Source: an uncultured Novosphingobium sp. (lineage in GTDB: Bacteria > Pseudomonadota > Alphaproteobacteria > Sphingomonadales > Sphingomonadaceae). Taken from it: a stretch of DNA of 64,000 nucleotides. Below the pieces are notes generated by a model. It did not search any database, had not been told where the DNA came from, and worked only from the letters and a program-made list of their open reading frames with translations. The stretch covers positions 1,740 through 65,739 of the forward strand of contig CAZKAX010000003.1 in NCBI GenBank assembly GCA_964550775.1, read 5' to 3'. Shown here one piece after another: positions 1 to 64,000 of the stretch. Positions within the stretch are counted from its first letter, which is position 1; the number at the start of each line of letters is the position of its first letter. A program made the position numbers and the translations under genes.

Positions 1-2499
1 GTCGCCCATCAGGTCGTCCATGATATAAGTGATGGCCTGGTCGCGGCGCGTCAGATCCCGATAGTCGAGCCGCGGATTGGAGAGGTCAGGCAAGTGCCAC
101 TCCGGGTGCTCGCGCTGCAGGGCCTCATAGCGATCCTGGATCAGGTTCGACATGTCGCTCGAGATCTGGAAGCCGTGGCTTTCGGCGTAGCTCGCCTCTG
201 ACATCATCCGGCTGCCGATCTCGCGGTATCGAGCCGCAGCGGCGCGCCGTTCCTCGGCCTCGCCAATCCGCCAATCGCTGCCATCGGTGCTGGTGTGCGA
301 ACGGCTATGGTCGGTGTAATCCGAGCTCTGGCTATATGTGCCCGAAGACTGAATATCGCCGCTCGACCCGCTGACCACCATGCGGTCGCTCGTCTCGTCT
401 GACTTGTCGGTGCCGCGCGTGGTCTGGTTGGTTGCTGAGCGCTCGCTTCCAGCATTGGCGCTATCGCCGCTTTCACGGCGTCCGGACAGCGAGCCAGAAA
501 GAGAGGCAGACACGCCGCTTCCTACTTCCGATTCCAGAGGTGTGCCTACCGTTCCGGTACCAGTCAGCGAAAGGCCTGACCCAAATGTCCGACTGCTGAA
601 ATCACTCGATGAGCGGCTATTGCCCTCGCGAAGGATAAGATCGTTGTTGGTGACCTCGCGCGTCGAGCTACCCTTGGCCTGTTCGACGACGACGTTGCCG
701 CCGACATTGTGAGTGTCGGATGCGCGCGATCCGCTTTCGCGCCGGGCTCCTGTCACATCGCTGGTCGCGCTGACAGCGCTACCGAACTGGCCCTTTGAGC
801 TGGTCCAGCTGCTCGAGGTGCCGTTCTCGATCTTGTCGGCCTCACTCAAATACCATTGGCCCTGGGATCTGAGGTCGGTCGCATAGCCCCGCGTCATTGT
901 GGGCTTGAACGGCAACTGGGAAATCGCCGCGTTGGTATCGATCACCGAATGGCCCGAGCCATATTCGTTGAACATGCGCCCGTCCGCTTCGCGGAAGCCC
1001 GAATGCCCTGCGCCCGCCAAAAGGTTTGGCGCCTGATTCCACTGCGACACCTGCCGGTTCTCGGCGTTTAGGTTGCCGTAGCTGACGTCACCATAGGCGT
1101 AGTTGCCAGTGGTTCGCTCAAGCGCCGCGGCGTCCGAACCCGCCTGGACCGGGGCGAGCATCGAGCCCAGGTTGTTGGCGACCGACATGGTCCCGCGCAT
1201 GACCATCAGCGCCAGCATCGGCACCGACATCATCAGGAAGCCCGCCATCGTGGCGATGTCCTGGTTCACCGCATCGATCCCCGCCCAGTTTGCGAGGTTC
1301 ACGCTGCCTCCCGAGACTGCCGCCGTCTGAGAAGCCAGGCGGTCCATGATGAACGAATGGATGAGGACGTAGATCGGCCCCCAGGCCGAGAGGTAAAAGA
1401 AGCCCGAGAAATAGCCCTTCAGGGTCGCGATGCCGGTGCGCGGGAACAGCAGCAGCGGGAAGACGATCGGAAACAGTGCATAGAAGACCACGGTCAGGAC
1501 CACGCCGAGCACAGGAATCCAGATCAGCCCCTGCTCGGCCGCAGTCGTCATCGCGTTGCGTGTCTGGGTGTCGGCTCGCTGGAGCGCGAACGAATCGGCG
1601 TCGGCATTGCCAAAATCGAGTTGGGCCGCCTCGAAGGCGTCGACCATGCTCTTCTGCTTGAAGAACTGATTGCGGGTCATCGCCGTGCCGGTCAGCAGCT
1701 GCGAGACCACCGGGACGTCGGCAGCAAGCTTGGCGCCGGCGGCAGCCTCAGTGAGCTTGGGATACATCGAATGGGCAAACGGAAGCGCATAGGCGTTGAT
1801 CTGCGCATCCCACTGGTTGTTGAGGAGCGTCCAGGCCTGCGCGCAGGTCTTGCCCTCGATATCGACGGTGCCGGTGCCGGTATCGGTCAGGTACTTCATG
1901 CCGCGGTTGGTCGCGGCATTGACCCCGAGCTCGGCCCAGAGGTCGGGCGCTTCGCTCAGCAACTTGAGGCTCTTGGTGCCAAGCAGGATGTCATAGTAGG
2001 CGCACTGCTTGAGGTAGCCATCGACATTGGCCTTGAACACCGGATCGCGGATCTCGAACCCGCGCGCCTTGTCCCACATCCGCGCGCCGTAAACGAAGCC
2101 GCCGTTCGAGTAGCTCAGCGCGGCCGGCATGACGAAGACCGTCTCTGCCGTGCGGGTCAGGTAGTCGCTGATCTGGCTGGTGAACGAGGCCATCGCGGCG
2201 AGCCCGATCGGCACGTTGGCCACTGTGGCGGGCGCGAGCCCGGGATTGACGCGGTCGGTGACCTTCACCGTCACGGTCGGAACCATCAGCACGGTGTAGA
2301 TCAACGTCGACTGGATGAACCAGCGGAACCATGCGCGCCAATCGAGATCCATCGCGGTGATGAGGAGTGCGTAGATCAGCCCCATCACCATGACGACGCG
2401 GATCAGCGACTTGAACCCACCCGAGCCGGTCCAGGCGGCGATCGCGTTGAAGGTGTTGACGAGGTAGTCGCCGCCCCCGACCGTGAAGACCTCGAGCAT
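1..2499 (-). CDS. traG: Conjugal transfer mating-pair stabilization protein TraG (3' end runs off the window)
   Basis: Read manually; absent from the ORF track because it has no stop in the window. ATG at 2499 gives MLEVFTVGGGDYLVNTFNAIAAW..., a TraG_N-like multi-TM N-terminus followed by a Ser/Gly/Thr-rich C-terminal region. Lies directly after traH. Confidence 0.9.
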   Translation of the reverse strand, partial: MLEVFTVGGGDYLVNTFNAIAAWTGSGGFKSLIRVVMVMGLIYALLITAMDLDWRAWFRWFIQSTLIYTVLMVPTVTVKVTDRVNPGLAPATVANVPIGLAAMASFTSQISDYLTRTAETVFVMPAALSYSNGGFVYGARMWDKARGFEIRDPVFKANVDGYLKQCAYYDILLGTKSLKLLSEAPDLWAELGVNAATNRGMKYLTDTGTGTVDIEGKTCAQAWTLLNNQWDAQINAYALPFAHSMYPKLTEAAAGAKLAADVPVVSQLLTGTAMTRNQFFKQKSMVDAFEAAQLDFGNADADSFALQRADTQTRNAMTTAAEQGLIWIPVLGVVLTVVFYALFPIVFPLLLFPRTGIATLKGYFSGFFYLSAWGPIYVLIHSFIMDRLASQTAAVSGGSVNLANWAGIDAVNQDIATMAGFLMMSVPMLALMVMRGTMSVANNLGSMLAPVQAGSDAAALERTTGNYAYGDVSYGNLNAENRQVSQWNQAPNLLAGAGHSGFREADGRMFNEYGSGHSVIDTNAAISQLPFKPTMTRGYATDLRSQGQWYLSEADKIENGTSSSWTSSKGQFGSAVSATSDVTGARRESGSRASDTHNVGGNVVVEQAKGSSTREVTNNDLILREGNSRSSSDFSSRTFGSGLSLTGTGTVGTPLESEVGSGVSASLSGSLSGRRESGDSANAGSERSATNQTTRGTDKSDETSDRMVVSGSSGDIQSSGTYSQSSDYTDHSRSHTSTDGSDWRIGEAEERRAAAARYREIGSRMMSEASYAESHGFQISSDMSNLIQDRYEALQREHPEWHLPDLSNPRLDYRDLTRRDQAITYIMDDLMGD

Positions 2500-2511
2500 G
2501 GACGGTGCCCC

Positions 2512-3966
2512 CTACTGGACCTGGCTGCCGAGCGTGCGCGAGAAGCGCAGCGCGGCCGACATCTGAGGGCTAAGCTGGGTGCGCAGGGTCTTTTCGAGCA
2601 TCTGCGTGCGCTGGATGAGCGCAAAGGTCTGGTCGAAACGCTGCGAGGTGCGCGCCGCGATCCCGAGGAAGTTGTGCCGGGTCTCGTAAAGCCCCTCGCG
2701 CCATTCGCGCAAGCTATCCGCATCGGCCCCGTTGAAGTCCGAGCGCGCATTCACTGCCATGTCGATGAAGCGCATGGTCATGGTGGTGACGAGGTCGACC
2801 GCGACGATTTCGGAAAGGTCGTTGATCTCCTGAGCCGAGATGCCGAACTCGGCCGCCGCGCTGACCGTGATGATCTTGTAGACTGGCACGCTTGCCATGC
2901 CGAGGAGCTGGATCTCGGCCGGGGTCAGCGAGGCGCCGGGATCGCGGACCTTCAAGGCCATGCTCTCGATCAGCGTGCGCACCCTCGCCTTGATCGCCGC
3001 ATTGGGCCCGATCACCATGTCGATCTCGCTCGGCGCCATGCACTTGGTCGCATCGCCGCCGCAGCTCCAATACTTGTGCGGAGTGGAAGACGTGCCATCG
3101 AGCATGGCGCTGATCAGCGCCGGGTCGGCCGGGCCGATGAACTGCACCCGCGGCTTGCCGCCGTTGCCGGCCGGATCGTAGATCACGGTGCCGACCAGGG
3201 TCATCAGGAACTCGCGGAACTGGGTGTCGAACCCGCCGTACTTCTTGCCCAATGCCTCCCAGGTGTAGTTGTTGGGCATTCCGGCCTGCTCTTTCATGTC
3301 CGGGTCGGAATTGGCGCTCTTCAGCGCCTCACGCTGGCCGCCGTTGTTGCACTGCTGGCGCGCGCGGGCCCAGTCCGAGACCGCGCCCTGGCTGTTGGCG
3401 ATCGCCTCGCAGATGACCGAACTGGCCGTATCGCTCTTGGGCCACAGGCCGCCGACCAGCGCCTGCGCGGTCTCGCAGGACGAGATGTTCATCTGGTTCA
3501 TCTGCTGAACCTTCTGCGCGAGCTCATCCATGACCTTGCCGATCTCGGGCGAGATCGTGTCGATCGCGAGCTTGAAGGCAAAGCCGAGCGCATTGTTTGC
3601 GGTCGCTTTCAGCATCGCGACGAGCTCGGCGGTGTTGATGAACGAGAAGGACCCCGCGAAGAGGTCGATGCCCCCGCACCCGGCGCGCGCATGGGGCAAC
3701 TGCAAGTTGAAGGGCTGGATGTTCTTCTGCGGGAAGCGCGACCAGACCGAGCCCATCGAATAGTAGCCCGCCGACTGCCCCTGATAGGCACTGGGACCAG
3801 TGACGTTGGCCTGAACCCCCATGTCCGACATGAAGCTCTGCATCTCGCCCTCGACCCCTGCCAATGCGGGACTGGGCGAAGCGAGCAGGACCGCGGCACC
3901 GAGGACTGTCCCAAGCGCGCGGCGCGAGGCCCCATGGACGCGAGCGGCGAGTTTGCGGGCGCGCAT
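2512..3966 (-). CDS. traH: Conjugal transfer pilus assembly protein TraH
   Basis: Motifs YQGQSAGYYSMGS, AGCGGIDLFAGSFSFIN and NISSCETAQ. Start set at the ATG overlapping the traF stop; signal peptide present. Confidence 0.93.
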   Translation of the reverse strand: MRARKLAARVHGASRRALGTVLGAAVLLASPSPALAGVEGEMQSFMSDMGVQANVTGPSAYQGQSAGYYSMGSVWSRFPQKNIQPFNLQLPHARAGCGGIDLFAGSFSFINTAELVAMLKATANNALGFAFKLAIDTISPEIGKVMDELAQKVQQMNQMNISSCETAQALVGGLWPKSDTASSVICEAIANSQGAVSDWARARQQCNNGGQREALKSANSDPDMKEQAGMPNNYTWEALGKKYGGFDTQFREFLMTLVGTVIYDPAGNGGKPRVQFIGPADPALISAMLDGTSSTPHKYWSCGGDATKCMAPSEIDMVIGPNAAIKARVRTLIESMALKVRDPGASLTPAEIQLLGMASVPVYKIITVSAAAEFGISAQEINDLSEIVAVDLVTTMTMRFIDMAVNARSDFNGADADSLREWREGLYETRHNFLGIAARTSQRFDQTFALIQRTQMLEKTLRTQLSPQMSAALRFSRTLGSQVQ

Positions 3967-4778
3967 CAGTAGTCGCTCCCCACCTTGACCTGCGTCAGCT
4001 GGAACACGCGGTCCATGATCTCGTCCTGGCTGAGAATCCCGTAGCCGATCGGCATCGGCTGCTTGGTGACGGAATCGAACAAGACCAGCGCGGGCACCTG
4101 GCGGTCGGTGCCAAGCCCGAGCTTCTCGTATTGTCCGCTGTCGACCATGTAGCCGGGGAAGGTCGAGGAAGGCCCGCCGTCGGTCGAGACCGCAAGCACT
4201 GCGAGGCCGTACTTGTCGGAAACGGCTTTGAGGATCGGCGAGAAGATGTCGCAGGCCCCGCAGCTCGAGGCGAAGAAGTAGAACACCCCGTAGCGCTGCG
4301 AGAGATTGGCCATGACCCGGTCGCGGTCGGTTTTGCGCTCGTCGATCCAGGCGCGCTTGCCCAGCGTCGAGACCGGGCGCTGCAGCGTGTAATCGAGCCC
4401 CGGATCCTGCCACAGCGCGCGCTGCCAGACGTCGGCAAACATCGAGGAGCGGTCGAGCTGTTCGCGCTGGAAGCGGACATAGGCGGTGACGTTCTCCGGG
4501 CTCGGCTCGAGGATTGCGCGTGCTTTCAGTTCTTCGAGCTGGGTGCCGATCGCCGCGAGGCGCTCGCGGGCCGGGGGCTGCGCAGCAGCAGCCTTGCGCG
4601 GCTCCTCTTTGGGCTTCTCGCAATAGAACCAGGTGCCGAGCTTCCTCTCCTTGCAGTAGAGCGCGTCCTCGCTTTGGCGGACTTCGACCCCATCGCCGTC
4701 GGCGGCGAGCAGCGGAGCGGTTCCGGTAAGCATGAAGCTGGAGGCGGCAAGCAGGGCAATACATTGGCGGTGGTTCAT
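3966..4778 (-). CDS. traF: Conjugal transfer protein TraF (thioredoxin-like)
   Basis: Signal peptide, GTWFYCE, AILEPSPENVTAY, FFASSCGAC, VPALVL and PIGYG motifs; lies between traN and traH. Confidence 0.9.
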   Translation of the reverse strand: MNHRQCIALLAASSFMLTGTAPLLAADGDGVEVRQSEDALYCKERKLGTWFYCEKPKEEPRKAAAAQPPARERLAAIGTQLEELKARAILEPSPENVTAYVRFQREQLDRSSMFADVWQRALWQDPGLDYTLQRPVSTLGKRAWIDERKTDRDRVMANLSQRYGVFYFFASSCGACDIFSPILKAVSDKYGLAVLAVSTDGGPSSTFPGYMVDSGQYEKLGLGTDRQVPALVLFDSVTKQPMPIGYGILSQDEIMDRVFQLTQVKVGSDY

Positions 4779-5185
4779 GATCCGCTCCTCTCGAATTCCT
4801 TGATCAATGACATGAAGACGCCGAGGTCGAGCAGCCGGCGGCCGCCATCGAGCAGGCGCACCAGTGCACAGTAGAAGCCGGACAGTGCTTCGCTCCCGGC
4901 TTCGGCAATTGTGTAGGTTCCGGCCTCGAGCCGCGCCCATCCGCGCCTGACGATGGCATTGAGCTGCGCTCTGAGGCTGCGCGCGCGGACCGGACGGTCG
5001 AACCAGGCCGAGATCTCGGCGGCGATGCCGCGCGCGGTCAACGGACCCTTGCGGGCAAGCGCCATGCCGATGCAGAATTCGAGCACGGTAAGATCGGGCG
5101 CGGCGTCGTAGGCACCGAACGCGACCACGCGTGCGCCGCTTCCGGGCACAGGATTTCTGTCGGGCTCAGGGCGTGTGCGCGGCAT
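4775..5185 (-). CDS. Hypothetical protein, possible winged-helix DNA-binding domain
   Basis: LTVLEFCIGMALARKGPLTARGIAAEI...LNAIVRRGWA...YTIAEAG resembles PadR/BlaI-type wHTH. Stop overlaps the traF start (ATGA). Start codon uncertain. Confidence 0.55.
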   Translation of the reverse strand: MPRTRPEPDRNPVPGSGARVVAFGAYDAAPDLTVLEFCIGMALARKGPLTARGIAAEISAWFDRPVRARSLRAQLNAIVRRGWARLEAGTYTIAEAGSEALSGFYCALVRLLDGGRRLLDLGVFMSLIKEFERSGS

Positions 5186-7280
5186 AGTAGGCCTCGATCT
5201 TTGCCTGGATTTCGATGAGCGCGGCGGCTTCATCGGGGAGCTTCGCCGCATCGACGAACTCGGAGTAGATTTCCGTGAAATCCATCACCGAGAGGTCGAG
5301 CTGCTGGAATTCGAAGATGGTGAAGCCGTCGCAGACGGGCTTCTTGGGCGTCCCCCAGGTCTTGCCGATCTGCGGGCGGCCCTGCTCCTGAAGGATCCGG
5401 CTGATCTTCGATTGGAAGCAGCAATAGACGTCGCGCTTGGAGAGACAGATGCCAAGGAAGCTCGAGGAGCAGTAGGTGCCGATCTTGTGGCACAGCCCGG
5501 CATCGTCCTTCTGGTCGAGCAGTACCTCGGCCGGGCTGCACAGCAGCGGAACGAGCAGCGGGACGCCCTTGCCCGAGCAGCAGTTGGCAAGGCCGAAGAC
5601 CTTGTGCGCGCAGCTCTCGGCGGTGCCCTTGAACAGGGTCAGCGTGCTTTCGTCGAACTCGGAATTGGCCTGCCCGAGCGCGTTCAATGCCACGACCGCG
5701 TCCTTGAACTCGTCGGAGGCTTCGCGAACAATTGGTTCGCAGTCGCCATTGACGCAGTAGACGTCGCCGCCGCAGATGTACTGGGCGGGCTGGCTCGTCG
5801 AGCCCGGGATCGGGCACTTGTAGACGCGCTCGGCAACCTTGCACGAGCCATCGCTGCTTGGCGGATCGTCAAGACAGGTCTCGTGGTCGAAGGTGCAGCC
5901 CGGGGTCGCATCGAGCTTGCCGCAGTCGTTGCCGCCGCCAACCACGGTCTGGCACTGGTATGTCTTTGTGGTCTCCCAGCAGGCCCGCGTGACGGGCACA
6001 CCATCGATCAGGCGGGTTTCATTGGGGGCAGTGCAGGTTTCGGAAGTGAGGGTGCAGGTGCCAAGATCGACCGAGCAGGCATTGTCGGTCCAGACCTGCG
6101 TGAACCACTTCGATACCGAGCTTTCGGGTACGATCCCGGCAACATTGGCGCTGCACGAATAGACCTCTTCGGGCGCCGCAGGCTCGAGGCAAGTGAGGTA
6201 GCCCCCTCCCCCGAACGGATCGCCGATGAAATCCCAGGTCTTGCAGAGCTGACGATCGGTGAGGCCGGCTGCGGCGGCAGTGGTGCGCGTGCAGGTCGAT
6301 TCCAAAGCAAGGGTGCCGCACTGCTGGAGGCCGCTTACATACTGCACCGGAAAGCCGGTAACCGGATCGAAGGTCAGCGCGTCGGTGATGCCTTCGGTGT
6401 TACAGCGATAGACGTTGCTGACGACCTGGAAGGCGTCAGCCGGCGGCGGCTTCGCCACTGTGCCCATGAGGTAGACGTTGGGATCGGTGACCGCCGCGTC
6501 GCAGTCGTAGTAGTCGACCGTGAGGTTGTATTCGGGAACGGGGAAGGTCCCGGTCTTGCGGCACAGGGAATTGCCCTCAAGCGCCGCGCAGCCCGGAAAG
6601 CCCGGGGCGGTAACGCAGAGGTACTGATAGAGCGTCTCGTTCCAGGCCGCGACGGTAAGGCTGCGGGTGCAAGTCTTGGGTTGTTCAACCACACTCGAAC
6701 CGACATTGCAGGTCCACTCGGCAGTGTTGGTCGTCCCCGGGCTCGGCGGCAGCGGCACGCAGTTGCCGCTCGAGCCGTCCGCGCTCATGCCCTGGAGGTA
6801 GGCATTGGGATCGTCGGTGACAGTGTTCGCGCGCGAGAGGTCCGCGCGGGTGACATCGACGGTCGGCCGCGTGGTTGAATTGGCGGTGCGGTATGCATCG
6901 CTATTCACGCCGGCTGCCGCCCCATCAGCGTACATGTTGCCGGGATTGTCGTAATACTGGGTGAGGCCGGGATAGTTGGCCTGGTAGCCGGGTATCTGCC
7001 CTGCGGCCCCCGGGGCATCGGTGATCCCTTGGTAGGCACCGCGCACGCTCGATCCGGTTGCCCGCGCCTCGGCCTTGGCTTCATCCACAGTCATTGTGGC
7101 AGGCGCGGAAGGTGGCGGCGGGGCTGGTGCAGGCACGCCGGGATCGATCGCGGGCGGGAGCGGCGGCTGCGGCTCGACGAGATCATCGGGCGGGGGGATG
7201 TAGACCTGCGCCGCCGCGCCGGTCGCGGCGATCAGCCCCAGGGCGGCAAACGCCAGAGCTGCAAAACGCCGCCCGGCCAT
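5166..7280 (-). CDS. traN: Mating-pair stabilization protein TraN
   Basis: Cys-rich 704-aa protein with the TraN C-terminus (LFKG..C..NCC, CHKIGTYCS, YCCFQSKISRILQEQGRPQ, CDGFT..FQQLDLS..DFTE). Confidence 0.93.
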   Translation of the reverse strand: MAGRRFAALAFAALGLIAATGAAAQVYIPPPDDLVEPQPPLPPAIDPGVPAPAPPPPSAPATMTVDEAKAEARATGSSVRGAYQGITDAPGAAGQIPGYQANYPGLTQYYDNPGNMYADGAAAGVNSDAYRTANSTTRPTVDVTRADLSRANTVTDDPNAYLQGMSADGSSGNCVPLPPSPGTTNTAEWTCNVGSSVVEQPKTCTRSLTVAAWNETLYQYLCVTAPGFPGCAALEGNSLCRKTGTFPVPEYNLTVDYYDCDAAVTDPNVYLMGTVAKPPPADAFQVVSNVYRCNTEGITDALTFDPVTGFPVQYVSGLQQCGTLALESTCTRTTAAAAGLTDRQLCKTWDFIGDPFGGGGYLTCLEPAAPEEVYSCSANVAGIVPESSVSKWFTQVWTDNACSVDLGTCTLTSETCTAPNETRLIDGVPVTRACWETTKTYQCQTVVGGGNDCGKLDATPGCTFDHETCLDDPPSSDGSCKVAERVYKCPIPGSTSQPAQYICGGDVYCVNGDCEPIVREASDEFKDAVVALNALGQANSEFDESTLTLFKGTAESCAHKVFGLANCCSGKGVPLLVPLLCSPAEVLLDQKDDAGLCHKIGTYCSSSFLGICLSKRDVYCCFQSKISRILQEQGRPQIGKTWGTPKKPVCDGFTIFEFQQLDLSVMDFTEIYSEFVDAAKLPDEAAALIEIQAKIEAYYAAHTP

Positions 7281-7281
7281 C

Positions 7282-8046
7282 TCAAGGAGCCTTCGCTAGC
7301 TGGGCGAGCGCGATGCGCGCAACGCCGGCACCGGGTCCGCGGCCACCGGCAAAGCTCTCGAGCGCATATTCCACCGTGACATTACCGGTGAGCCGGTCGT
7401 GGTCAGGGGTGGCGCTGGTGCAGTCGAGCCCGTCGCAGAGCTCGTACTCGCGGCCCGCCGCAACAAAGGTCGGCGCGGCTTCGACCTTGAAGGCGCGGAA
7501 CAGGCGCGGGTCGATCGCGAGATGGGCTTCCTGGCCTTCGTCGGTCACCACCCGCTTCAGCCCTTCCGCAAAGGCCTTGGTGCTACCGCCCGGAAATCCG
7601 CGGAACACCACCACGCCGCCCGCCTTGGTCGTGTCGGCGATCAGGCGGGTAAGCGAGGCTTGCGGCATCGACAGGCTGGCAAAGACCATGAACATCGGCC
7701 CCTCGCCCATCGGCGCGCGGGTATTGGCCGCGGCCCCGGCGAGGAGCTCGTCGAAGTCGACCACGCCGTCCGGGCCCCTGGGGAGGCTCGCGGGATCGAT
7801 CGCGGCGACGGAGGCCAAGCCTTGTTCGCGCAAGGTCTCGGCTTCGGCGCGGTGCGCATCGCCCTTGCCGGCGACGGCATCGACGAGGGTCTGGGCATCG
7901 GCCGTCGCCTCGGTGGCCCGGTCCTTGATGGCCTTGAGATCGATGCCGTCCATTGTTTGCGCGAGCGCTGCCGAAACCGCGGTGAGCGCGAGGAAGCCCG
8001 CGATCGGAGCCATCCGTGCCTTTGATATGGCGCGTGCGAAGGTCAT
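7282..8046 (-). CDS. trbC: Type-F pilin assembly protein TrbC
   Basis: FMVFASLSMP, VVFRGF, IDPRLFRAFKVEAAPTFV and GNVTVEYAL motifs. Start reassigned to the ATG at 8046. Confidence 0.88.
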   Translation of the reverse strand: MTFARAISKARMAPIAGFLALTAVSAALAQTMDGIDLKAIKDRATEATADAQTLVDAVAGKGDAHRAEAETLREQGLASVAAIDPASLPRGPDGVVDFDELLAGAAANTRAPMGEGPMFMVFASLSMPQASLTRLIADTTKAGGVVVFRGFPGGSTKAFAEGLKRVVTDEGQEAHLAIDPRLFRAFKVEAAPTFVAAGREYELCDGLDCTSATPDHDRLTGNVTVEYALESFAGGRGPGAGVARIALAQLAKAP

Positions 8047-8054
8047 GGGCGTCC

Positions 8055-9077
8055 TCACAGCATGCAGCAGTTGCGCTTGCGCCAGACGAGGTAGCCAAAG
8101 TCCTCGCCCTTGACGGGGTAGCCCTTGCCGGTCTGGGGAATGATGGTGGTCGCGCCGATCGGCGCGCAGGCGTAGCGGCCCTTTACCGTCGAGATCGGGT
8201 TGGTCATCTGCAGCCGGTATTGCTGCTTGCGCATCACCGGCATCAGGTACTTGTGGCACAGCGCCTTCGATCCCATCGTCCCCCAGGCGAGCGCCTCGCG
8301 GTGCATCTTGTAGAGCATGCGTTCGGCGACGAGCCGCGAAGCCTGGATCGGGGTGACGTGCGCGGCGACGTGGCCGTTCAGCGGGTACATTCCGCCGTTG
8401 CAGCCCGCGCACCAGAACATCTGGTCGATCGGCAGCTTGGCGGTCGCCGCGACGCAGTCGGCCGCGCAGGCCGCGGTCGCGATCGGGTTCGAGAACAGCG
8501 CGACTTCCGGATTGATGATCGAGGTGAGCGCTGAATCCTGCCACAGCGGGTCGATCTCGGTGACATAGGCGACATCGAACGTGGTCTGCTCGAAGCAGAG
8601 GAAATCGGTCAGGATCTCCATCCAGTAGAGCAGCGGGTAGACGTAATAGTGCGACTGCCACTGCGAGCTGTTCTGCGCCTTGCCGCCGATCTGGCTGCGC
8701 CCTTGCACGTGCCCGTTGCCGATGGCGAAACCGGGATTGAGGCGGATCCCGCCGAGATTGGGAAAGCACCAGGCCTTGTTGGTGACGTCGACGAGCCGTA
8801 CGGGTTCCCAGAAGCCCACCGAAATGCCGATGCGCGGGATCGGCGAGCCGCAGGCGCACAAGGGAAACGAGGGATTCTTGGGATCGGGGCGCGAGCCTTT
8901 CCAGATCGAGAGACCGCCGATCGACAGCGGGAACAGGCATGACCAGCAGACATCGGTGATCGGATTGATGAATTTGCCGTGGCACGAGACCGTATCGGCG
9001 CGCGCGGGCGCGGTTGCGGCAAAGGCGAGCGCCAGCGCGGCGAGCAATCCCGCGAATTTCCGTACGAGCCGCTTCAT
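8055..9077 (-). CDS. traU: Conjugal transfer pilus assembly protein TraU
   Basis: CHGKFINPITDVCWSCLFPLSIGG, GFWEP, TEIDPLW and C-terminal WRKRNCC motifs. Confidence 0.95.
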   Translation of the reverse strand: MKRLVRKFAGLLAALALAFAATAPARADTVSCHGKFINPITDVCWSCLFPLSIGGLSIWKGSRPDPKNPSFPLCACGSPIPRIGISVGFWEPVRLVDVTNKAWCFPNLGGIRLNPGFAIGNGHVQGRSQIGGKAQNSSQWQSHYYVYPLLYWMEILTDFLCFEQTTFDVAYVTEIDPLWQDSALTSIINPEVALFSNPIATAACAADCVAATAKLPIDQMFWCAGCNGGMYPLNGHVAAHVTPIQASRLVAERMLYKMHREALAWGTMGSKALCHKYLMPVMRKQQYRLQMTNPISTVKGRYACAPIGATTIIPQTGKGYPVKGEDFGYLVWRKRNCCML

Positions 9078-9340
9078 GGCTGCGCTCCTTGGGCAAAGTC
9101 CTCATCCGCCCGCAACTTGGTGCGGAAGTAAGCAATGCCGTGGAGCGGCGCGGCGAGCGCGAGGATCAGCGCGGGACCTGCGCCCCACAACCCAAACAGC
9201 GCTTTGAGGAGCGGGAGCAGCAGCACAGCGAGCGCCAGCGCCCAGCACAGCGCCATCCACCAGCGCCGCATGTGGCGCAGACGCGCCGTTTCGGGAGCGG
9301 CCATCGGCGTCTTGAGGAAGTCGATCAGCGGGTGGGTCAT
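9074..9340 (-). CDS. Small hypothetical membrane protein in the tra operon
   Basis: 88 aa with two hydrophobic segments; ATGA overlaps with both traW and traU. Confidence 0.6.
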   Translation of the reverse strand: MTHPLIDFLKTPMAAPETARLRHMRRWWMALCWALALAVLLLPLLKALFGLWGAGPALILALAAPLHGIAYFRTKLRADEDFAQGAQP

Positions 9341-10026
9341 GACACCTTGCCTCCGCCAGAGAGAACGGGTGCGGGTGCCACTGCAGCGGGCGGTAGCGGC
9401 ACTTCGCTGATCTTGAGGTTTGCGCCCGCAGCCGTGACCACCGCAGGAGTGTGGCGGATGCCGAACTTGGCGGTGAGCGTGCCGCCCTGGTCGAAGTAGA
9501 AGCGCCGCTGCCAGGGCTTCATCGCATCGAAGGGCGATCCCGAAACGAAGATGATCTTGGCGCGCGCGTCGCTCCAAGTCCTGACCGCCCAAGCGAGTTC
9601 GGCGGCATTGTCACCGTCGACGAAAACCAGCGCCTGGCTCAATTGCACCATGTCGAGCGGATTGACCCGGGTTCCGCGCGCAGCGATCAGGTTGCCCTTG
9701 GCATCGACGATGTCATCTTGCGTGACGATCGAGGGATCGAACAGCCATTCGCGCCTGGTAAGCGCAGGGGTCATGCCATCGACCGGCTTGGGGCGGCGCA
9801 CGCTGGCTACCGCTTGCTCCTGCATCTGGCGCTGCATGCGCTCGATCCCGCCGTTGGCATCGAGCGTCCTCAATCGCGTCTCGATCGTCGTGAGAAGATC
9901 TGTCTCGATGATCGGGAAGGTCTGCCCCATCTGCCCGTAGTCGGCAGCGCGCAGGCTCGAGATAACCGGCCAACCGACCAGCAGCGCCACGCCGCTGGCG
10001 GCGATCAAGGCGGCGGCGGGCCTCAC
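9337..10026 (-). CDS. traW: Type-F conjugative transfer protein TraW
   Basis: GQTFPIIETDLL, FDPS, G(T)RVNPLD and FYFDQGGTLTAKFGIRHTPAVV motifs. Confidence 0.93.
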   Translation of the reverse strand: MRPAAALIAASGVALLVGWPVISSLRAADYGQMGQTFPIIETDLLTTIETRLRTLDANGGIERMQRQMQEQAVASVRRPKPVDGMTPALTRREWLFDPSIVTQDDIVDAKGNLIAARGTRVNPLDMVQLSQALVFVDGDNAAELAWAVRTWSDARAKIIFVSGSPFDAMKPWQRRFYFDQGGTLTAKFGIRHTPAVVTAAGANLKISEVPLPPAAVAPAPVLSGGGKVS

Positions 10027-10565
10027 AGCAGCGAGTCCCCGGTGCCGATGATCCTCCCGGAACAGACAAAGCCGATATCGGCATAGCGGCTGTCGAGCCC
10101 ATCCTTGTGGGCGGTGCCGAGATAGTAGCAGTGTTCGGGTATCCGCCCGGTCGGGCCAGGCTCAAGCCTCTCGCCGCGCGAACTCGCCGGCTTGAGGCGC
10201 GCAACCTCGGCGCCATTGATCCGCACCACGGCGCCCTCGCGGCTCACCAGGTCGCCCGGCATGCCATAAACCCGCTTGGCAAAGGGCGGGGCCACCTTGC
10301 CGAAATGCGCGGTGATGAGCGGGGTCTGCGGCGCCTTGAAGACCACGAAGTCGCCGCGCGTCGGCACGCGGTGCTTGTCGATCCAGAATGCCCAATTGGG
10401 GAGCGACTGGGTGGTGTTGATCAGGATCGCGTGTTCATCGCGCCAACTTGCGAGCGAAGAACTCGCCGCGAGGCACGCCGCCAGCGCGCCAATCGCCAGC
10501 CAGCGCTTGGCATGACTGCCGCTCCGCGCCGGGGGCTCAGGGTGTGTTTCAGTTTGCAGGGGCAT
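10023..10565 (-). CDS. S26-family conjugative signal/pilin-processing peptidase (TrhF/TraF-peptidase type)
   Basis: INTTQSLP (catalytic Ser), KRVYGMPGD (catalytic Lys) and DGLDSRY motifs. Confidence 0.88.
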   Translation of the reverse strand: MPLQTETHPEPPARSGSHAKRWLAIGALAACLAASSSLASWRDEHAILINTTQSLPNWAFWIDKHRVPTRGDFVVFKAPQTPLITAHFGKVAPPFAKRVYGMPGDLVSREGAVVRINGAEVARLKPASSRGERLEPGPTGRIPEHCYYLGTAHKDGLDSRYADIGFVCSGRIIGTGDSLL

Positions 10566-11142
10566 TGCCCTGCCCCCCGAGAAACCCAGCCTTCGGCGCC
10601 GGTCCCGACCCCGACCCCTGCCCCGAACCCGACATAGCGGCACGCATTGCGCCCATGACATCGGTGCCGCTCGCCGCTGCCTGTTGCGGCATCCGCACGC
10701 GGGCATAGACCTCGCGGCGCACGTCTGCGGTGATGTCGGGGACATTGCCGGCGACGACCGCTTCGCCGACCAGCACGATCTGCCCGGCTGCGCCGCGCCG
10801 TTCGAGATTGCGCTGGATCTCGCTCATGAAGGCCCGGGTTTCGGTGGTGACCTGCTCGGGCGGCGTCGCCGAGCGCGCCTGCGCCTGGACATATTCGCCA
10901 ACGATCCCGGAGAGCTGGACCTTGGCGATCGCCGGCCTCTCAGGTCCGCCGAGCACGCTCTTGGTCACCCATGCGCCCCAGAGGCCCGCCGCGACGAGTG
11001 CGGCGACGAGCGCGACCGGGGCCGCACCGAGGCGCGCACGCGGCGTTTGGCTAGCAGGCGCCGTCGCGACGTCGGCCTCAAACAGCGGGCCGGGCGCTGC
11101 GGTCTCGCCGCCTGATGCGGCTGCACGGGGCTTACCTGCCAT
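10549..11142 (-). CDS. trbI: Type-F conjugative transfer protein TrbI
   Basis: Single TM followed by a periplasmic domain ending in IVLVGEAVVAGNVPDIT; located after traC. Confidence 0.75.
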   Translation of the reverse strand: MAGKPRAAASGGETAAPGPLFEADVATAPASQTPRARLGAAPVALVAALVAAGLWGAWVTKSVLGGPERPAIAKVQLSGIVGEYVQAQARSATPPEQVTTETRAFMSEIQRNLERRGAAGQIVLVGEAVVAGNVPDITADVRREVYARVRMPQQAAASGTDVMGAMRAAMSGSGQGSGSGPAPKAGFLGGQGNAPAN

Positions 11143-11494
11143 GATCTCTCTCCTTGCAAGTGGGGGTTGCCGCAAGGCTCAGGTTCCCGAGCGAATGGCG
11201 GCGGAAGAAAGCGAGCACGGCGAACAGCGCAGCGCTTGCCAGCCAGAAGAACAGGCGGAAGCGGTCCTGCCGCGCGGCATCGGCCGCAACGTAGCGCGAG
11301 GCGAAATTGTCGAGCTGGAGCACGGTCCCGGAAAAGCTGAAGTTCCCCAGCGCGGCGAAGAACAGGAGCCACAGGGCAGCAACGCAGCCGAGCGTGACCG
11401 CGAGCCAGCCCGTCAGCCGCAGCGCGACATAGCAGCCGTCCGCCAGGTGGGATGGCGCGCGCGACGCCGCGGCCCGGACAACGGCGGGCGTCAT
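11132..11494 (-). CDS. Hypothetical membrane protein
   Basis: 120 aa with two TM segments; translationally coupled to traC. Confidence 0.6.
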   Translation of the reverse strand: MTPAVVRAAASRAPSHLADGCYVALRLTGWLAVTLGCVAALWLLFFAALGNFSFSGTVLQLDNFASRYVAADAARQDRFRLFFWLASAALFAVLAFFRRHSLGNLSLAATPTCKERDHGR

Positions 11495-14097
11495 TCGGCC
11501 GCCTCCGCAAGCTCGCCCTCGGCGAAATCAGGCGCGCCCGGCTCGGGCGGCACGAAATCAGGGAAAGCCACCCGCTCGATCGCATCGGGGAGCGCCAGGC
11601 CGCTGCGCACCTTGTCCTCGATCTCGGAAAAGACCCGCGGGCTCGAGGAATAAAGCGTCGCCGAATAGGGATCGAGGACGAGGCGCCCCACAGCGAGCGT
11701 CTCGGGCCCCTTGATGAGCACGTCGGAATACTCGGTGCCATTGCGTTTCAGCGAGCGCAGCAGGCTCTCGGTATAGTGGTCCATCTCGAAGCGCTGGTGC
11801 TTGGCGAGATCGTTGATCGTCTCTTCCTTCTGCTGGAGGACGATCGACCAGTCCGAGTTTTCGAGCGCGGCGAGCGAGCCTTCCGACTTGTAGAAGTCAT
11901 TGAGGGACTGGGTCGCGGTGATGAGCGATCCGCCATATTTGCGGCAGGTGCGGGCATAAGTCTCGATCGCCTGGCCCATTTGTCCGCCGCCGAGCAGCTG
12001 CCAGGCCTCGTCGATCATGGTGAGCTTGGGCACCGAACGGTCGAGATCACGCATGACCCGAAGCGTCAGGAACATGAGCGCGGTCAGCGCGACAGAGCGC
12101 AGTTCGGGCTTCGAGGAGAGATCGGAGAGCTCGAACACCGTGAGCCCGGCTGAGAGATCGATCGAACAGGCGCCTTCGAAGAAGCGGCCATAGGTGCCGC
12201 CGGTGAGGAACGGCGACATGGCGTCGGCCAGATCGCCGGCATAGGGCGATGGCAGTGCGCGCAGCGCTGCCGCGACATCATCGATCGTGCCCGCGCGCTG
12301 CTTGTCGCGCCAGACCGTGCTCACCGCAGAATCAATCAGCCCGCGCTCGGTATCGGACAGCCGGTCCTGCTGGCGCGCCATTTGCCCGACGATCGATTTG
12401 AGCATGGCGAGGCACTCGACCTCGTAGTCCTCGCCGTCCTCGTCGCTTGCGAGGGCTTCGCCATCGATCATGTCGAAGGGATTGAGCGAGAAACCCGAGG
12501 ACAGCTTGAACTCGACGAAAGCGCCGCCGAAGGCCTTGACCATGTGCTCGAACGAGCGGCCGTCGTCGATCACGATGACCTTGGCCCCCGCCCCCGACAT
12601 CGCCGCGCAGACGTCCTGCAGGAACACCGACTTGCCCGAACCCGACTTGCCGAACACCGCAACGTTGTGGTTGCCCGCCGCGTTCTGGAACGGCGACCAG
12701 AAGAACGGCTGACCGCGCCGCCCGATCAGGAGGACGTGGGGGATATGACCGCCGGTGTGCTCGCCCTGAAGTGGCGCGATCGAGGCAGCGGTCGTGGTCA
12801 GCATGGTCTTGAAGCGCTTCATGCGTTTCAGGTCAGCCGAGAGCCCGTTAGGGAGTGACAGCGGCATCGCCGCGAGCAGGCCCATAACCTGGAGGTAACG
12901 CTCGTCGATGAGGTCCCACCCGCAGGCCTTGTAAACCGACTTCACCATGCGCTCGTTGATGTCGCCCTTGCCGAGCGGCGAGAGTGCGCCGACGCCGTAA
13001 TAGACCTGCGCGAGCTTGCGGCCCTGGCGGATCTCCGCCTGCACATACTGCCATTCGTCGCGCTGTTCGGAGAGCTGCGGCAGGAAGCGGGCCGAGCGGC
13101 TGTCCGCAAGACTGGTGGTGCGCATGACCTTGAGCCCTGCGCGCGAGGCGACCGCTTCCTCGTCCTGGTAGACGAGCCCGAGCACGGTCATGACGTTGCA
13201 GCCGAACCTCAGCTTGTCGTTGATGACGTCGCCGATGATCTTCTGGACGTCCCACGGCGCCCATTGCTTGGGCAGGTTGCGCACCGAGAAGAAGCGCCAG
13301 TCGAACTTGTCGGGCACGACCTCGCCGATTACCGGTGCGCCGTCCTGGCGCGCGCCGGTCGGGCGAAAGCGCTCGGTGTGGAGGACGATCCGGTCCGGCG
13401 TGACCTGGGTCTCGAGGTCGCGCCGCACGCACTGGACGTTGATCGGATCGAGCTCGGAATAGTGCTCAGGCTTGTCGGCATTATCGACCGCCGGGCAGAG
13501 AAAATCGTCGAGGAAGGCGATCAGTTCGACCGGGCTCATATCGCGCGCCGGGATCGACAATGCCTGGAGCGTCCCCATGAGGCTTTCGCGCACCGAGACG
13601 AGCGTGTCGGCGCCGATCGGGCCGCTCAATCGGGCACCGATCGAGAGGATCACGCGGGTGTTGCGCAGATAGAACGGCGCATCGCGCGAGATCGACATCC
13701 AGGCCGCCCGGCGCAGCCAGCGGGCGCGGTGCATTGCCGCGCGGCCATAGACGCCCTTGGCGACCACGCGCGGCATGACCCAATCAGCGATGCGCTCGCC
13801 AACCGAGGGGCTTTGCCAGTGAATCAGCTGGATCTCGCAGCCCGAGGGCACGGCGTCGGAGAGGAACTGGGTGAGAAGCTCGCCGCTGCGCTCGTCGGCG
13901 CCCATCATCGGCGCCAGCTCGAGAATGAACCCGACCGAATCCGTATTGATGAACATGCGGCTTTTCTTGTCGAAGCTGCGATAGGGCAGCCAGTTCGACA
14001 GCATCGGCGCGCCCAGCACCGGGCGCTCCGCCTCGGGATGGGCGCTCTCGCCGAACACCATGTCGAGGAACCGGTCCCAGAAGCCGCTCGAGGTCAT
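11491..14097 (-). CDS. traC: Type IV secretion ATPase TraC (VirB4 family)
   Basis: Walker A GKSGSGKS, IDDGRSF, IDEAWQLL and RKYGGSLITATQS motifs; 868 aa. Confidence 0.96.
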   Translation of the reverse strand: MTSSGFWDRFLDMVFGESAHPEAERPVLGAPMLSNWLPYRSFDKKSRMFINTDSVGFILELAPMMGADERSGELLTQFLSDAVPSGCEIQLIHWQSPSVGERIADWVMPRVVAKGVYGRAAMHRARWLRRAAWMSISRDAPFYLRNTRVILSIGARLSGPIGADTLVSVRESLMGTLQALSIPARDMSPVELIAFLDDFLCPAVDNADKPEHYSELDPINVQCVRRDLETQVTPDRIVLHTERFRPTGARQDGAPVIGEVVPDKFDWRFFSVRNLPKQWAPWDVQKIIGDVINDKLRFGCNVMTVLGLVYQDEEAVASRAGLKVMRTTSLADSRSARFLPQLSEQRDEWQYVQAEIRQGRKLAQVYYGVGALSPLGKGDINERMVKSVYKACGWDLIDERYLQVMGLLAAMPLSLPNGLSADLKRMKRFKTMLTTTAASIAPLQGEHTGGHIPHVLLIGRRGQPFFWSPFQNAAGNHNVAVFGKSGSGKSVFLQDVCAAMSGAGAKVIVIDDGRSFEHMVKAFGGAFVEFKLSSGFSLNPFDMIDGEALASDEDGEDYEVECLAMLKSIVGQMARQQDRLSDTERGLIDSAVSTVWRDKQRAGTIDDVAAALRALPSPYAGDLADAMSPFLTGGTYGRFFEGACSIDLSAGLTVFELSDLSSKPELRSVALTALMFLTLRVMRDLDRSVPKLTMIDEAWQLLGGGQMGQAIETYARTCRKYGGSLITATQSLNDFYKSEGSLAALENSDWSIVLQQKEETINDLAKHQRFEMDHYTESLLRSLKRNGTEYSDVLIKGPETLAVGRLVLDPYSATLYSSSPRVFSEIEDKVRSGLALPDAIERVAFPDFVPPEPGAPDFAEGELAEAAE

Positions 14098-14103
14098 GGT
14101 CCC

Positions 14104-15249
14104 TTACTCCTCGACCTTGGCCGGAAAGGCGGCGGGGCCATTTGCAGGTTTGGCAGTGGCCGAAGCCGGCGTGGCAGCAGTTGCCTGCACCGCAATCGGT
14201 GCAGCACTCACGGGTGCCGGCGGGGCGGGAACTGCCCCGGCCGGCGCCTTCGCGGTATGGGCGAGACGCGCCTGCACTTCTGCGCGGATCGCATCGACCG
14301 CGTTGCCCGACTTGAGTGCCGCAGCCTTGGCTCGCGCCGCAGCGACGGCCTCCGGGCTTGGCAGTGATGGCGGCGGGCTATCCGCCGGCGCGCCAACAGG
14401 AGCGGCGACGCTCTCGCTAACCGGGGCAGACGTGGCGGGCGGTGGACTGTAGGCGGTGCTGGCGAGGCTGATCGCGCGGCCTTCGACCTGGTCGCCAAGG
14501 TTGGGCTCGCCCGAGGACAGCTGCATCCAGGCGCCATCGTCGACCACCGCGTGAACGATCCGCGGCTCGTGAAGATTGCCGCCGCCATCGACGAACGACG
14601 GGAAGACGACCCTCAGTACCCTGCGCTCGCGGTGGACCATGCCGTCGCCCGCAGCGGCAATACGACCTGAACCGGACGGCACGTAAGACGCCGTTACTGC
14701 CTTGGCTGCCGCCGGTTGGCGAATGTACGGCCCCGCCGGCGTCATTGGTCGGGCATTCTGGATCACTGACAGCGCCTGGTCGTCGATCAGGGTCGACGGG
14801 GCGCAGGTCCCTCCCGGCGCGCTGCAGGCAAAGCTGCCCTTGATATTGCCGCCGAACAGCGAGGTGCAGGCGGCAAGCTGGGTCGCGGCAAGCCCGACCG
14901 CAGCCATGGTCGCTGCCCGGGCGAGGCCACTCGGGGTCCGGCGCTCAGCGAGCATTCCAAGACGCACGGCAAGTCGCCAGAACGCAAGGCCCGACGCGAG
15001 CGACAGCGTGCCTTCGCCCAGCGCAACATGGCCTGCCGAGCGAACCCAAGCGCGCCCACGCAGCTTCGCCAGTTCCGAAAGCGTGAGCAGCCGCCCCTGC
15101 GGCGGGGCATAGGCTGCGACAAGGTCGTGCCACAGCAGGATCGCCTCGCGGCGGTTGATTGCGCCCCTTGGCAACGAGATTGCCCCACGCGAACGCCGTG
15201 CCACTGCGCGGGCGAGCCCTGCGTGCTGTTCAGGGGTGAGCCCGGTCAC
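14104..15249 (-). CDS. traV: TraV-family lipoprotein with a long in-frame N-terminal extension
   Basis: Lipobox LAAC followed by FACSAPGGTCAP and the RVLRVVFPSFVD..GNLHE motif. GTG at 15249 overlaps the dsbC stop; an internal start near 14908-14960 is also possible. Confidence 0.75.
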   Translation of the reverse strand: MTGLTPEQHAGLARAVARRSRGAISLPRGAINRREAILLWHDLVAAYAPPQGRLLTLSELAKLRGRAWVRSAGHVALGEGTLSLASGLAFWRLAVRLGMLAERRTPSGLARAATMAAVGLAATQLAACTSLFGGNIKGSFACSAPGGTCAPSTLIDDQALSVIQNARPMTPAGPYIRQPAAAKAVTASYVPSGSGRIAAAGDGMVHRERRVLRVVFPSFVDGGGNLHEPRIVHAVVDDGAWMQLSSGEPNLGDQVEGRAISLASTAYSPPPATSAPVSESVAAPVGAPADSPPPSLPSPEAVAAARAKAAALKSGNAVDAIRAEVQARLAHTAKAPAGAVPAPPAPVSAAPIAVQATAATPASATAKPANGPAAFPAKVEE

Positions 15250-16145
15250 GACTTGGCACCCTTCAGCCACTGCTCGAGCACTTCGCGCGGGCGGAAGCCT
15301 TCGATCACCGCGCCGTCCGAGCGGACGATGACCGGGGTTCCGGCAAGGCCCTGCTGGCGCGCGAAGCGCTCGTTGGCATCGAGCGGCGAAGTGTCGCAGG
15401 CACGGGTGTCAGTGATCGGTGCGCCGGCATAGGCCGATTTGACCGCCTTGCGCCGATCGCGCGCGCAGAACACCTGATTGGCGAGATCGCGGCTGCCGAG
15501 CACCGAAATCGGCCGCTCGATCACGCGCACGTTCATGCTTTCGAGCACGCCAGACAGCGCCCGGCAGTAGCCGCAGCGAAAATCGCTGAACACGGTCACG
15601 GTCGGTCCCGAACTTGCTCCCCAGACAATGCCGCCCGCCTCGGGCAGTGCGGCGAGCGACATCATCCGGGGGGCACCGCTCGCCGCCGGCGTGCTGACGC
15701 CGCGGCGGGGGGTCTCGACTTCCTGCGCTTCCTGCTTGCTGCCTGCGGCGCCGCCGACGAGAAGGTCGGGGTTGACCTCGAGCAACCGGACCGCGGTTAG
15801 GTCCTGGCGGGTCTGCATGTCGTAGACGCGCCCGATCAGGAGGTAGCGCGCGGTCCGGTCGACATAGAATAGCTGCGACCCGGCGGTGACTTCGCAAACC
15901 CCGTCGACGAGTTGGCAATTGACGCGCGAGACCTGGGTGCGCGGCAGGCGTGCCTTCAGGAGCGCGGTGACGGCCTGGTCGGCTTCGCTTGGCGAGTGGG
16001 CGGCGTATGGAGCGGCGCCCTCGGCCCCCGCAGCGCCGGCATTGGCCCAGACCAGCGAGCCGCCGCTGCCGAGCACGATCGCGGCCAGCGGCATCAGCAC
16101 CTGGCCAAGGCGGGGCCTGCCAATTTTCAGGGATTTCAGCTTCAT
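15246..16145 (-). CDS. dsbC: DsbC-family thiol:disulfide isomerase of the transfer region
   Basis: DsbC N-terminal domain (FYVDRTARYLLIGRVYD), FSDFRCGYC active site and GTP cis-Pro motif. Confidence 0.9.
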   Translation of the reverse strand: MKLKSLKIGRPRLGQVLMPLAAIVLGSGGSLVWANAGAAGAEGAAPYAAHSPSEADQAVTALLKARLPRTQVSRVNCQLVDGVCEVTAGSQLFYVDRTARYLLIGRVYDMQTRQDLTAVRLLEVNPDLLVGGAAGSKQEAQEVETPRRGVSTPAASGAPRMMSLAALPEAGGIVWGASSGPTVTVFSDFRCGYCRALSGVLESMNVRVIERPISVLGSRDLANQVFCARDRRKAVKSAYAGAPITDTRACDTSPLDANERFARQQGLAGTPVIVRSDGAVIEGFRPREVLEQWLKGAKS

Positions 16146-16155
16146 TGCACCCTCC

Positions 16156-17547
16156 TCATCCGTTGATGAACACGCCTTCGAGAAACACGATTTCGACATC
16201 GATCCCGGTCGGCATCTCGATCACGGGCTGGTACTGCTCGGCCCGCTCGATCAGGTATTTGCTGACCATGTCGCCCGAGGTAGCGATGCCTTCTCCGAGA
16301 CCGCCTTCGAGGATGTCGCCGGTGCCGAGCTTCTGGCGCTGGCCATTGACGTTGACGTTTGTCCCGGTGAGCGTCGTATTGGTGTTGGCGGAAAAGCCGC
16401 GTCCGAACCCGCCGGCGAGCCCGGCAAGGAAGGCCTGACCGATCAGTGATCCCTCGCGGCTCACAACCCGGCCCCGCACCCCGGTCTTGCCGCCGAACGC
16501 GATGAAGCCCTTCACATCCGAGACCGCGTAGCGCCCATTGGGCTGCGGGCAGGTCATGCGCTGCAGCTTGACGTAAACCTTCTCGCTCGAGAGATCGCCG
16601 CGCGCCGCACCGTTGACGAGGCAGCCCGCGATATTGGTCGTGAGCAGCCGCCCGTTGTCATAGACCGAGCGTGCGGGACCCGTGATGCGAAGCACCACCG
16701 GCAACGGATCGGTCTGGCTCTGGACCCCGGCGGCGGCATCGACCCCGACAATGACCTTGGCGACCGCGATCGAATTGGGCGGCAGGTAATTGGCGCTGTC
16801 GGTGAAGACGGTATTGCCCTTGGGAACAGGACTACCGGTGCCGCCGGTGCCTTCACCAAACGAGACGAGACTGACCTCGCTGCCGCGTCCTCCGGGCATG
16901 CCGGCTGCCGCCATCGCTGCCTGACCGGCCGGGGTCCCGGGCGCCTGGTAGCTGGGCGGACTGGTCCGGCCGTATAGCGCATTGGGTCCGACGGAAGTCG
17001 CGCCGGGGCCGACAACGGGCTGACCCATGATGGGCGACTGGCGCGCGGCGGCGAGCGCGGCCTTCAGCTGCTCGTTCTCGTTCTGATAGGCCGAGAGCAC
17101 CCGTTCGGTGTCGGGCGAAATCCCCCCTCCCCCCGTGCTCCCTTGCGCCTGACTTTGGGCCAGCTGCGCTTCCAATTGGTCGGCGCGCTGCGCGCGGGCG
17201 GCGAGCGCGCGCATGTTGTTGTCCATCGACATCATCTGCGCCTCGGACTGGGCACGCCACTCCTTCTCGGCCATGTTCTTGTTGACCATCTCGTCGACCG
17301 AAACGTCGGCGACCTGCCGCTTGACGCCGGCGTCGCTGCTCTTGTGATCGCCGGCGAAGATCCACGAGGAGCCGATGACAAGCGCGGCAAGACCGCCAGC
17401 GCCGAGCAGCAGCATCTGCTTCTTTTTGACCGCCTCATTGGCCACGATCGCATCGCCGAGCGGCGAGGCATCACCATTTCCCGTCTCGGTCGCGGGACCG
17501 TCGAGCGCCTTGGGGCCTTTGCGGAACGGGTTCTTCCAGTCCATCAC
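16156..17547 (-). CDS. traB: TraB/VirB10-family core complex protein
   Basis: TM plus coiled coil; GVDA, PVVLRI, GDLSSEKV, GVRGRVVSREG and YLIERAEQYQPVIE motifs. Confidence 0.93.
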   Translation of the reverse strand: MMDWKNPFRKGPKALDGPATETGNGDASPLGDAIVANEAVKKKQMLLLGAGGLAALVIGSSWIFAGDHKSSDAGVKRQVADVSVDEMVNKNMAEKEWRAQSEAQMMSMDNNMRALAARAQRADQLEAQLAQSQAQGSTGGGGISPDTERVLSAYQNENEQLKAALAAARQSPIMGQPVVGPGATSVGPNALYGRTSPPSYQAPGTPAGQAAMAAAGMPGGRGSEVSLVSFGEGTGGTGSPVPKGNTVFTDSANYLPPNSIAVAKVIVGVDAAAGVQSQTDPLPVVLRITGPARSVYDNGRLLTTNIAGCLVNGAARGDLSSEKVYVKLQRMTCPQPNGRYAVSDVKGFIAFGGKTGVRGRVVSREGSLIGQAFLAGLAGGFGRGFSANTNTTLTGTNVNVNGQRQKLGTGDILEGGLGEGIATSGDMVSKYLIERAEQYQPVIEMPTGIDVEIVFLEGVFING

Positions 17548-18344
17548 TGGCCTCCATTCGATTTGATGAGGTAGACGGCTGCCGCCTGGCCCGGGGCGAG
17601 CTCGCTCACCGGGGTCATGAAGGCGACACTGCCGCGCGCCGCGAGCAGGTTCTCATCGAGGGTGAGCGGCTTTGCGCCAGTGTTGCGGACCCTGAGGATC
17701 AGCCCCTTGAGGTCGGCGCCGCGATATTCCCCGACCTGCTGGACCTCGAGCTTGCCGACCGCGACCGGCTCGAGCACGCTTTGTCGGATCTCGAAGCCTT
17801 CGATGGTCTCGCTGCGGTACATCGCTTGCGCGAGGCGCACTGCGGTATCCTCGGGTGAAGAACGCACTTCCCAATCGCGCGCGGCCTCGGCCTTGATCGC
17901 CGTGTTGGTGACGAAGACCTGCTCGGCGTCGTTCCCGCGGACCTGGCAGAGGAACTTGTAGACGTAGCCCTTGCGGGTCGTGCCGAAGAACGAGAGGCTC
18001 GACTTGGTGAACCCGTCGGGCACCGAAATGTAGATGTCGCCGCGCACCGGCTCGTTGACGATCTTGAAGTCCTCGGCGGGGTTGCCGGTGCTGATCTTCG
18101 AGACCGAGGCGAACTGGTCGCCAGCAAGGCTGATCCGGGTCAGGTCCTTGGCCGAGGCAACACAGGCGACCGTGCCATTGTCAGCCGCGGGGATGCTTTG
18201 GTCGGCCAGGGCGGGGCTCGCCGCGAGGCAGAGCGCGCCAAAGCAGATCATTGCGACACCCACCGGCCGCCCAGCTATCGCCAGGGGACGTCCCGCCAGC
18301 ACTGTTCCGGCGCCGATCGCGCCCCAAGCCACAACGGCCATCAC
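17544..18344 (-). CDS. traK: Type-F secretin-like protein TraK
   Basis: Signal peptide with LTRISL, GDIYI and FFGTTRKGYVY motifs; lies between traE and traB. Start is GTG 18344 or ATG 18341. Confidence 0.85.
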   Translation of the reverse strand: MMAVVAWGAIGAGTVLAGRPLAIAGRPVGVAMICFGALCLAASPALADQSIPAADNGTVACVASAKDLTRISLAGDQFASVSKISTGNPAEDFKIVNEPVRGDIYISVPDGFTKSSLSFFGTTRKGYVYKFLCQVRGNDAEQVFVTNTAIKAEAARDWEVRSSPEDTAVRLAQAMYRSETIEGFEIRQSVLEPVAVGKLEVQQVGEYRGADLKGLILRVRNTGAKPLTLDENLLAARGSVAFMTPVSELAPGQAAAVYLIKSNGGQ

Positions 18345-18955
18345 TCGTCTCCCCCATCGGTGCTGTTGTTGGCGCTGCCCTTGGCGTCGATGACCTTGCC
18401 CGAAGGGTCCTTGGTCACGCGCCCAAACCCGGCGAGCTTGAGGCTGACGCCCGAGTAGCTCCACACGTAGCGGAAGGTCCGGGCCTCGGAGGTCACCTCC
18501 TTCGAGCCGACCACCGTGTGCAGCACGCCATTGACCTCGCTGGTCAGCGCCTCGGGATCGACGGAGAGGTTCTCGATCGTGAAAAACTGCGAGACGTTCG
18601 AGCCGTTCTGCTCGTTGAAGATCTTCATCAGTTCGGCCTTCATCCGGCCGTGGGTCCTGGGATCGGTGATCGCGAGGATCGAATCCATCCAGTATTGCAG
18701 GTTGGACGGCGAGCGGTTGAGCGTCAGCAGCGCGGCATCGCGCGTGACCAGCTCGAGGTAGTCCTTGTCGATGTGGTTCGAGGAGAGCGTCAGCGGCTTG
18801 GCTAGCACCGGCTGCAGCACCACCTCGCGGTCGCGCTGCGCGGCGGTAAGCGTCAGCACCACGCTCAAGGCAAACAGCCCGGTCGCGGTGATCGCCAGGA
18901 GGTTGCGCTGCTTCAGGAGCCGCTGCGCCTGGCCGTGAGAAATCGAGAGGTCCAT
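18341..18955 (-). CDS. traE: Conjugative transfer protein TraE
   Basis: N-terminal TM, VVLQP and YLE..RD...L.LN.SP pattern; canonical traL-E-K order. Confidence 0.9.
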   Translation of the reverse strand: MDLSISHGQAQRLLKQRNLLAITATGLFALSVVLTLTAAQRDREVVLQPVLAKPLTLSSNHIDKDYLELVTRDAALLTLNRSPSNLQYWMDSILAITDPRTHGRMKAELMKIFNEQNGSNVSQFFTIENLSVDPEALTSEVNGVLHTVVGSKEVTSEARTFRYVWSYSGVSLKLAGFGRVTKDPSGKVIDAKGSANNSTDGGDE

Positions 18956-18956
18956 A

Positions 18957-19241
18957 TCAGCCCGCCATCAGTCGAAGATGGGAGGGCGGCGTCGCTCTCA
19001 GCCCCATGAAGGCACCAGGCAGGTACCAGTAGGCTGAATGAATGATCCACGAGACGGCTCGTCCCGCCTTCAACTTGCGCAATCCCCACCAGGCCAGCAC
19101 GCTTGAACATAGACCGATGAAAATATGTTGAGACAGGATGCCCCACGCGAAGGGCACGATCATCGCCAGAAACTCATCGAGTGTCCAAAACCCGATCAGC
19201 TCCGGATCATCGAGATGCGCGGGAACCGTGTAGCGATTCAT
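18957..19241 (-). CDS. traL: Conjugative transfer protein TraL
   Basis: YTVPAHLDDPELIGFWTLDE ... YWYLP ... TPPSHLR; 94 aa. Confidence 0.93.
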   Translation of the reverse strand: MNRYTVPAHLDDPELIGFWTLDEFLAMIVPFAWGILSQHIFIGLCSSVLAWWGLRKLKAGRAVSWIIHSAYWYLPGAFMGLRATPPSHLRLMAG

Positions 19242-19299
19242 GAGCGGCGCCACCCTCCGAGGTGTCCGACCGGAAGTCCGGACGGAGCGGGGTTGAAGG

Positions 19300-19614
19300 T
19301 CAGATCGTCGCGGTGACCGCAGCGGTGACGATGGGCACGCCGGTGCCGGCACCGACGCCGACCCCGACGGGGATCGCGACCTGGCCGAGGCTGAAGCGGC
19401 CCGAGGCAAGGCCGACGATGCCGCCCGCCAGGCTCAGCACGGTGATGATCTTGCCGCCCGAGCCTTCGAGGAATCCGGTGAACGAAGTGAGTGCAGTGTT
19501 GAAGGTGGTGTCGGCGCCCGCCATCGCGACTTCGCTGCCGACCAGACTGGCGACCGCGACCACCGCGGCCCCCTGGATGAGGCTTGCGCCTTTCCCTTTC
19601 ATCGTGAGTTTCAT
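19300..19614 (-). CDS. traA: Pilin precursor (TraA/TrhA-like)
   Basis: 104-aa hydrophobic protein with a leader ending AMA-G and two TM helices. First gene of the operon, with an AAGGA RBS. Confidence 0.75.
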   Translation of the reverse strand: MKLTMKGKGASLIQGAAVVAVASLVGSEVAMAGADTTFNTALTSFTGFLEGSGGKIITVLSLAGGIVGLASGRFSLGQVAIPVGVGVGAGTGVPIVTAAVTATI

Positions 19615-19831
19615 GTTGCCATGTCCTTTTCCAAACGCCGTGATTGTCACGGCATTCAGAATGAACAGATCAGCGCTGTCGGGAGCAATTAAGGGACGGT
19701 TTAGGCAATCAAACGAATCGGATCATTTCCGAGATATGGACTCGGACAGGCCTGTTATTTCTGCATGAGGGAAACAGGTTTGCCATTTCGGGAACTGTGT
19801 TTGCCGTTTGAGGTGAAGGTCGTTTCCGCAT

Positions 19832-19849
19832 CGGTAAACGCGGTTACCG
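19832..19849. promoter_or_regulatory. Inverted repeat CGGTAA-N6-TTACCG in the divergent tra promoter region
   Basis: Seen directly in the intergenic region between traA and the divergent genes; function inferred. Confidence 0.3.
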
Positions 19850-19953
19850 GGACGGGAATTGAAGGGTGCGAATCACGCTCACCGCCCCGGATTCGCCAAA
19901 TTTACAATTTTGGATCATTGTGCGTAGCGGCACATGCCCCGGATTATTCGCCA

Positions 19954-20313
19954 ATGACAGCAGGAACGCGCAACGTCCGCATCTTCATGAGCGAGCAGTG
20001 CTTTGAACTGCTCGTCGATGCCATGGCCGCGTTTTCCAAGCAAACCCGCCGGTTCCAGACCATGCGGATGACCGTCCAGGCCGCGTGTTCTCGGCTTAAA
20101 TCCCATGGGGTTTCCAAAGTTGAGCTTGAAGAATTCCTCGCGGAATACCCGATCGACGGCGACATCCGGATCTTCCTTGAGGTCACACCTGAGTGGGCAC
20201 AGGACTACGATTCATTGCGCGCCAAAGTCCGGAAAATCTGCGAACAGACGATCTCCGATAAGGTTCTCGTGCCCTTTGCTCTACATCTCGCGGTGAAGCA
20301 CAATCTTCTCTAG
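19954..20313 (+). CDS. Hypothetical protein, possible tandem ribbon-helix-helix
   Basis: Two strand-helix-helix-like units (RNVRIFMSEQCFELL... and DIRIFLEVTPEWAQDY...). Start uncertain. Confidence 0.55.
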   Translation: MTAGTRNVRIFMSEQCFELLVDAMAAFSKQTRRFQTMRMTVQAACSRLKSHGVSKVELEEFLAEYPIDGDIRIFLEVTPEWAQDYDSLRAKVRKICEQTISDKVLVPFALHLAVKHNLL

Positions 20314-20401
20314 GTGATTTCCACCCGGAAGTTTCGTGCTTCTTAAGACTCTTGACAGGTTATGCCATCCCATAGACCGTTTGCCTTGGGAGGGATGGAA
20401 C

Positions 20402-20923
20402 ATGCCTCACAGGAACTTGACGCCTGAGACGGTCTTCAAGCCAAGCAGCCCGCCGGGCAGTGAACCCGTCTTCGCGTTCGCCAATTCTGGTCCGCGCGGG
20501 TGCGAGCAGGATCAGTACAAGCAGCTCATCAATGCAGAGCTTGCGCGCCAGAACATCCTGCCGGCGCACCTCGCCGATCGCATGCGCCTTTCGCGCGCCA
20601 AGCTGCACAAGATACTCAAGCAAACCAACCCGCTGACGGACGAACTGCGCGACCGCATCTTCGACGAATTGGGCATGGACCACGTCCGCGCCAAGATCAG
20701 CGTGGCTCTGCTCCACGACCCGCTGGCCTATGTCGAGCAATCGGTCTTTCTTGCGACCGAGAGCTTGAAGAGCTTCTACCTTGAGGTGTTGACCTGCAGG
20801 CGCGGGTCGATCGAGGTCGATCTGCGGCCAGCGGTGATCCATGAGGCGGCCCGGCGAGCCTATGACCTGCTCCTTTCGCACCAGGAGCGGGTCTTGCAAA
20901 ACAACCAGACCCTGCAGGCCTGA
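20402..20923 (+). CDS. Hypothetical protein with an XRE/Cro-like HTH
   Basis: LINAELARQNILPAHLADRMRLSRAKLHKIL...IFDELGM; GGAGGG RBS. Confidence 0.6.
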   Translation: MPHRNLTPETVFKPSSPPGSEPVFAFANSGPRGCEQDQYKQLINAELARQNILPAHLADRMRLSRAKLHKILKQTNPLTDELRDRIFDELGMDHVRAKISVALLHDPLAYVEQSVFLATESLKSFYLEVLTCRRGSIEVDLRPAVIHEAARRAYDLLLSHQERVLQNNQTLQA

Positions 20924-20933
20924 CGGGCCGCAT

Positions 20934-21206
20934 ATGAGTTCTCAGACCATCGCCGCCTGGACCCAGCTCTATGCCGCGGTTGGGCTGCTCGCTGCGATTT
21001 GCTCGGGCTGCGCGCTCCTCAAGACCATCTTCGACATCCGCACGGGCATGATCGCTCCGCCACAAGGTAGGGGACTGCGTTGGCTACTGTGGTTTCCAAA
21101 GGTTTGGCTGCATTTTCAGCTCAGCTACCTGCGCGGTTTTCCGAGCATTTTGGCGATTGCGATCCTGTATGCCCACTATATCGGGTTTTCCACGTTCGTG
21201 CCCTGA
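20934..21206 (+). CDS. Small hypothetical membrane protein
   Basis: 90 aa with hydrophobic segments; begins 10 bp after the previous gene. Confidence 0.5.
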   Translation: MSSQTIAAWTQLYAAVGLLAAICSGCALLKTIFDIRTGMIAPPQGRGLRWLLWFPKVWLHFQLSYLRGFPSILAIAILYAHYIGFSTFVP

Positions 21207-22027
21207 TAGCTAATGAGCGATACCTCACGGTAGCCTGAGGCTCGCACCGCCGTGCTGGCCGCTATCGCTCGTGCAGCAACATCCGGGCCTGGCCCCTCAA
21301 GCTGAGTGAGACGGACCCAGTTGGTTGTGATGGCCCGAACGTAATTGACGGTTTCCGCGATTGCAGGAACGTTACCCAGCGCAAGTGAACGACGTTCGGG
21401 CCCAGCATTGTACGCGGCCAAGGCCAGATCGACGCGCCCAAAGCGATCAAGTTGCTGACGAAGGTATCGTGCCCCCGCCCTCATGTTGGCAAGCGCGTCC
21501 CAAGGGTTCCTTAGCTCTAGATTTTTCGCTGTACCCGGCATGACTTGCATCATGCCCATTGCCCCCGCCCGGCTTAGTGCCCACGCCTTGTATCCTGACT
21601 CCTGAGCAATGACTGCGTCCAGAAGGCTTTCAGGCAGCCCGTTTTCGCAAGCAATGGCGGACATCGCAGCAAAATAGGCTCCTCGGCGGATCTCCACCTC
21701 GGGAGTCAACCACCAGGTCGGGCGGTACCCATTCTGCCGGCATAATGTAGATGTGAACGGCGCTTTGATGCTTCGTTGTGTCGGTTCGAAAGAATAAGAC
21801 GGACCATTCGCGCCGATAGCGTGAGCTCCCTCGCTGATGCCGGGCGCGTCGATCGACTCAATCATCCCTTCAAAATGGGTGCTTAGTGCGGCTCCGACGC
21901 CTCTCTGCTCATTGTTCGGGACAACGGTAAACGGAGAAAAACGGACAAGATCAACTTCTCTGGCTCTCGCGGCTGAGACGCAAATCATTGCGGCCGCTAA
22001 GATCGAACTACATTTAAATGAAATCAC
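21176..22027 (-). CDS. Lytic transglycosylase (SLT, VirB1-like)
   Basis: AVIAQES, GAMGMMQVMP, GARYL and ALAAYNAG motifs. Confidence 0.92.
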   Translation of the reverse strand: MISFKCSSILAAAMICVSAARAREVDLVRFSPFTVVPNNEQRGVGAALSTHFEGMIESIDAPGISEGAHAIGANGPSYSFEPTQRSIKAPFTSTLCRQNGYRPTWWLTPEVEIRRGAYFAAMSAIACENGLPESLLDAVIAQESGYKAWALSRAGAMGMMQVMPGTAKNLELRNPWDALANMRAGARYLRQQLDRFGRVDLALAAYNAGPERRSLALGNVPAIAETVNYVRAITTNWVRLTQLEGPGPDVAARAIAASTAVRASGYREVSLISYQGTNVENPI

Positions 22028-22139
22028 GACACACCCTTCCAGGGAGCGTGCCGATCTGATCGAGAATGCGCTTGATTAGAAAATCAAAGATGGAAAGCAG
22101 AGTCAATCTCTGCGTAAACCCGGCAGGCGGGCCAAGCAG

Positions 22140-22859
22140 ATGCCCGACGACATTCATGCTGCGATGCTGGCAGCGCCCGACTTTTCAAATGGTGTCCACC
22201 CCGTGACAATTCAACGCCTGCGGAACATCGTAAATCTCTCTGTCACGACGCTGTTCCGCCAGATCGGCGGTGGACGGGTGCGGTGCGAAAGCGAAGCAAC
22301 CCTCCAACTACATTTGGGACGGATCATCGCGACAGCGGCGGATCTGGAGATGACGAGTGAGAACGAGACATTCTCAGTGGAGCTCGAAAAACCCCTCCGC
22401 AGCGCCGATGGTAGGCGTGGAAGAATCGATATCTGGTTTAAGCTGAGGGACAATCATGGCCGCGATTGGCGCTGCGCCATCGAGCTTAAATTCTTCAAGC
22501 GCGAAAACCATCGAGAGCCAAACAATAGATACGATGTTTTCAAAGACATAGCTCGACTGGAGAGTTGCGCAGACGTAGCGGACATTGGCTTTATGTTAGT
22601 AGCAACCGACCATCGGCACTACATCGATCAGGCTTCATATTCAGACGTCACAAGCGACTTCGATTTTCGCCACGGATCGCAATACATATCTGGTAATACA
22701 CTGACCTACAAAACCGGTGGCTATGGCCAGCCAATCACGCTGACGGGTAGTTACGTTTTCAATTGGTCAGATCTTGCGTCGAACATGCCATATATTCTGG
22801 TCGAAATACCACCTCTCAGCACTGAGCATGAAATAGGAGGTCCCTTGCAAGCCGGCTAA
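22140..22859 (+). CDS. Putative PD-(D/E)XK-superfamily nuclease
   Basis: E(ATLQ)...GRIDIW...AIELKF...DIARLE catalytic-like pattern; visibly more AT-rich than the tra genes. Confidence 0.6.
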   Translation: MPDDIHAAMLAAPDFSNGVHPVTIQRLRNIVNLSVTTLFRQIGGGRVRCESEATLQLHLGRIIATAADLEMTSENETFSVELEKPLRSADGRRGRIDIWFKLRDNHGRDWRCAIELKFFKRENHREPNNRYDVFKDIARLESCADVADIGFMLVATDHRHYIDQASYSDVTSDFDFRHGSQYISGNTLTYKTGGYGQPITLTGSYVFNWSDLASNMPYILVEIPPLSTEHEIGGPLQAG

Positions 22860-22962
22860 CCGTGGCGATCAAGTGCATGGCTTCCGTCACATCGGAAACC
22901 CTTCGAGTGATATGCTCACCGACAAAGGTCAGCCCAAGTCTGAGCACCATTCAACCTGTGCG

Positions 22963-24402
22963 TCACAGTGCCGCATCTACAGGCGCATGACTGTCCTCCC
23001 GCTCGACTTGCCGCAAGCCCATAGCTGACAAATCCAATACGAGCGGTCGAAGCACAGCTCTTGTAGCCGCGCCACCTTGGGCAAGGACGTCGATGAAGTC
23101 CTCCTGATTGGGCTGGCCGAGAGCCAATCGATAGATCAGTCGTTGCTCACGAAGCCGAGCAAATTGCACCATGTCACGGCCGAAGGGCCGCTCGAAGACG
23201 TGCCGTTGCACTTCGGCACCATCGAACACCCACCAGGGTCGCAGTCCGCTAGCGTCGGCCAAATCGCCGGCGAGACTCTGAAGGCGCAGCCACGGGGAAC
23301 CGGACAAGCCATTGTTGAGGACGACGTCTTTGAGGTGTTCCGCCAGACGCCTCCTGACGACCAGCCCAGCATAACGTTGAACCCGTCCCTCCCTCTGTTC
23401 CAAATCCAACGGGTTCGAGGACAGGTCCCAATGGACAACGCGCGAACACCAAGGATGGAAGTCTAGCCCCTCTTGGCCAACTGAGGTGGTTGCGAGGACA
23501 TGCGGCCAGAATGGGGTATTGAAGCTGCGGCGCACCTCATCTGGGCGTGCAGGTGCTGCCGATGCAGCCGTGCTTTTGGAAACCGGTTCAGCTTCCGCGT
23601 CGCCGAAGGGAACTGCCACATGACAACGAACCGGTATCTTGTGCTTCTGTCCACCAAGACCATGGAAGCTGAAGCTGCCCGCCCGCAAGCCGAGCGAGGT
23701 GCCAACATCTCTGAGCAGGCCAAGTGCGCCTTCAGGCAAATTCTGCGTTCGAAACCAACAATGTTCATCCAGAACACTCTCCAGCCCGCCATCGACCGAA
23801 GCACGCATCACCTTGTCGACAGCATTGGTCCCCGACAGTGCCGAAAGGATCACAGGGTTGTCGAGATAGGCCCGAAAACCCTGCCAGCTAAGCTCAACAA
23901 GTTCAGCAAAGCGACTGGGATGGAGAATTGATGAGTCGTGCCGGTAAAGCGCACGGCCGAGTACAATTCCCGGTGCGCCCATAGCGTGGTCAACCAGATC
24001 CTCAAGCTCGAGTGGAGACAAGCGGTCCAACGGAGCCGTTCGACGCCATTTTGCAATCGCCGACCGTGCTGCACGATCATCGCCGATAACGCCGCTCCAC
24101 GCCTGAGCGGACAATTCGAGCATACCGGCCCAGCGCTCAATTGCACCGATTACGATCGCTACCGACCGGTGAGCTCTGCGCGCCTTTGCGGTGCCTTTCT
24201 TCACGATGCCCTTGGGAAGGCTCGCCAGGATCTGGCGACGTACAGCCTTGCGTGCATCCGCAAGCTTGACACCTTTCGCCTGCAATGGATCGGTGTTCTG
24301 GATCAGCCATGGTGACGGGTGAAAGGCTGCCAAGACCGGACCCGGCAGTGCTGAGAGTTTGAAACGCCGTCGCCTATACGCCTTTTCATAGCCACCCCGG
24401 GC
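22963..24402 (-). pseudogene. C-terminal part of an SF2 helicase, 5' end removed at the IS21 boundary
   Basis: Helicase_C motifs FNTPFWPHVLATTSVGQEGLDFH and WDLSSNPLDLEQREGRVQRY, but no Walker A or DExx. The frame runs directly into the IS terminus at 24403. Confidence 0.85.
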
Positions 24403-24517
24403 TGTGGATCGGCGTGCAAAAAGGACCCCGTTATGGGGGTGATCGGCGTCTAAAAGGGACCCCCATCTCGATGGTTTAGTTGCGTCCGTTTGGTGATGAC
24501 CAGACGGCGGGATCGGG

Positions 24518-26032
24518 ATGTTGATATTGGAGACGGTGGTAAGGATCCGGCGCGAGCACGCGGACGGTAAATCGATCAAGGCGATCGCGCGTGACCTGCG
24601 GGTGTCGCGCAAGGTGATAAGGAAGGCGATCCGGGCTCCCGAGGCGGGATTTGCCTATCGGCGGTCAGTGCAGCCGCTTCCCCGGATTGGGCCGTTCCAG
24701 GAGCGCCTGGACACTCTGCTGACGGAGAACGAGGCACGGCCGCGGCGCGAGCGCCTGCGGATGACACGGGTCCATGACCTGCTGCTGCGCGAGGGGTTCG
24801 ACGGTTCCTACGATGCCGTGAGGCGCTATGCGAAGCGCTGGCTGGATGATCGGCGCAAGGATGCCGGCGACGGCGCTGCGGCGTTCATCCCGCTGATGTT
24901 CCGGCCGGGCGAGGCGTACCAGTTCGACTGGAGCCACGAGGACGTGGAGATCGCCGGCAAGCCGATGCGGGTGAAGGTCGCCCACACGCGGCTATGCGCC
25001 TCGCGAGCGGTGTACGTGCGGGCCTATCCCCGCGAGACGCAGGAGATGGTGTTCGACGCCCATGCGCGGGCGTTCGCCTTCTTCGGCGGCGTGCCGACGC
25101 GCGGCATCTACGACAACATGAAGACCGCGGTGACGACGGTGTTCACCGGCAAGGAACGGGTGTTCAACCGCCGCTTCTTGATCATGGCCGACCACTACAT
25201 GATCGAGCCCACCGCCTGTTCGCCGGCGGCAGGTTGGGAGAAGGGCCAGGTCGAGCACCAGGTACAGACGATCCGCGGACGGTTCTTCCAGCCCCGGCTG
25301 CGCTTCTCAAGCCTGGAGGAGCTGAACGGGTGGCTAGAGGCAGAGTGCCGCCGGTGGGCGGCGCTGCACTCGCATCCCGAGCAGAAGGAGCTGACCGTTG
25401 CCCAGGCATGGGACGCCGAACGCCCTGCGCTACAGGTGATGCTGGCGCCGTTCGACGGCTTCCACGAGACGTCACACGCGGTGACCGGCACCTGCCTGAT
25501 CAGCTTCGACCGCAACCGCTACTCGGTCATGGCCAAGGCAGCCCGGCGTGCGGTGCAGGTGCGTGCCTATGCCGACCGGATCGTGGTCCGTCTGGACGAT
25601 GAGGTCATCGCCGAACATCCCCGCTTCTTCGGCCGTGATCGGATGATCCTCGACCCGTGGCATTACCTGCCGGTGCTGGCCAAGAAGCCGGGCGCCTTGA
25701 GGAACGGGGCGCCGTTCCAGGACTGGGATCTCCCACCGGCGCTGGCTCGGCTCAGGCGCAAGCTCGGGACTGGCGATGACGCCGACCGCCGGTTCGTGCG
25801 CGTGTTATCTGCCGTGCTCACCGACGGGCTCGAAGCGGTCGAGGACACGATCCGCGAAGCGCTCGCCGCCGGTGCTGCCAGTGACGATGTGATCCTCAAC
25901 ATCCTGGCGCGGCGGCGCGAGCCGCCCCGGCCGCTGACGATCGCCACGTCCGATGCCCTCGCGCTCAGCCACCCACCGACCGCCGACTGCGCCCGCTACG
26001 ATCTGCTGCGAGGCGCCCGTGCAGCGGCATGA
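24518..26032 (+). CDS. istA: IS21-family transposase IstA
   Basis: N-terminal HTH and DDE core ([19 protein letters not shown]). Confidence 0.95.
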
Positions 26033-26747
26033 GATGATCGCCGCGATGAGCAGCTTGGGGCTCAAGGGCATGGCTGGCGCGTTCGACGAGGCCGTCACCA
26101 CGGGCATGCAGCGCAAGCGCACCGCCATGGAGATCCTGACCGACCTGCTCCGCGCTGAGGCTGCTCATCGCCACGCGGCCTCGATCCGCTATCGCATGAC
26201 CGCGGCCAAGCTGCAGGTGGTCAAGGACATCGACGCGTTCGTGTTCGAGGGCACGCCGATCAACGAAGAGCTGGTACGCTCGCTCCATGCTGGAGCGTTC
26301 CTGCCCGGTCAGCGCAACATCGTCTTGGTCGGCGGCACCGGGACCGGGAAGACTCATCTGGCGGTCGCGATCACTGCCAGCGTCGTGCGTGCCGGTGCCC
26401 GCGGTCGCTACTTTAACACCGTCGATCTGGTGAACCGGCTCGAGGAAGAGAGCCGCCTCGGCAAGGCCGGCGCGCTCGCGGCCCAGCTCTCGCGCCTCGA
26501 CCTCGTCGTGCTAGACGAGCTTGGCTATCTGCCGTTCGCCCGCTCGGGCGGCCAGCTGCTGTTCCACCTCGTCAGCAAGCTCTACGAGCGCACCTCGGTA
26601 ATCATCACCACGAACCTGGCGTTCGGCGAGTGGCCCACCGTGTTCGGCGACCCAAAGATGACCGCCGCGCTGCTCGACCGCATCACGCATCACTGCGACA
26701 TCGTTGAGACCGGCAACGACAGCTGGCGCCTCAGAAACCGAAGCTAA
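26019..26747 (+). CDS. istB: IS21 helper ATPase IstB
   Basis: [24 protein letters not shown] and LLDRITHH motifs; GTG start overlapping istA. Confidence 0.95.
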
Positions 26748-26951
26748 AACCCTCCCCCCGGACCCCCCCACCCGGCGGTTGACCCGGTGGGTCCACAGGA
26801 ACCTCCCACGGCCGGCACCGCCAGCGCTTGGGGGGCGCGCAGCGCCGGCCGTGGGTCCCTCCTATGGACTACCGGGACAACCGCCTGGCAACCCGAAAAG
26901 GGGGTCCCTATTGCACGCCGATATGGGGTCCCGGTTCGACGCCTATTTACA

Positions 26952-27413
26952 GATTTCGGCAATCGCTCCCGGGTCGCGGGTCCGCATCTTCGGATTTCCC
27001 GGACGTGCGCCACGCGCTACGGCTGCTTTGATGCCTGCACGCGTCCGCTCACGGATCAACGCCCGCTCGAATTCCGCAAACGCGCCCAGCATCTGCGTCA
27101 TCAGCATGCCCTGCGCGCTCGAGGTATCGATTGGATCGTTGATCGAGCGGAAGTAGGCTCCCTTGGCGCGAAGTGTCTCGACGATCTCGAGCAAATGCGA
27201 CAGCGAACGCGCCAGACGGTCGATCCGCACCACCAACAGGGTGTCGCCCTTCCCGACCCGCTCCAGCGCCCGAGCAAGGTTCGGCCGCTCCTTGCTGGCG
27301 CCGCTCGCCTTGTCCTCGAAGATCACCGAGCAGCCCTGCGCGCGCAGGGCATCCTGCTGGGCTGCGGTGTCCTGTTCGTCGGTCGAAACCCGGGCGTAGC
27401 CGATCAGGGTCAT
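26952..27413 (-). pseudogene. tnpR: Serine resolvase, C-terminus truncated by IS21
   Basis: LIGYARVST, DRLARS and AEFERALIRERT motifs. The frame enters the IS at 26951 and stops at 26943, so the DNA-binding domain is missing. Confidence 0.88.
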
Positions 27414-27431
27414 TTGTCACATTTCATAGAA

Positions 27432-27469
27432 GGGGACACCTCAAGGTCTGTTCGCCAGACAACGCTAAG
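27432..27469 (+). repeat. Tn3-type terminal inverted repeat (left)
   Basis: 38 bp, begins GGGG and ends ACGCTAAG as in Tn3-family IRs. Confidence 0.85.
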
Positions 27470-27574
27470 CCAGACAGATCCAGAACACTCCACGCCAACT
27501 TTGTGCATGTTTGCCCTGCCCCACAGGTCTAACCTGACCGATTGGGGGTCATTCCGACTCAGGTGAGGAGCAAC

Positions 27575-30544
27575 ATGGCGCGGCGCAATCTGTTGACAAA
27601 GGAAGATCGCGAGCGACTATTCCTGCCACGAACCGACCAGTTCTCGATTATCAAGAACTACACGTTGTCGGCCGAAGACCTGGACGTCATCGGCAAGCGA
27701 CGAGGTGCCGTTAACCGGCTCGGCATTGCAGTTCACCTTGCCCTGCTTCGCCACCCTGGATTTGGCTTCCGCACGAACTCAGACATCCCAGAGGCTGTGC
27801 TCAGCTACCTTGCTGCACAGATTTGCGTCCCGCCAGAAGTGTTCGAATCCTATGGGCAACGTCAGCAAACGCGAACCGATCATAGTCTGACTGCCGCAGA
27901 GTATCTCGTGCTCCGGCCGTTCACGCGCGCGGACGTGACCCACGCCATCGAAGTTGCAGCTCGAGCAGCGATGCAGAGCGACCGCGGAGAGACGATTGCC
28001 CGGTCATTGATGGAAAGCCTGAAGGCGGATCGATTCATTCTTCCGTTGCCGGACACCCTCGAACGGTCCGGACTTGCCGGGCGAGCCCGCGCCCGCAAGC
28101 GCGCAGCTACCGAGATCGTGGCAGAATTGAATGACACGACGTTGGAGTTGCTCGATGCACTCCTGATCCACGAGCCAAACCTGGGTATGACGCCCTTGGC
28201 CTGGCTCCGCGACATGCCAGGATCCCCGTCGACCAAGAACATGAACGCGCTACTCAAGCGCCTGAAGTATATCCGACAGCTCGGTATTGATCCCGGGATC
28301 AGCCTGGCCACGACAGGCTTCCGCTTCGGCCAATTCGTTCGCGAAGGCGCCGTGGCTCCGCCATTTCTGCTCGCGGATTACTCTCATAATCGACGCAGGG
28401 CGACGCTGGCAGCCGCAGTGGTCAATCTGGAGGTTCGTCTCGCTGACGCTGCAATCCTGATGTTCGAGCGTTTGATTGGTGGGCTCTTCACGCGCGCTAG
28501 GCGGGGCCAGGAGCGACGTTATCAGGACACTGCACCATCGGTCGGCAAACTCATGCGCCTGTTCGGCGCAACCATCGCGGCGCTGGACTTGGCGGAAGAA
28601 ACCGGCGGCGATCCATTGACCCTCGTCGATGAAATGGTTGGCTGGCATCGCCTTATGGCTGCTCGCCCTCACGTCGAAGCCCTGGCTGATCTCGCACAGG
28701 AGGATACGCTGGTCATGGCGACCGAGCGGTACGCTACCCTGCGACGATTTTCCGGCAGCTTCCTCGACACCTTCACGTTCAAGGCTTCAGGTAGCGGGAC
28801 GAACCTGCTCTCGGCTATCGATCTCCTCAAGCAGACCAACGCCAGTCGCGGAGCTCACCTGCCGGAAGACCCGCCCATGCCCTTTGCCAATCGGCAATGG
28901 CCCAAGTTGATCATGGAGGGCGGGAAGCTCAACCGCGCTCGATACGAGACGGCGGTACTCGCTACTCTGCGTGACAAACTGCGGGCCGGCGACGTGTGGG
29001 TCGAAGGAACGCGAGCCTACCAGCGGTTCGATGCCTATCTGCTCCCCCGCAAAGCCGCAAAATCTGCGATCGCCGACTTGCCAATCAACGTGAACGCAGG
29101 GGAATATCTGGCTGACAAGAGTGCCGAACTTGATCGACGATTGCGCCACTTTGCGCACCAGCTGCAAACCGGCCACTTGCCGGGTGTCGCTCTCGTTCGT
29201 GACAAGCTGAAGATTGTGCCGCTGCAGGCGGCAACTCCGCCGGAGGCGGAAGCCCTGGACCGCAGGCTCGATGCGCTTCTCCCGCGCATCCGGATCACCG
29301 AACTCTTGTTCGAGGTTGCCGAGCGCACCGGGTTTCTTGCAGCATTTCGGGATGTCCGCTCGGGTAAGGAGCACGACAAGCCTCACGCCGTACTCGCCGC
29401 CATTCTGGCAGATGGCACAAACCTCGGTGTCGAGCGCATGGCCAATGCAAGCCAAGGTGTGACCTACGCCCAGCTCGCCTGGACCCAGAACTGGTATATC
29501 TCTCCAGAAAACTACGAGGCCGCTCTGGCCCAGATTGTGCGCGAGCATCACCGATTACCCTTTGCACGCAACTGGGGCGAAGGTGTCAGCGCATCATCCG
29601 ATGGCCAGTTTTTCCGCACCGGCCGGATCCGCTCGGGCGCAGCCGAAATCAATGCGAAGTACGGTCACGAGCCAGGCATCAAGATCTACTCTCACCTGTC
29701 CGACCACTTCGCGTCGTTCAGCTCGCGCATCATGTCTGCCACCGCGAGCGAGGCGCCCTATGTGCTCGACGGCCTTATGCTCGGCGCCCGCGAACTGCCG
29801 CTACAGGAACTGTACACCGATACCGGCGGAGCATCCGATCACGTGTTTGGCTTGTGCCATCTGTTGGGATTCCGGTTCGCGCCGCGCATGCGCGACCTGG
29901 CCGATCGCCGCTTGGGTGCCATTGTGGCCAGCTCAACCTACAAGGGCATCGAATGTCTGTTTGGTCAGGCGATCAAGGTCGGTGCGATCGAGGCAGAGTG
30001 GGACGACCTCGTCCGCATGGCGGCATCGATCCGTGAAGGAACCGTTGCCCCGTCGGTCATCCTGCGTAAGCTTTCCGCTTACCGCCGGCAGAACAAGCTC
30101 GATCTGGCCTTGCGCGAACTGGGCCGCATCGAAAGGACACTGTTCACACTCGACTGGCTTGAGCAGCCCGAGCTTCGCCGTGCCTGCCAAGCCGGTTTGA
30201 ACAAGGGCGAGGCCCGGCACGCTTTGGCTGATGCCATCTACACTAATCGACAAGGCCGGTTCACGGACCGCACACTCGAAAACCAGCAATACCGCGCATC
30301 CGGCCTCAACCTGCTCATTGCCGCCATTGCTTACTGGAACACTCTCTATCTCGGCCGCGCTGCAGATCACCTCCGATACTCGGGGCTTGAGATCGACGAG
30401 GCGCTGCTGACGCATGTCTCCCCCTTGGGTTGGTCGCATATCGGCCTGACTGGCGACTATCTGTGGGAAGATGCGTCGTTCAACGGCGGTAGCGGCTTCC
30501 GAGCTCTACATGACCCGAGCGGAAGGCTGCGGCTCGTCGCCTAG
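27575..30544 (+). CDS. tnpA: Tn3-family transposase
   Basis: 989 aa; SSDGQFF, YTDTGG and LNKGEARHALA motifs; GAGGAG RBS before ATG 27575. Confidence 0.96.
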   Translation: MARRNLLTKEDRERLFLPRTDQFSIIKNYTLSAEDLDVIGKRRGAVNRLGIAVHLALLRHPGFGFRTNSDIPEAVLSYLAAQICVPPEVFESYGQRQQTRTDHSLTAAEYLVLRPFTRADVTHAIEVAARAAMQSDRGETIARSLMESLKADRFILPLPDTLERSGLAGRARARKRAATEIVAELNDTTLELLDALLIHEPNLGMTPLAWLRDMPGSPSTKNMNALLKRLKYIRQLGIDPGISLATTGFRFGQFVREGAVAPPFLLADYSHNRRRATLAAAVVNLEVRLADAAILMFERLIGGLFTRARRGQERRYQDTAPSVGKLMRLFGATIAALDLAEETGGDPLTLVDEMVGWHRLMAARPHVEALADLAQEDTLVMATERYATLRRFSGSFLDTFTFKASGSGTNLLSAIDLLKQTNASRGAHLPEDPPMPFANRQWPKLIMEGGKLNRARYETAVLATLRDKLRAGDVWVEGTRAYQRFDAYLLPRKAAKSAIADLPINVNAGEYLADKSAELDRRLRHFAHQLQTGHLPGVALVRDKLKIVPLQAATPPEAEALDRRLDALLPRIRITELLFEVAERTGFLAAFRDVRSGKEHDKPHAVLAAILADGTNLGVERMANASQGVTYAQLAWTQNWYISPENYEAALAQIVREHHRLPFARNWGEGVSASSDGQFFRTGRIRSGAAEINAKYGHEPGIKIYSHLSDHFASFSSRIMSATASEAPYVLDGLMLGARELPLQELYTDTGGASDHVFGLCHLLGFRFAPRMRDLADRRLGAIVASSTYKGIECLFGQAIKVGAIEAEWDDLVRMAASIREGTVAPSVILRKLSAYRRQNKLDLALRELGRIERTLFTLDWLEQPELRRACQAGLNKGEARHALADAIYTNRQGRFTDRTLENQQYRASGLNLLIAAIAYWNTLYLGRAADHLRYSGLEIDEALLTHVSPLGWSHIGLTGDYLWEDASFNGGSGFRALHDPSGRLRLVA

Positions 30545-30564
30545 GGTGTTCTCACTTTGTCCGG

Positions 30565-30602
30565 CTTAGCGTTGTCTGGCGAACAAATCTTGAGGCGAGG
30601 CC
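30565..30602 (-). repeat. Tn3-type terminal inverted repeat (right, degenerate outer end)
   Basis: Reverse complement matches the left IR at 32/38; the terminal GGGG is replaced by GGCC. Confidence 0.8.
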
Positions 30603-30604
30603 TC

Positions 30605-30994
30605 TCAGGCGAGCGTCAGGAAAATTTCGGCCTCAATGACCCAGTCCCCACCGATTTTGCGCCATTTTGTCGAGTAGTCACCGGAAGCGTGGAACTCGCT
30701 GTTGACGCTGGACGAGCCTTGCCACTTGCCGTGTTCAAGCGCGATGGGCTCGATTGGTGAGGTAACGATCGCATCCGGCAGGCGGAGATACACAACGCGA
30801 GGGTTTGCCGCGAATTCGCGCTTCCATGCCTGCAGTTGCGCCTTGCGGCCGGTGATGACGGCGCTGTCCGTGCCAGCGACCAACACGGCATTCGGCGCAA
30901 GGACGGGTGCAATGGCGGCAAGGTCAGCTTCGGCGAGCGCGCGGTTAAAGGCCGCGCGGCGCAGGCGAATGGAAAGTTCGGTCGAACAAGTCAC
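30605..30994 (-). CDS. NTF2-like (DUF4440/SnoaL-type) protein
   Basis: FNRALAEADLAAIA...ITGRKAQL...GDYSTKWRK...WVI pattern; 129 aa. Confidence 0.75.
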   Translation of the reverse strand: MTCSTELSIRLRRAAFNRALAEADLAAIAPVLAPNAVLVAGTDSAVITGRKAQLQAWKREFAANPRVVYLRLPDAIVTSPIEPIALEHGKWQGSSSVNSEFHASGDYSTKWRKIGGDWVIEAEIFLTLA

Positions 30995-31288
30995 GACCGT
31001 CCATCGCCAGATCGGGAGGCTATCGTCAATGGGGCAACCCGAGGCGATATGAAGATTGCTTGCGTCCCAAAATTGACATTTGTTTCACCGGAACAGCGGC
31101 TCTCGTGGCGACCGCTGTCATTGTCGCAGCGCGGCTCGTGCTGGTTTGGCTGACCGACGTCCGCCGACCGCTTTCGGTACCAGGTTCCGGTTCTCCGCTA
31201 TCGGGAATTTGCCCGAACGGGCCCCGAGCCGCGGTCTCATGAATAAGCCGGGCTAACGGTCTAACCCTCTCTGATACCGCCCTTCCGC

Positions 31289-33019
31289 TCATCCCACCAG
31301 CGCCGCTGCGTCGAGGGCGTAGAGCAAGTCGGAACCGGCCAGGGCAGCGGCCTTCAGGCCCTGCGCTTCGGGCACGATATGCTCGATGAAATAGCGCGCA
31401 ATGACCGGCTTGGTGACGGCGAGGGCCCCTTCCGCCGCATCGACCTGCCGCAGCAGCTGCCACCCGGCAACCGCGACCGAGCACATCGTGCAGAACGGGA
31501 CGCTGCCGGCCAGCTTGTCGTCCAGGCTGGCATCGCTGGCCATCCAGCGCTCCACGGCGATGCAGTCCTCGGCCAGCGCCTTCAGCGCCGGGGCGCGCTC
31601 ACCCGCTCCGGCCGCGACATCGGCCAGCAGGGCGTTCAGCACATCGCCGCCCTCGTAGCCCAGCTTGCGGGTGACGAGGTCGGCGGCCTGAATGCCGTTG
31701 GTGCCTTCATAAATCGGGGTGATGCGGGCATCGCGGTAATGCTGGGCCGCGCCAGTTTCCTCGACAAAGCCCATGCCGCCGTGGATCTGCACACCCAGGC
31801 TGGCCACTTCGCAGCCGATGTCGGTGCCCCAGGCCTTGATCATCGGCACCAGACAGTCGGCCCGCGCCTGCGCGCCGGGCAGGCCCAGCGTTCCGCGATC
31901 GACCTGGCCGGCGGTGTAGTACAGCAGCGCCCGCGCGCCTTCGGTCAGCGCGCGCATCCGCAGCAGCATGCGCCGCACGTCGGGATGCTCGACAATCGCG
32001 ACCGGCGCCTTGCTGGCCGAGCCGGCCCGCGCCGACTGGACGCGTTCGCGCCCATAGTACTGCGCCTGTTGCAGCGCCCGTTCGGCGATCTGCACGCCCT
32101 GGTTGCCAACGTTGATCCGGGCGGAGTTCATCATCGTGAACATTGCCTTCAGCCCGCCGTTCTCGTGCCCGACCAGTTCGCCGATGCACTCGTCATTGTC
32201 GCCAAAGCTCATCACGCAGGTGGGCGATGCGTTAATGCCCAGCTTGTGCTCGATGGACACGCAGCGCACGTCGTTGCGGCCGCCCAGCGTGCCATCGGCG
32301 GCAACGTGGAACTTCGGCACGATGAACAGCGAGATGCCCCGGCTGCCCTCCGGCGCGCCCGGCGTGCGGGCCAGCACCAGGTGGACGATATTACCCGCCA
32401 GGTCATGCTCACCCCAGGTGATATAGATCTTGGTGCCCTTGATCCGGTAACGCCCCGCATGTTCACCTTCGGTAATGGGGGTGGCGGTAGTGCGCAGTGC
32501 GCCAACGTCCGATCCGGCCTGCGGTTCGGTCAGGTTCATCGTGCCGGACCATTCACCGCTGATCAGCTTTTGCAGGTAGAGCGCCTTTTGCGCCGCGCTG
32601 CCGTGGTGGGTCAGCGCCTCGATCGCGCCGACGGTGAGCATCGGCAGCAGGCCGAACGCCATGTTGGCCGCGCCCAGGTTCTCGATCACGTTGGCCGACA
32701 GGGTAAAGGGCAGGCCCTGACCGCCGAATTCGGCATCGCCGGAAATGGCGTTCCAGCCCTGCTCGACATAGCCGCGATAGGCTTCGGCAAAGCCGGCCGG
32801 TAACGTGACGGTGCCATTGGCCAGCACTGCGCCCTCGACATCGCCCACGCGGTTGAGCGGTGCCCACTCCCCGGCCGCGAATGCGCCGATTCCCTGGGCA
32901 ATGGCTTCGACCACGTCGGGGCTGGCGGCGGCAAAGCGTTCATGAGCAGCGATCTCGTCGATCCCGGCGTTGACCTTGATCGCCAGAACCTGTTCGGCGG
33001 TGGGAACAGTGAATTCCAT
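31289..33019 (-). CDS. Acyl-CoA dehydrogenase (long, DmdC/FadE-like subfamily)
   Basis: GTMNLTEPQAGSD, GTKIYIT, EHKLGI, QIHGGMGF and IYEGTNGIQ motifs. Confidence 0.93.
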   Translation of the reverse strand: MEFTVPTAEQVLAIKVNAGIDEIAAHERFAAASPDVVEAIAQGIGAFAAGEWAPLNRVGDVEGAVLANGTVTLPAGFAEAYRGYVEQGWNAISGDAEFGGQGLPFTLSANVIENLGAANMAFGLLPMLTVGAIEALTHHGSAAQKALYLQKLISGEWSGTMNLTEPQAGSDVGALRTTATPITEGEHAGRYRIKGTKIYITWGEHDLAGNIVHLVLARTPGAPEGSRGISLFIVPKFHVAADGTLGGRNDVRCVSIEHKLGINASPTCVMSFGDNDECIGELVGHENGGLKAMFTMMNSARINVGNQGVQIAERALQQAQYYGRERVQSARAGSASKAPVAIVEHPDVRRMLLRMRALTEGARALLYYTAGQVDRGTLGLPGAQARADCLVPMIKAWGTDIGCEVASLGVQIHGGMGFVEETGAAQHYRDARITPIYEGTNGIQAADLVTRKLGYEGGDVLNALLADVAAGAGERAPALKALAEDCIAVERWMASDASLDDKLAGSVPFCTMCSVAVAGWQLLRQVDAAEGALAVTKPVIARYFIEHIVPEAQGLKAAALAGSDLLYALDAAALVG

Positions 33020-33120
33020 GATCTCTTTCGGGCAGGACAAATCGAATGGGCCTCGATATTTCGCGGCCTTGTTCGGATTTACGCGTGATTATGTCGCATA
33101 ACACTAAATGTGTACAGGGC

Positions 33121-33142
33121 GTCCGACCAGTTACGGTCGGAC
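33121..33142. terminator. Stem-loop GTCCGACC-N6-GGTCGGAC downstream of the TBDR-led operon
   Basis: Perfect 8-bp stem in the intergenic region; no strong U-tract. Confidence 0.4.
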
Positions 33143-33169
33143 ACCCGGTTTAACAGCATTGCGACACTG

Positions 33170-33532
33170 TCAGTTTTTGATCAATTCCTCGCAGATGCTT
33201 TCAATCGGCGGCTCGTTCTCGGTCAATGCCTCCATCGCCTGCATCGGCCCGCGCATGACGCGCAGAATATACTCCCGGGTCATGTCGCTGCGTTCCGCGG
33301 CAGCATCCCCGGTCGGCACGTAAGCCTCAATGTCAGCGAGTGAAAGCGTGCCATTGGCAGCGAGCAGGCGCTCCACCGTGTCGAGCCGCTGGCGCATGAC
33401 GGACACTTCGCCAACCAGCGCAAGCAAGATCGAATAGATCTCCTCGTTCTGGGGATCGGCAAAATAGGCTGGGCGCTTACCCTTGGGCTTGCGGTTGGCT
33501 AGGACCATCCAGTCCAGATTTGCTTCGGTCAT
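33170..33532 (-). CDS. Conserved-looking hypothetical protein coupled to the methyltransferase
   Basis: 120 aa helical protein (KGKRPAYF...LALVGEVSVMRQRLDTVERLL); ATGA overlap with the upstream gene. Confidence 0.75.
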   Translation of the reverse strand: MTEANLDWMVLANRKPKGKRPAYFADPQNEEIYSILLALVGEVSVMRQRLDTVERLLAANGTLSLADIEAYVPTGDAAAERSDMTREYILRVMRGPMQAMEALTENEPPIESICEELIKN

Positions 33533-34743
33533 TTCGGTGCACCTCCCTTCCAGGCACCATAGGCGTGCCAGGCCGCAGCCCGGCCGTGGTCCTCGGTTTC
33601 GTCGGTGGCAGCTTCGGGGAAGATCGCCCGGTCTGCCACGGCCTTGACGGCAGCCACAAACAGATCATCCTTGCCAAAACCGGCGTCGACCATCTGCTGC
33701 TTCAGATCCAGGCCGTGCATGGCAGACCAGAACGGTTCATTGTTGTTGAACGCATCCCAATCACGGATGAACTGCTCGTAAAGCGGCATTTCCGGGGAGT
33801 ATTGTGGCTGCTCAACGTGGAGCATCAGCCCGTGCGGCGCCAACACCCTGAAGCCTTCGCGAATGATCCTGGGCAGCGCCTTCCCGCTCAGTTCATGCAG
33901 GAACATCGTCGTCTGCACCCAGTCGAAATGGCCATCGCTCCACCGCGAGAGGTCTTCGCCATTATGCTGGATAAAGGTGATGTTCTTGGCCCCCAGGGCC
34001 TTTGCGCGAGCGTGGCCATAGCGCAGCGAGGCCGCGGCCGTGTCGATCGCTATAAATTCGGTTTCCGGAAACGCGAGCGCCAGCGGAACGACGTTGTGGC
34101 CAATAGTGCAGCCGATATCCAGAACGCGGCGCGGCTTCCAGTTGGGATAGTTCCGCCGCAGCCATTCCACTACGGCCTGCCCGCCGCCATCAGAGAGCCC
34201 GCCCAGCGCGCCCGCAGTCGTCGCAAAAATCCCGCAATCGTAGTTAGCACCGGCCGAAACGTCGCCCGGACGCTCTTCACCATGGTAACAGCCCGGCATG
34301 CAGTGAATATCCACTGCCGATTGATACCGGGGCACTTCGACAGTCGGGTCGAGCTGCAAATTCGGACTGTCAGCGTTCAGATCCCTTGCCCGCGCGTCAA
34401 GCTCGTCGATCTGGCGAAGCACCACCGCGCGTCCGTTCTGCTGCCGCATTTCCATCGTGTTGCGCTTGGAAGCGGACCACAACTGATGGAAGGGATCGCG
34501 GTTCATGGCATGGCGGATTTCGAACCGGTCCTTGGGATCGCGCCCCACGTTCTTGCGAAATTCCGGGAGAACGCGGCGCTCATAAACCAATTTATTCCCA
34601 GGACCCATGGCCGAGGAAAGAAATTTATTCATGTGCGTTATGAAATCAAATCGTGCAGCTTCATCTAGCGTGCTTTCCGGAAACATTTTATGGCGCGTTA
34701 CGGCGCGATAAGGCGGAACTTTATGCCCTGCGGTCTTATTCAT
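33529..34743 (-). CDS. Class I SAM-dependent methyltransferase-fold protein with a long N-terminal domain
   Basis: RVLDIGCTIG, IAIDT, FDWV..TMFLHE and FRVLAPHG motifs. Confidence 0.85.
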   Translation of the reverse strand: MNKTAGHKVPPYRAVTRHKMFPESTLDEAARFDFITHMNKFLSSAMGPGNKLVYERRVLPEFRKNVGRDPKDRFEIRHAMNRDPFHQLWSASKRNTMEMRQQNGRAVVLRQIDELDARARDLNADSPNLQLDPTVEVPRYQSAVDIHCMPGCYHGEERPGDVSAGANYDCGIFATTAGALGGLSDGGGQAVVEWLRRNYPNWKPRRVLDIGCTIGHNVVPLALAFPETEFIAIDTAAASLRYGHARAKALGAKNITFIQHNGEDLSRWSDGHFDWVQTTMFLHELSGKALPRIIREGFRVLAPHGLMLHVEQPQYSPEMPLYEQFIRDWDAFNNNEPFWSAMHGLDLKQQMVDAGFGKDDLFVAAVKAVADRAIFPEAATDETEDHGRAAAWHAYGAWKGGAPK

Positions 34744-35894
34744 ACGACCCCTTCCTTGATCATATTGTTGATCGATTCTTCCTGAATCCGCTGAAAGAAT
34801 TGCCTGTCGGGAATTACTATTTCGTTGTTCTGGATCAAACTGTCAGCGGGATGGGGCGATTTCCCTGCATAAACAGCGGCAAAAAGCTCCAGTCGCTGGC
34901 GCGCCAGAAAATTCGTCATCGCCGGCTTACGCCGTGCCGCGCGCAGCGCGCCAAGATCGATTTCGGCAAAGGCGGTAAAGGTTTCGCGCGAATTTGATTC
35001 CGCCAGAACCCGGCCCTTGAAATCCACCACCATGCTGTTCCCGTCGCCCGATGCCACGGGCAGGCTAGACAGTTCGATGCCGGCGGTGTTGCTGGAAACG
35101 ACGTAAGCCATGTTTTCCTGCGCGCGGGCGCGCTTCGCAATGGCTTTAGGCGTATCGATGGGAGAGCCGATCTCCGACGAACTGTGCACAAAGATCTCGG
35201 CTCCGCGCAAGGCCATGGCGCGCGCGATTTCCGGGTACAGGATCTCTTCCGACGCGATTGCCGCCAAATTGCCGATTTCGGTGCGGGCAACCGGGAACAC
35301 GCCGTCGATTCCATAGATGTCGAGATACTTCGACCAGACATCATGGGGCGTCGGCGCGAACATCGAATTGAGCCGCCGATAGCGCAGCACCACGTCACCA
35401 GAGGGATCGATGACAAAGCTTGTCTGGAAGTAGAGTCCCGGAAAGTGCCGGTCGACTTCATAGGCGTTGCCGGCAATGAACATTCCAAGGCGCTGGGCCA
35501 TCGCCCCCATCGCTTCGTATTCAGGCCCGTCAATCTCCAGCGCGGCCAGGTCTGCAAAATCGGGGATCGATATCCGTCCCGGATAACTGGTCAGCACATA
35601 TTCCGGCAGAACCGCCAGCTTGACCGGAGAACCGGCATATTGCTGGATGAAAATGCTGGCCGAGCGAATCTTCGGCTCCATCGATGCAATGGTCCCAAGC
35701 ATCTGCTGGCGCGCGGCTGCCTTATCGGGCGCTCGTTCGACCGATTGGGCGGCCAACTGCATCGCCACTGCTGCATAGGTTTTTTCGTCAGCCATTTTCC
35801 GTTGCTTTCGTTCGCTGGCAAATGCCGGCGCAATCCCATCGATCATCATTCCGGAGGTCGCACCCGCCAGAAAATGCCTGCGCGCGACCTCCAT
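34740..35894 (-). CDS. Carbon-nitrogen hydrolase (nitrilase-fold) protein with Tat-like signal and atypical triad
   Basis: AGGAGA RBS; ARRHFL signal; VLPEY, YRRLN and GNLAAIASEEILYPE...GAEI motifs. Confidence 0.85.
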   Translation of the reverse strand: MEVARRHFLAGATSGMMIDGIAPAFASERKQRKMADEKTYAAVAMQLAAQSVERAPDKAAARQQMLGTIASMEPKIRSASIFIQQYAGSPVKLAVLPEYVLTSYPGRISIPDFADLAALEIDGPEYEAMGAMAQRLGMFIAGNAYEVDRHFPGLYFQTSFVIDPSGDVVLRYRRLNSMFAPTPHDVWSKYLDIYGIDGVFPVARTEIGNLAAIASEEILYPEIARAMALRGAEIFVHSSSEIGSPIDTPKAIAKRARAQENMAYVVSSNTAGIELSSLPVASGDGNSMVVDFKGRVLAESNSRETFTAFAEIDLGALRAARRKPAMTNFLARQRLELFAAVYAGKSPHPADSLIQNNEIVIPDRQFFQRIQEESINNMIKEGVV

Positions 35895-35904
35895 TTGCGT
35901 TCTC

Positions 35905-37455
35905 CTAAAGTCCCAGAGAGCCGGGATTCATGATGCCACGCGGATCGACCGCAGCCTTGAGAGCGACAAGCAATGCATCCGCAGCCGGAGCCAGGCTGTC
36001 GCGATAACGATAGGTCCGTCCGATCTGGAAATGCGCAGCATTGTGCGCAAAGAAGACATCAACAATCGCGCACTTCATTTCCTGCACGAACGCCCAGATT
36101 TCCGGATCATGGGGGTAACTTTCCAGCTTCTTGAGGTGGGCCGGTTCAACCGTGTTGTTGATCAGCGGATTTCGCGCATCGAACCAGTACAGGCACGGCT
36201 CGATCACTACACCCGATCCACCCACCGCGGCAATCAGCGTGCCGTGCGTAACGCCGAACCGTTCTATGCGGTCGGCGTTTGCATCGAACAGCTCGACCAC
36301 TGCCTTGTAGCAGGCCTGCGCACGGCTGTGCGGAACCAGCCCGTGGATTGGCGCCCAGCGTTCGCCCTGGGCGCCAAGCATCATGTTCAGCGGGCCGAAC
36401 GGGTTGGCGCGGATGATCTTGGGAATGGTGTTTTCCACTTCCGAACCGCCGTGCCGTGCCACGATCTCGCGCGCCTGGGCGATGTCGGCATCGGCTGCCT
36501 GCTGGATGCCGGCTTCGGCCAGAACGTGCATCGAGAAGCTGGCTTCATCGATGAAGCTGCGCCCTGCGGCCACCACTTTGACGCCTTCCTTCAGGGCCTT
36601 CAGGACCGAGCCCTGCTTCTTCATCATGCCGACCAGCTGCTTGGCATCGCTCGCCAGGCTATCGCGCTGCATCCGGATCGCGTTGAGGCGCGGATCGAAG
36701 CCGAAGCATTCAGTGGCGATTCCCGCGCGCTCGATCTCGCCCATTGCGGCCAGATATGCGTCCGCATCGGTGAAGGTAAAGCTGGCATAACCGTGGCAGC
36801 GCGCTTCGGGCACCATGCGCAGCGTGATCGTGGCCTTGATGCCCAGCGCGCCAGTATCGGCCAAGAACAGACCTGTCAGGTCAGGGCCGTAAGGGCGGGT
36901 GTGTTCGCTTCCGGTCTTGAGGACAGTGCCGTCTGCCAGTACGACTTCCATCGCCACGCAGCTTTGCGCGGCGGTGCCATAGCGGCCGGTGCCCCAGAAA
37001 ATCCCGTTCTGGCTCATCCCGCCGCCGACAGTGGCATGAATGCCCGACAACGTGCCCCAGAACGGAGTGCGCAGGCCAAGTGGACGCAAGGCTTCATGCA
37101 GTGCCGCCCACGTGCACCCGGCCTCCACCGTCACAGTCATGTCCGTTTCATTGATATCGAGAATGCGGTTCATAGTCGCCGTGTCGAACACGACTGCCCC
37201 CGGCTGGTCGACCGTATAGCCGCCGGTGTAGCTCATGCCGCCACCGCGCGGCACCACCACCAGCCTCCGATCGCTGGCCACCTTCACAGCTGCGGCAAGC
37301 GAGGCGGTGTCAGCCGGATGGACAACTGCGCAAAGATCAGCCCCGCGCGCGAAAATGTCGTGCGCGAACAGGTCCAGCGTGACCGGATCGTTCGATACAC
37401 GCGCACCGCCAGCCGCAAGGGCCTGGATCAGATCGAGTTCAGCAAGGGTGGTCAT
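35905..37455 (-). CDS. FAD-binding oxidoreductase (VAO/PCMH, FAD_binding_4 family)
   Basis: PRGGGMSYTGG, VEAG, ATVGG, G.LGI and DPRGIMNPG motifs. Confidence 0.9.
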   Translation of the reverse strand: MTTLAELDLIQALAAGGARVSNDPVTLDLFAHDIFARGADLCAVVHPADTASLAAAVKVASDRRLVVVPRGGGMSYTGGYTVDQPGAVVFDTATMNRILDINETDMTVTVEAGCTWAALHEALRPLGLRTPFWGTLSGIHATVGGGMSQNGIFWGTGRYGTAAQSCVAMEVVLADGTVLKTGSEHTRPYGPDLTGLFLADTGALGIKATITLRMVPEARCHGYASFTFTDADAYLAAMGEIERAGIATECFGFDPRLNAIRMQRDSLASDAKQLVGMMKKQGSVLKALKEGVKVVAAGRSFIDEASFSMHVLAEAGIQQAADADIAQAREIVARHGGSEVENTIPKIIRANPFGPLNMMLGAQGERWAPIHGLVPHSRAQACYKAVVELFDANADRIERFGVTHGTLIAAVGGSGVVIEPCLYWFDARNPLINNTVEPAHLKKLESYPHDPEIWAFVQEMKCAIVDVFFAHNAAHFQIGRTYRYRDSLAPAADALLVALKAAVDPRGIMNPGSLGL

Positions 37456-37485
37456 GATATTTCCTTAGAAAGCCTGGAATGGGAT

Positions 37486-38781
37486 TTAAGCTGCAGTGCC
37501 GGTAGCGCGTGCGGCATCGTCATCGAACGAGCTTGGGTAACGCCCCAGCAGCAGCAACATTGCCCCGCCGCCGATGAAACCGAACATCGCCACAAGCAGC
37601 ACCGGATCATAAGAGCCCGTCACATCGCGAACGTAGGCATACAGAATAGATGAAAGCGCCGACGCAATCCCGAACGGCATGTACAGCATGCCGTAGATCT
37701 TGCCGTAATGCGCCATCCCGTAATAGCGCCCCGCCAGATAGGCGATCAGGTCCGCTTCCGCGCCGGCGGCAAAGCCAAGAAAAAATGCGGCCACCGCGGC
37801 GAGCGTAAAGGTGACATCGCCGCCAAGCAGAATGAGGCAAGTGATCGCCGGCAGGCACAGCAGGGGAAACGCCACAAAGCCCTGCCAGAAACGGTCGAGC
37901 AGCGCGCCAGTGATGACCCGGCCGGCAAAGATCCCGATGCCGAGCACGCCCATGATGCTGGCTGCCGATTGGGCGCTGATCCCGTCATCCATCAGGATTG
38001 CGGGCATGTTAATAAAAGCGCCGGAATAGCATCCTGCGACGATGCTGATCGAGATCCACATGACGTAGAAGCGGTAACCCCGCATCGCCCTGCCAAGGGT
38101 CACGCCCGTCAGCCGTCCATCGCTGTCACAGAGCGCCTGGGGCCGTTCCTCTGGCCGAGGTTCGCGAAAGAACAGCCACGCCACCGGCAGTGCAACCAGC
38201 AGCGGTAACAGCGCCATCCCCGCAAACATCGTGCGCCACCCAAACTGAGCGATGCTCCACACGGCCAGTTTTGGCACGAACAGGGCCGCCAGGCTGGTGC
38301 CCATCAGAAGAATGCCAAGGGCCAGCCCGCGATGACGGAAAAACCACAAGTTCACGGCCCTGCTCCATGTCACTGGGGTCGAGCCAATACCCACCAAGCC
38401 GATCACGACCCAAAGACCATAATAGAAATACAGTGTGGCCGAAGTGTTCGCGGTGGGCGTCAGCGCGACCGCGGCGAGGGCCAGGGCGAACCCGAATACC
38501 GAACCGAGCGCAACCTTGCGCACGCCGTAACGATCCGCGAGCCAGCCGAACACAGGGGCCATGAGCGAGGCGATCAGGCCATAGATCGTGGCCGGGAGAA
38601 TGATTTCAGTCCGGCTCCAGCCGAACTCCGCCGACAGCGGTTCGACCGTGAAACCGATGAGATTGAATGGAATGGGAGATGCGCCGCAGGTTACACCAAT
38701 CATGCCAGCCAACAGCACTTTCCAGCCGTTTGCGAATTCTCGGTCGGCTGACCCGCTGGCTGCTTGCGGTAATGCTGTCAT
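37486..38781 (-). CDS. MFS transporter
   Basis: About 12 TM segments; GWLADRYGVRKV motif A and GALLDRF. Confidence 0.92.
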   Translation of the reverse strand: MTALPQAASGSADREFANGWKVLLAGMIGVTCGASPIPFNLIGFTVEPLSAEFGWSRTEIILPATIYGLIASLMAPVFGWLADRYGVRKVALGSVFGFALALAAVALTPTANTSATLYFYYGLWVVIGLVGIGSTPVTWSRAVNLWFFRHRGLALGILLMGTSLAALFVPKLAVWSIAQFGWRTMFAGMALLPLLVALPVAWLFFREPRPEERPQALCDSDGRLTGVTLGRAMRGYRFYVMWISISIVAGCYSGAFINMPAILMDDGISAQSAASIMGVLGIGIFAGRVITGALLDRFWQGFVAFPLLCLPAITCLILLGGDVTFTLAAVAAFFLGFAAGAEADLIAYLAGRYYGMAHYGKIYGMLYMPFGIASALSSILYAYVRDVTGSYDPVLLVAMFGFIGGGAMLLLLGRYPSSFDDDAARATGTAA

Positions 38782-38809
38782 CTGCGAAGTTCCATCCGTC
38801 GTTCAAGAT

Positions 38810-38844
38810 GGATCGGGGAAGCGGCCAAACCGCGCCCCCGATCC
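38810..38844. terminator. Stem-loop between the TBDR and MFS genes
   Basis: GGATCGGGG..GCGG-CCAAA-CCGC..CCCCGATCC; a partial terminator or mRNA stabiliser. Confidence 0.45.
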
Positions 38845-38868
38845 TGTTTCAAGTCAGATTCGCATCAA

Positions 38869-41370
38869 TCAAAATGCGAGCCGACCCTTCAGCAGCCAAG
38901 TCCGCGGCGGATTGATGTATTCGAGGTTCGCCAGAGTCGATTCCACGGCTTCCTCGTCAAAGCAGTTGCGGCATTCCACCGACATCGACCAACCTGCCTC
39001 GCTCTTGAGAGTCAGCGTGGCGTTGGCAATCCACCGCGCGTCGCTCAGCGAACCGGCGATCCGGGGGCCATTGCCCACGATATTGTTGGCATAGACCGTT
39101 CCGGTGGAGCTGGTCACGGGATCGTCATAGAAGGTCACGTTGCTCGTGCCAACTTCGCTCTTGTCGCGCCAGTTTGCGTTGACCGCGGGAATCAGGCTCA
39201 GCCCGCCGCCCAGTTCCGCTTCATAGCTGCCACCGATCGAAAGGTTGAACTTAGGCGTACGTACCGGGCTGGCAAGCGAGCCGTTTGCTGCCACGATGCC
39301 CTGCGCGCAATCCGTTGCATTGCCGCCGGGCACCAGACCTGCTGCAAGCTGCGCCAGGCACTTGGCCTGCTGTGCGCCAACCGATTGTACGCCATAAGCG
39401 TCAAGCACCGGACGATTGAGGTCGATCTTGTACTTGTCGTCCTGATACCCGAACGAGGCAAACACGTTCAGGCCGCGCGCGGGAACAGCATTGATTTCAA
39501 GTTCGATGCCCTTGTTTTCGTAGTCCGCAAAATTGCGGGTAACGAACCCGATCGAACCATTGGCACGAACAAAGCCCGACGGGGTCTGCAGCCCGCTGAC
39601 GTCCAGCCAGTAGGCAGAAAGGTTCACGCGCAGACGGCGGTCCAGCAGCTCGGACTTGACACCCGTTTCATAGCTCCAGGCCTGTTCGGCGTCGAACGGC
39701 AGCAATTCGGACGGGCTGGTCCCGCGGGCATTCCAGCCACCCGACTTGAAGCCCTTGGTCGCCGAAGCGAACAGCAGGATATCCTCGGATGCTTTGTAAT
39801 TGACCGCGAAGCGCGGGGTCCAGATCTTGACGTTCTGCTTGCGCGGAATGGCCCGGCCATTCGGAACGACCAGATTGATATCGGCCAGGCAGCTGGCTTC
39901 GACCGTGCCGTCATTGCACGAAGCGCGATTGTCACGGATCGAGAACCGCTTGGTTTCATCCGTATAGCGGATACCGGCCGTCAACTTGAGCTTGTCGGTA
40001 ACGTTCAGGTCACCCTGAAGGTAGCCGGCGTAAGCCCGCGTCGAATTCGTCATGATGCGGTCCGCAAGAACCAGCGTATTCCCCTGCGGGGCGGGCGTTG
40101 CGGCGCTGGCGATCGTGAACAGATCGGCGAAATCGCTGAAGTTGTCTTCTTCGAAGTAGTAGACACCCCCAACCAGGTCGACCAGCCCGTCACCTAGAGT
40201 GGCGTTTACCTTGATTTCCTGCGAAAACTGCGAAAATTCGCCTTCATTTGCCACAGTGAAGCCGCCACGGACAAAGCTCTGCACCGGGGCCTTCGGAACA
40301 TTGATGCTGGGCAGCGCGCGCCCGTCGGAGAAATCGAGCGCGTAATCCTGGGTCGTGTAAACGTAGCCAGTGATGAGGCTGACACTCAGGTCGTCGTTGC
40401 CCAGCTTCAAATTCGATGAGACGAAGTCCATCGATGTCTTCACGAAATGACCGAAATCATTCTTCTTGCCGGTGATCCGCCCGCCAAAGTTGCCGTCCCG
40501 CCGGAAGCCAGTCGTCACAAAGCGACCATCGCACTGCGCAGGATTGGCAGGATTGCAATCGAAGTTGGCGATGTTGGCGCCGTCAGCAAAGGTGTGGATA
40601 TACGAACCGGTCCAGGTCGCGTTTTCGGACAAGTCCGCGCGCAGCCCCAGTCGCACGCCCCAACCGTCATTCTGGTTCTGGCGCTCACCCGTGACGGTGT
40701 TCTTCGCATAGCCGTCGCTGTCCTGGACATAGCCAGAAACCTTGACCGCGAAGCTGTCGCTCAGCGGAATGTTCAGCGAACTGTTGAGCTGCCACAGGTT
40801 ATACGAACCATAGCCGGCCTGAACATAACCACCAAGGTCCGGTTCGGGATCCTTGAGGAACACTGCAACAGCACCGCCAGTGGTGTTCCGGCCAAACAGC
40901 GTTCCCTGGGGCCCGCGCAACACTTCGACCCGCTCGACATCAAACAGCGAGAGGTTGTTCGCATTCTGCCGCGAAAGGTAAATGTCATCCACATAAGTAC
41001 CGATCGGGGGGTCGAATGTGGGGATGGATTCAGTGTTGCCGAGGCCGCGCATATAGTACGCGTTTGCCGATCCGAGACCGGTATTGTTGATGCCAACGAG
41101 GTTCGGAACGTACTGCGTTACCTCAAGCGCGCTGCTGACGCCGCGCGTTGCGAGTTCCGCGTCATTGAATGCGCTGATGGCGATCGGAACGGACTGCACG
41201 CTTTCGCTGCGCCGCTGAGCGGTAACGGTAATCTCGTTCAGGCCGTAAGCATCATCTTCACTTTCCTGGGCCACGGCTGCCCCAGACTCATCCTGCGCGA
41301 ATGCGACGTTGCTGCTGGCAACTACGGCCAAAGCGGCGATGGCAACACCCCGGTACAATACTGCTCTCAT
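38869..41370 (-). CDS. TonB-dependent receptor
   Basis: Signal peptide, TonB box EITVTAQRR, plug motif VEVLRGPQGTLFGRNTTGG and C-terminal Phe. AGGAAGG RBS before ATG 41370. Confidence 0.96.
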   Translation of the reverse strand: MRAVLYRGVAIAALAVVASSNVAFAQDESGAAVAQESEDDAYGLNEITVTAQRRSESVQSVPIAISAFNDAELATRGVSSALEVTQYVPNLVGINNTGLGSANAYYMRGLGNTESIPTFDPPIGTYVDDIYLSRQNANNLSLFDVERVEVLRGPQGTLFGRNTTGGAVAVFLKDPEPDLGGYVQAGYGSYNLWQLNSSLNIPLSDSFAVKVSGYVQDSDGYAKNTVTGERQNQNDGWGVRLGLRADLSENATWTGSYIHTFADGANIANFDCNPANPAQCDGRFVTTGFRRDGNFGGRITGKKNDFGHFVKTSMDFVSSNLKLGNDDLSVSLITGYVYTTQDYALDFSDGRALPSINVPKAPVQSFVRGGFTVANEGEFSQFSQEIKVNATLGDGLVDLVGGVYYFEEDNFSDFADLFTIASAATPAPQGNTLVLADRIMTNSTRAYAGYLQGDLNVTDKLKLTAGIRYTDETKRFSIRDNRASCNDGTVEASCLADINLVVPNGRAIPRKQNVKIWTPRFAVNYKASEDILLFASATKGFKSGGWNARGTSPSELLPFDAEQAWSYETGVKSELLDRRLRVNLSAYWLDVSGLQTPSGFVRANGSIGFVTRNFADYENKGIELEINAVPARGLNVFASFGYQDDKYKIDLNRPVLDAYGVQSVGAQQAKCLAQLAAGLVPGGNATDCAQGIVAANGSLASPVRTPKFNLSIGGSYEAELGGGLSLIPAVNANWRDKSEVGTSNVTFYDDPVTSSTGTVYANNIVGNGPRIAGSLSDARWIANATLTLKSEAGWSMSVECRNCFDEEAVESTLANLEYINPPRTWLLKGRLAF

Positions 41371-41399
41371 GTACAAACCCTTCCTGTCGGATGATATTG

Positions 41400-41414
41400 T
41401 ATTTGTCCGTACAA
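41400..41414. promoter_or_regulatory. Putative GntR/HutC operator TATTTGTCCGTACAA
   Basis: Near-palindrome upstream of the TBDR; identical over 15 bp to the reverse complement of 59789-59803. Confidence 0.7.
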
Positions 41415-41515
41415 GTTTGCACAGCGCCACAGCTTATGCAAGGGAGGCAATGTCAATCGTTGGAAAAACGCACGCGGCATACCGTTTGCCGCTGCCAAGC
41501 GAAGGGGGTTCCGAA

Positions 41516-42199
41516 ATGCCGGAGATGTCAGTTACCCTGTATCAAGTTCTTGTTTTCACACACTTGCTGTTGTTCGTTCTGTGGCTTGGTGCCGACGTCG
41601 GCGTGTTTCTGCTAGGCCAGCACTTCAGGAAGCGCGAGAAGTGGACGCTGCCCCAGCGACTCGCGTTGCTACAACTGCTGGTCAATGTTGATATGGTCCC
41701 TCGGTCAGCCTGGGCGCTGATGGTGCCCCTTACCCTTTCCATGGTCGACGCCGGTGGCTGGTGGAATCTTCCCGGCTCGGCGATCGTCGCGGCATGGGCA
41801 ATCGGGGGCTTTTGGCTCTGGCTGGTCTGGGACAGCCATTTCCACGATCAAACTCCGCGGGCAAAGCGCAACAATCGTATCGAGTTCGTGCTGAAGATCG
41901 CGCTTACGGTATTCTATCTTGCACTTGGCGTGGTTTCCCTTGTGAAGGGCACCCCGCTGGCGCCGCTGTGGCTGGCGGGGAAGGCCGTCATGTTCGGCCT
42001 GATCTTTGCGGCCGCGATCATGATCGACGTAGCATTCAAACCGGTCGGGCCGCAGCTTGGCCGCCTGATTGCCGAAGGCTCCAGCGATGAAACGGAAGTG
42101 CCACTGCGGCGTACGATGGACCTGACCCGAATCTGGGTCTGGGTTGTGTATATCCTCCTGCTGGGAACGGCCTTCCTGGGCAACATCAAGCCCTTCTGA
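41516..42199 (+). CDS. Multi-pass membrane protein of unknown function (paralog of 59903-60595)
   Basis: About 6 TM segments; N-terminal H.....WLG motif and C-terminal FLG..KP(F/I). Confidence 0.8.
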   Translation: MPEMSVTLYQVLVFTHLLLFVLWLGADVGVFLLGQHFRKREKWTLPQRLALLQLLVNVDMVPRSAWALMVPLTLSMVDAGGWWNLPGSAIVAAWAIGGFWLWLVWDSHFHDQTPRAKRNNRIEFVLKIALTVFYLALGVVSLVKGTPLAPLWLAGKAVMFGLIFAAAIMIDVAFKPVGPQLGRLIAEGSSDETEVPLRRTMDLTRIWVWVVYILLLGTAFLGNIKPF

Positions 42200-42308
42200 T
42201 GCCTCCTGCCCGGTCCGGCATCTCGACCGCTGATGCGGCAAGCCGGACCGGGAAATCTCTCCTGTATCGACAAGGCAGGCACGGCCGCGCAAACCGACCA
42301 GAAAAACA

Positions 42309-42333
42309 TTGACTTTACCACTTGTCCGGACAA
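42309..42333 (+). promoter_or_regulatory. -35-like TTGACT followed by the perfect palindrome TTGTCCGGACAA (putative operator)
   Basis: TTGACT at 42309-42314; palindrome at 42322-42333, 10 bp before the lyase ATG. Confidence 0.7.
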
Positions 42334-42343
42334 CTTGGGAATC

Positions 42344-43168
42344 ATGATCCGCTTCACAAACTTCTTGTTCGTGCCGGCGAACCGCCCGGACCGCATCGAA
42401 AAGGCACTTTCGAGCGAGGCCGACCTCGTCTGCATGGATCTGGAAGATTCGGTCCCTGTTGCCGAAAAAGATTCGGCTCGCGTTATTGCATTGGAATCGC
42501 TGGCGCAAATCGCGTCGCCGCGCTTGGCTCTGCGCATCAATGGCTTGGCCACGCGGGCCGGCCTTGCAGATCTGCTGGCCCTCGCGGATGCCAAAGTGAT
42601 GCCGGACACACTGTTTCTGCCCATGGTGCAGGAAGCGGCCGAACCGGAACAGGTCACCGCCATTCTGGGTGCCGCCACGCCCTCGCTCATTCCGTTGATC
42701 GAAACCGTTCGAGGCCTAAGGAATGCCGATGCGATCGGCGCATGCTCCACGGTTGGCGCCCTGATGTTTGGCGGCGGGGATTTTTCCGCCGAGTTGGGTG
42801 TCAACCTTGCCTGGGATCCACTCCTCGCGGCACGCAGCGCGCTCGTGATGAGTTGCGCCGTCAACCGGATCGCCGCGATCGACGTGCCGTTTATCGATCT
42901 CAACCATGATGCAGGGCTGGAGACGGAATGCCGCGCCGCCAAGGCGCTGGGCTTTTCGGCCAAGGCAGCAATCCATCCACGTCAGATCGCAACGATTGCG
43001 GGCGTGATGCGCCCGTCGGATGCCGAAGTTGCAGAAGCACGGGAAGCACTGGCGGCTTTCGAGGCTGGCGGGGGGCGTCCCATCGCGTTTCGCGGCCGGA
43101 TGCTGGAAGCGCCAGTGATGCACCGATACCGCAGAATCCTGGCCGCATCCAATCCGGCAAGAACTTGA
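42344..43168 (+). CDS. CitE/HpcH-family acyl-CoA lyase (citryl/malyl/citramalyl-CoA lyase-like)
   Basis: LFVPANRP, DLEDSV, RING, LIET, FGGGDF and KAAIHPRQ motifs. Confidence 0.9.
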   Translation: MIRFTNFLFVPANRPDRIEKALSSEADLVCMDLEDSVPVAEKDSARVIALESLAQIASPRLALRINGLATRAGLADLLALADAKVMPDTLFLPMVQEAAEPEQVTAILGAATPSLIPLIETVRGLRNADAIGACSTVGALMFGGGDFSAELGVNLAWDPLLAARSALVMSCAVNRIAAIDVPFIDLNHDAGLETECRAAKALGFSAKAAIHPRQIATIAGVMRPSDAEVAEAREALAAFEAGGGRPIAFRGRMLEAPVMHRYRRILAASNPART

Positions 43169-43202
43169 AAGCGACAGAAACCGAATAAGAAGGAAAAAGC
43201 CT

Positions 43203-43712
43203 ATGCGTGCAGGAGTTATCGAAGTCTCTCCCGGTCGTTTCCGCGAGACTTTTGGCCGATTTTTCGAAGATTTCGTGGTCGGACACATTTACGAACATCG
43301 CCCCGGACGGACCATTACCGATGCCGACAACGTGGAATTCACGTTGTTGACGATGAACACGCACCCGGCGCACTTCGACTATGAATTTGCCAAGAAGACC
43401 GAGTTCGGAAAGCCGCTCGTCTGCTCTCCGCTGACCGTCGCGCTGATGGTGGGGATGAGCGTTTCGGACTGCAGCCAGAAGGCAGTCGCCAATCTGGGCT
43501 GGGACAAGATTCGGCTGACCCACCCGCTGTTCCCTGGCGACACGCTCTATGCGGAGAGCGAAGTCCTAGACAAGCGCGAGTCCAGCTCGCGCCCCGAACA
43601 AGGTATCGTCACCGTTCGCACCATCGGCAAGAACCAGCACGGCGATGTGGTCTGCACGTTCGAACGGACCATGCTGATCTGGAAGCGCGGCTTCGGCCCG
43701 GTCGACGATTGA
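43203..43712 (+). CDS. MaoC-family (hot-dog) dehydratase
   Basis: GRFFEDF, GRTITDADN, NTHPAHFD and ANLGW motifs. Confidence 0.92.
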   Translation: MRAGVIEVSPGRFRETFGRFFEDFVVGHIYEHRPGRTITDADNVEFTLLTMNTHPAHFDYEFAKKTEFGKPLVCSPLTVALMVGMSVSDCSQKAVANLGWDKIRLTHPLFPGDTLYAESEVLDKRESSSRPEQGIVTVRTIGKNQHGDVVCTFERTMLIWKRGFGPVDD

Positions 43713-43783
43713 ATTGATACATTGGCGGCACGCTGCGACTGGGCGCGTGCCGCCCTTCAAGCGACTGAATTTGGAGAATAGAT

Positions 43784-44953
43784 ATGTCGGCAAGCGATCC
43801 ACGGTTCATCGAGCCAGAAGAGGAACAGGCGTTCCTCGACACGATTGAACGCTGGGTGCAAAAGGAAGTCCGCCCGGTTGTGATGGAACATGACCACGGC
43901 GACATCTGGCCTGAAAAGCTGGTTCACCAGATGGCCGAACTGGGGCTTTTCGGGGCGACCATTGGCCGTGAATATGGCGGCCTCGGCTTGCCGGCTTCCA
44001 CCTACGTCAAGATCATCGCTTACATCTCGTCCTACTGGATGGCGATTACGGGCATCGTCAACTCGCACCTGATCATGGCTGCGGCTGTCGAGCGATTTGG
44101 CACCGAAGCGCAAAAAGCAAAGTGGCTTCCGGTCTTCGCCACGGGCGAAATTCGAGGCGGCCTGGCGTTGACGGAGCCTAACGCCGGGACTGATCTGCAG
44201 GCAATTCGCACGATCGCCCAGCGCGAAGGTGACGAATACGTGATCAACGGCACCAAGACCTGGATCTCGAACGGCATCCAGGGCAGCTGTTTTGCGCTGC
44301 TGGTCAAGACGGACCCCAAGGCCGATCCGCGCTACAAGGGCATGAGCCTGATGATCGCCCCCAAGGGCGAAGGCTTCCATGTCGGCAAAAAGTTCGACAA
44401 GCTTGGCTACAAGTCAATCGACAGCGCCGAGCTGGTCTTTGATAACTATCGGATCCCGGTCGATAATCTGATCGGCGGTGTCGAAGGACATGGCTTCTTC
44501 CAGGCCACTGGCGGGCTGGAGCTGGGCCGGATCAACGTTGCGGCGCGCGGTGTCGGCCTGGCAGAAGGCGCCCTGCGGCTTGCTACCGAATATGCGCAGG
44601 TCCGACAGACGATGGGTCGCCCGATTGCGGATCACCAGGCCATCCAGCTCAAGTTGGGCGAAATGGTAACGCGCGCGCGTGCCGCCCGCCTGCTGACATT
44701 CGACGCTGCGGAGGCCTATGATCGCGGTGAACGCTGCGACATGGAAGCCGGCATGGCCAAGTACTTCGCCTCCGAGGCCGCTGTCCGTAACAGTGAAGAG
44801 GCGCTGCGCATCTACGGCGGATACGGATATTCCAAGGAGTACGAGATCGAGCGCTATTATCGCGACTCCATCCTCATGTGCATTGGCGAAGGCACCAATG
44901 AAATGCAGCGCATGATCATCTCCAAGCAATGGATCAAGCGGAACCCTGCATAA
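43784..44953 (+). CDS. Acyl-CoA dehydrogenase
   Basis: ALTEPNAGTD, NGTKTWISN, IYGGYGY and IGEGTNE motifs. Confidence 0.94.
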   Translation: MSASDPRFIEPEEEQAFLDTIERWVQKEVRPVVMEHDHGDIWPEKLVHQMAELGLFGATIGREYGGLGLPASTYVKIIAYISSYWMAITGIVNSHLIMAAAVERFGTEAQKAKWLPVFATGEIRGGLALTEPNAGTDLQAIRTIAQREGDEYVINGTKTWISNGIQGSCFALLVKTDPKADPRYKGMSLMIAPKGEGFHVGKKFDKLGYKSIDSAELVFDNYRIPVDNLIGGVEGHGFFQATGGLELGRINVAARGVGLAEGALRLATEYAQVRQTMGRPIADHQAIQLKLGEMVTRARAARLLTFDAAEAYDRGERCDMEAGMAKYFASEAAVRNSEEALRIYGGYGYSKEYEIERYYRDSILMCIGEGTNEMQRMIISKQWIKRNPA

Positions 44954-46161
44954 TGGCACAACGTCTCCCCCTTTCCGGATTTCGGATCCTTTCTGCAGAA
45001 CAATACGGCGCTGGCCCGTATGGCACGATGTTCCTTGCTCAGCTTGGCGCAGAGGTCATCAAGATCGAGCCGCCTGCCACCGACAATTCGAGTGGTGGGG
45101 ATACGGCCCGTGCGGTTGGTCCTCATTTCTTGCGAAAGGGGGAGAGCCTCTATTTTCAGGCCTTCAACCTCAACAAGCGGTCGCTTACGCTCGACCTGCG
45201 CACCGATGAAGGCCAGGAGATCTTTCACGCCCTCGTCGCCCGGTCCCATGCCGTTGCAAACAACATGCGCGGGGATCTGCCAGGCGCGCTTGGCCTGACA
45301 TATGATGCGCTGAAGCAGGTGAATCCGGCAATCGTGTGCGCACATCTTTCGGCATATGGCCGGGATAACGAGCGCGCATGCTGGCCCGGTTACGATTACC
45401 TGATGCAGGCTGAGGCGGGCTTCATGGAACTGACTGGGGAGCCCGATGGTCCGCCGTCCCGGTTCGGGCTGTCGATGGTTGATTTCATGACCGGTACGAT
45501 GATGAGCATCGGTCTCCTCGCAGCGCTGGTAGATGCGCAGCGCACTGGAGAGGGGCGCGACGTGGACGTGGACCTGCTTGGAACCGCCCTGCACCAGACC
45601 AGCTATCCGGCGGTGTGGTATCTCAACACCGGTGACGTGACGACGCGCAGCCCACGGTCTGCCCACCCGTCTGTAACGCCGAGCCAGCTGGTCAAATCAG
45701 CCGATGGCTGGGTTTTCGTCATGGCGCAACTGCCGAAGTTCTGGACAATTCTATGCGAACGGATCGGCCAGACCGGTCTGGCGAATGACCCCCGGTTTGC
45801 AACCCCCGCTGCGCGCCTTGCCAACCGTGACGAGTTAACCGGGATCCTGGACAGTATCTTCTCGGCGCAGCCGATCAGTCACTGGCTTGGCCTGCTGGAA
45901 GGCCACATGCCGGTAGCGCCGGTCTATGGCCTCGACATGGCGCTGGACAACCCCTTCATCCATTCGACAGGCATGGTCCAGACCACGGATCACCCGGATC
46001 TGGCCGGGATGAGGGTACTGGGCAACCCCATTCGACTGGATGGCAAGCGCCTGCCCACGCAAGCCGCACCTTTACTGGGCGCCGATACGGACGCGATCCT
46101 GAGCGAAATTGGCTATGACGAGGAAGCCATCGCCCGTCTGCGTTCCGCCAGGGTGGTGTAA
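44953..46161 (+). CDS. Family III (CaiB/BaiF) CoA transferase
   Basis: AGPYGT..LAQLGAEVIKIE, NKRSLTLDL, GYD and catalytic Asp in MVDFMTG. Confidence 0.93.
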   Translation: MAQRLPLSGFRILSAEQYGAGPYGTMFLAQLGAEVIKIEPPATDNSSGGDTARAVGPHFLRKGESLYFQAFNLNKRSLTLDLRTDEGQEIFHALVARSHAVANNMRGDLPGALGLTYDALKQVNPAIVCAHLSAYGRDNERACWPGYDYLMQAEAGFMELTGEPDGPPSRFGLSMVDFMTGTMMSIGLLAALVDAQRTGEGRDVDVDLLGTALHQTSYPAVWYLNTGDVTTRSPRSAHPSVTPSQLVKSADGWVFVMAQLPKFWTILCERIGQTGLANDPRFATPAARLANRDELTGILDSIFSAQPISHWLGLLEGHMPVAPVYGLDMALDNPFIHSTGMVQTTDHPDLAGMRVLGNPIRLDGKRLPTQAAPLLGADTDAILSEIGYDEEAIARLRSARVV

Positions 46162-46166
46162 GGCCG

Positions 46167-47240
46167 ATGGGGAAGCTGACCGGCATCAAAGTCGTTGATC
46201 TTTCCTTGTTCCTCCCCGGACCAATGCTGACCATGATGATGGCAGACCAGGGAGCACAAGTGACCAAGGTTGAGCCGCCCACGGGCGACCCGGCCCGCGC
46301 GATGGAGCCGATGGAGGCTGGTGAATCCGTCTGGTTCAACAACCTGAACCGGGGGAAGGAATGCCTTCGCCTTGACCTGAAGTCGGACGACGGGCGCGCG
46401 GCACTGTGGCGTTTGATTGATGAAGCAGATGTTCTGGTGGAAGGTTTCCGGCCGGGCGTGATGGAGCGGCTGGGCTTCGGTTACAAAACGGTCGCGGATC
46501 GCAATCCCGGCATCGTTTATTGTTCGGTATCCGCCTTCGGGCAAACCGGTGCCATGGCGCATCACCCGGCCCACGACATGGCCGTACAAGCGCATGCCGG
46601 CTTTCTGTCGGTCAATGATGGGCCGGATGGAACCCCGGTGGTTCCAGGCGTGCCATCAGCGGATATGGCTGCCGGGCTGACCGGTCTTGCCGCCGTCCTG
46701 ATGGCCCTGATCGGCCGACAGGCAAGCGGACGTGGCGATTACATCGATGTGGCCATGTTCGACAGCCTGCTACCTTGGTGCTCGCACATTGCCGGATCGG
46801 CCATCGCAGGCGGGCCGTCGCCGGTTTCGCGCACGCAAAGGTCGCTAGGGGGCGCCGCCTTCTATCAGGTCTATCGCACTGCCGATGATCGGCATGTGGT
46901 ACTGGGCGGCCGTGAAACGAAGTTCGCGGCCAACTTGCTCAATGCGCTGGACCGGCCCGACCTGATCGCGGTGGCGGACCAACCGGCAGGGGAGCAGGAT
47001 CAACTGATCACATTCCTTGCCGGCGTCTTCGCGACCCGTACCCGCGCGGAGTGGGAAGCCTGGTTCGCGGATAAGGACGTCGCCTTTGCTCCCGTGCTGG
47101 ATTTCCGCGAAGCGCTTGACCAGTCGTTCGTGACCGAACGCGAACTGATCGAACAGGTTGACGGCGCCCATCTGTTTGCTCCGGCCATCCGCCTTTCCGA
47201 CACGCCGGACTGGCGGCGTAACAAGGATGGACAACAATGA
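46167..47240 (+). CDS. Family III (CaiB/BaiF) CoA transferase
   Basis: LPGP, NRGK..LDLK, EGFRPGV, AHD and SADMAAG motifs. Confidence 0.93.
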   Translation: MGKLTGIKVVDLSLFLPGPMLTMMMADQGAQVTKVEPPTGDPARAMEPMEAGESVWFNNLNRGKECLRLDLKSDDGRAALWRLIDEADVLVEGFRPGVMERLGFGYKTVADRNPGIVYCSVSAFGQTGAMAHHPAHDMAVQAHAGFLSVNDGPDGTPVVPGVPSADMAAGLTGLAAVLMALIGRQASGRGDYIDVAMFDSLLPWCSHIAGSAIAGGPSPVSRTQRSLGGAAFYQVYRTADDRHVVLGGRETKFAANLLNALDRPDLIAVADQPAGEQDQLITFLAGVFATRTRAEWEAWFADKDVAFAPVLDFREALDQSFVTERELIEQVDGAHLFAPAIRLSDTPDWRRNKDGQQ

Positions 47241-47248
47241 CGGAAACG

Positions 47249-47986
47249 TCAGTCCACTTCGATATGCATGGAGTACGTGAACCGTTCGCCCGGATGGTAG
47301 CTTGCCGAAATTTCGAACAACTGGTCATCCCGATCGAAGTAGCAGCGCAGGATCAGCAGGACCGGATCATCCTCCTTGATACCAAGCACGTCAGCGGTTT
47401 CTTTGGTTGCCTTGACGGCCTGGATGTCCTGCGTAACGCGATTGACCGAACGATCGGCATGTTGCTCGATCTGGCCGAACAAGGTGGGGCTGCCGTTTTC
47501 AAACTTGGCCACGGCATCGGCCAGATCGGGATGAATCCAGGCAAGCGTCAGCGCAATCGGCCTGGTCCGGCCTTCTGCGGTGCGTACGCCGCGAAAGACA
47601 AACCACTTGCCGCTCGGACGCATATTCGTCTTTTCAGCGATGTCCAGGTCAACCTCTTCGCTCTCAAGCTGCTCGAACGAAATCGTAGTGCCCTTGGCGT
47701 ACTGAAGAATTTCGCCAACGTTGGAGAGCGGCTGATGCAGGGTGCCGCCGCGCGCAGAAGGCGACTTCACCACCGTACCCGATCCGCGGCGACGCTTGAT
47801 CAGGCCTTCCTGGGTCAACTTGCGCAATGCCTCGCGAACCGTAAACCGGCTGACCCCATACTGTTTGCAGAGCACGGACTCCGTGGGAAAAGACTGCTTC
47901 GCACTGAAATCACCGCGCAGAACTGCAGCACGCAGTTCGTCGGCAAGTTCAAGGTAACGAGTCTGCTTGATCTTCGCTTCGTGCAT
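47249..47986 (-). CDS. GntR-family regulator (HutC subfamily, UTRA domain)
   Basis: PTESVLCKQYGVSRFTVREAL...RRRGSGT wHTH plus a UTRA-like C-terminus. Confidence 0.92.
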   Translation of the reverse strand: MHEAKIKQTRYLELADELRAAVLRGDFSAKQSFPTESVLCKQYGVSRFTVREALRKLTQEGLIKRRRGSGTVVKSPSARGGTLHQPLSNVGEILQYAKGTTISFEQLESEEVDLDIAEKTNMRPSGKWFVFRGVRTAEGRTRPIALTLAWIHPDLADAVAKFENGSPTLFGQIEQHADRSVNRVTQDIQAVKATKETADVLGIKEDDPVLLILRCYFDRDDQLFEISASYHPGERFTYSMHIEVD

Positions 47987-48043
47987 TTAGGAATTCTGCC
48001 TATCGCATCGTCCGCGCACATTCATACCAGATGTGCATTTAAT

Positions 48044-48055
48044 CTGTCCGTACCG
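48044..48055. promoter_or_regulatory. Weaker copy of the putative operator (CTGTCCGTACCG)
   Basis: 9/12 match to TTGTCCGTACAA, inside the 80-bp gap between gntR and the divergent operon. Confidence 0.5.
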
Positions 48056-48066
48056 GTGCGGTCTGC

Positions 48067-49335
48067 GTGACGCAAGATAGCCTGACATGTCAGTTGGCAA
48101 GCCGCCTGATCCGGCCGGTGGAGCCGAAGGTGCGCGCACGGGCCAGACTGCATTTGCTGGACTGGTTGGCTTGCGTTGCAGGCGGCTTGTCTTCCGAAGC
48201 CGGTTCGATCGCCCGAAAAATTCACGGCTCCCCAAGCGAGCGGGTCGCCTGGATGGGCAACAAGCTGGAAATGGATGACGTTCACCGGATGGCCATTCTC
48301 CATCCCGGCCCGATCGTCTGGCCTGTTGCGCTGGCTGCCGCCGGGCTGGATATGGACCGAATGCTTGACTCTGCCGTTCGCGGTTATGAAGCGATGATTG
48401 CCGTGGGCGCCACTTTCGATGCACAGCACTATGCGTTCTGGCACAACACGGCCACGGCAGGCGTATTCGGTGCGGCAGTTGCGGCTCTGGATGGCATGGC
48501 ATCTGCCCCCGGCGGGAACAGCGTTGGGTCGGCACCGACCGATGGCCTGATGCATGCCCTTGGTCTGGCCGGGTCCATATCCGGCGGTCTATGGCAAATG
48601 CGCCATGAACAGTGCGATGCAAAACAGTGGCACGTTAGCCATGCAGTTGCGACCGGACTGCATGCGGCCCGGTCTGTCCTTGCTGGCGCACGCGGGCCGG
48701 CCTTTGTCCTCGAAGGACCACAAGGGCTTCATGCTGCGACCACCGCTGCCCCGAACCCGCTTAAACTGACCGATCACTGGCGGATCGAAGAAGTAAGCTT
48801 CAAGCCGTGGGCAGCCTGCCGCCATGCGCACCCCGCAATCGACGCCGCGCTGGAACTGAAAAACCGGCTCGGCGGTCTCGATGGTCCGATCACCGTGGAA
48901 ACATATGCGGACGCCCTGACATTCTGCAATCGTGCAAATCCGACCAGTGAAATCGAGGCAAAATTTTCCATCCAGCACTCAGTCGCGCTGGTCGCGGATC
49001 GCGGCGTGCCGCAGCATGCGGATTTCACCCCGTCGGCAATCGCCGCAACCGCCAGCACGAGGGCCCGCATTACGGTTGTGGAAAGTGCCGAGTTCACCAG
49101 CCGCTATCCGGCCCATTTCGGGGCGCGGGTGCGGTGTGGTGGTCACGAAGTGGCCATTGTCGATACGCTTGGCGATCCGGAACGCCCCATGACAGAGGCC
49201 GATATCCTGGCCAAGGCCCAGTCCCTGTTTGCCCTGACCGATCACGCGGCTGATTTTGAATACGCCGCCGACGCGGTATTGCACGGTCGTACCATCACTC
49301 CACTCATCGGCATCCTGAAGGACTGGCTGCAATGA
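48067..49335 (+). CDS. MmgE/PrpD-family protein
   Basis: LEMDDVH...HPG, GYE, WHNT, KPWAACRHAH and AKFS motifs; GTG start. Confidence 0.88.
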   Translation: MTQDSLTCQLASRLIRPVEPKVRARARLHLLDWLACVAGGLSSEAGSIARKIHGSPSERVAWMGNKLEMDDVHRMAILHPGPIVWPVALAAAGLDMDRMLDSAVRGYEAMIAVGATFDAQHYAFWHNTATAGVFGAAVAALDGMASAPGGNSVGSAPTDGLMHALGLAGSISGGLWQMRHEQCDAKQWHVSHAVATGLHAARSVLAGARGPAFVLEGPQGLHAATTAAPNPLKLTDHWRIEEVSFKPWAACRHAHPAIDAALELKNRLGGLDGPITVETYADALTFCNRANPTSEIEAKFSIQHSVALVADRGVPQHADFTPSAIAATASTRARITVVESAEFTSRYPAHFGARVRCGGHEVAIVDTLGDPERPMTEADILAKAQSLFALTDHAADFEYAADAVLHGRTITPLIGILKDWLQ

Positions 49336-50612
49336 ACCCGATTCAGCGGATCATCGATTTTGCGAGCGGGCCGATCGAATTGCCCCCCGCTGTCAGAGCC
49401 GATGCCCTGCGGTTGCTGGCGGATACCCTAGCGGTGGGTGCGGCTGGCGCCGCTTCCGCAGAAGCAGAACCGATAGCACGCGCTGTCGCTGGCTGGGGAG
49501 CCGGTACCGAAGCCCGCTCTCTGGCGGGCGGCACACTGCCCTGCCCTTCGGCGGCATTCTTCAACGCATTTTCCATTCATTGCCTTGAATGGGATGCGGT
49601 GCATGAGCCGGCAGTGGTGCACGCCCTGTCCGTGGTAACGGCTGCGCTGCTGGCGTCATCCGATCGCCTGGGCGGCAGCACGCCCGATGCGTTCCTTACT
49701 GCCCTTGCCGTCGGCGTGGACATCGCCAGTGGCCTGGGCCTTTCCGCTGCGGGCGGCATGCGGTTTTTCCGCCCCGCGACGGCCGGCATCATCGGGGCTA
49801 CGCTGGCCGTGGCAAGGCTTGAAGGACTTGATCGCGCACGGATGGCCGATGCAGTGGGACTGGCCTACAGCTTCCTGTCCGGCACCATGCAGGCGCATGT
49901 CGAAGCATCCACTGCCCTGCCGATCCAGATCGCGAATGCAGCGCGAGGCGCAATCATGGCGAATGATCTGGCCAAGGCAGGAGTCAATGGCCCGCACGAC
50001 GTACTAACCGGACCATTCGGCTATGACGCGCTTATCGAACCGGTGCGGCTGGATGATTATCTCGCTTCGCTGCGGAAAGTCTGGCGGATCAGTGAGGTCA
50101 GCATCAAGCCTTACCCGTCCGGCCGCGCGAGTCATGGCGCGCTCGGCGCGCTGGCGGATTTGCGGGACAAAGGGTTAGTTTCGATCGAAAACGTCGAATC
50201 CATTGAACTGCTGGCCCCGCCTTTGATCCAGCGGCTGGTCGGTCGACCATTCCGGCCTGATGCGCCTCAGTCCTATAACCGCTTGTGCCTGGCCTTTCTG
50301 GCACCGCTAATGCTTCGCGATGGCGTGATCGACCCGCGCCTTGATACCACGATCGGTACGTTGGCCGAACGGGTGCGGGTGACACTGGATGGCAACCCCA
50401 ATCACAATGCCCTGTCGCCGCAAGTACTAGTTGTGCAACTGACCGATGGCCAGACGCTGCACAGGCCGGTCGCGGCCAATTCCGGCAGCCCACAGGCACC
50501 GCTCGATCCGCTGCGCGCCCGATCCAAGCTTGACCTCTGCCGCTTGCTCGCCGGACCGAACGCGGCCCAGATCTTTTCCGACCCCATCGCCTTCGCCACG
50601 GAGCCAAAATGA
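49332..50612 (+). CDS. MmgE/PrpD-family protein
   Basis: DTLAVG.AG, HCLEWDAVH...H and KPYPSGRASH motifs; ATGA-coupled to the previous gene. Confidence 0.88.
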   Translation: MNPIQRIIDFASGPIELPPAVRADALRLLADTLAVGAAGAASAEAEPIARAVAGWGAGTEARSLAGGTLPCPSAAFFNAFSIHCLEWDAVHEPAVVHALSVVTAALLASSDRLGGSTPDAFLTALAVGVDIASGLGLSAAGGMRFFRPATAGIIGATLAVARLEGLDRARMADAVGLAYSFLSGTMQAHVEASTALPIQIANAARGAIMANDLAKAGVNGPHDVLTGPFGYDALIEPVRLDDYLASLRKVWRISEVSIKPYPSGRASHGALGALADLRDKGLVSIENVESIELLAPPLIQRLVGRPFRPDAPQSYNRLCLAFLAPLMLRDGVIDPRLDTTIGTLAERVRVTLDGNPNHNALSPQVLVVQLTDGQTLHRPVAANSGSPQAPLDPLRARSKLDLCRLLAGPNAAQIFSDPIAFATEPK

Positions 50613-51970
50613 GCTTTCCCAGCTACTTCGAAACCTTCGACCCAAAGCAATTGCTGGCCGACTATCCCGTGGGCCAGGCATTCGTCGACCGATATACCCG
50701 GATGAGCCGGGACGAACTTCACGCTTTGCAGAACGAGCGCTTCATCAAGCTGATGAAACGCGGCTGGGAAATTCCCTTCTACCAGCGACTGTGGGGTAAC
50801 AAAGGCATTGAGCCGGGCGATATTCGTGGGCTGGACGACATCACCAAGCTGCCGGTCTACGACAAGTCAGACCTCATGGCCTCGGTCAACGAGCACCCGC
50901 CCTATGGTGATTTCGATGGCCGTGGTGATACGCCGGTCGTGTTCCACACTACCAGCGGCACCACAGGTCGCCCCCAACCGCTGATGTTTGGCCCCAAGGG
51001 GCGTGAAATCACCAACCTGATGATCGGCCGCATGTATCGCTGGATGGGGCTGGGCCGCGATAACGTGGTTCAGTCAGTCTATGGCCACGGCATGATCAAC
51101 GGGGGACACTACATCCGCGAAGCGGTAACCCATTATACCAATTCCCTGTTCCTGAGCGCTGGCACCGGGATCGAGACGCGGTCGGTCAACCAGGTCAACC
51201 TGATGGCTGATTTCGGCGTGACCTGCATGGTCGGCTTCGTCGACTATATCCGCAAGCTGGCCGAAGTGGCCGAAGCGGAGAAGCTGTTCGACCGCATCAA
51301 TCTCAAGATGATTATCGGCCACCTGGGGACGGAAGATCGCACATCCACCGAAGCGGCTTGGCGGGGCGCCAAGGCATTCGACTGGTACGGCGTGGGCGAC
51401 ACCGGCACGATCGCGGGCGAAGGCCCGGAGCGCGACGGTCTCTATGTATGGGAGGACGCGCAATTCCTCGAGCTGCTGAACGTGGACACCGGCGCCGCCG
51501 TGGCACCCGGCGAAACAGGCGACATGGTGGTAACCTGCCTGTTCAAGGACGACATCGCGCCCTGCATCCGGTTCAACACCCATGACATCACCGAGGAACT
51601 GACCGGCAGCAACCAGACCGGCATGGTATTCAAACGGATTTCCGGCTTCAAAGGGCGCAGCGACAACATGGTCAAGCTGCGCGGGATCAACATTTTCCCC
51701 CACGCCATCGGCGCGATCATCGAGAACCGCCCGGACCTGACGGGCGAGTTCATCTGCCATGTTGTCCGCGACGCCAGCGGCCGTGATGAGATGCTGGTGC
51801 GCCTGGAAAGCCGCGGTGGCAGCGACATGGGCGAAGTGGCCGCATTGCTTCGCAAGGGCATCGGCATCGAAGTGGGCGTTGAACTGGTGGCCCCGGGTGA
51901 AACCGCTGCTGAAACCCAGATCGATTCCCGCCAGAAGCCGATCCGCCTGATCGACCGGAGATCGCTGTGA
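50609..51970 (+). CDS. Phenylacetate-CoA ligase-like (PaaK-type) adenylate-forming enzyme
   Basis: TTSGTTGRP, YGVGD, RFNTHD and GRSDNMVKLRGINIFP motifs. Confidence 0.9.
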   Translation: MSFPSYFETFDPKQLLADYPVGQAFVDRYTRMSRDELHALQNERFIKLMKRGWEIPFYQRLWGNKGIEPGDIRGLDDITKLPVYDKSDLMASVNEHPPYGDFDGRGDTPVVFHTTSGTTGRPQPLMFGPKGREITNLMIGRMYRWMGLGRDNVVQSVYGHGMINGGHYIREAVTHYTNSLFLSAGTGIETRSVNQVNLMADFGVTCMVGFVDYIRKLAEVAEAEKLFDRINLKMIIGHLGTEDRTSTEAAWRGAKAFDWYGVGDTGTIAGEGPERDGLYVWEDAQFLELLNVDTGAAVAPGETGDMVVTCLFKDDIAPCIRFNTHDITEELTGSNQTGMVFKRISGFKGRSDNMVKLRGINIFPHAIGAIIENRPDLTGEFICHVVRDASGRDEMLVRLESRGGSDMGEVAALLRKGIGIEVGVELVAPGETAAETQIDSRQKPIRLIDRRSL

Positions 51971-53169
51971 CCGATCGCACCCCGCTTGATTTCGCCGCGC
52001 TGGCAGAGGCCAACCAGCCGCTGAACGCCTTTGTCGATTTCGACCGGGCGGCGCGGTTCGGCGAAGGGCCGCTGGTCGGCGTGACGGTCGGGGTCAAGTC
52101 CAACATCGCGGTGCGCGGCCTGCCGTGGACGGCAGGCATGGCGCTGCACCGTGGCCGGATCGCCGCGCGCGATGCCGCCACGGTAGCCGCGCTGCGCGAT
52201 GCGGGCGCTGCAATCATCGGCACGCTCAACATGGAAGAGGCGGCGCTGGGGGCCAAGACGGACAACCCGTTCTTCGGCGCCACCCACAACCCGCACCGCA
52301 TCGGCTTCACGCCCGGCGGGTCGTCGGGCGGCAGCGGCGCGGCGGTGGCGGCAGGGCTGTGTGATCTGGCGCTGGGAACCGACACCATGGGGTCGGTGCG
52401 TATCCCGGCCAGCTATTGCGGCGTGTATGGCTTCAAGCCGGCGCAAACCGCCGTCAGCCGCGACGGCCTTGAACTGGCGGAACCCGCGCTGGACGTGATC
52501 GGCCCGCTGGCCCGATCACTTGACCTGCTGGAACAGGCCGCCAAGCTTACAAGCACGTTCGGCAACGCAGCGCTGCCCGGCAAGCCGGTAACGCTGGCCG
52601 ATCTGGGCGGAGTGGAATGCACGAGCGACGTTCTGGCTTGCTTCCAGCAGGTCTGCAGCCTGCTCGACATGGCTGCGCCGCTGGCCCTGGCCGATGCGCC
52701 ATCGCGCATCCGCTATGCCGGGTTCATCGCCACCGCCGCCGCGCTCCACGCGGAACTGGCCGACGCGGACGCAGCTCTGCTTTCGCCGACGCTGGCAAAG
52801 CTCATCTCCTATGGCCCGCACCGCAAGGACGAGGACCGGCAGGCCGACCGCGAAGTTCTGGCCCGCACCGCCGAGCGCCTCAATGAAATCGTCACGCAAA
52901 CCGGGCCGCTGGTTCTGCCGACCGCACCGCAGCCGGCCTTCGACCATGCCGAACCGGCCCCCGCCAACCAGGCCGATTTCACCTGTCTCGCCAATGTCGG
53001 CAACCTGCCCGCCGTGACCATCCCGGCCGGCACTGCCGCCAACGGCATGCCGATCGGCGTCCAGATCGTGGGCCCGCGCGGGGCCGAAGCCGGCCTGTTC
53101 GCCCTCGCCCGCCAGATCGACGGGCAGCTTCGCGCCTATCGGCAGCCAGATCATTTTCACGCAGGATAG
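51967..53169 (+). CDS. Amidase-signature family amidase
   Basis: GVKSNI, GGSSGGS and GTDTMGSVRIPA (Ser-cisSer-Lys triad). Confidence 0.93.
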   Translation: MTDRTPLDFAALAEANQPLNAFVDFDRAARFGEGPLVGVTVGVKSNIAVRGLPWTAGMALHRGRIAARDAATVAALRDAGAAIIGTLNMEEAALGAKTDNPFFGATHNPHRIGFTPGGSSGGSGAAVAAGLCDLALGTDTMGSVRIPASYCGVYGFKPAQTAVSRDGLELAEPALDVIGPLARSLDLLEQAAKLTSTFGNAALPGKPVTLADLGGVECTSDVLACFQQVCSLLDMAAPLALADAPSRIRYAGFIATAAALHAELADADAALLSPTLAKLISYGPHRKDEDRQADREVLARTAERLNEIVTQTGPLVLPTAPQPAFDHAEPAPANQADFTCLANVGNLPAVTIPAGTAANGMPIGVQIVGPRGAEAGLFALARQIDGQLRAYRQPDHFHAG

Positions 53170-53181
53170 AAGGTTTTCACC

Positions 53182-53487
53182 ATGCGCATCATAGTGCTTT
53201 TCAATCTCAAGGATGGCGTTGATCCGGCGGCTTACGAGGCCTGGGCACGCGGGTCCGACATCCCCGCCGTCAACGCGCTGGGTTCGGTGATCCGCTTCAC
53301 GGTCCACAAGTCGCTCGGCCTGTTCGGTTCGGGCGAAGCCGCGCCTTATCAGTATGTCGAAGTGATCGACATTGCCGACATGGAAGGCTTCGTCGGCGAC
53401 ATCTCGACCGCCGCGTTCCAGGAAATGGCCAAGCCGTTCCAGGACTTTGCCGACAATCCGCAGTTCATTCTCACGGAAAACTTGTGA
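53182..53487 (+). CDS. RedY/HapK-like small dimeric alpha-beta barrel protein
   Basis: IIVLFNLKDGVDPAAYEAWAR..D.P...L.SV..F......PYQYVEVIDI pattern; 101 aa. Confidence 0.75.
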   Translation: MRIIVLFNLKDGVDPAAYEAWARGSDIPAVNALGSVIRFTVHKSLGLFGSGEAAPYQYVEVIDIADMEGFVGDISTAAFQEMAKPFQDFADNPQFILTENL

Positions 53488-54287
53488 TGCCGGGCCGCTT
53501 TTCGGGCAAAACGGTCGTCATCACCGGATCGGGCAAGCAGAAGGGGCTCGGTCAGGCGATCCTCCAGCGTTTCGCTAACGAAGGCGCCAACTGCGTCGTG
53601 TCCGATCTTGTCATCGATGCCGAGGCGGAAGCCGTTGCCGAAGACCTGCGCAGCCGCAACGCACAGATTGCCACGATCGCCTGCGACGTCAGCCAGGCCG
53701 ACCAATGCCAAGGCCTGATCGATCAGGCCGTGGCCCGTTTCGGCAGCGTGGACATCCACGTCAACAACGCCGGCATCGGCTTCATGATGAAGCCCTTTCT
53801 GGATGTCGATCCGGCCGACTGGGCCAAGGTGATCGGGGTGAACCTGTCGGGCGCGTTCTATTGTTCGCAGGCGGCAGCCCGCGCGATGATCGCCGGCGGC
53901 AAGGGCGGGCGTATCATCAACATCGCCTCGCAAGCAGCGAAAAGCGCGTTTCCGGATCTTCCGGCCTATGTCAGCTCCAAGCATGGTATGGTCGGCCTGA
54001 CCCGCGCTGCGGCGCTGGAACTGGGCAAGCACAAGATCACCGTAAACGCGGTTTGCCCGAACCACGTGACCACCGGCCTTGGCGCGCAGCAGAACGAATA
54101 CTTCTCGCGGCTGCTGGGTTTCGCCACGGTCGAGGATTACATCGCTGACATGCACCGCAAGAACCCGATGGGTCGCCCCGGTCTTGCCAGCGATACGGCG
54201 GCGGCCTGCGCATGGCTTGCTAGCGATGATGCCTTTTATGTTACCGGCGAGGCGCTGAACGTCTCGGGCGGGGAGGAAATGCACTGA
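53484..54287 (+). CDS. SDR-family oxidoreductase
   Basis: TG....GLG, NNAG and YVSSK motifs. Confidence 0.93.
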   Translation: MMPGRFSGKTVVITGSGKQKGLGQAILQRFANEGANCVVSDLVIDAEAEAVAEDLRSRNAQIATIACDVSQADQCQGLIDQAVARFGSVDIHVNNAGIGFMMKPFLDVDPADWAKVIGVNLSGAFYCSQAAARAMIAGGKGGRIINIASQAAKSAFPDLPAYVSSKHGMVGLTRAAALELGKHKITVNAVCPNHVTTGLGAQQNEYFSRLLGFATVEDYIADMHRKNPMGRPGLASDTAAACAWLASDDAFYVTGEALNVSGGEEMH

Positions 54288-55153
54288 TGCACGAAGAATC
54301 GATCCGTTGGCCCGATGGCAACATCATGGCCCTGTCCGTGGTGGTGAACGTCGAGGAAGGCAGCGAAATGACCGTGGCCCGCGGGGACCGCGGCATGGAG
54401 CCAGTCGACGAACTGGGCATCCACATCCGTTCGCCGATCCGCAACTACGGCAACGAAAGCAACTACCTGTATGGCATCAAGGCCGGCGCGCCGCGTATCG
54501 TGCGCCTGCTCAAGGCCTATGACATCATGGCCAGTTGGACGGTTGCCGCGCTAAGCCTTGAAAACTATCCCGAAATCGCCGCCGCCATCGCGGAACTGGG
54601 GCATGAGCCGGTCAGCCACGGCTGGCGCTGGGTCCACCAGTTCAAGATGAACGAGGAGCAGGAGCGCGAATTCATCCGCAAGGCGGTGGAATCGATCGAA
54701 CGCACCGTCGGTGTGCGCCCCTATGGCTGGCTCTCGCGCTATTTTCACACCGATGCCACGCGCCGCCTGCTGATCGAGGAAGGCTTTGCCTACCACATGG
54801 ACGATTATTCGGGCGACGTGCCGTTCTGGGATCGCACGACCGTTCCGGGCAAGCCGCTGGCGATCGTGCCTTATCAACTCGACAGCAACGACATGAAGAT
54901 GTGGACCGATCCGGCGCTGACCCCGCACCAATGGCTGGACTATGCCAAGGCCAACTTCGACCAGATCTACCGCGAAGGGCAGCAGGGCCTTGGCCGCATG
55001 ATGTCGCTGGGCCTGCACTTGCGCATCATCGGCCGTCCGGGCCGCATCTGGGCGCTGGAAGAATTCTTCCGCCATGTCCGCGCCCATGAAGGCGTGTGGG
55101 TGGCAAGCCGCCACCAGATTGCGCAGCACCTTGCCACGGTCGATCCGGCATGA
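54287..55153 (+). CDS. Polysaccharide-deacetylase-fold hydrolase, PuuE (allantoinase)-like
   Basis: VNVEEGSE, ES.Y.YG..AG, HGWRW and GLHLRIIGRPGR motifs. Confidence 0.85.
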   Translation: MHEESIRWPDGNIMALSVVVNVEEGSEMTVARGDRGMEPVDELGIHIRSPIRNYGNESNYLYGIKAGAPRIVRLLKAYDIMASWTVAALSLENYPEIAAAIAELGHEPVSHGWRWVHQFKMNEEQEREFIRKAVESIERTVGVRPYGWLSRYFHTDATRRLLIEEGFAYHMDDYSGDVPFWDRTTVPGKPLAIVPYQLDSNDMKMWTDPALTPHQWLDYAKANFDQIYREGQQGLGRMMSLGLHLRIIGRPGRIWALEEFFRHVRAHEGVWVASRHQIAQHLATVDPA

Positions 55154-55917
55154 CCCTGCGACTGGAACGGCAGGGTGCGGTGGCTCACCTGCTGATCGAC
55201 CGCGCAGACAAGCGCAATGCCTTCAACCAGGAAATGTGGGACTTGTTCCCGCAACTTCTGGCCCAGGCGATGGCCGATCCGGCAGTCAATGTGCTGGTGG
55301 TGCGCGCGGCCAAACCGGACAGCGCATTCTGCGCAGGTGCGGACATTGGTGAATTTGCCACCGGCGCACGCGATCGGGAATGGCGCGCCGCCAATCAGGC
55401 CGCGATCAATCGCGTACAGCATGAACTGGCCCGCGCGGCAAAGCCGACCATTGCCTTCATCGAGGGCGATTGCGTGGGCGGCGGCTGCGGCATTGCACTG
55501 GCCTGCGATTTCCGCGTCGCTGGTCCAAAGGCGCGCTTTGGCATCACCCCGGCCAAACTGGGGCTGGTCTATCCCTTGCACGACACCAAGCTGCTGGTCG
55601 ACCTGGTCGGTCCGGCCCAGGCCAAGCGCATCCTGTTCACCGGTACATTGCTGACCGCGGCAGAGGCGCTCGCGATCGGCATGGTAACGCTCCTCGACAC
55701 CGATCCTGCCGCCGCACTTGACCGCATCACAAGTGAACTTGTGGCGGTTTCGGGTCACAGCCAGCGCATGTCCAAGGTGATGGTCCAGCGCATTCTGGAT
55801 GGACAGGTCGCTGACGACGATACCACCCGCGCTGAATTCGCCGCCGCTTTCGACGGTGATGACTTTGCAGAAGGCGTCAGTGCGTTTCTGGCAAAGCGGC
55901 CACCAGTCTTCCGATGA
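55150..55917 (+). CDS. Crotonase (enoyl-CoA hydratase/isomerase) family protein
   Basis: KRNA, FCAGADI, GGGCGIALACD and TPAKLG motifs. Confidence 0.9.
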   Translation: MTLRLERQGAVAHLLIDRADKRNAFNQEMWDLFPQLLAQAMADPAVNVLVVRAAKPDSAFCAGADIGEFATGARDREWRAANQAAINRVQHELARAAKPTIAFIEGDCVGGGCGIALACDFRVAGPKARFGITPAKLGLVYPLHDTKLLVDLVGPAQAKRILFTGTLLTAAEALAIGMVTLLDTDPAAALDRITSELVAVSGHSQRMSKVMVQRILDGQVADDDTTRAEFAAAFDGDDFAEGVSAFLAKRPPVFR

Positions 55918-56828
55918 GCGCGCCCTTTGCAGACCCGCCGCGCCACGGCCAGATCGTGGGCGGCCTGTCCGTGACCCCTGATCTTGACGCGGCGATCCTG
56001 GACTACCGCGATGTCCTTGGCCTGGAACTGGTCGAAGCCTCGCGGATTAACGACAGACTTGCCGCTGCCTGGGGCGCGCCCGCCAGCGCCGGTTCGCGCA
56101 TGGCCGTTCTTCGACCGCAAAGCGGGTCACCCTGCGCGCTTCGTCTGGTCGAACAGCCCGATTGCCCGGCTTTCGTCCCGACCACGAGCCACGGCTGGGC
56201 CGCCTTCGAACTTACCGTCCAGGACGTGTTCGGCTGGCCGGACCGGCTGGACGGGTCCGGCTTTTCGATCCAGGGCTTGCCGCGCGAATTGGAAGGAATG
56301 GCCTATTTCATTCCGATGCAGGTATTGGGCCGCGGCCGGGAAATGGTCTATCTGAACGAAGTGCGCGCGGACATGCCGAACTGTGATCTGCCCCGCGCAC
56401 AGTCATCGGTGGATCATCTGTTCATCGCCATCCTGGCCACGCCCGATCGGGCGGCCTCGGTTCAATGGTATGAGCGGCATCTTTGCTTGCAGGCTGCCGA
56501 CACATTCAATCTGACCTACAGGATGATCAATCAGGCCTTCGACCTGCCGGACAGTTACCGCACTGATCTGACGATGGTCCAGAACGGGCGGATGACGATC
56601 TTCGAGGTGGATGGATACCCTCCTCAGGCCAAGGCCCGCCCACAGCACGATGCTATGCTTCCGCCTGGCAACGCATTGGTCAGCATTGGCGTCGCCAATC
56701 TTGATGCACTGGACATCGAATGGCTTGCACCGCCGGCTACCCATGCCGGTTTCCCCTACAATGGCCGCCGCGCCGCAACCCTGCGGGGGCCCAGCGGCGA
56801 ACTACTGGAGTGTATTGAATATGGCTGA
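55914..56828 (+). CDS. VOC/glyoxalase-superfamily protein (two domains)
   Basis: PDLDAAI..Y..VLG and PDRAASVQWY repeats; ends GPSGELLE.IE. Confidence 0.75.
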   Translation: MSAPFADPPRHGQIVGGLSVTPDLDAAILDYRDVLGLELVEASRINDRLAAAWGAPASAGSRMAVLRPQSGSPCALRLVEQPDCPAFVPTTSHGWAAFELTVQDVFGWPDRLDGSGFSIQGLPRELEGMAYFIPMQVLGRGREMVYLNEVRADMPNCDLPRAQSSVDHLFIAILATPDRAASVQWYERHLCLQAADTFNLTYRMINQAFDLPDSYRTDLTMVQNGRMTIFEVDGYPPQAKARPQHDAMLPPGNALVSIGVANLDALDIEWLAPPATHAGFPYNGRRAATLRGPSGELLECIEYG

Positions 56829-57594
56829 CACAACAAAGTTCATGCCGCCTGCCGGATCCCGTATTGCCGTGCTGGGAGCCTGCGGCGGGATCGGCGCAGA
56901 CGTCGTTCGGGCGCTGGTCGATGGTGGCTGCACGGTGATTGCCATGGACTTGCCCGGTTCGCTGGCCGAAGCGCCCGGCCCTGCACACCATGCCATCGCC
57001 TTTGATGGGCGTGACCCGGAATCGATCTCCTCGGCGTTTGCACAAATGGCGCAGATCAGCCCCCGGCTCGACGGCCTTGTCATCGCTTCGGGTTTTGCTG
57101 GCCCACGCCAACCGATCGATCAGTGGGAGATCGATCAGATCGACGATGTGCTGGTTGGCAACCTGCGGTTGATGACGCTGTGCCTTCGCGCCGCCGTGCC
57201 GCTGCTGAAGCATGACGGCACCGCAAGCGTGGTGATGTTGACAAGCGACATGGCCTACATCCCGCAGGCAGGTTATGCCCCTTATGTGGCAGCCAAAGCC
57301 GGGATGGTCGCGATGGGCCAATCCGTTGCGCGTGAGTTGGCCCCCGGAGTGCGGATCAACTTCGTGTCGCCCGGCGCGGTGGACACTCCCTTCCTGCGGG
57401 GTGGCCGAGGGCGGACGCTGGACCCGGCTGCACCGCTCCGGTTCGACATGGACGCATATCTCGCGCAGATCCCGCTTGCGCGGATGGCGACGGCCAGCGA
57501 TGTCACAGGCCCGATCCTGTTCCTACTTGGCCCAGGATCAAGCTATATGACCGGAAATGTGCTGCACGTCAGCGGCGGGGCTTACATGGGTTAG
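56821..57594 (+). CDS. SDR-family oxidoreductase
   Basis: GACGGIG, YVAAK and RIN.VSPG.VDT motifs. Confidence 0.9.
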   Translation: MADTTKFMPPAGSRIAVLGACGGIGADVVRALVDGGCTVIAMDLPGSLAEAPGPAHHAIAFDGRDPESISSAFAQMAQISPRLDGLVIASGFAGPRQPIDQWEIDQIDDVLVGNLRLMTLCLRAAVPLLKHDGTASVVMLTSDMAYIPQAGYAPYVAAKAGMVAMGQSVARELAPGVRINFVSPGAVDTPFLRGGRGRTLDPAAPLRFDMDAYLAQIPLARMATASDVTGPILFLLGPGSSYMTGNVLHVSGGAYMG

Positions 57595-57754
57595 GCCGAA
57601 AACGCATGAACGGCGCCATCGGGATCTGAAACAAAATCACTAAGTGCAAGGAGGCGCGGAAATGGCCGATATTTCTATGCTTCCTGACGCGGCGATTGGC
57701 CATTCAGGCGCCTCGATAATGGCATTTGTGCGTTTGCGGGCTGGAATGGCAACC

Positions 57755-57777
57755 GGGCGCAGCATGTCGCTGCGCCC
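57755..57777. terminator. Stem-loop between convergent operons
   Basis: GGGCGCAGC-ATGTC-GCTGCGCCC, a perfect 9-bp stem. Confidence 0.5.
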
Positions 57778-57801
57778 AGCTCCATCACAGAGCCAACCGG
57801 T

Positions 57802-58536
57802 TCAGATAACGGCCTCGCCCGGGGCCAGGCTGTTGTCCATGTCCCGCCAGACACGCCAGTTGCCATCATCGCCCCGCTTGTAGACCAACAGGGTCCGCCC
57901 CGCGATCTGGTAGGCGTCACGGTCCGATGGGGCAATTGACATCACAAAGCGCAGCACCTGATAGCCAAACGCGCCTTCAACCTCGATTGACTCGATCGTT
58001 GATTCCACCTCGACCCGGTTTCCGGACCGGGCATGACGGGCAAAGTGATCGATCACCGCATCGACCCCTTTCAGCAACGGCGCGGCGTTGGGGCTGACCA
58101 GGCAGTCCGGCTCGTAAAGATCGCGCATCGCCACCAGGTCGCCAGAGGCATAACTCGACTTCCAACGCTCGCCTGCCTCCACGATTCCGGCGATGGCGGC
58201 GGCGCGGTTATGCCCTGCCGCATCTCTGCCTACAGCCGGAGCGTCCGGGCTTTCCAATGCCAGAACCTTGCAGCGGGCAATACCCTCGCGCAGGGGGCGG
58301 ATGCGGGCGTATTCCTCACTTTCCCAGAACGCCCGCAGCGCGGCCATGTCAGTCCACTGGGAGACGACGACCGAAGCGCCGTCCAGACCATCGCCTTCCA
58401 GCCCAAGTGCGCCCGGCGCGCGCAGCAGGTATCGACCGCCCATCCGGGTCACCAACGCGGCGGCTACCCTTGCATAGCCGCCCATGAAAGCCTCACGATC
58501 ATCAACGTGGGCAATGACAACAAGATAAGCAGCCAT
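57802..58536 (-). CDS. DUF1330-like plus NTF2/DUF4440-like two-domain protein
   Basis: N-half AYLVV...GGRYL.R...LEG...FWESEEY..IRPLR; C-half GDLVAMRDLY..D...G..AV...LLVYKR..DGNWRV.RD. Confidence 0.8.
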   Translation of the reverse strand: MAAYLVVIAHVDDREAFMGGYARVAAALVTRMGGRYLLRAPGALGLEGDGLDGASVVVSQWTDMAALRAFWESEEYARIRPLREGIARCKVLALESPDAPAVGRDAAGHNRAAAIAGIVEAGERWKSSYASGDLVAMRDLYEPDCLVSPNAAPLLKGVDAVIDHFARHARSGNRVEVESTIESIEVEGAFGYQVLRFVMSIAPSDRDAYQIAGRTLLVYKRGDDGNWRVWRDMDNSLAPGEAVI

Positions 58537-58588
58537 GCAGCTTGCTCCTAAGAACGATCAACCGGACAGTTTGAGGATGGCGCGCGGA

Positions 58589-59731
58589 TTACGTGCGCGG
58601 CCAGCGGGCCTTGTCCTGAAGGTACCTTCCCGCATCAAGCGCGTCGGTAGGCTGATAGGCGTCGAACAGGTTCGGGCCATACTGCGAGCGATATTGCTCA
58701 AATACCGGCAGAAACAGTTCGGTGTGAACCACCGGCTGGCGATGGCGCGTACGGAAGGCTCCGATCGGAATCCGTTGGCTGACCAGAGTTTCGAACGCCA
58801 GCTTTGCGCTTGCCAGTTCGCCCCCATCCGGCCCATAGATTGCGCTGCCACCGCCGCCGGTATCGGCAAAATAGCGGGTATTTTCGGGTGAGGCAGCATT
58901 GTTGGCCACCGCTGTATACACCCCGTTGTACAGCGATGTTGCCTGGATATCGAGCGGCGTGAAACCACCCGTTGCCGTCCGGAGGATCAGTTCCGCCCCC
59001 TTCATCGCAAAGGCGCGGAACAGCTCTGGTTCTTTCTGCGTGGAGCTCGTCGCGATGTTGCCCAGCGGCGTCCGGGTGACCGGCAGGACCGCATCCGGAC
59101 CGTACATTTCCACATAGCGGTCCAGCACATCGTATATGGTGGTGGTGAACAGCTCTTTGCGTCCCCCGAAGAAGCCCTTCAGGTTCCGCGCCTTCCAGTG
59201 CCGGTCGACGATTTCCCCCTTGTCATTCATGATGACCGTGATCGACAGTAGCGACTTCGGCCAGGCTGGATCGCGAACGTACGAGCCGAACACCAGCCAG
59301 CACCCATATTCGCGGGCCTTGCGCGCCAGCAGTTCCGTTTCCGGGCCGGGCAGCTCAATCGCCACCTTTCGCGCATCGTCAAGGTTCCAGCCATGATAGT
59401 AGCCGGTGACCGGGAATTCATGGAAGAACAGGATATCGTGCCCGACGAGCCCGTTGGCACGATCGATAAGGTCCGCCATGTGCTGGACGTTGGCAAAACG
59501 CGACTGCTTGAGGTTCGCCAGCTCGACCGGCACCACCCGCGACTGGACCACGCCGAGCATGATGACATCCTTGGCCAGCGCAACGGTTTCATAGCTGCCA
59601 TCCGGACGCATCGACAACGGCGCTGGTGCACCTGCGGCTGTCGCAGCCTTCGCACTGGAGCCAACTCCTGCAGCAGCTGCCGTTGTCAGGGCCGCGCAGG
59701 CTCCCATCATGCCACGTCGCGAAATGCTCAT
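58589..59731 (-). CDS. Second nitrilase-fold protein with Tat signal and no Cys nucleophile
   Basis: SRRGMM signal; FHEFP, HWKARN and TPLGNIATSSTQKEPE...GAEL motifs. Confidence 0.85.
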   Translation of the reverse strand: MSISRRGMMGACAALTTAAAAGVGSSAKAATAAGAPAPLSMRPDGSYETVALAKDVIMLGVVQSRVVPVELANLKQSRFANVQHMADLIDRANGLVGHDILFFHEFPVTGYYHGWNLDDARKVAIELPGPETELLARKAREYGCWLVFGSYVRDPAWPKSLLSITVIMNDKGEIVDRHWKARNLKGFFGGRKELFTTTIYDVLDRYVEMYGPDAVLPVTRTPLGNIATSSTQKEPELFRAFAMKGAELILRTATGGFTPLDIQATSLYNGVYTAVANNAASPENTRYFADTGGGGSAIYGPDGGELASAKLAFETLVSQRIPIGAFRTRHRQPVVHTELFLPVFEQYRSQYGPNLFDAYQPTDALDAGRYLQDKARWPRT

Positions 59732-59781
59732 ATCCTACCCCTTGCGCTTGCTTGCCGCCGGAACCGGTTGTGGCCCGGAGC

Positions 59782-59803
59782 GGTCAATTTGTACGGACAA
59801 ATA
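59782..59803 (-). promoter_or_regulatory. Putative operator TATTTGTCCGTACAA abutting a TTGACC -35-like box
   Basis: The minus strand reads TATTTGTCCGTACAAATTGACC upstream of the second nitrilase-fold gene. Confidence 0.7.
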
Positions 59804-59846
59804 TATTCATCGGGGAGGGTTCACCGTCAAATGTTAATTTCACAAC

Positions 59847-59880
59847 AAAAAGGGGCGGCCGTGGATCACGACCGCCCCCT
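59847..59880 (-). terminator. Rho-independent terminator
   Basis: Minus strand GGGGCGGTCGTG-ATC-CACGGCCGCCCC followed by TTTTT. Confidence 0.8.
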
Positions 59881-59902
59881 TCCTTCATCCGCCTGACCAG
59901 CG

Positions 59903-60595
59903 TCAGATCGGCTTCACCGCCCCCAGGAAGCCAGCGGCACCAATGGTGATCCAGTAGATCACGGCCACGATCCGGGCTGAGCGGATGAGATCGGCCAGAC
60001 GTGCCTCGGCAGCGGCGTCTGGTCCTTTCGCAAGCCGGGCGAAAATCCCCGGCCACTCGTGCAGATAATATCGCAGGACAAGCCCGACGATCAGGCTTAG
60101 CCCGAAAACGATCAGCTTTGCCGAATACCATTGCTGTCCATCGCCTGCTTCAAACGGCCCCATGCCCAGCAAGGATGTGATGCCGGTGCCGATGACGGCG
60201 GGGATAGCCAGATAGCGCGACCAGTCCTCCAACTTGCCGAACACGGTATCCTTGCGCCGCATCTTGTCGCGGAAGGCCAGCAGGGTGACGATCACCCAGG
60301 CCACCCAACCCAGCCAGACCGCGACGAGGAAATTGCCGCCATAGGGTTGCACACCCCACAGGTGCCCCATGTGCAGGCCCAGCGGCAACAGCGAGATGAT
60401 ACCGATCCGCGAGACAACGTCGATGCGGAAGACCGTGTCGAGATGGCGCACTCGCTCTGCTACGGGCAGCGCTGGGTCGACAACCTTGTAGGATGTCTGG
60501 AAGACGGCCCATTCCCCGCCCAGCCAATAAACCATCGCCAGAATGTGCGCGAACCGCAGCAGAGCCAATTCGTAGACTTCGAGGAATCCACTCAA
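59903..60595 (-). CDS. Multi-pass membrane protein of unknown function (paralog of 41516-42199)
   Basis: AHILAMVYWLG...D.V.R...FLGAVKPI; TTG start with an AAGGAG RBS. Confidence 0.8.
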   Translation of the reverse strand: MSGFLEVYELALLRFAHILAMVYWLGGEWAVFQTSYKVVDPALPVAERVRHLDTVFRIDVVSRIGIISLLPLGLHMGHLWGVQPYGGNFLVAVWLGWVAWVIVTLLAFRDKMRRKDTVFGKLEDWSRYLAIPAVIGTGITSLLGMGPFEAGDGQQWYSAKLIVFGLSLIVGLVLRYYLHEWPGIFARLAKGPDAAAEARLADLIRSARIVAVIYWITIGAAGFLGAVKPI

Positions 60596-60651
60596 GGAAC
60601 TTCTCCTTACTTTCCCGCTAGAATGTCAGGCTAAAGCGTGTCTAATCGCGA

Positions 60652-60861
60652 CTAATCGGATTTTGAGAGCATCGAACGCAGCGCCAGCGCCACCACTGCG
60701 GGGCGCATCAGCTTACCGGCCAGGCGAACCAGTTCCTTTCCGCCGATTTCCACCGTGCAAGGCATCGCATTGGCGACGCCGGCGAGGATGAGGCGCCCAT
60801 CCTCAACCCGGCTTTCGCGCACTTCAACGCCCAGCTTGATCGCGGGAGTCTTGACCAGCAT
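60652..60861 (-). CDS. Small hypothetical protein coupled to the flavoprotein gene
   Basis: 69 aa; ATG 1 bp after the upstream stop. Confidence 0.6.
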   Translation of the reverse strand: MLVKTPAIKLGVEVRESRVEDGRLILAGVANAMPCTVEIGGKELVRLAGKLMRPAVVALALRSMLSKSD

Positions 60862-60862
60862 C

Positions 60863-62392
60863 TCAGGCCTGCCCTGCCGAGGTCGGCAGCACCGAAGGTT
60901 CCAGGGCCAGAACGCTGCGCGCTGCGCCGCGACCGGTAATCATCGCTTCGGTCAGGTACGATCCGTTCTGATAGAGGTCAGAAATGAACGAGCCGAGTTC
61001 ACCTGCTTCGTAAAGCCGCGCAATCGGCTTGTCGTCATGACCGAAAACCACACCGTTCATATTGCGGCGCGCACCGCCGCCGGTACAGACAATGGCGGGC
61101 GTGATCGGCAGGGCATAGAACGGGCCGTTGGCCACCGGCAGCAGGGTTTCCGCATTTCGGCCGAAAACCTCGTCGTTGCCGGCAGCGCAACTCGCGTTGT
61201 AACGCGCGACCTGTTCCTCAAGAACGGCCACTTCGATGCCAATCTTGGCGGCCAGTTCAGCAATCGTGTCGGCTTTGTGGATGAGGCCGGAAGCAATCTC
61301 GGCGCTGTTGTCCTCGCTCCATTCTTCTGCAACGACAACCGCGCTCCAGGTCATGACCTCCAGCACCAGCTTGCCTGCCTGCCGGGTGGTTTCGTCAAAG
61401 ATCATGTGGACCGGGTGGGCCACGTTGAGCGGCACATCAACGAAACGACCGTGCTTCTTTTCCTTGTAGTGGGTCAACTGCAGCTCGTTCGCCTCGTTGT
61501 AGAAACGACGCCCTTCGCTGTCGACGTCGAACCAGCTGAACGCCGGCAGCATGAAATTGCGCAAGTAGCAGGTCTGCTGATGCGGCTGGCGGATACCCGG
61601 CCAGATACCGCCCGACTGCCCCTGATTGCGCAGATGCCACATGTCCGCGCCAGCCTTCTGCATGATACGCAGGCCATCCCCCGTGTTATACGGTGTCCCC
61701 AGCGGCACAACGTTCGACAGGCCATAATAGTCGCGCTGCATCTGGGGCGACGCTTCATAGCCCCCGATTGCCACAATCACGCCGCGTTCGGCGCGGATCG
61801 CCTTGCGCTGACCGTTCTGTTCGATCCACGCGCCGAAAACTTCCAACGTGTCCGGGTCCTGGATGAGGTCCACAAGTCGGCTATCAAACCAGACGGGCAC
61901 GTTCCGCTTTTCCACGTTAGCCTTCAGGGCCAACCAGACGCCTGACGGGATCGGCAGGATCGTGGAGGTGTAGGCCACGGCATCGCGCGCGCCCAGTTCC
62001 GGGAATTCCAGTACGGCGTCGCGCTCGGTGAAACCCGTGCCGCGCAGGAATTCCTGACCAGCGCCGGCTGCAATCTGCTGAATCCAAGGCTCAAGGTTGA
62101 CCATCCGGTCGGCCCAGTCGTCGAGCAGTTCCTCGCTGACGGGATTGGCAGCGCTCATCTTTCGCTGATAATCCTTCAGGGCGTCCTTGTTCTTTGAAAT
62201 CAGCAGCGACTGCCCGGAAACGCGGCAATTACCGCCGGCAAATTCCTGCGGCGCCTTTTCCACGATCAGGATGCGCGCATCGGGAGCAGTGTCACGAGCC
62301 TCGATGGCGGCAGACGCACCCGCGCAACCGTAACCGCAGATCAACACATCGACGACTTCGTCCCACTGGGAAACGCTGTTCAGACTAGCCAT
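60863..62392 (-). CDS. FAD-dependent oxidoreductase (FAD_binding_2; fumarate reductase/ketosteroid dehydrogenase-like)
   Basis: DVLICGYGCAG, EK....GG, NTGDG, GPFYA, T.GG and LYEAGE motifs. Confidence 0.9.
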   Translation of the reverse strand: MASLNSVSQWDEVVDVLICGYGCAGASAAIEARDTAPDARILIVEKAPQEFAGGNCRVSGQSLLISKNKDALKDYQRKMSAANPVSEELLDDWADRMVNLEPWIQQIAAGAGQEFLRGTGFTERDAVLEFPELGARDAVAYTSTILPIPSGVWLALKANVEKRNVPVWFDSRLVDLIQDPDTLEVFGAWIEQNGQRKAIRAERGVIVAIGGYEASPQMQRDYYGLSNVVPLGTPYNTGDGLRIMQKAGADMWHLRNQGQSGGIWPGIRQPHQQTCYLRNFMLPAFSWFDVDSEGRRFYNEANELQLTHYKEKKHGRFVDVPLNVAHPVHMIFDETTRQAGKLVLEVMTWSAVVVAEEWSEDNSAEIASGLIHKADTIAELAAKIGIEVAVLEEQVARYNASCAAGNDEVFGRNAETLLPVANGPFYALPITPAIVCTGGGARRNMNGVVFGHDDKPIARLYEAGELGSFISDLYQNGSYLTEAMITGRGAARSVLALEPSVLPTSAGQA

Positions 62393-62452
62393 GGTTCAAT
62401 ACTCCCAAGAAAGGCATTTGACCCAAGCTTGTGCGGTACACTTCGATCGAAC

Positions 62453-62488
62453 CAGCAACCGGTTGTCATTTTGTACAACTTATGGTTG
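62453..62488. promoter_or_regulatory. Tandem CA(A/G)C-N5-GTTG boxes, putative LysR binding sites
   Basis: CAGC-AACCG-GTTG (62453-62465) and CAAC-TTATG-GTTG (62476-62488) in the divergent lysR/flavoprotein gap. Confidence 0.45.
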
Positions 62489-62499
62489 ATGTCTTGGCT

Positions 62500-63378
62500 A
62501 TGGAACTGCGCCAACTTTCCCACTTCCTTGCCGTCGTCGACGCCGGCAGCCTGACACTTGCCGCCGATCGCGTGGGGTTAACTCAGCAGGCCCTGTCCAA
62601 AAGCCTTGCCAGGCTGGAACTGGAACTGGGCGGAAAACTGTTCGAGCGTGCAGCGCGCGGCATGGTCCTGTCCCGGCTAGGCGATGCCATTGCCGAACAC
62701 GCCCGGCAGGTTCTGGCAGATGCTGGCCGCCTCAGACATGCAGCCAGTGCGGAACTAGGCTTGCAGCGCGGTCGATTGGTTGTGGGGCTAAGCCCGATTG
62801 CCGCATCCAGCCACCTGGGCAGCCGGGTCATGCGCTTTGCCGAGCGTTATCCGCGCGTGCGCATCGATGTCGAAAGCGGGATCGATCGGGAATTTGTCGC
62901 CAAGCTTCATCGCGGAGAGATCGATGTAGCCATTTCATCGCAAACTGCGGAGCAGACGGACAGCGTACTGCTTGAACAGCTCGCAGTTGAGCGATGGGGC
63001 GTTACCAGCGCTGCGGACAATACCCTGCTCTCGAACGCCAGCGGCCTGGCCGATCTCGCAGAGGCTCAATGGATCATAGGCCGCAACACGGCGTTATTGG
63101 ATGCGCAGATCGGAGAAGCGTTCGTCAACGCGGGGATGGCCCCTCCGCGTCCCGGTATCATGACAACATCGGTCTTGTTCACGCTGCAGGCGCTGCGCCG
63201 GTCCCGATGCCTCGCCATTCTGCCGCATTCGCTGTGCGAAGACCTGCCGGACCTGCTGTGGCGCGACATGGGTAATGGTGCCTGGACAACGCCGATATTT
63301 CTGATGCGGCGCAAACGCGCCTTGATCGACGATCTGATCAAGGCGCTATTGATTGAACTGGGCAGCCAGACCGCCTGA
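62500..63378 (+). CDS. LysR-family transcriptional regulator
   Basis: MELRQLSHFLAVVDAGSLTLAA...TQQALSKSLARLE...LFER. Confidence 0.95.
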   Translation: MELRQLSHFLAVVDAGSLTLAADRVGLTQQALSKSLARLELELGGKLFERAARGMVLSRLGDAIAEHARQVLADAGRLRHAASAELGLQRGRLVVGLSPIAASSHLGSRVMRFAERYPRVRIDVESGIDREFVAKLHRGEIDVAISSQTAEQTDSVLLEQLAVERWGVTSAADNTLLSNASGLADLAEAQWIIGRNTALLDAQIGEAFVNAGMAPPRPGIMTTSVLFTLQALRRSRCLAILPHSLCEDLPDLLWRDMGNGAWTTPIFLMRRKRALIDDLIKALLIELGSQTA

Positions 63379-63404
63379 GCGCGGCTGCTGCCCGGATCAA
63401 TTCC

Positions 63405-63710
63405 TTACCAGGGCTTGCCGCCCACCCAACTGCCGGCTTTGACGCCGATCCGGCTGATCTCCACCGTGTCCCAGATACCCGCCTTGTAATAGGGGTCTGC
63501 TTCGATGAAGGCCTGCGCATCGGCCCGGTCGGACGCGCTGACAATGACCAGCGACCCGACGAAACCGCCATCTTCGCCGTGAAGCGGGCAGGCCAGCGCA
63601 ACCCGGTCGAACACTTCGTCAAGGTGAGCCAGATGCTCCTTCAACCCGGCCATGCGGGTCGGTTTCGTGTCGGCCTTGTCACGGCAAACGATCGCAAAGA
63701 ATTCAGACAT
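63405..63710 (-). CDS. YciI-family protein
   Basis: R.....EHLAHL...P......GSL......A..F...DPY..AG pattern. Confidence 0.88.
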   Translation of the reverse strand: MSEFFAIVCRDKADTKPTRMAGLKEHLAHLDEVFDRVALACPLHGEDGGFVGSLVIVSASDRADAQAFIEADPYYKAGIWDTVEISRIGVKAGSWVGGKPW

Positions 63711-63746
63711 GATAGCTCCTGGTGGTTGAAATCGAGGACGACCGCT

Positions 63747-64000
63747 TCATCGGGACGAACAGGGAAAACCCAGAACGCCTGGGTTCATCAGGTTGTGCGG
63801 ATCGACTGCCAGCTTGATCGCGCGCAACAAGCCAGCCGGCTCATCCCGCAACGCGGGCATGAACGGATAGGTTCGTCCAATCTGGTTCGATGCCGCACCG
63901 TGCGCGCGAAACAGGTCCACCGTCATCGCCCGCAACCGCGCGACCAGTTCCCTTGCCGCAGGATTTGGCGCGGGTTCGTCCAAACGTGCTAGAGCTGCAG
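63747..64000 (-). CDS. C-terminus of a second VAO-type FAD oxidoreductase (5' end outside the window)
   Basis: AHGAASNQIGRTYP...IKLAVDPHNLMNPGVLG parallels the end of 35905-37455 (AHNAAHFQIGRTYR...LKAAVDPRGIMNPGSLG). Confidence 0.8.
   Translation of the reverse strand, partial: AALARLDEPAPNPAARELVARLRAMTVDLFRAHGAASNQIGRTYPFMPALRDEPAGLLRAIKLAVDPHNLMNPGVLGFPCSSR

Follow-up and report, generated by a model that had tools for sequence, protein, structure and literature searches.

An operator-linked gene island in Novosphingobium as a candidate system for the catabolism of tetrapyrrole-derived imides

Described systems closest to the island

Known routes for branched dicarboxylates comprise dimethylmaleate hydratase (DmdAB) acting with dimethylmalate lyase, and the conversion of citraconate to (R)-citramalyl-CoA. 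We take the maleamate pathway of nicotinate and nicotine degradation (NicX-NicD-NicF-NicE) to be the nearest system for the amidase of the island described here. An itaconate/methylsuccinate cluster of five genes (Ict, Ich, Ccl, Mcd and Msi) is reported from Pseudomonas and Cupriavidus (PMC12290011). The opening of cyclic imides and ureides is represented by the PuuE allantoinase/imidase group (3cl6; BpIH, EC 3.5.2.16), in which, according to PMC11424739, a characterised glutarimide imidase has the same triad as PuuE.

Maleimides and hematinic acid are described as breakdown products of tetrapyrroles, and chlorophyll alone is estimated to be made and degraded on a scale of 10^12 kg yearly (PMC7318184). 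The closest tetrapyrrole-related systems are the T-type bilin lyases (CpcT/CpeT) and the plant PAO/RCCR route of chlorophyll breakdown; lyase homologues in non-photosynthetic organisms were noted as uncharacterised in 2008 (PMC2327270). Our literature searches brought up neither a set of bacterial genes that consumes opened tetrapyrroles or maleimide fragments nor a pathway matching the island; the initial annotation had likewise recognised no characterised pathway. The lower steps reuse known chemistry, while the combination and the upper steps match no pathway found in these searches.

Extent, gene content and spread of the island

Within the window, the whole 64,000-nucleotide stretch of DNA analysed, an island of about 30 genes had been proposed. 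Pfam and NCBIfam confirmed its inventory: a TonB-dependent receptor (TBDR), an MFS transporter, two twin-arginine nitrilase-fold proteins (CNH1 and CNH2), oxidoreductases of the FAD_binding_4 and FAD_binding_2 families, two acyl-CoA dehydrogenases, an amidase, a PuuE-like hydrolase, a PaaK-like CoA ligase, CitE, MaoC, two CaiB, two MmgE/PrpD, HapK and a GntR-UTRA regulator. The extent had been drawn too small, since the island spans about 46 genes and 49 kb, 17 of them past the window as far as an IS3 element located at the end of the contig. Its proposed start at 31289 probably has to be moved: the acyl-CoA dehydrogenase at 31289-33040, though adjoining the marker genes in this copy, occurs in 0/80 homologous loci and is therefore probably not a member of the system. 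An F-type conjugation region adjoins the island, and tra genes, IS21, Tn3 and IS3 give it a mobile setting. As first stated, family assignment of the 33 ORFs scanned between 31 and 64 kb yielded no ring-hydroxylating dioxygenase; the parallel statement on glycoside hydrolases holds except for the sole gene of that type seen, which encodes a lytic transglycosylase and belongs to the conjugation region (21176-22027).

On the minus strand, the island opens with orf120 (33170..33532), which has no Pfam match over cut-off and accompanies 76 of 80 methyltransferase loci as the small partner of a class I SAM methyltransferase-fold protein (MTase; 33529..34743, Pfam), the island marker. CNH1 (34740..35894), the oxidase FADox1 (FAD_binding_4; 35905..37455; 45/80 loci), the MFS transporter (37486..38781) and the TBDR (38869..41370) follow on the same strand. 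The plus strand carries TM4a (41510..42199), a membrane protein of unassigned function and one of four paralogues in the island, and a module of CitE/Ccl-like lyase, MaoC/Ich-like hydratase, acyl-CoA dehydrogenase and two CaiB CoA transferases (42344..47240). Beyond the GntR-UTRA gene (47249..47986, minus) lies a tightly packed plus-strand operon (48067..57594, intergenic gaps of -8 to +12 bp) encoding two MmgE/PrpD proteins, a PaaK-like CoA ligase, an amidase, HapK, an SDR, PuuE1, an enoyl-CoA hydratase, a VOC protein and another SDR. The minus strand then holds a DUF1330-SnoaL fusion and, next to it, CNH2 (57802..59731) and an accessory block of TM4b, FAD_binding_2 oxidoreductase and YciI (59903..63710), where no operator was seen and within which a divergent LysR gene lies on the plus strand (62431-63378). 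The 3' end of FADox2 (63747..64000, minus) is the first of the 17 genes running past the window.

These genes lie in locus L001 (contig C3:64500-83261), whose coordinates are used here. FADox2 (987-2579), TM4c (2573-3232), DUF1838 (3282-4121), CaiB3 (4208-5395), an HMG-CoA-lyase-like enzyme (5392-6324), LeuD (6321-6938), LeuC (6938-8347), a DUF3598-like barrel (8310-8825) and an alpha/beta hydrolase (from 8844) occupy the minus strand; the isochorismatase (10316-10996), PuuE2 (10996-11889), PuuE3 (11886-12809), an ALDH (12806-14242) and a zinc-type ADH (14239-15252) the plus strand. A DUF3108-like gene (15272-15985, minus), TM4d (16093-16785, plus) and a DUF4437 cupin (16887-17546, plus) precede the IS3 element.

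The single repeated operator noted at the outset stands. Its palindrome, TTGTCCGGACAA, occurs five times in the island, and TTGTMCGKACAA has three exact copies in the window, between the TBDR and TM4a (41403..41414), upstream of citE (42322..42333) and upstream of CNH2 (59789..59800), a number reached in 0/100 shuffles; with two mismatches allowed, the signal is lost in noise (27/100 shuffles). Two further copies lie beyond the window (L001 10239 and 16038). Across homologous loci, 175 sites occur in 65/80 loci against 3-9 in five shuffles, and the operator stands before different modules both in the island and in distant taxa. The GntR-UTRA protein is likely to bind this palindrome, and would then be the likely repressor of all operons.

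Among 7997 candidates scored, 2592 were homologues of the MTase, which occurs in 19/150 Sphingomonadales genomes with up to eight paralogues per genome in several sub-clusters, suggesting a family of substrates. Of the 47 genes used as queries, 33 are found again within 60 kb of the closest syntenic relative (G101), 32 within 73 kb of a gammaproteobacterium (G151), and 31 and 30 in two genomes of another alphaproteobacterial order (G661 and G601). The markers co-occur: PuuE2-positive genomes account for 18/19 of the MTase carriers and 24/28 of the HMGL carriers. Module arrangement varies, being rearranged or split between genomes, and in some genomes the locus keeps no more than the trio isochorismatase-PuuE2-PuuE3. 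About 1300 GTDB stretches match the marker motif, and named isolates are found among the 80 loci. No cyanobacterium is named among the best 120 CNH homologues; cyanobacteria presumably carry MTase, orf120 and nitrilase-fold genes.

Hydrolases, CoA-dependent modules and a proposed route

The four C-N-acting families on which the initial annotation built are all present, and two of them, CNH1 and CNH2, have non-canonical active sites. The canonical nitrilase triad Glu-Lys-Cys is replaced by Glu-Arg-Ser in CNH1 and Glu-Lys-Thr in CNH2; lacking the catalytic Cys, and with Arg for Lys in CNH1, they are not assured to have C-N hydrolase activity. PuuE1 resembles the PuuE allantoinase/imidase group in keeping the triad Glu-His-Trp and the second, catalytic His (E 2.7e-59 against 3cl6). 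It differs in scoring below the allantoinase equivalog TIGR03212 (237 bits, cut-off 424.6) and in its setting, which has no purine-pathway neighbours and holds two more diverged paralogues. These, PuuE2 and PuuE3 (102 and 92 bits), retain Glu and His, and the Trp position is changed.

The isochorismatase has an intact Asp-Lys-Cys triad (motifs at 42, 136 and 166), as expected of an amidohydrolase. In the PDB it is matched best by N-carbamoylsarcosine amidohydrolase and by the isochorismatase-family hydrolases 4l07 and 3ot4, the latter two of which we take to have a maleamate-amidase role. This amidase, and maleate-isomerase-like genes in some homologues, recall the maleamate pathway, in which simple isomerisation stands in place of the island's LeuCD and CoA-dependent lyase. 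The earlier logic of N-heterocycle, imide and maleate is strengthened by the genes past the window, namely the maleamate-amidase-like isochorismatase, the two additional PuuE-like proteins, LeuCD and the HMG-CoA-lyase-like enzyme, and we consider with good confidence that the island carries out imide/maleamate catabolism.

In two homologous islands (G134 and G042), LeuCD adjoins an isocitrate-lyase/PEP-mutase-family gene, which may offer a second way to cut the bond that CaiB3 and the HMG-CoA-lyase-like enzyme would cleave here. Either pairing of a LeuCD-type hydratase would resemble the DmdAB and citramalyl-CoA routes, from which the island differs in being aerobic, TBDR-fed and downstream of imide and amide hydrolases. 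The central module brings together each of the five families that make up the methylsuccinate gene set as outlined in PMC12290011 (CaiB CoA transferase, MaoC hydratase, CitE lyase, acyl-CoA dehydrogenase and MmgE/PrpD); unlike that set, it has CaiB and PrpD duplicated and is surrounded by genes for imidases, amidases and transport and by uncharacterised ones. Its Ccl-like and Ich-like proteins score below the NCBIfam equivalogs RipC (226 bits, cut-off 375) and RipB (238, cut-off 340).

Gene content, synteny, operator, active-site motifs and co-occurrence are seen directly, and from them we infer every reaction and the substrate. On balance, we favour a conserved operator-linked set that likely imports linear tetrapyrroles or pyrrolic fragments and would open them via cyclic imides to branched dicarboxylic acids and cleave these to pyruvate and acyl-CoA. 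Judged from the gene families, the route would run from cyclic imide through half-amide, substituted maleate or succinate and malate to pyruvate and acyl-CoA. Uptake by the TBDR would be followed by periplasmic processing by exported CNH1, CNH2 and DUF1838, joined in homologues by CpcT-like proteins, and by import through the MFS transporter. The second and least supported step would be an inter-ring oxidative scission by FAD oxidases, VOC, cupin, HapK, YciI and DUF1330 proteins, giving maleimide or succinimide units; HapK, YciI and DUF1330 are presumably all small ferredoxin-like-fold proteins. PuuE-type imidases would then open the imide, and ammonia would be released by two enzymes, the amidase of the isochorismatase family and the one with the amidase signature. 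Substituted maleate could be hydrated by LeuCD and cleaved by CaiB3 with the HMG-CoA-lyase-like enzyme, and saturated units could pass through the methylsuccinate-type set (CaiB, acyl-CoA dehydrogenase, MaoC, CitE and MmgE/PrpD).

A possible tetrapyrrole link and rival explanations

The evidence for a tetrapyrrole substrate rests on homologues, not on this copy. A co-occurrence check with tetrapyrrole genes, proposed with the initial annotation, was positive there. The bilin lyase family CpcT is found in 15/26 PuuE2-positive against 1/124 negative Sphingomonadales genomes (LigA control, 6/26 against 46/124), a comparison among kin genomes whose P values are overstated. All three CpcT-positive genomes of a separate 330-genome phylum sample, belonging to another order, carry PuuE2/3. 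Physical linkage is also seen: in G661 the cpcT and puuE1-orthologue genes overlap, and in G601 cpcT follows MTase-orf120. Fusion proteins join CpcT to a homologue of the island barrel (G133; hhalign 98.4%) or to DUF1330 (G097). Members of PF06206 and PF06405 lie inside homologous islands. The G042 island holds two RCCR-family reductase genes over cut-off beside two Rieske oxygenases, recalling PAO/RCCR; the Rieske proteins match VanA_C rather than PaO and are closest in the PDB to SxtDIOX/NdmA. Against the link, CpcT-like proteins mostly have signal-peptide-like starts, often lie beside flavin amine oxidases and, unlike the cytoplasmic lyases, look exported.

The tetrapyrrole guess gains from these links in homologues and loses from this copy, which has neither family. 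CpcT (PF06206) and RCCR have no match in the genome of this island (91.6% complete, the island ending at the contig end) or in G101, and none of the island's own genes was assigned to a Rieske family. RCCR was found in 1/150 genomes of the order, with 0/330 in the phylum sample and 0/5 in a chosen set; the homologous loci retrieved held no additional copy. Eleven of the 26 PuuE2-positive genomes have no CpcT, and seven have neither CpcT nor the barrel; in G025, G053 and G688 CpcT is unlinked to the island, and only one of three marker-positive gammaproteobacteria has it, on another contig. The barrel (171 aa) is modelled as a 10-stranded FABP-like fold (pLDDT 93.5), as in S/U-type bilin lyases. 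In the fold ranking BFA1/DUF3598 (Z 16.4/14.6) stand above spirocyclases (14.1), nitrobindins (about 13) and CpcS/CpeS (12.0; 3bdr, 4tq2), and no Pfam family, CpeS included, matches it; the predicted fold is not bilin-specific. The altered triads of PuuE2/3 and the missing Cys of CNH1/2 also weigh against a tetrapyrrole substrate.

The same lower pathway could instead serve a substituted pyridine-type heterocycle, whose ring cleavage would yield an N-acyl-maleamate for PuuE2/3 to deformylate or deacetylate before the amidase, LeuCD and the lyase. The kinship of the isochorismatase with 4l07/3ot4, the maleate-isomerase-like genes and FAD monooxygenases of homologous loci, and the deacetylase fold of PuuE2/3 without the PuuE triad would suit such a substrate. 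We hold it unlikely, as the linked CpcT and RCCR genes would be left unexplained and family assignment placed none of the island genes in a NicX-type (2,5-dihydroxypyridine) dioxygenase or pyridine hydroxylase family. The homarine operon, as outlined in PMC13236597, differs in gene content, on which ground that pathway was set aside. Improbable too is a nitrogenous natural product of some other class (pyrrole, lactam or indole alkaloids, or amines), with CpcT/CpcS-like barrels as general small-molecule catalysts: two bilin-associated families, CpcT and RCCR/bilin reductase, converge in one island, and from established chemistry methyl-branched dicarboxylate modules would suit the methyl/alkyl pattern of tetrapyrrole rings. 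In favour of this reading are the repeated placement of CpcT-like genes next to those for flavin amine oxidases, DUF1330 and ALDH, a predicted barrel that fits spirocyclases and tetrapyrrole binders about equally well, and the family of substrates suggested by the MTase paralogues.

A mosaic of independent catabolic modules (methylsuccinate/itaconate, citraconate, amide scavenging) gathered on a mobile element would agree with the tra genes and insertion elements, the rearranged or split modules and the isolated trio. One operator ahead of different modules, 30-33 of 47 genes kept together across two classes and the co-occurring markers make it very unlikely. A tetrapyrrole-derived substrate remains the reading towards which these gene families incline us. 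More tentatively, the island may belong to a widespread mobile bacterial pathway mineralising bilins and chlorophyll catabolites, in which exported CpcT-like proteins would strip chromopeptide bilins, Rieske/RCCR-like pairs would open or reduce the pigment in some hosts, and the serine-type nitrilase fold, methyltransferase-partner pair and PuuE imidases would feed methyl-alkyl-maleates into central metabolism. If true, this would be an undescribed recycling route for opened haem, chlorophyll or phycobilin rings, naming a bacterial sink for opened tetrapyrroles that could be tested in cultured strains. It would also give a context to DUF1838, DUF3598-like, DUF4437, HapK, non-photosynthetic CpcT/RCCR homologues and the Cys-less nitrilase fold. 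Even with another substrate, an abundant unassigned catabolic regulon would stand.

On minor aspects, a literature search on the HapK-prodiginine link suggested earlier gave nothing relevant. DUF1838 folded poorly from its single sequence (pLDDT 35.9), had no usable Atlas match and proved unrelated to CpcT and to the barrel in profile comparison, and neither it nor the barrel had a meaningful PDB sequence match; the genes around DUF1838 on plasmids of Calothrix, Streptomyces and Novosphingobium gave no clue. G042 also has a weak match to the chlorophyllase Pfam family, a third bilin-reductase-like gene falls below cut-off, and G002 shows a weak match to a haem-oxygenase-like fold.

Extent and genomic setting of the island

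The catabolic block that the initial annotation had placed at 31289-64000 of the window is a real, widespread catabolic regulon, and every gene of the listed inventory is present in the window. Its proposed start probably does not stand, and its count of about 30 genes was too low. A long acyl-CoA dehydrogenase at 31289-33040, inside the original bounds, is absent from the homologous loci (0/80) and is therefore probably not part of the system, and 17 further genes follow past the window on the same contig, C3, up to an IS3 element. About 46 of the 47 island genes used as the query set for synteny comparisons would thus be left. The additional genes (locus L001, C3:64500-83261) encode a second FAD oxidase, DUF1838, CaiB3, an HMG-CoA-lyase-like enzyme, LeuC and LeuD, a 171-aa barrel, an alpha/beta hydrolase, an isochorismatase-family enzyme, the PuuE-like paralogues PuuE2 and PuuE3, an ALDH, a zinc-type ADH, a DUF3108-like protein, two membrane proteins and a DUF4437 cupin. 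This cupin (L001 16887-17546, in the terminal stretch 16887-18762) has 219 aa versus about 270 aa in relatives and ends at the IS3 element and contig end; the island may carry on in another contig.

The genome (G000; 3.58 Mb, 91.6% complete) may originate from bioreactor metagenome runs that contain near-identical DNA. By Pfam-type annotation, positions 1-30544 of the window hold F-type conjugation genes (TraH, TraN, TrbC, TraC, TraV, TrbI-like, TraK, TraE and a lytic transglycosylase), followed by a helicase-domain gene, IS21 and a Tn3 transposase. The GC content of the island is 61.6%, against 65.8% in the tra region and 64.9% genome-wide. Island markers were not found in either of two same-genus genomes searched, which fits an island carried as mobile cargo. 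A second HapK-like gene, 39% identical, lies elsewhere in the genome (C8 52537-52836). Four membrane-protein paralogues (window 41510-42199 and 59903-60595; L001 2573-3232 and 16093-16785) share conserved His, Trp-Leu-Gly, Arg and Asp, with a weak CopD match as their sole Pfam-type hit.

Conservation and putative operator

Homologues of the MTase marker, which has a class I SAM methyltransferase fold, numbered 2592 among 7997 candidates scored, and an estimated 1300 GTDB stretches match its motif. In the best 80 MTase loci, the neighbours were its small partner orf120 (76), MFS (55), the barrel (50), the twin-arginine nitrilase-fold protein CNH1 (49), the FAD oxidase FADox1 (45), isochorismatase (43), PuuE2 (42), LeuC (35) and TBDR (34); since these loci span at most 21 kb, distant genes are undercounted. 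Wider regions matched 33 of the 47 query genes in G101, 32 in the gammaproteobacterial G151, 31 in G661 and 30 in G601, with more partial regions in G385 (19), G042 (14), G688 (11) and G212 (10). Of 150 Sphingomonadales genomes, 26 carry the PuuE2 marker, as do 3 of 251 genomes from gammaproteobacteria.

The repeat proposed initially as an operator was borne out. Three perfect matches to the palindrome TTGTMCGKACAA lie in the window, a number reached in none of 100 shuffles; allowing one mismatch, ten sites exist genome-wide, five of them on C3, including two past the window. Across the best 80 MTase loci, 175 putative sites were distributed over 65 loci, against 3-9 in five shuffles; the regions examined in G042 and G212 showed no site of this type.

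The regulon is apparently undescribed so far: the full texts covered, mostly non-subscription, yielded no paper on the cluster or on a bacterial bilin-mineralising pathway, and the accessible parts of PMC9863593 and PMC4609964 contain nothing bearing on it. The homarine pathway, as far as outlined in the available part of PMC13236597, was ruled out by its different gene content. Contigs C308, C204 and C167 of G151 hold two large island copies and eight MTase paralogues in one genome. In the actinobacterium Nonomuraea, an ALDH-barrel-CNH1 module (L107 18264-20916) adjoins NMT1-type ABC transporters.

A candidate route through cyclic imides

The island probably degrades an N-heterocycle via imide and maleamate intermediates. 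The C-N hydrolases claimed initially are partly upheld: PuuE1 keeps the Glu-His-Trp triad and a second His and the amidase motifs are intact, but the twin-arginine nitrilase-fold pair CNH1 and CNH2 has Ser or Thr at the Cys position. A characterised cyclic-imide hydrolase is likewise a PuuE-family protein with a Glu-His-Trp triad (PMC11424739, available part). The Trp is missing from PuuE2 and PuuE3, which have diverged further, and the adjoining isochorismatase has an intact triad.

LeuC motifs are also intact, and LeuCD, CaiB and the HMG-CoA-lyase-like enzyme mirror the citraconate route, in which citraconate is converted to citramalyl-CoA and then pyruvate. In G134 and G042, an ICL/PEP-mutase-family gene adjoins LeuCD, a pairing like that used in dimethylmaleate breakdown. 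Methylsuccinate oxidation involves five family types (PMC12290011, accessible part), all of which are present in the island's central module. Together, the PuuE1 triad, isochorismatase, LeuCD/lyase set and methylsuccinate-type module point to a route in which an imide would be opened to a half-amide, then converted to a substituted maleate or succinate and cleaved. With hematinic acid and methylethylmaleimide as starting compounds, the route is predicted to end in pyruvate together with glutaryl-CoA or butyryl-CoA.

Island variants L102 (plasmid pJE1) and L114 carry hydantoinase/oxoprolinase A and B, a family of ATP-dependent lactam opening.

Association with tetrapyrrole-related families

The suggested co-occurrence with tetrapyrrole-related genes held for the bilin lyase family CpcT; for the red-chlorophyll-catabolite-reductase-like family (RCCR) it was seen in one homologous island and was not replicated. 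Among the same 150 Sphingomonadales genomes, CpcT occurs in 15/26 PuuE2-positive versus 1/124 PuuE2-negative genomes, any P value being inflated by kinship; the barrel occurs in 11/26 versus 0/124, and the control LigA in 6/26 versus 46/124. Seven of the 26 lack both CpcT and barrel, and the sole CpcT-positive, PuuE2-negative genome (G111) is an assembly of 310 contigs. Within a single genus, 6/24 genomes are PuuE2-positive and include all four CpcT genomes. A forward test on a separate phylum sample of 330 genomes gave three CpcT genomes, from one family of another order, with PuuE2/3 in all three. RCCR was found in none of these 330, and neither family was found in G000 or G101.

Physical linkage is variable. 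G661 has the order hapK-SDR-puuE1-cpcT-VOC-CMD-citE-maoC, with cpcT and puuE1 overlapping by one base; in G601 a double-CpcT gene comes after MTase-orf120, and CpcT lies within the islands of G042, G045 and G102. It is fused to a barrel homologue in G133 and to DUF1330 in G097. CpcT is unlinked to the island in G025, G053 and G688, and two query sequences matched in only one of the best 80 MTase loci. Most CpcT-like proteins begin with what resembles a signal peptide, and flavin amine oxidases are frequent neighbours; lyase homologues of non-photosynthetic organisms were uncharacterised in 2008 according to the available part of PMC2327270. The roughly 80-kb G042 island holds two genes that score above the RCCR-family cut-off, one of which is oriented divergently to a Rieske oxygenase gene, and related Rieske genes occur in G002, G041 and G661 clusters.

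On this evidence, the balance tips slightly towards a tetrapyrrole-derived substrate. The breakdown of haem and chlorophyll is known to yield maleimides, hematinic acid and propentdyopents (PMC7318184, accessible part). The G000 copy may be a version handling fragments, or DUF1838 and the barrel may replace CpcT. The modelled barrel (pLDDT 93.5) most resembles BFA1/DUF3598, followed by spirocyclases and nitrobindins, and CpcS/CpeS rank below these, so that its fold alone is weak tetrapyrrole evidence. No step splitting inter-ring bridges could be assigned.

Stand-alone CpcT-like genes at L151 (G025) and L152 (G053) lie between ssb and a PEP-CTERM gene. G042 also encodes two long nitrilase-family proteins of about 550 aa with Cys motifs (L142 16057-17757; L143 16020-17660). 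No more than two genes after each of them lies a gene for a protein of 248-249 aa, and one of these smaller proteins gives a weak bilin-reductase match. MTase paralogue clusters in G002 (L016-L017) and G041 (L116-L117) contain a Rieske oxygenase, a molybdopterin dehydrogenase and an amine oxidase, and the G002 cluster includes a protein of haem-oxygenase-like fold.
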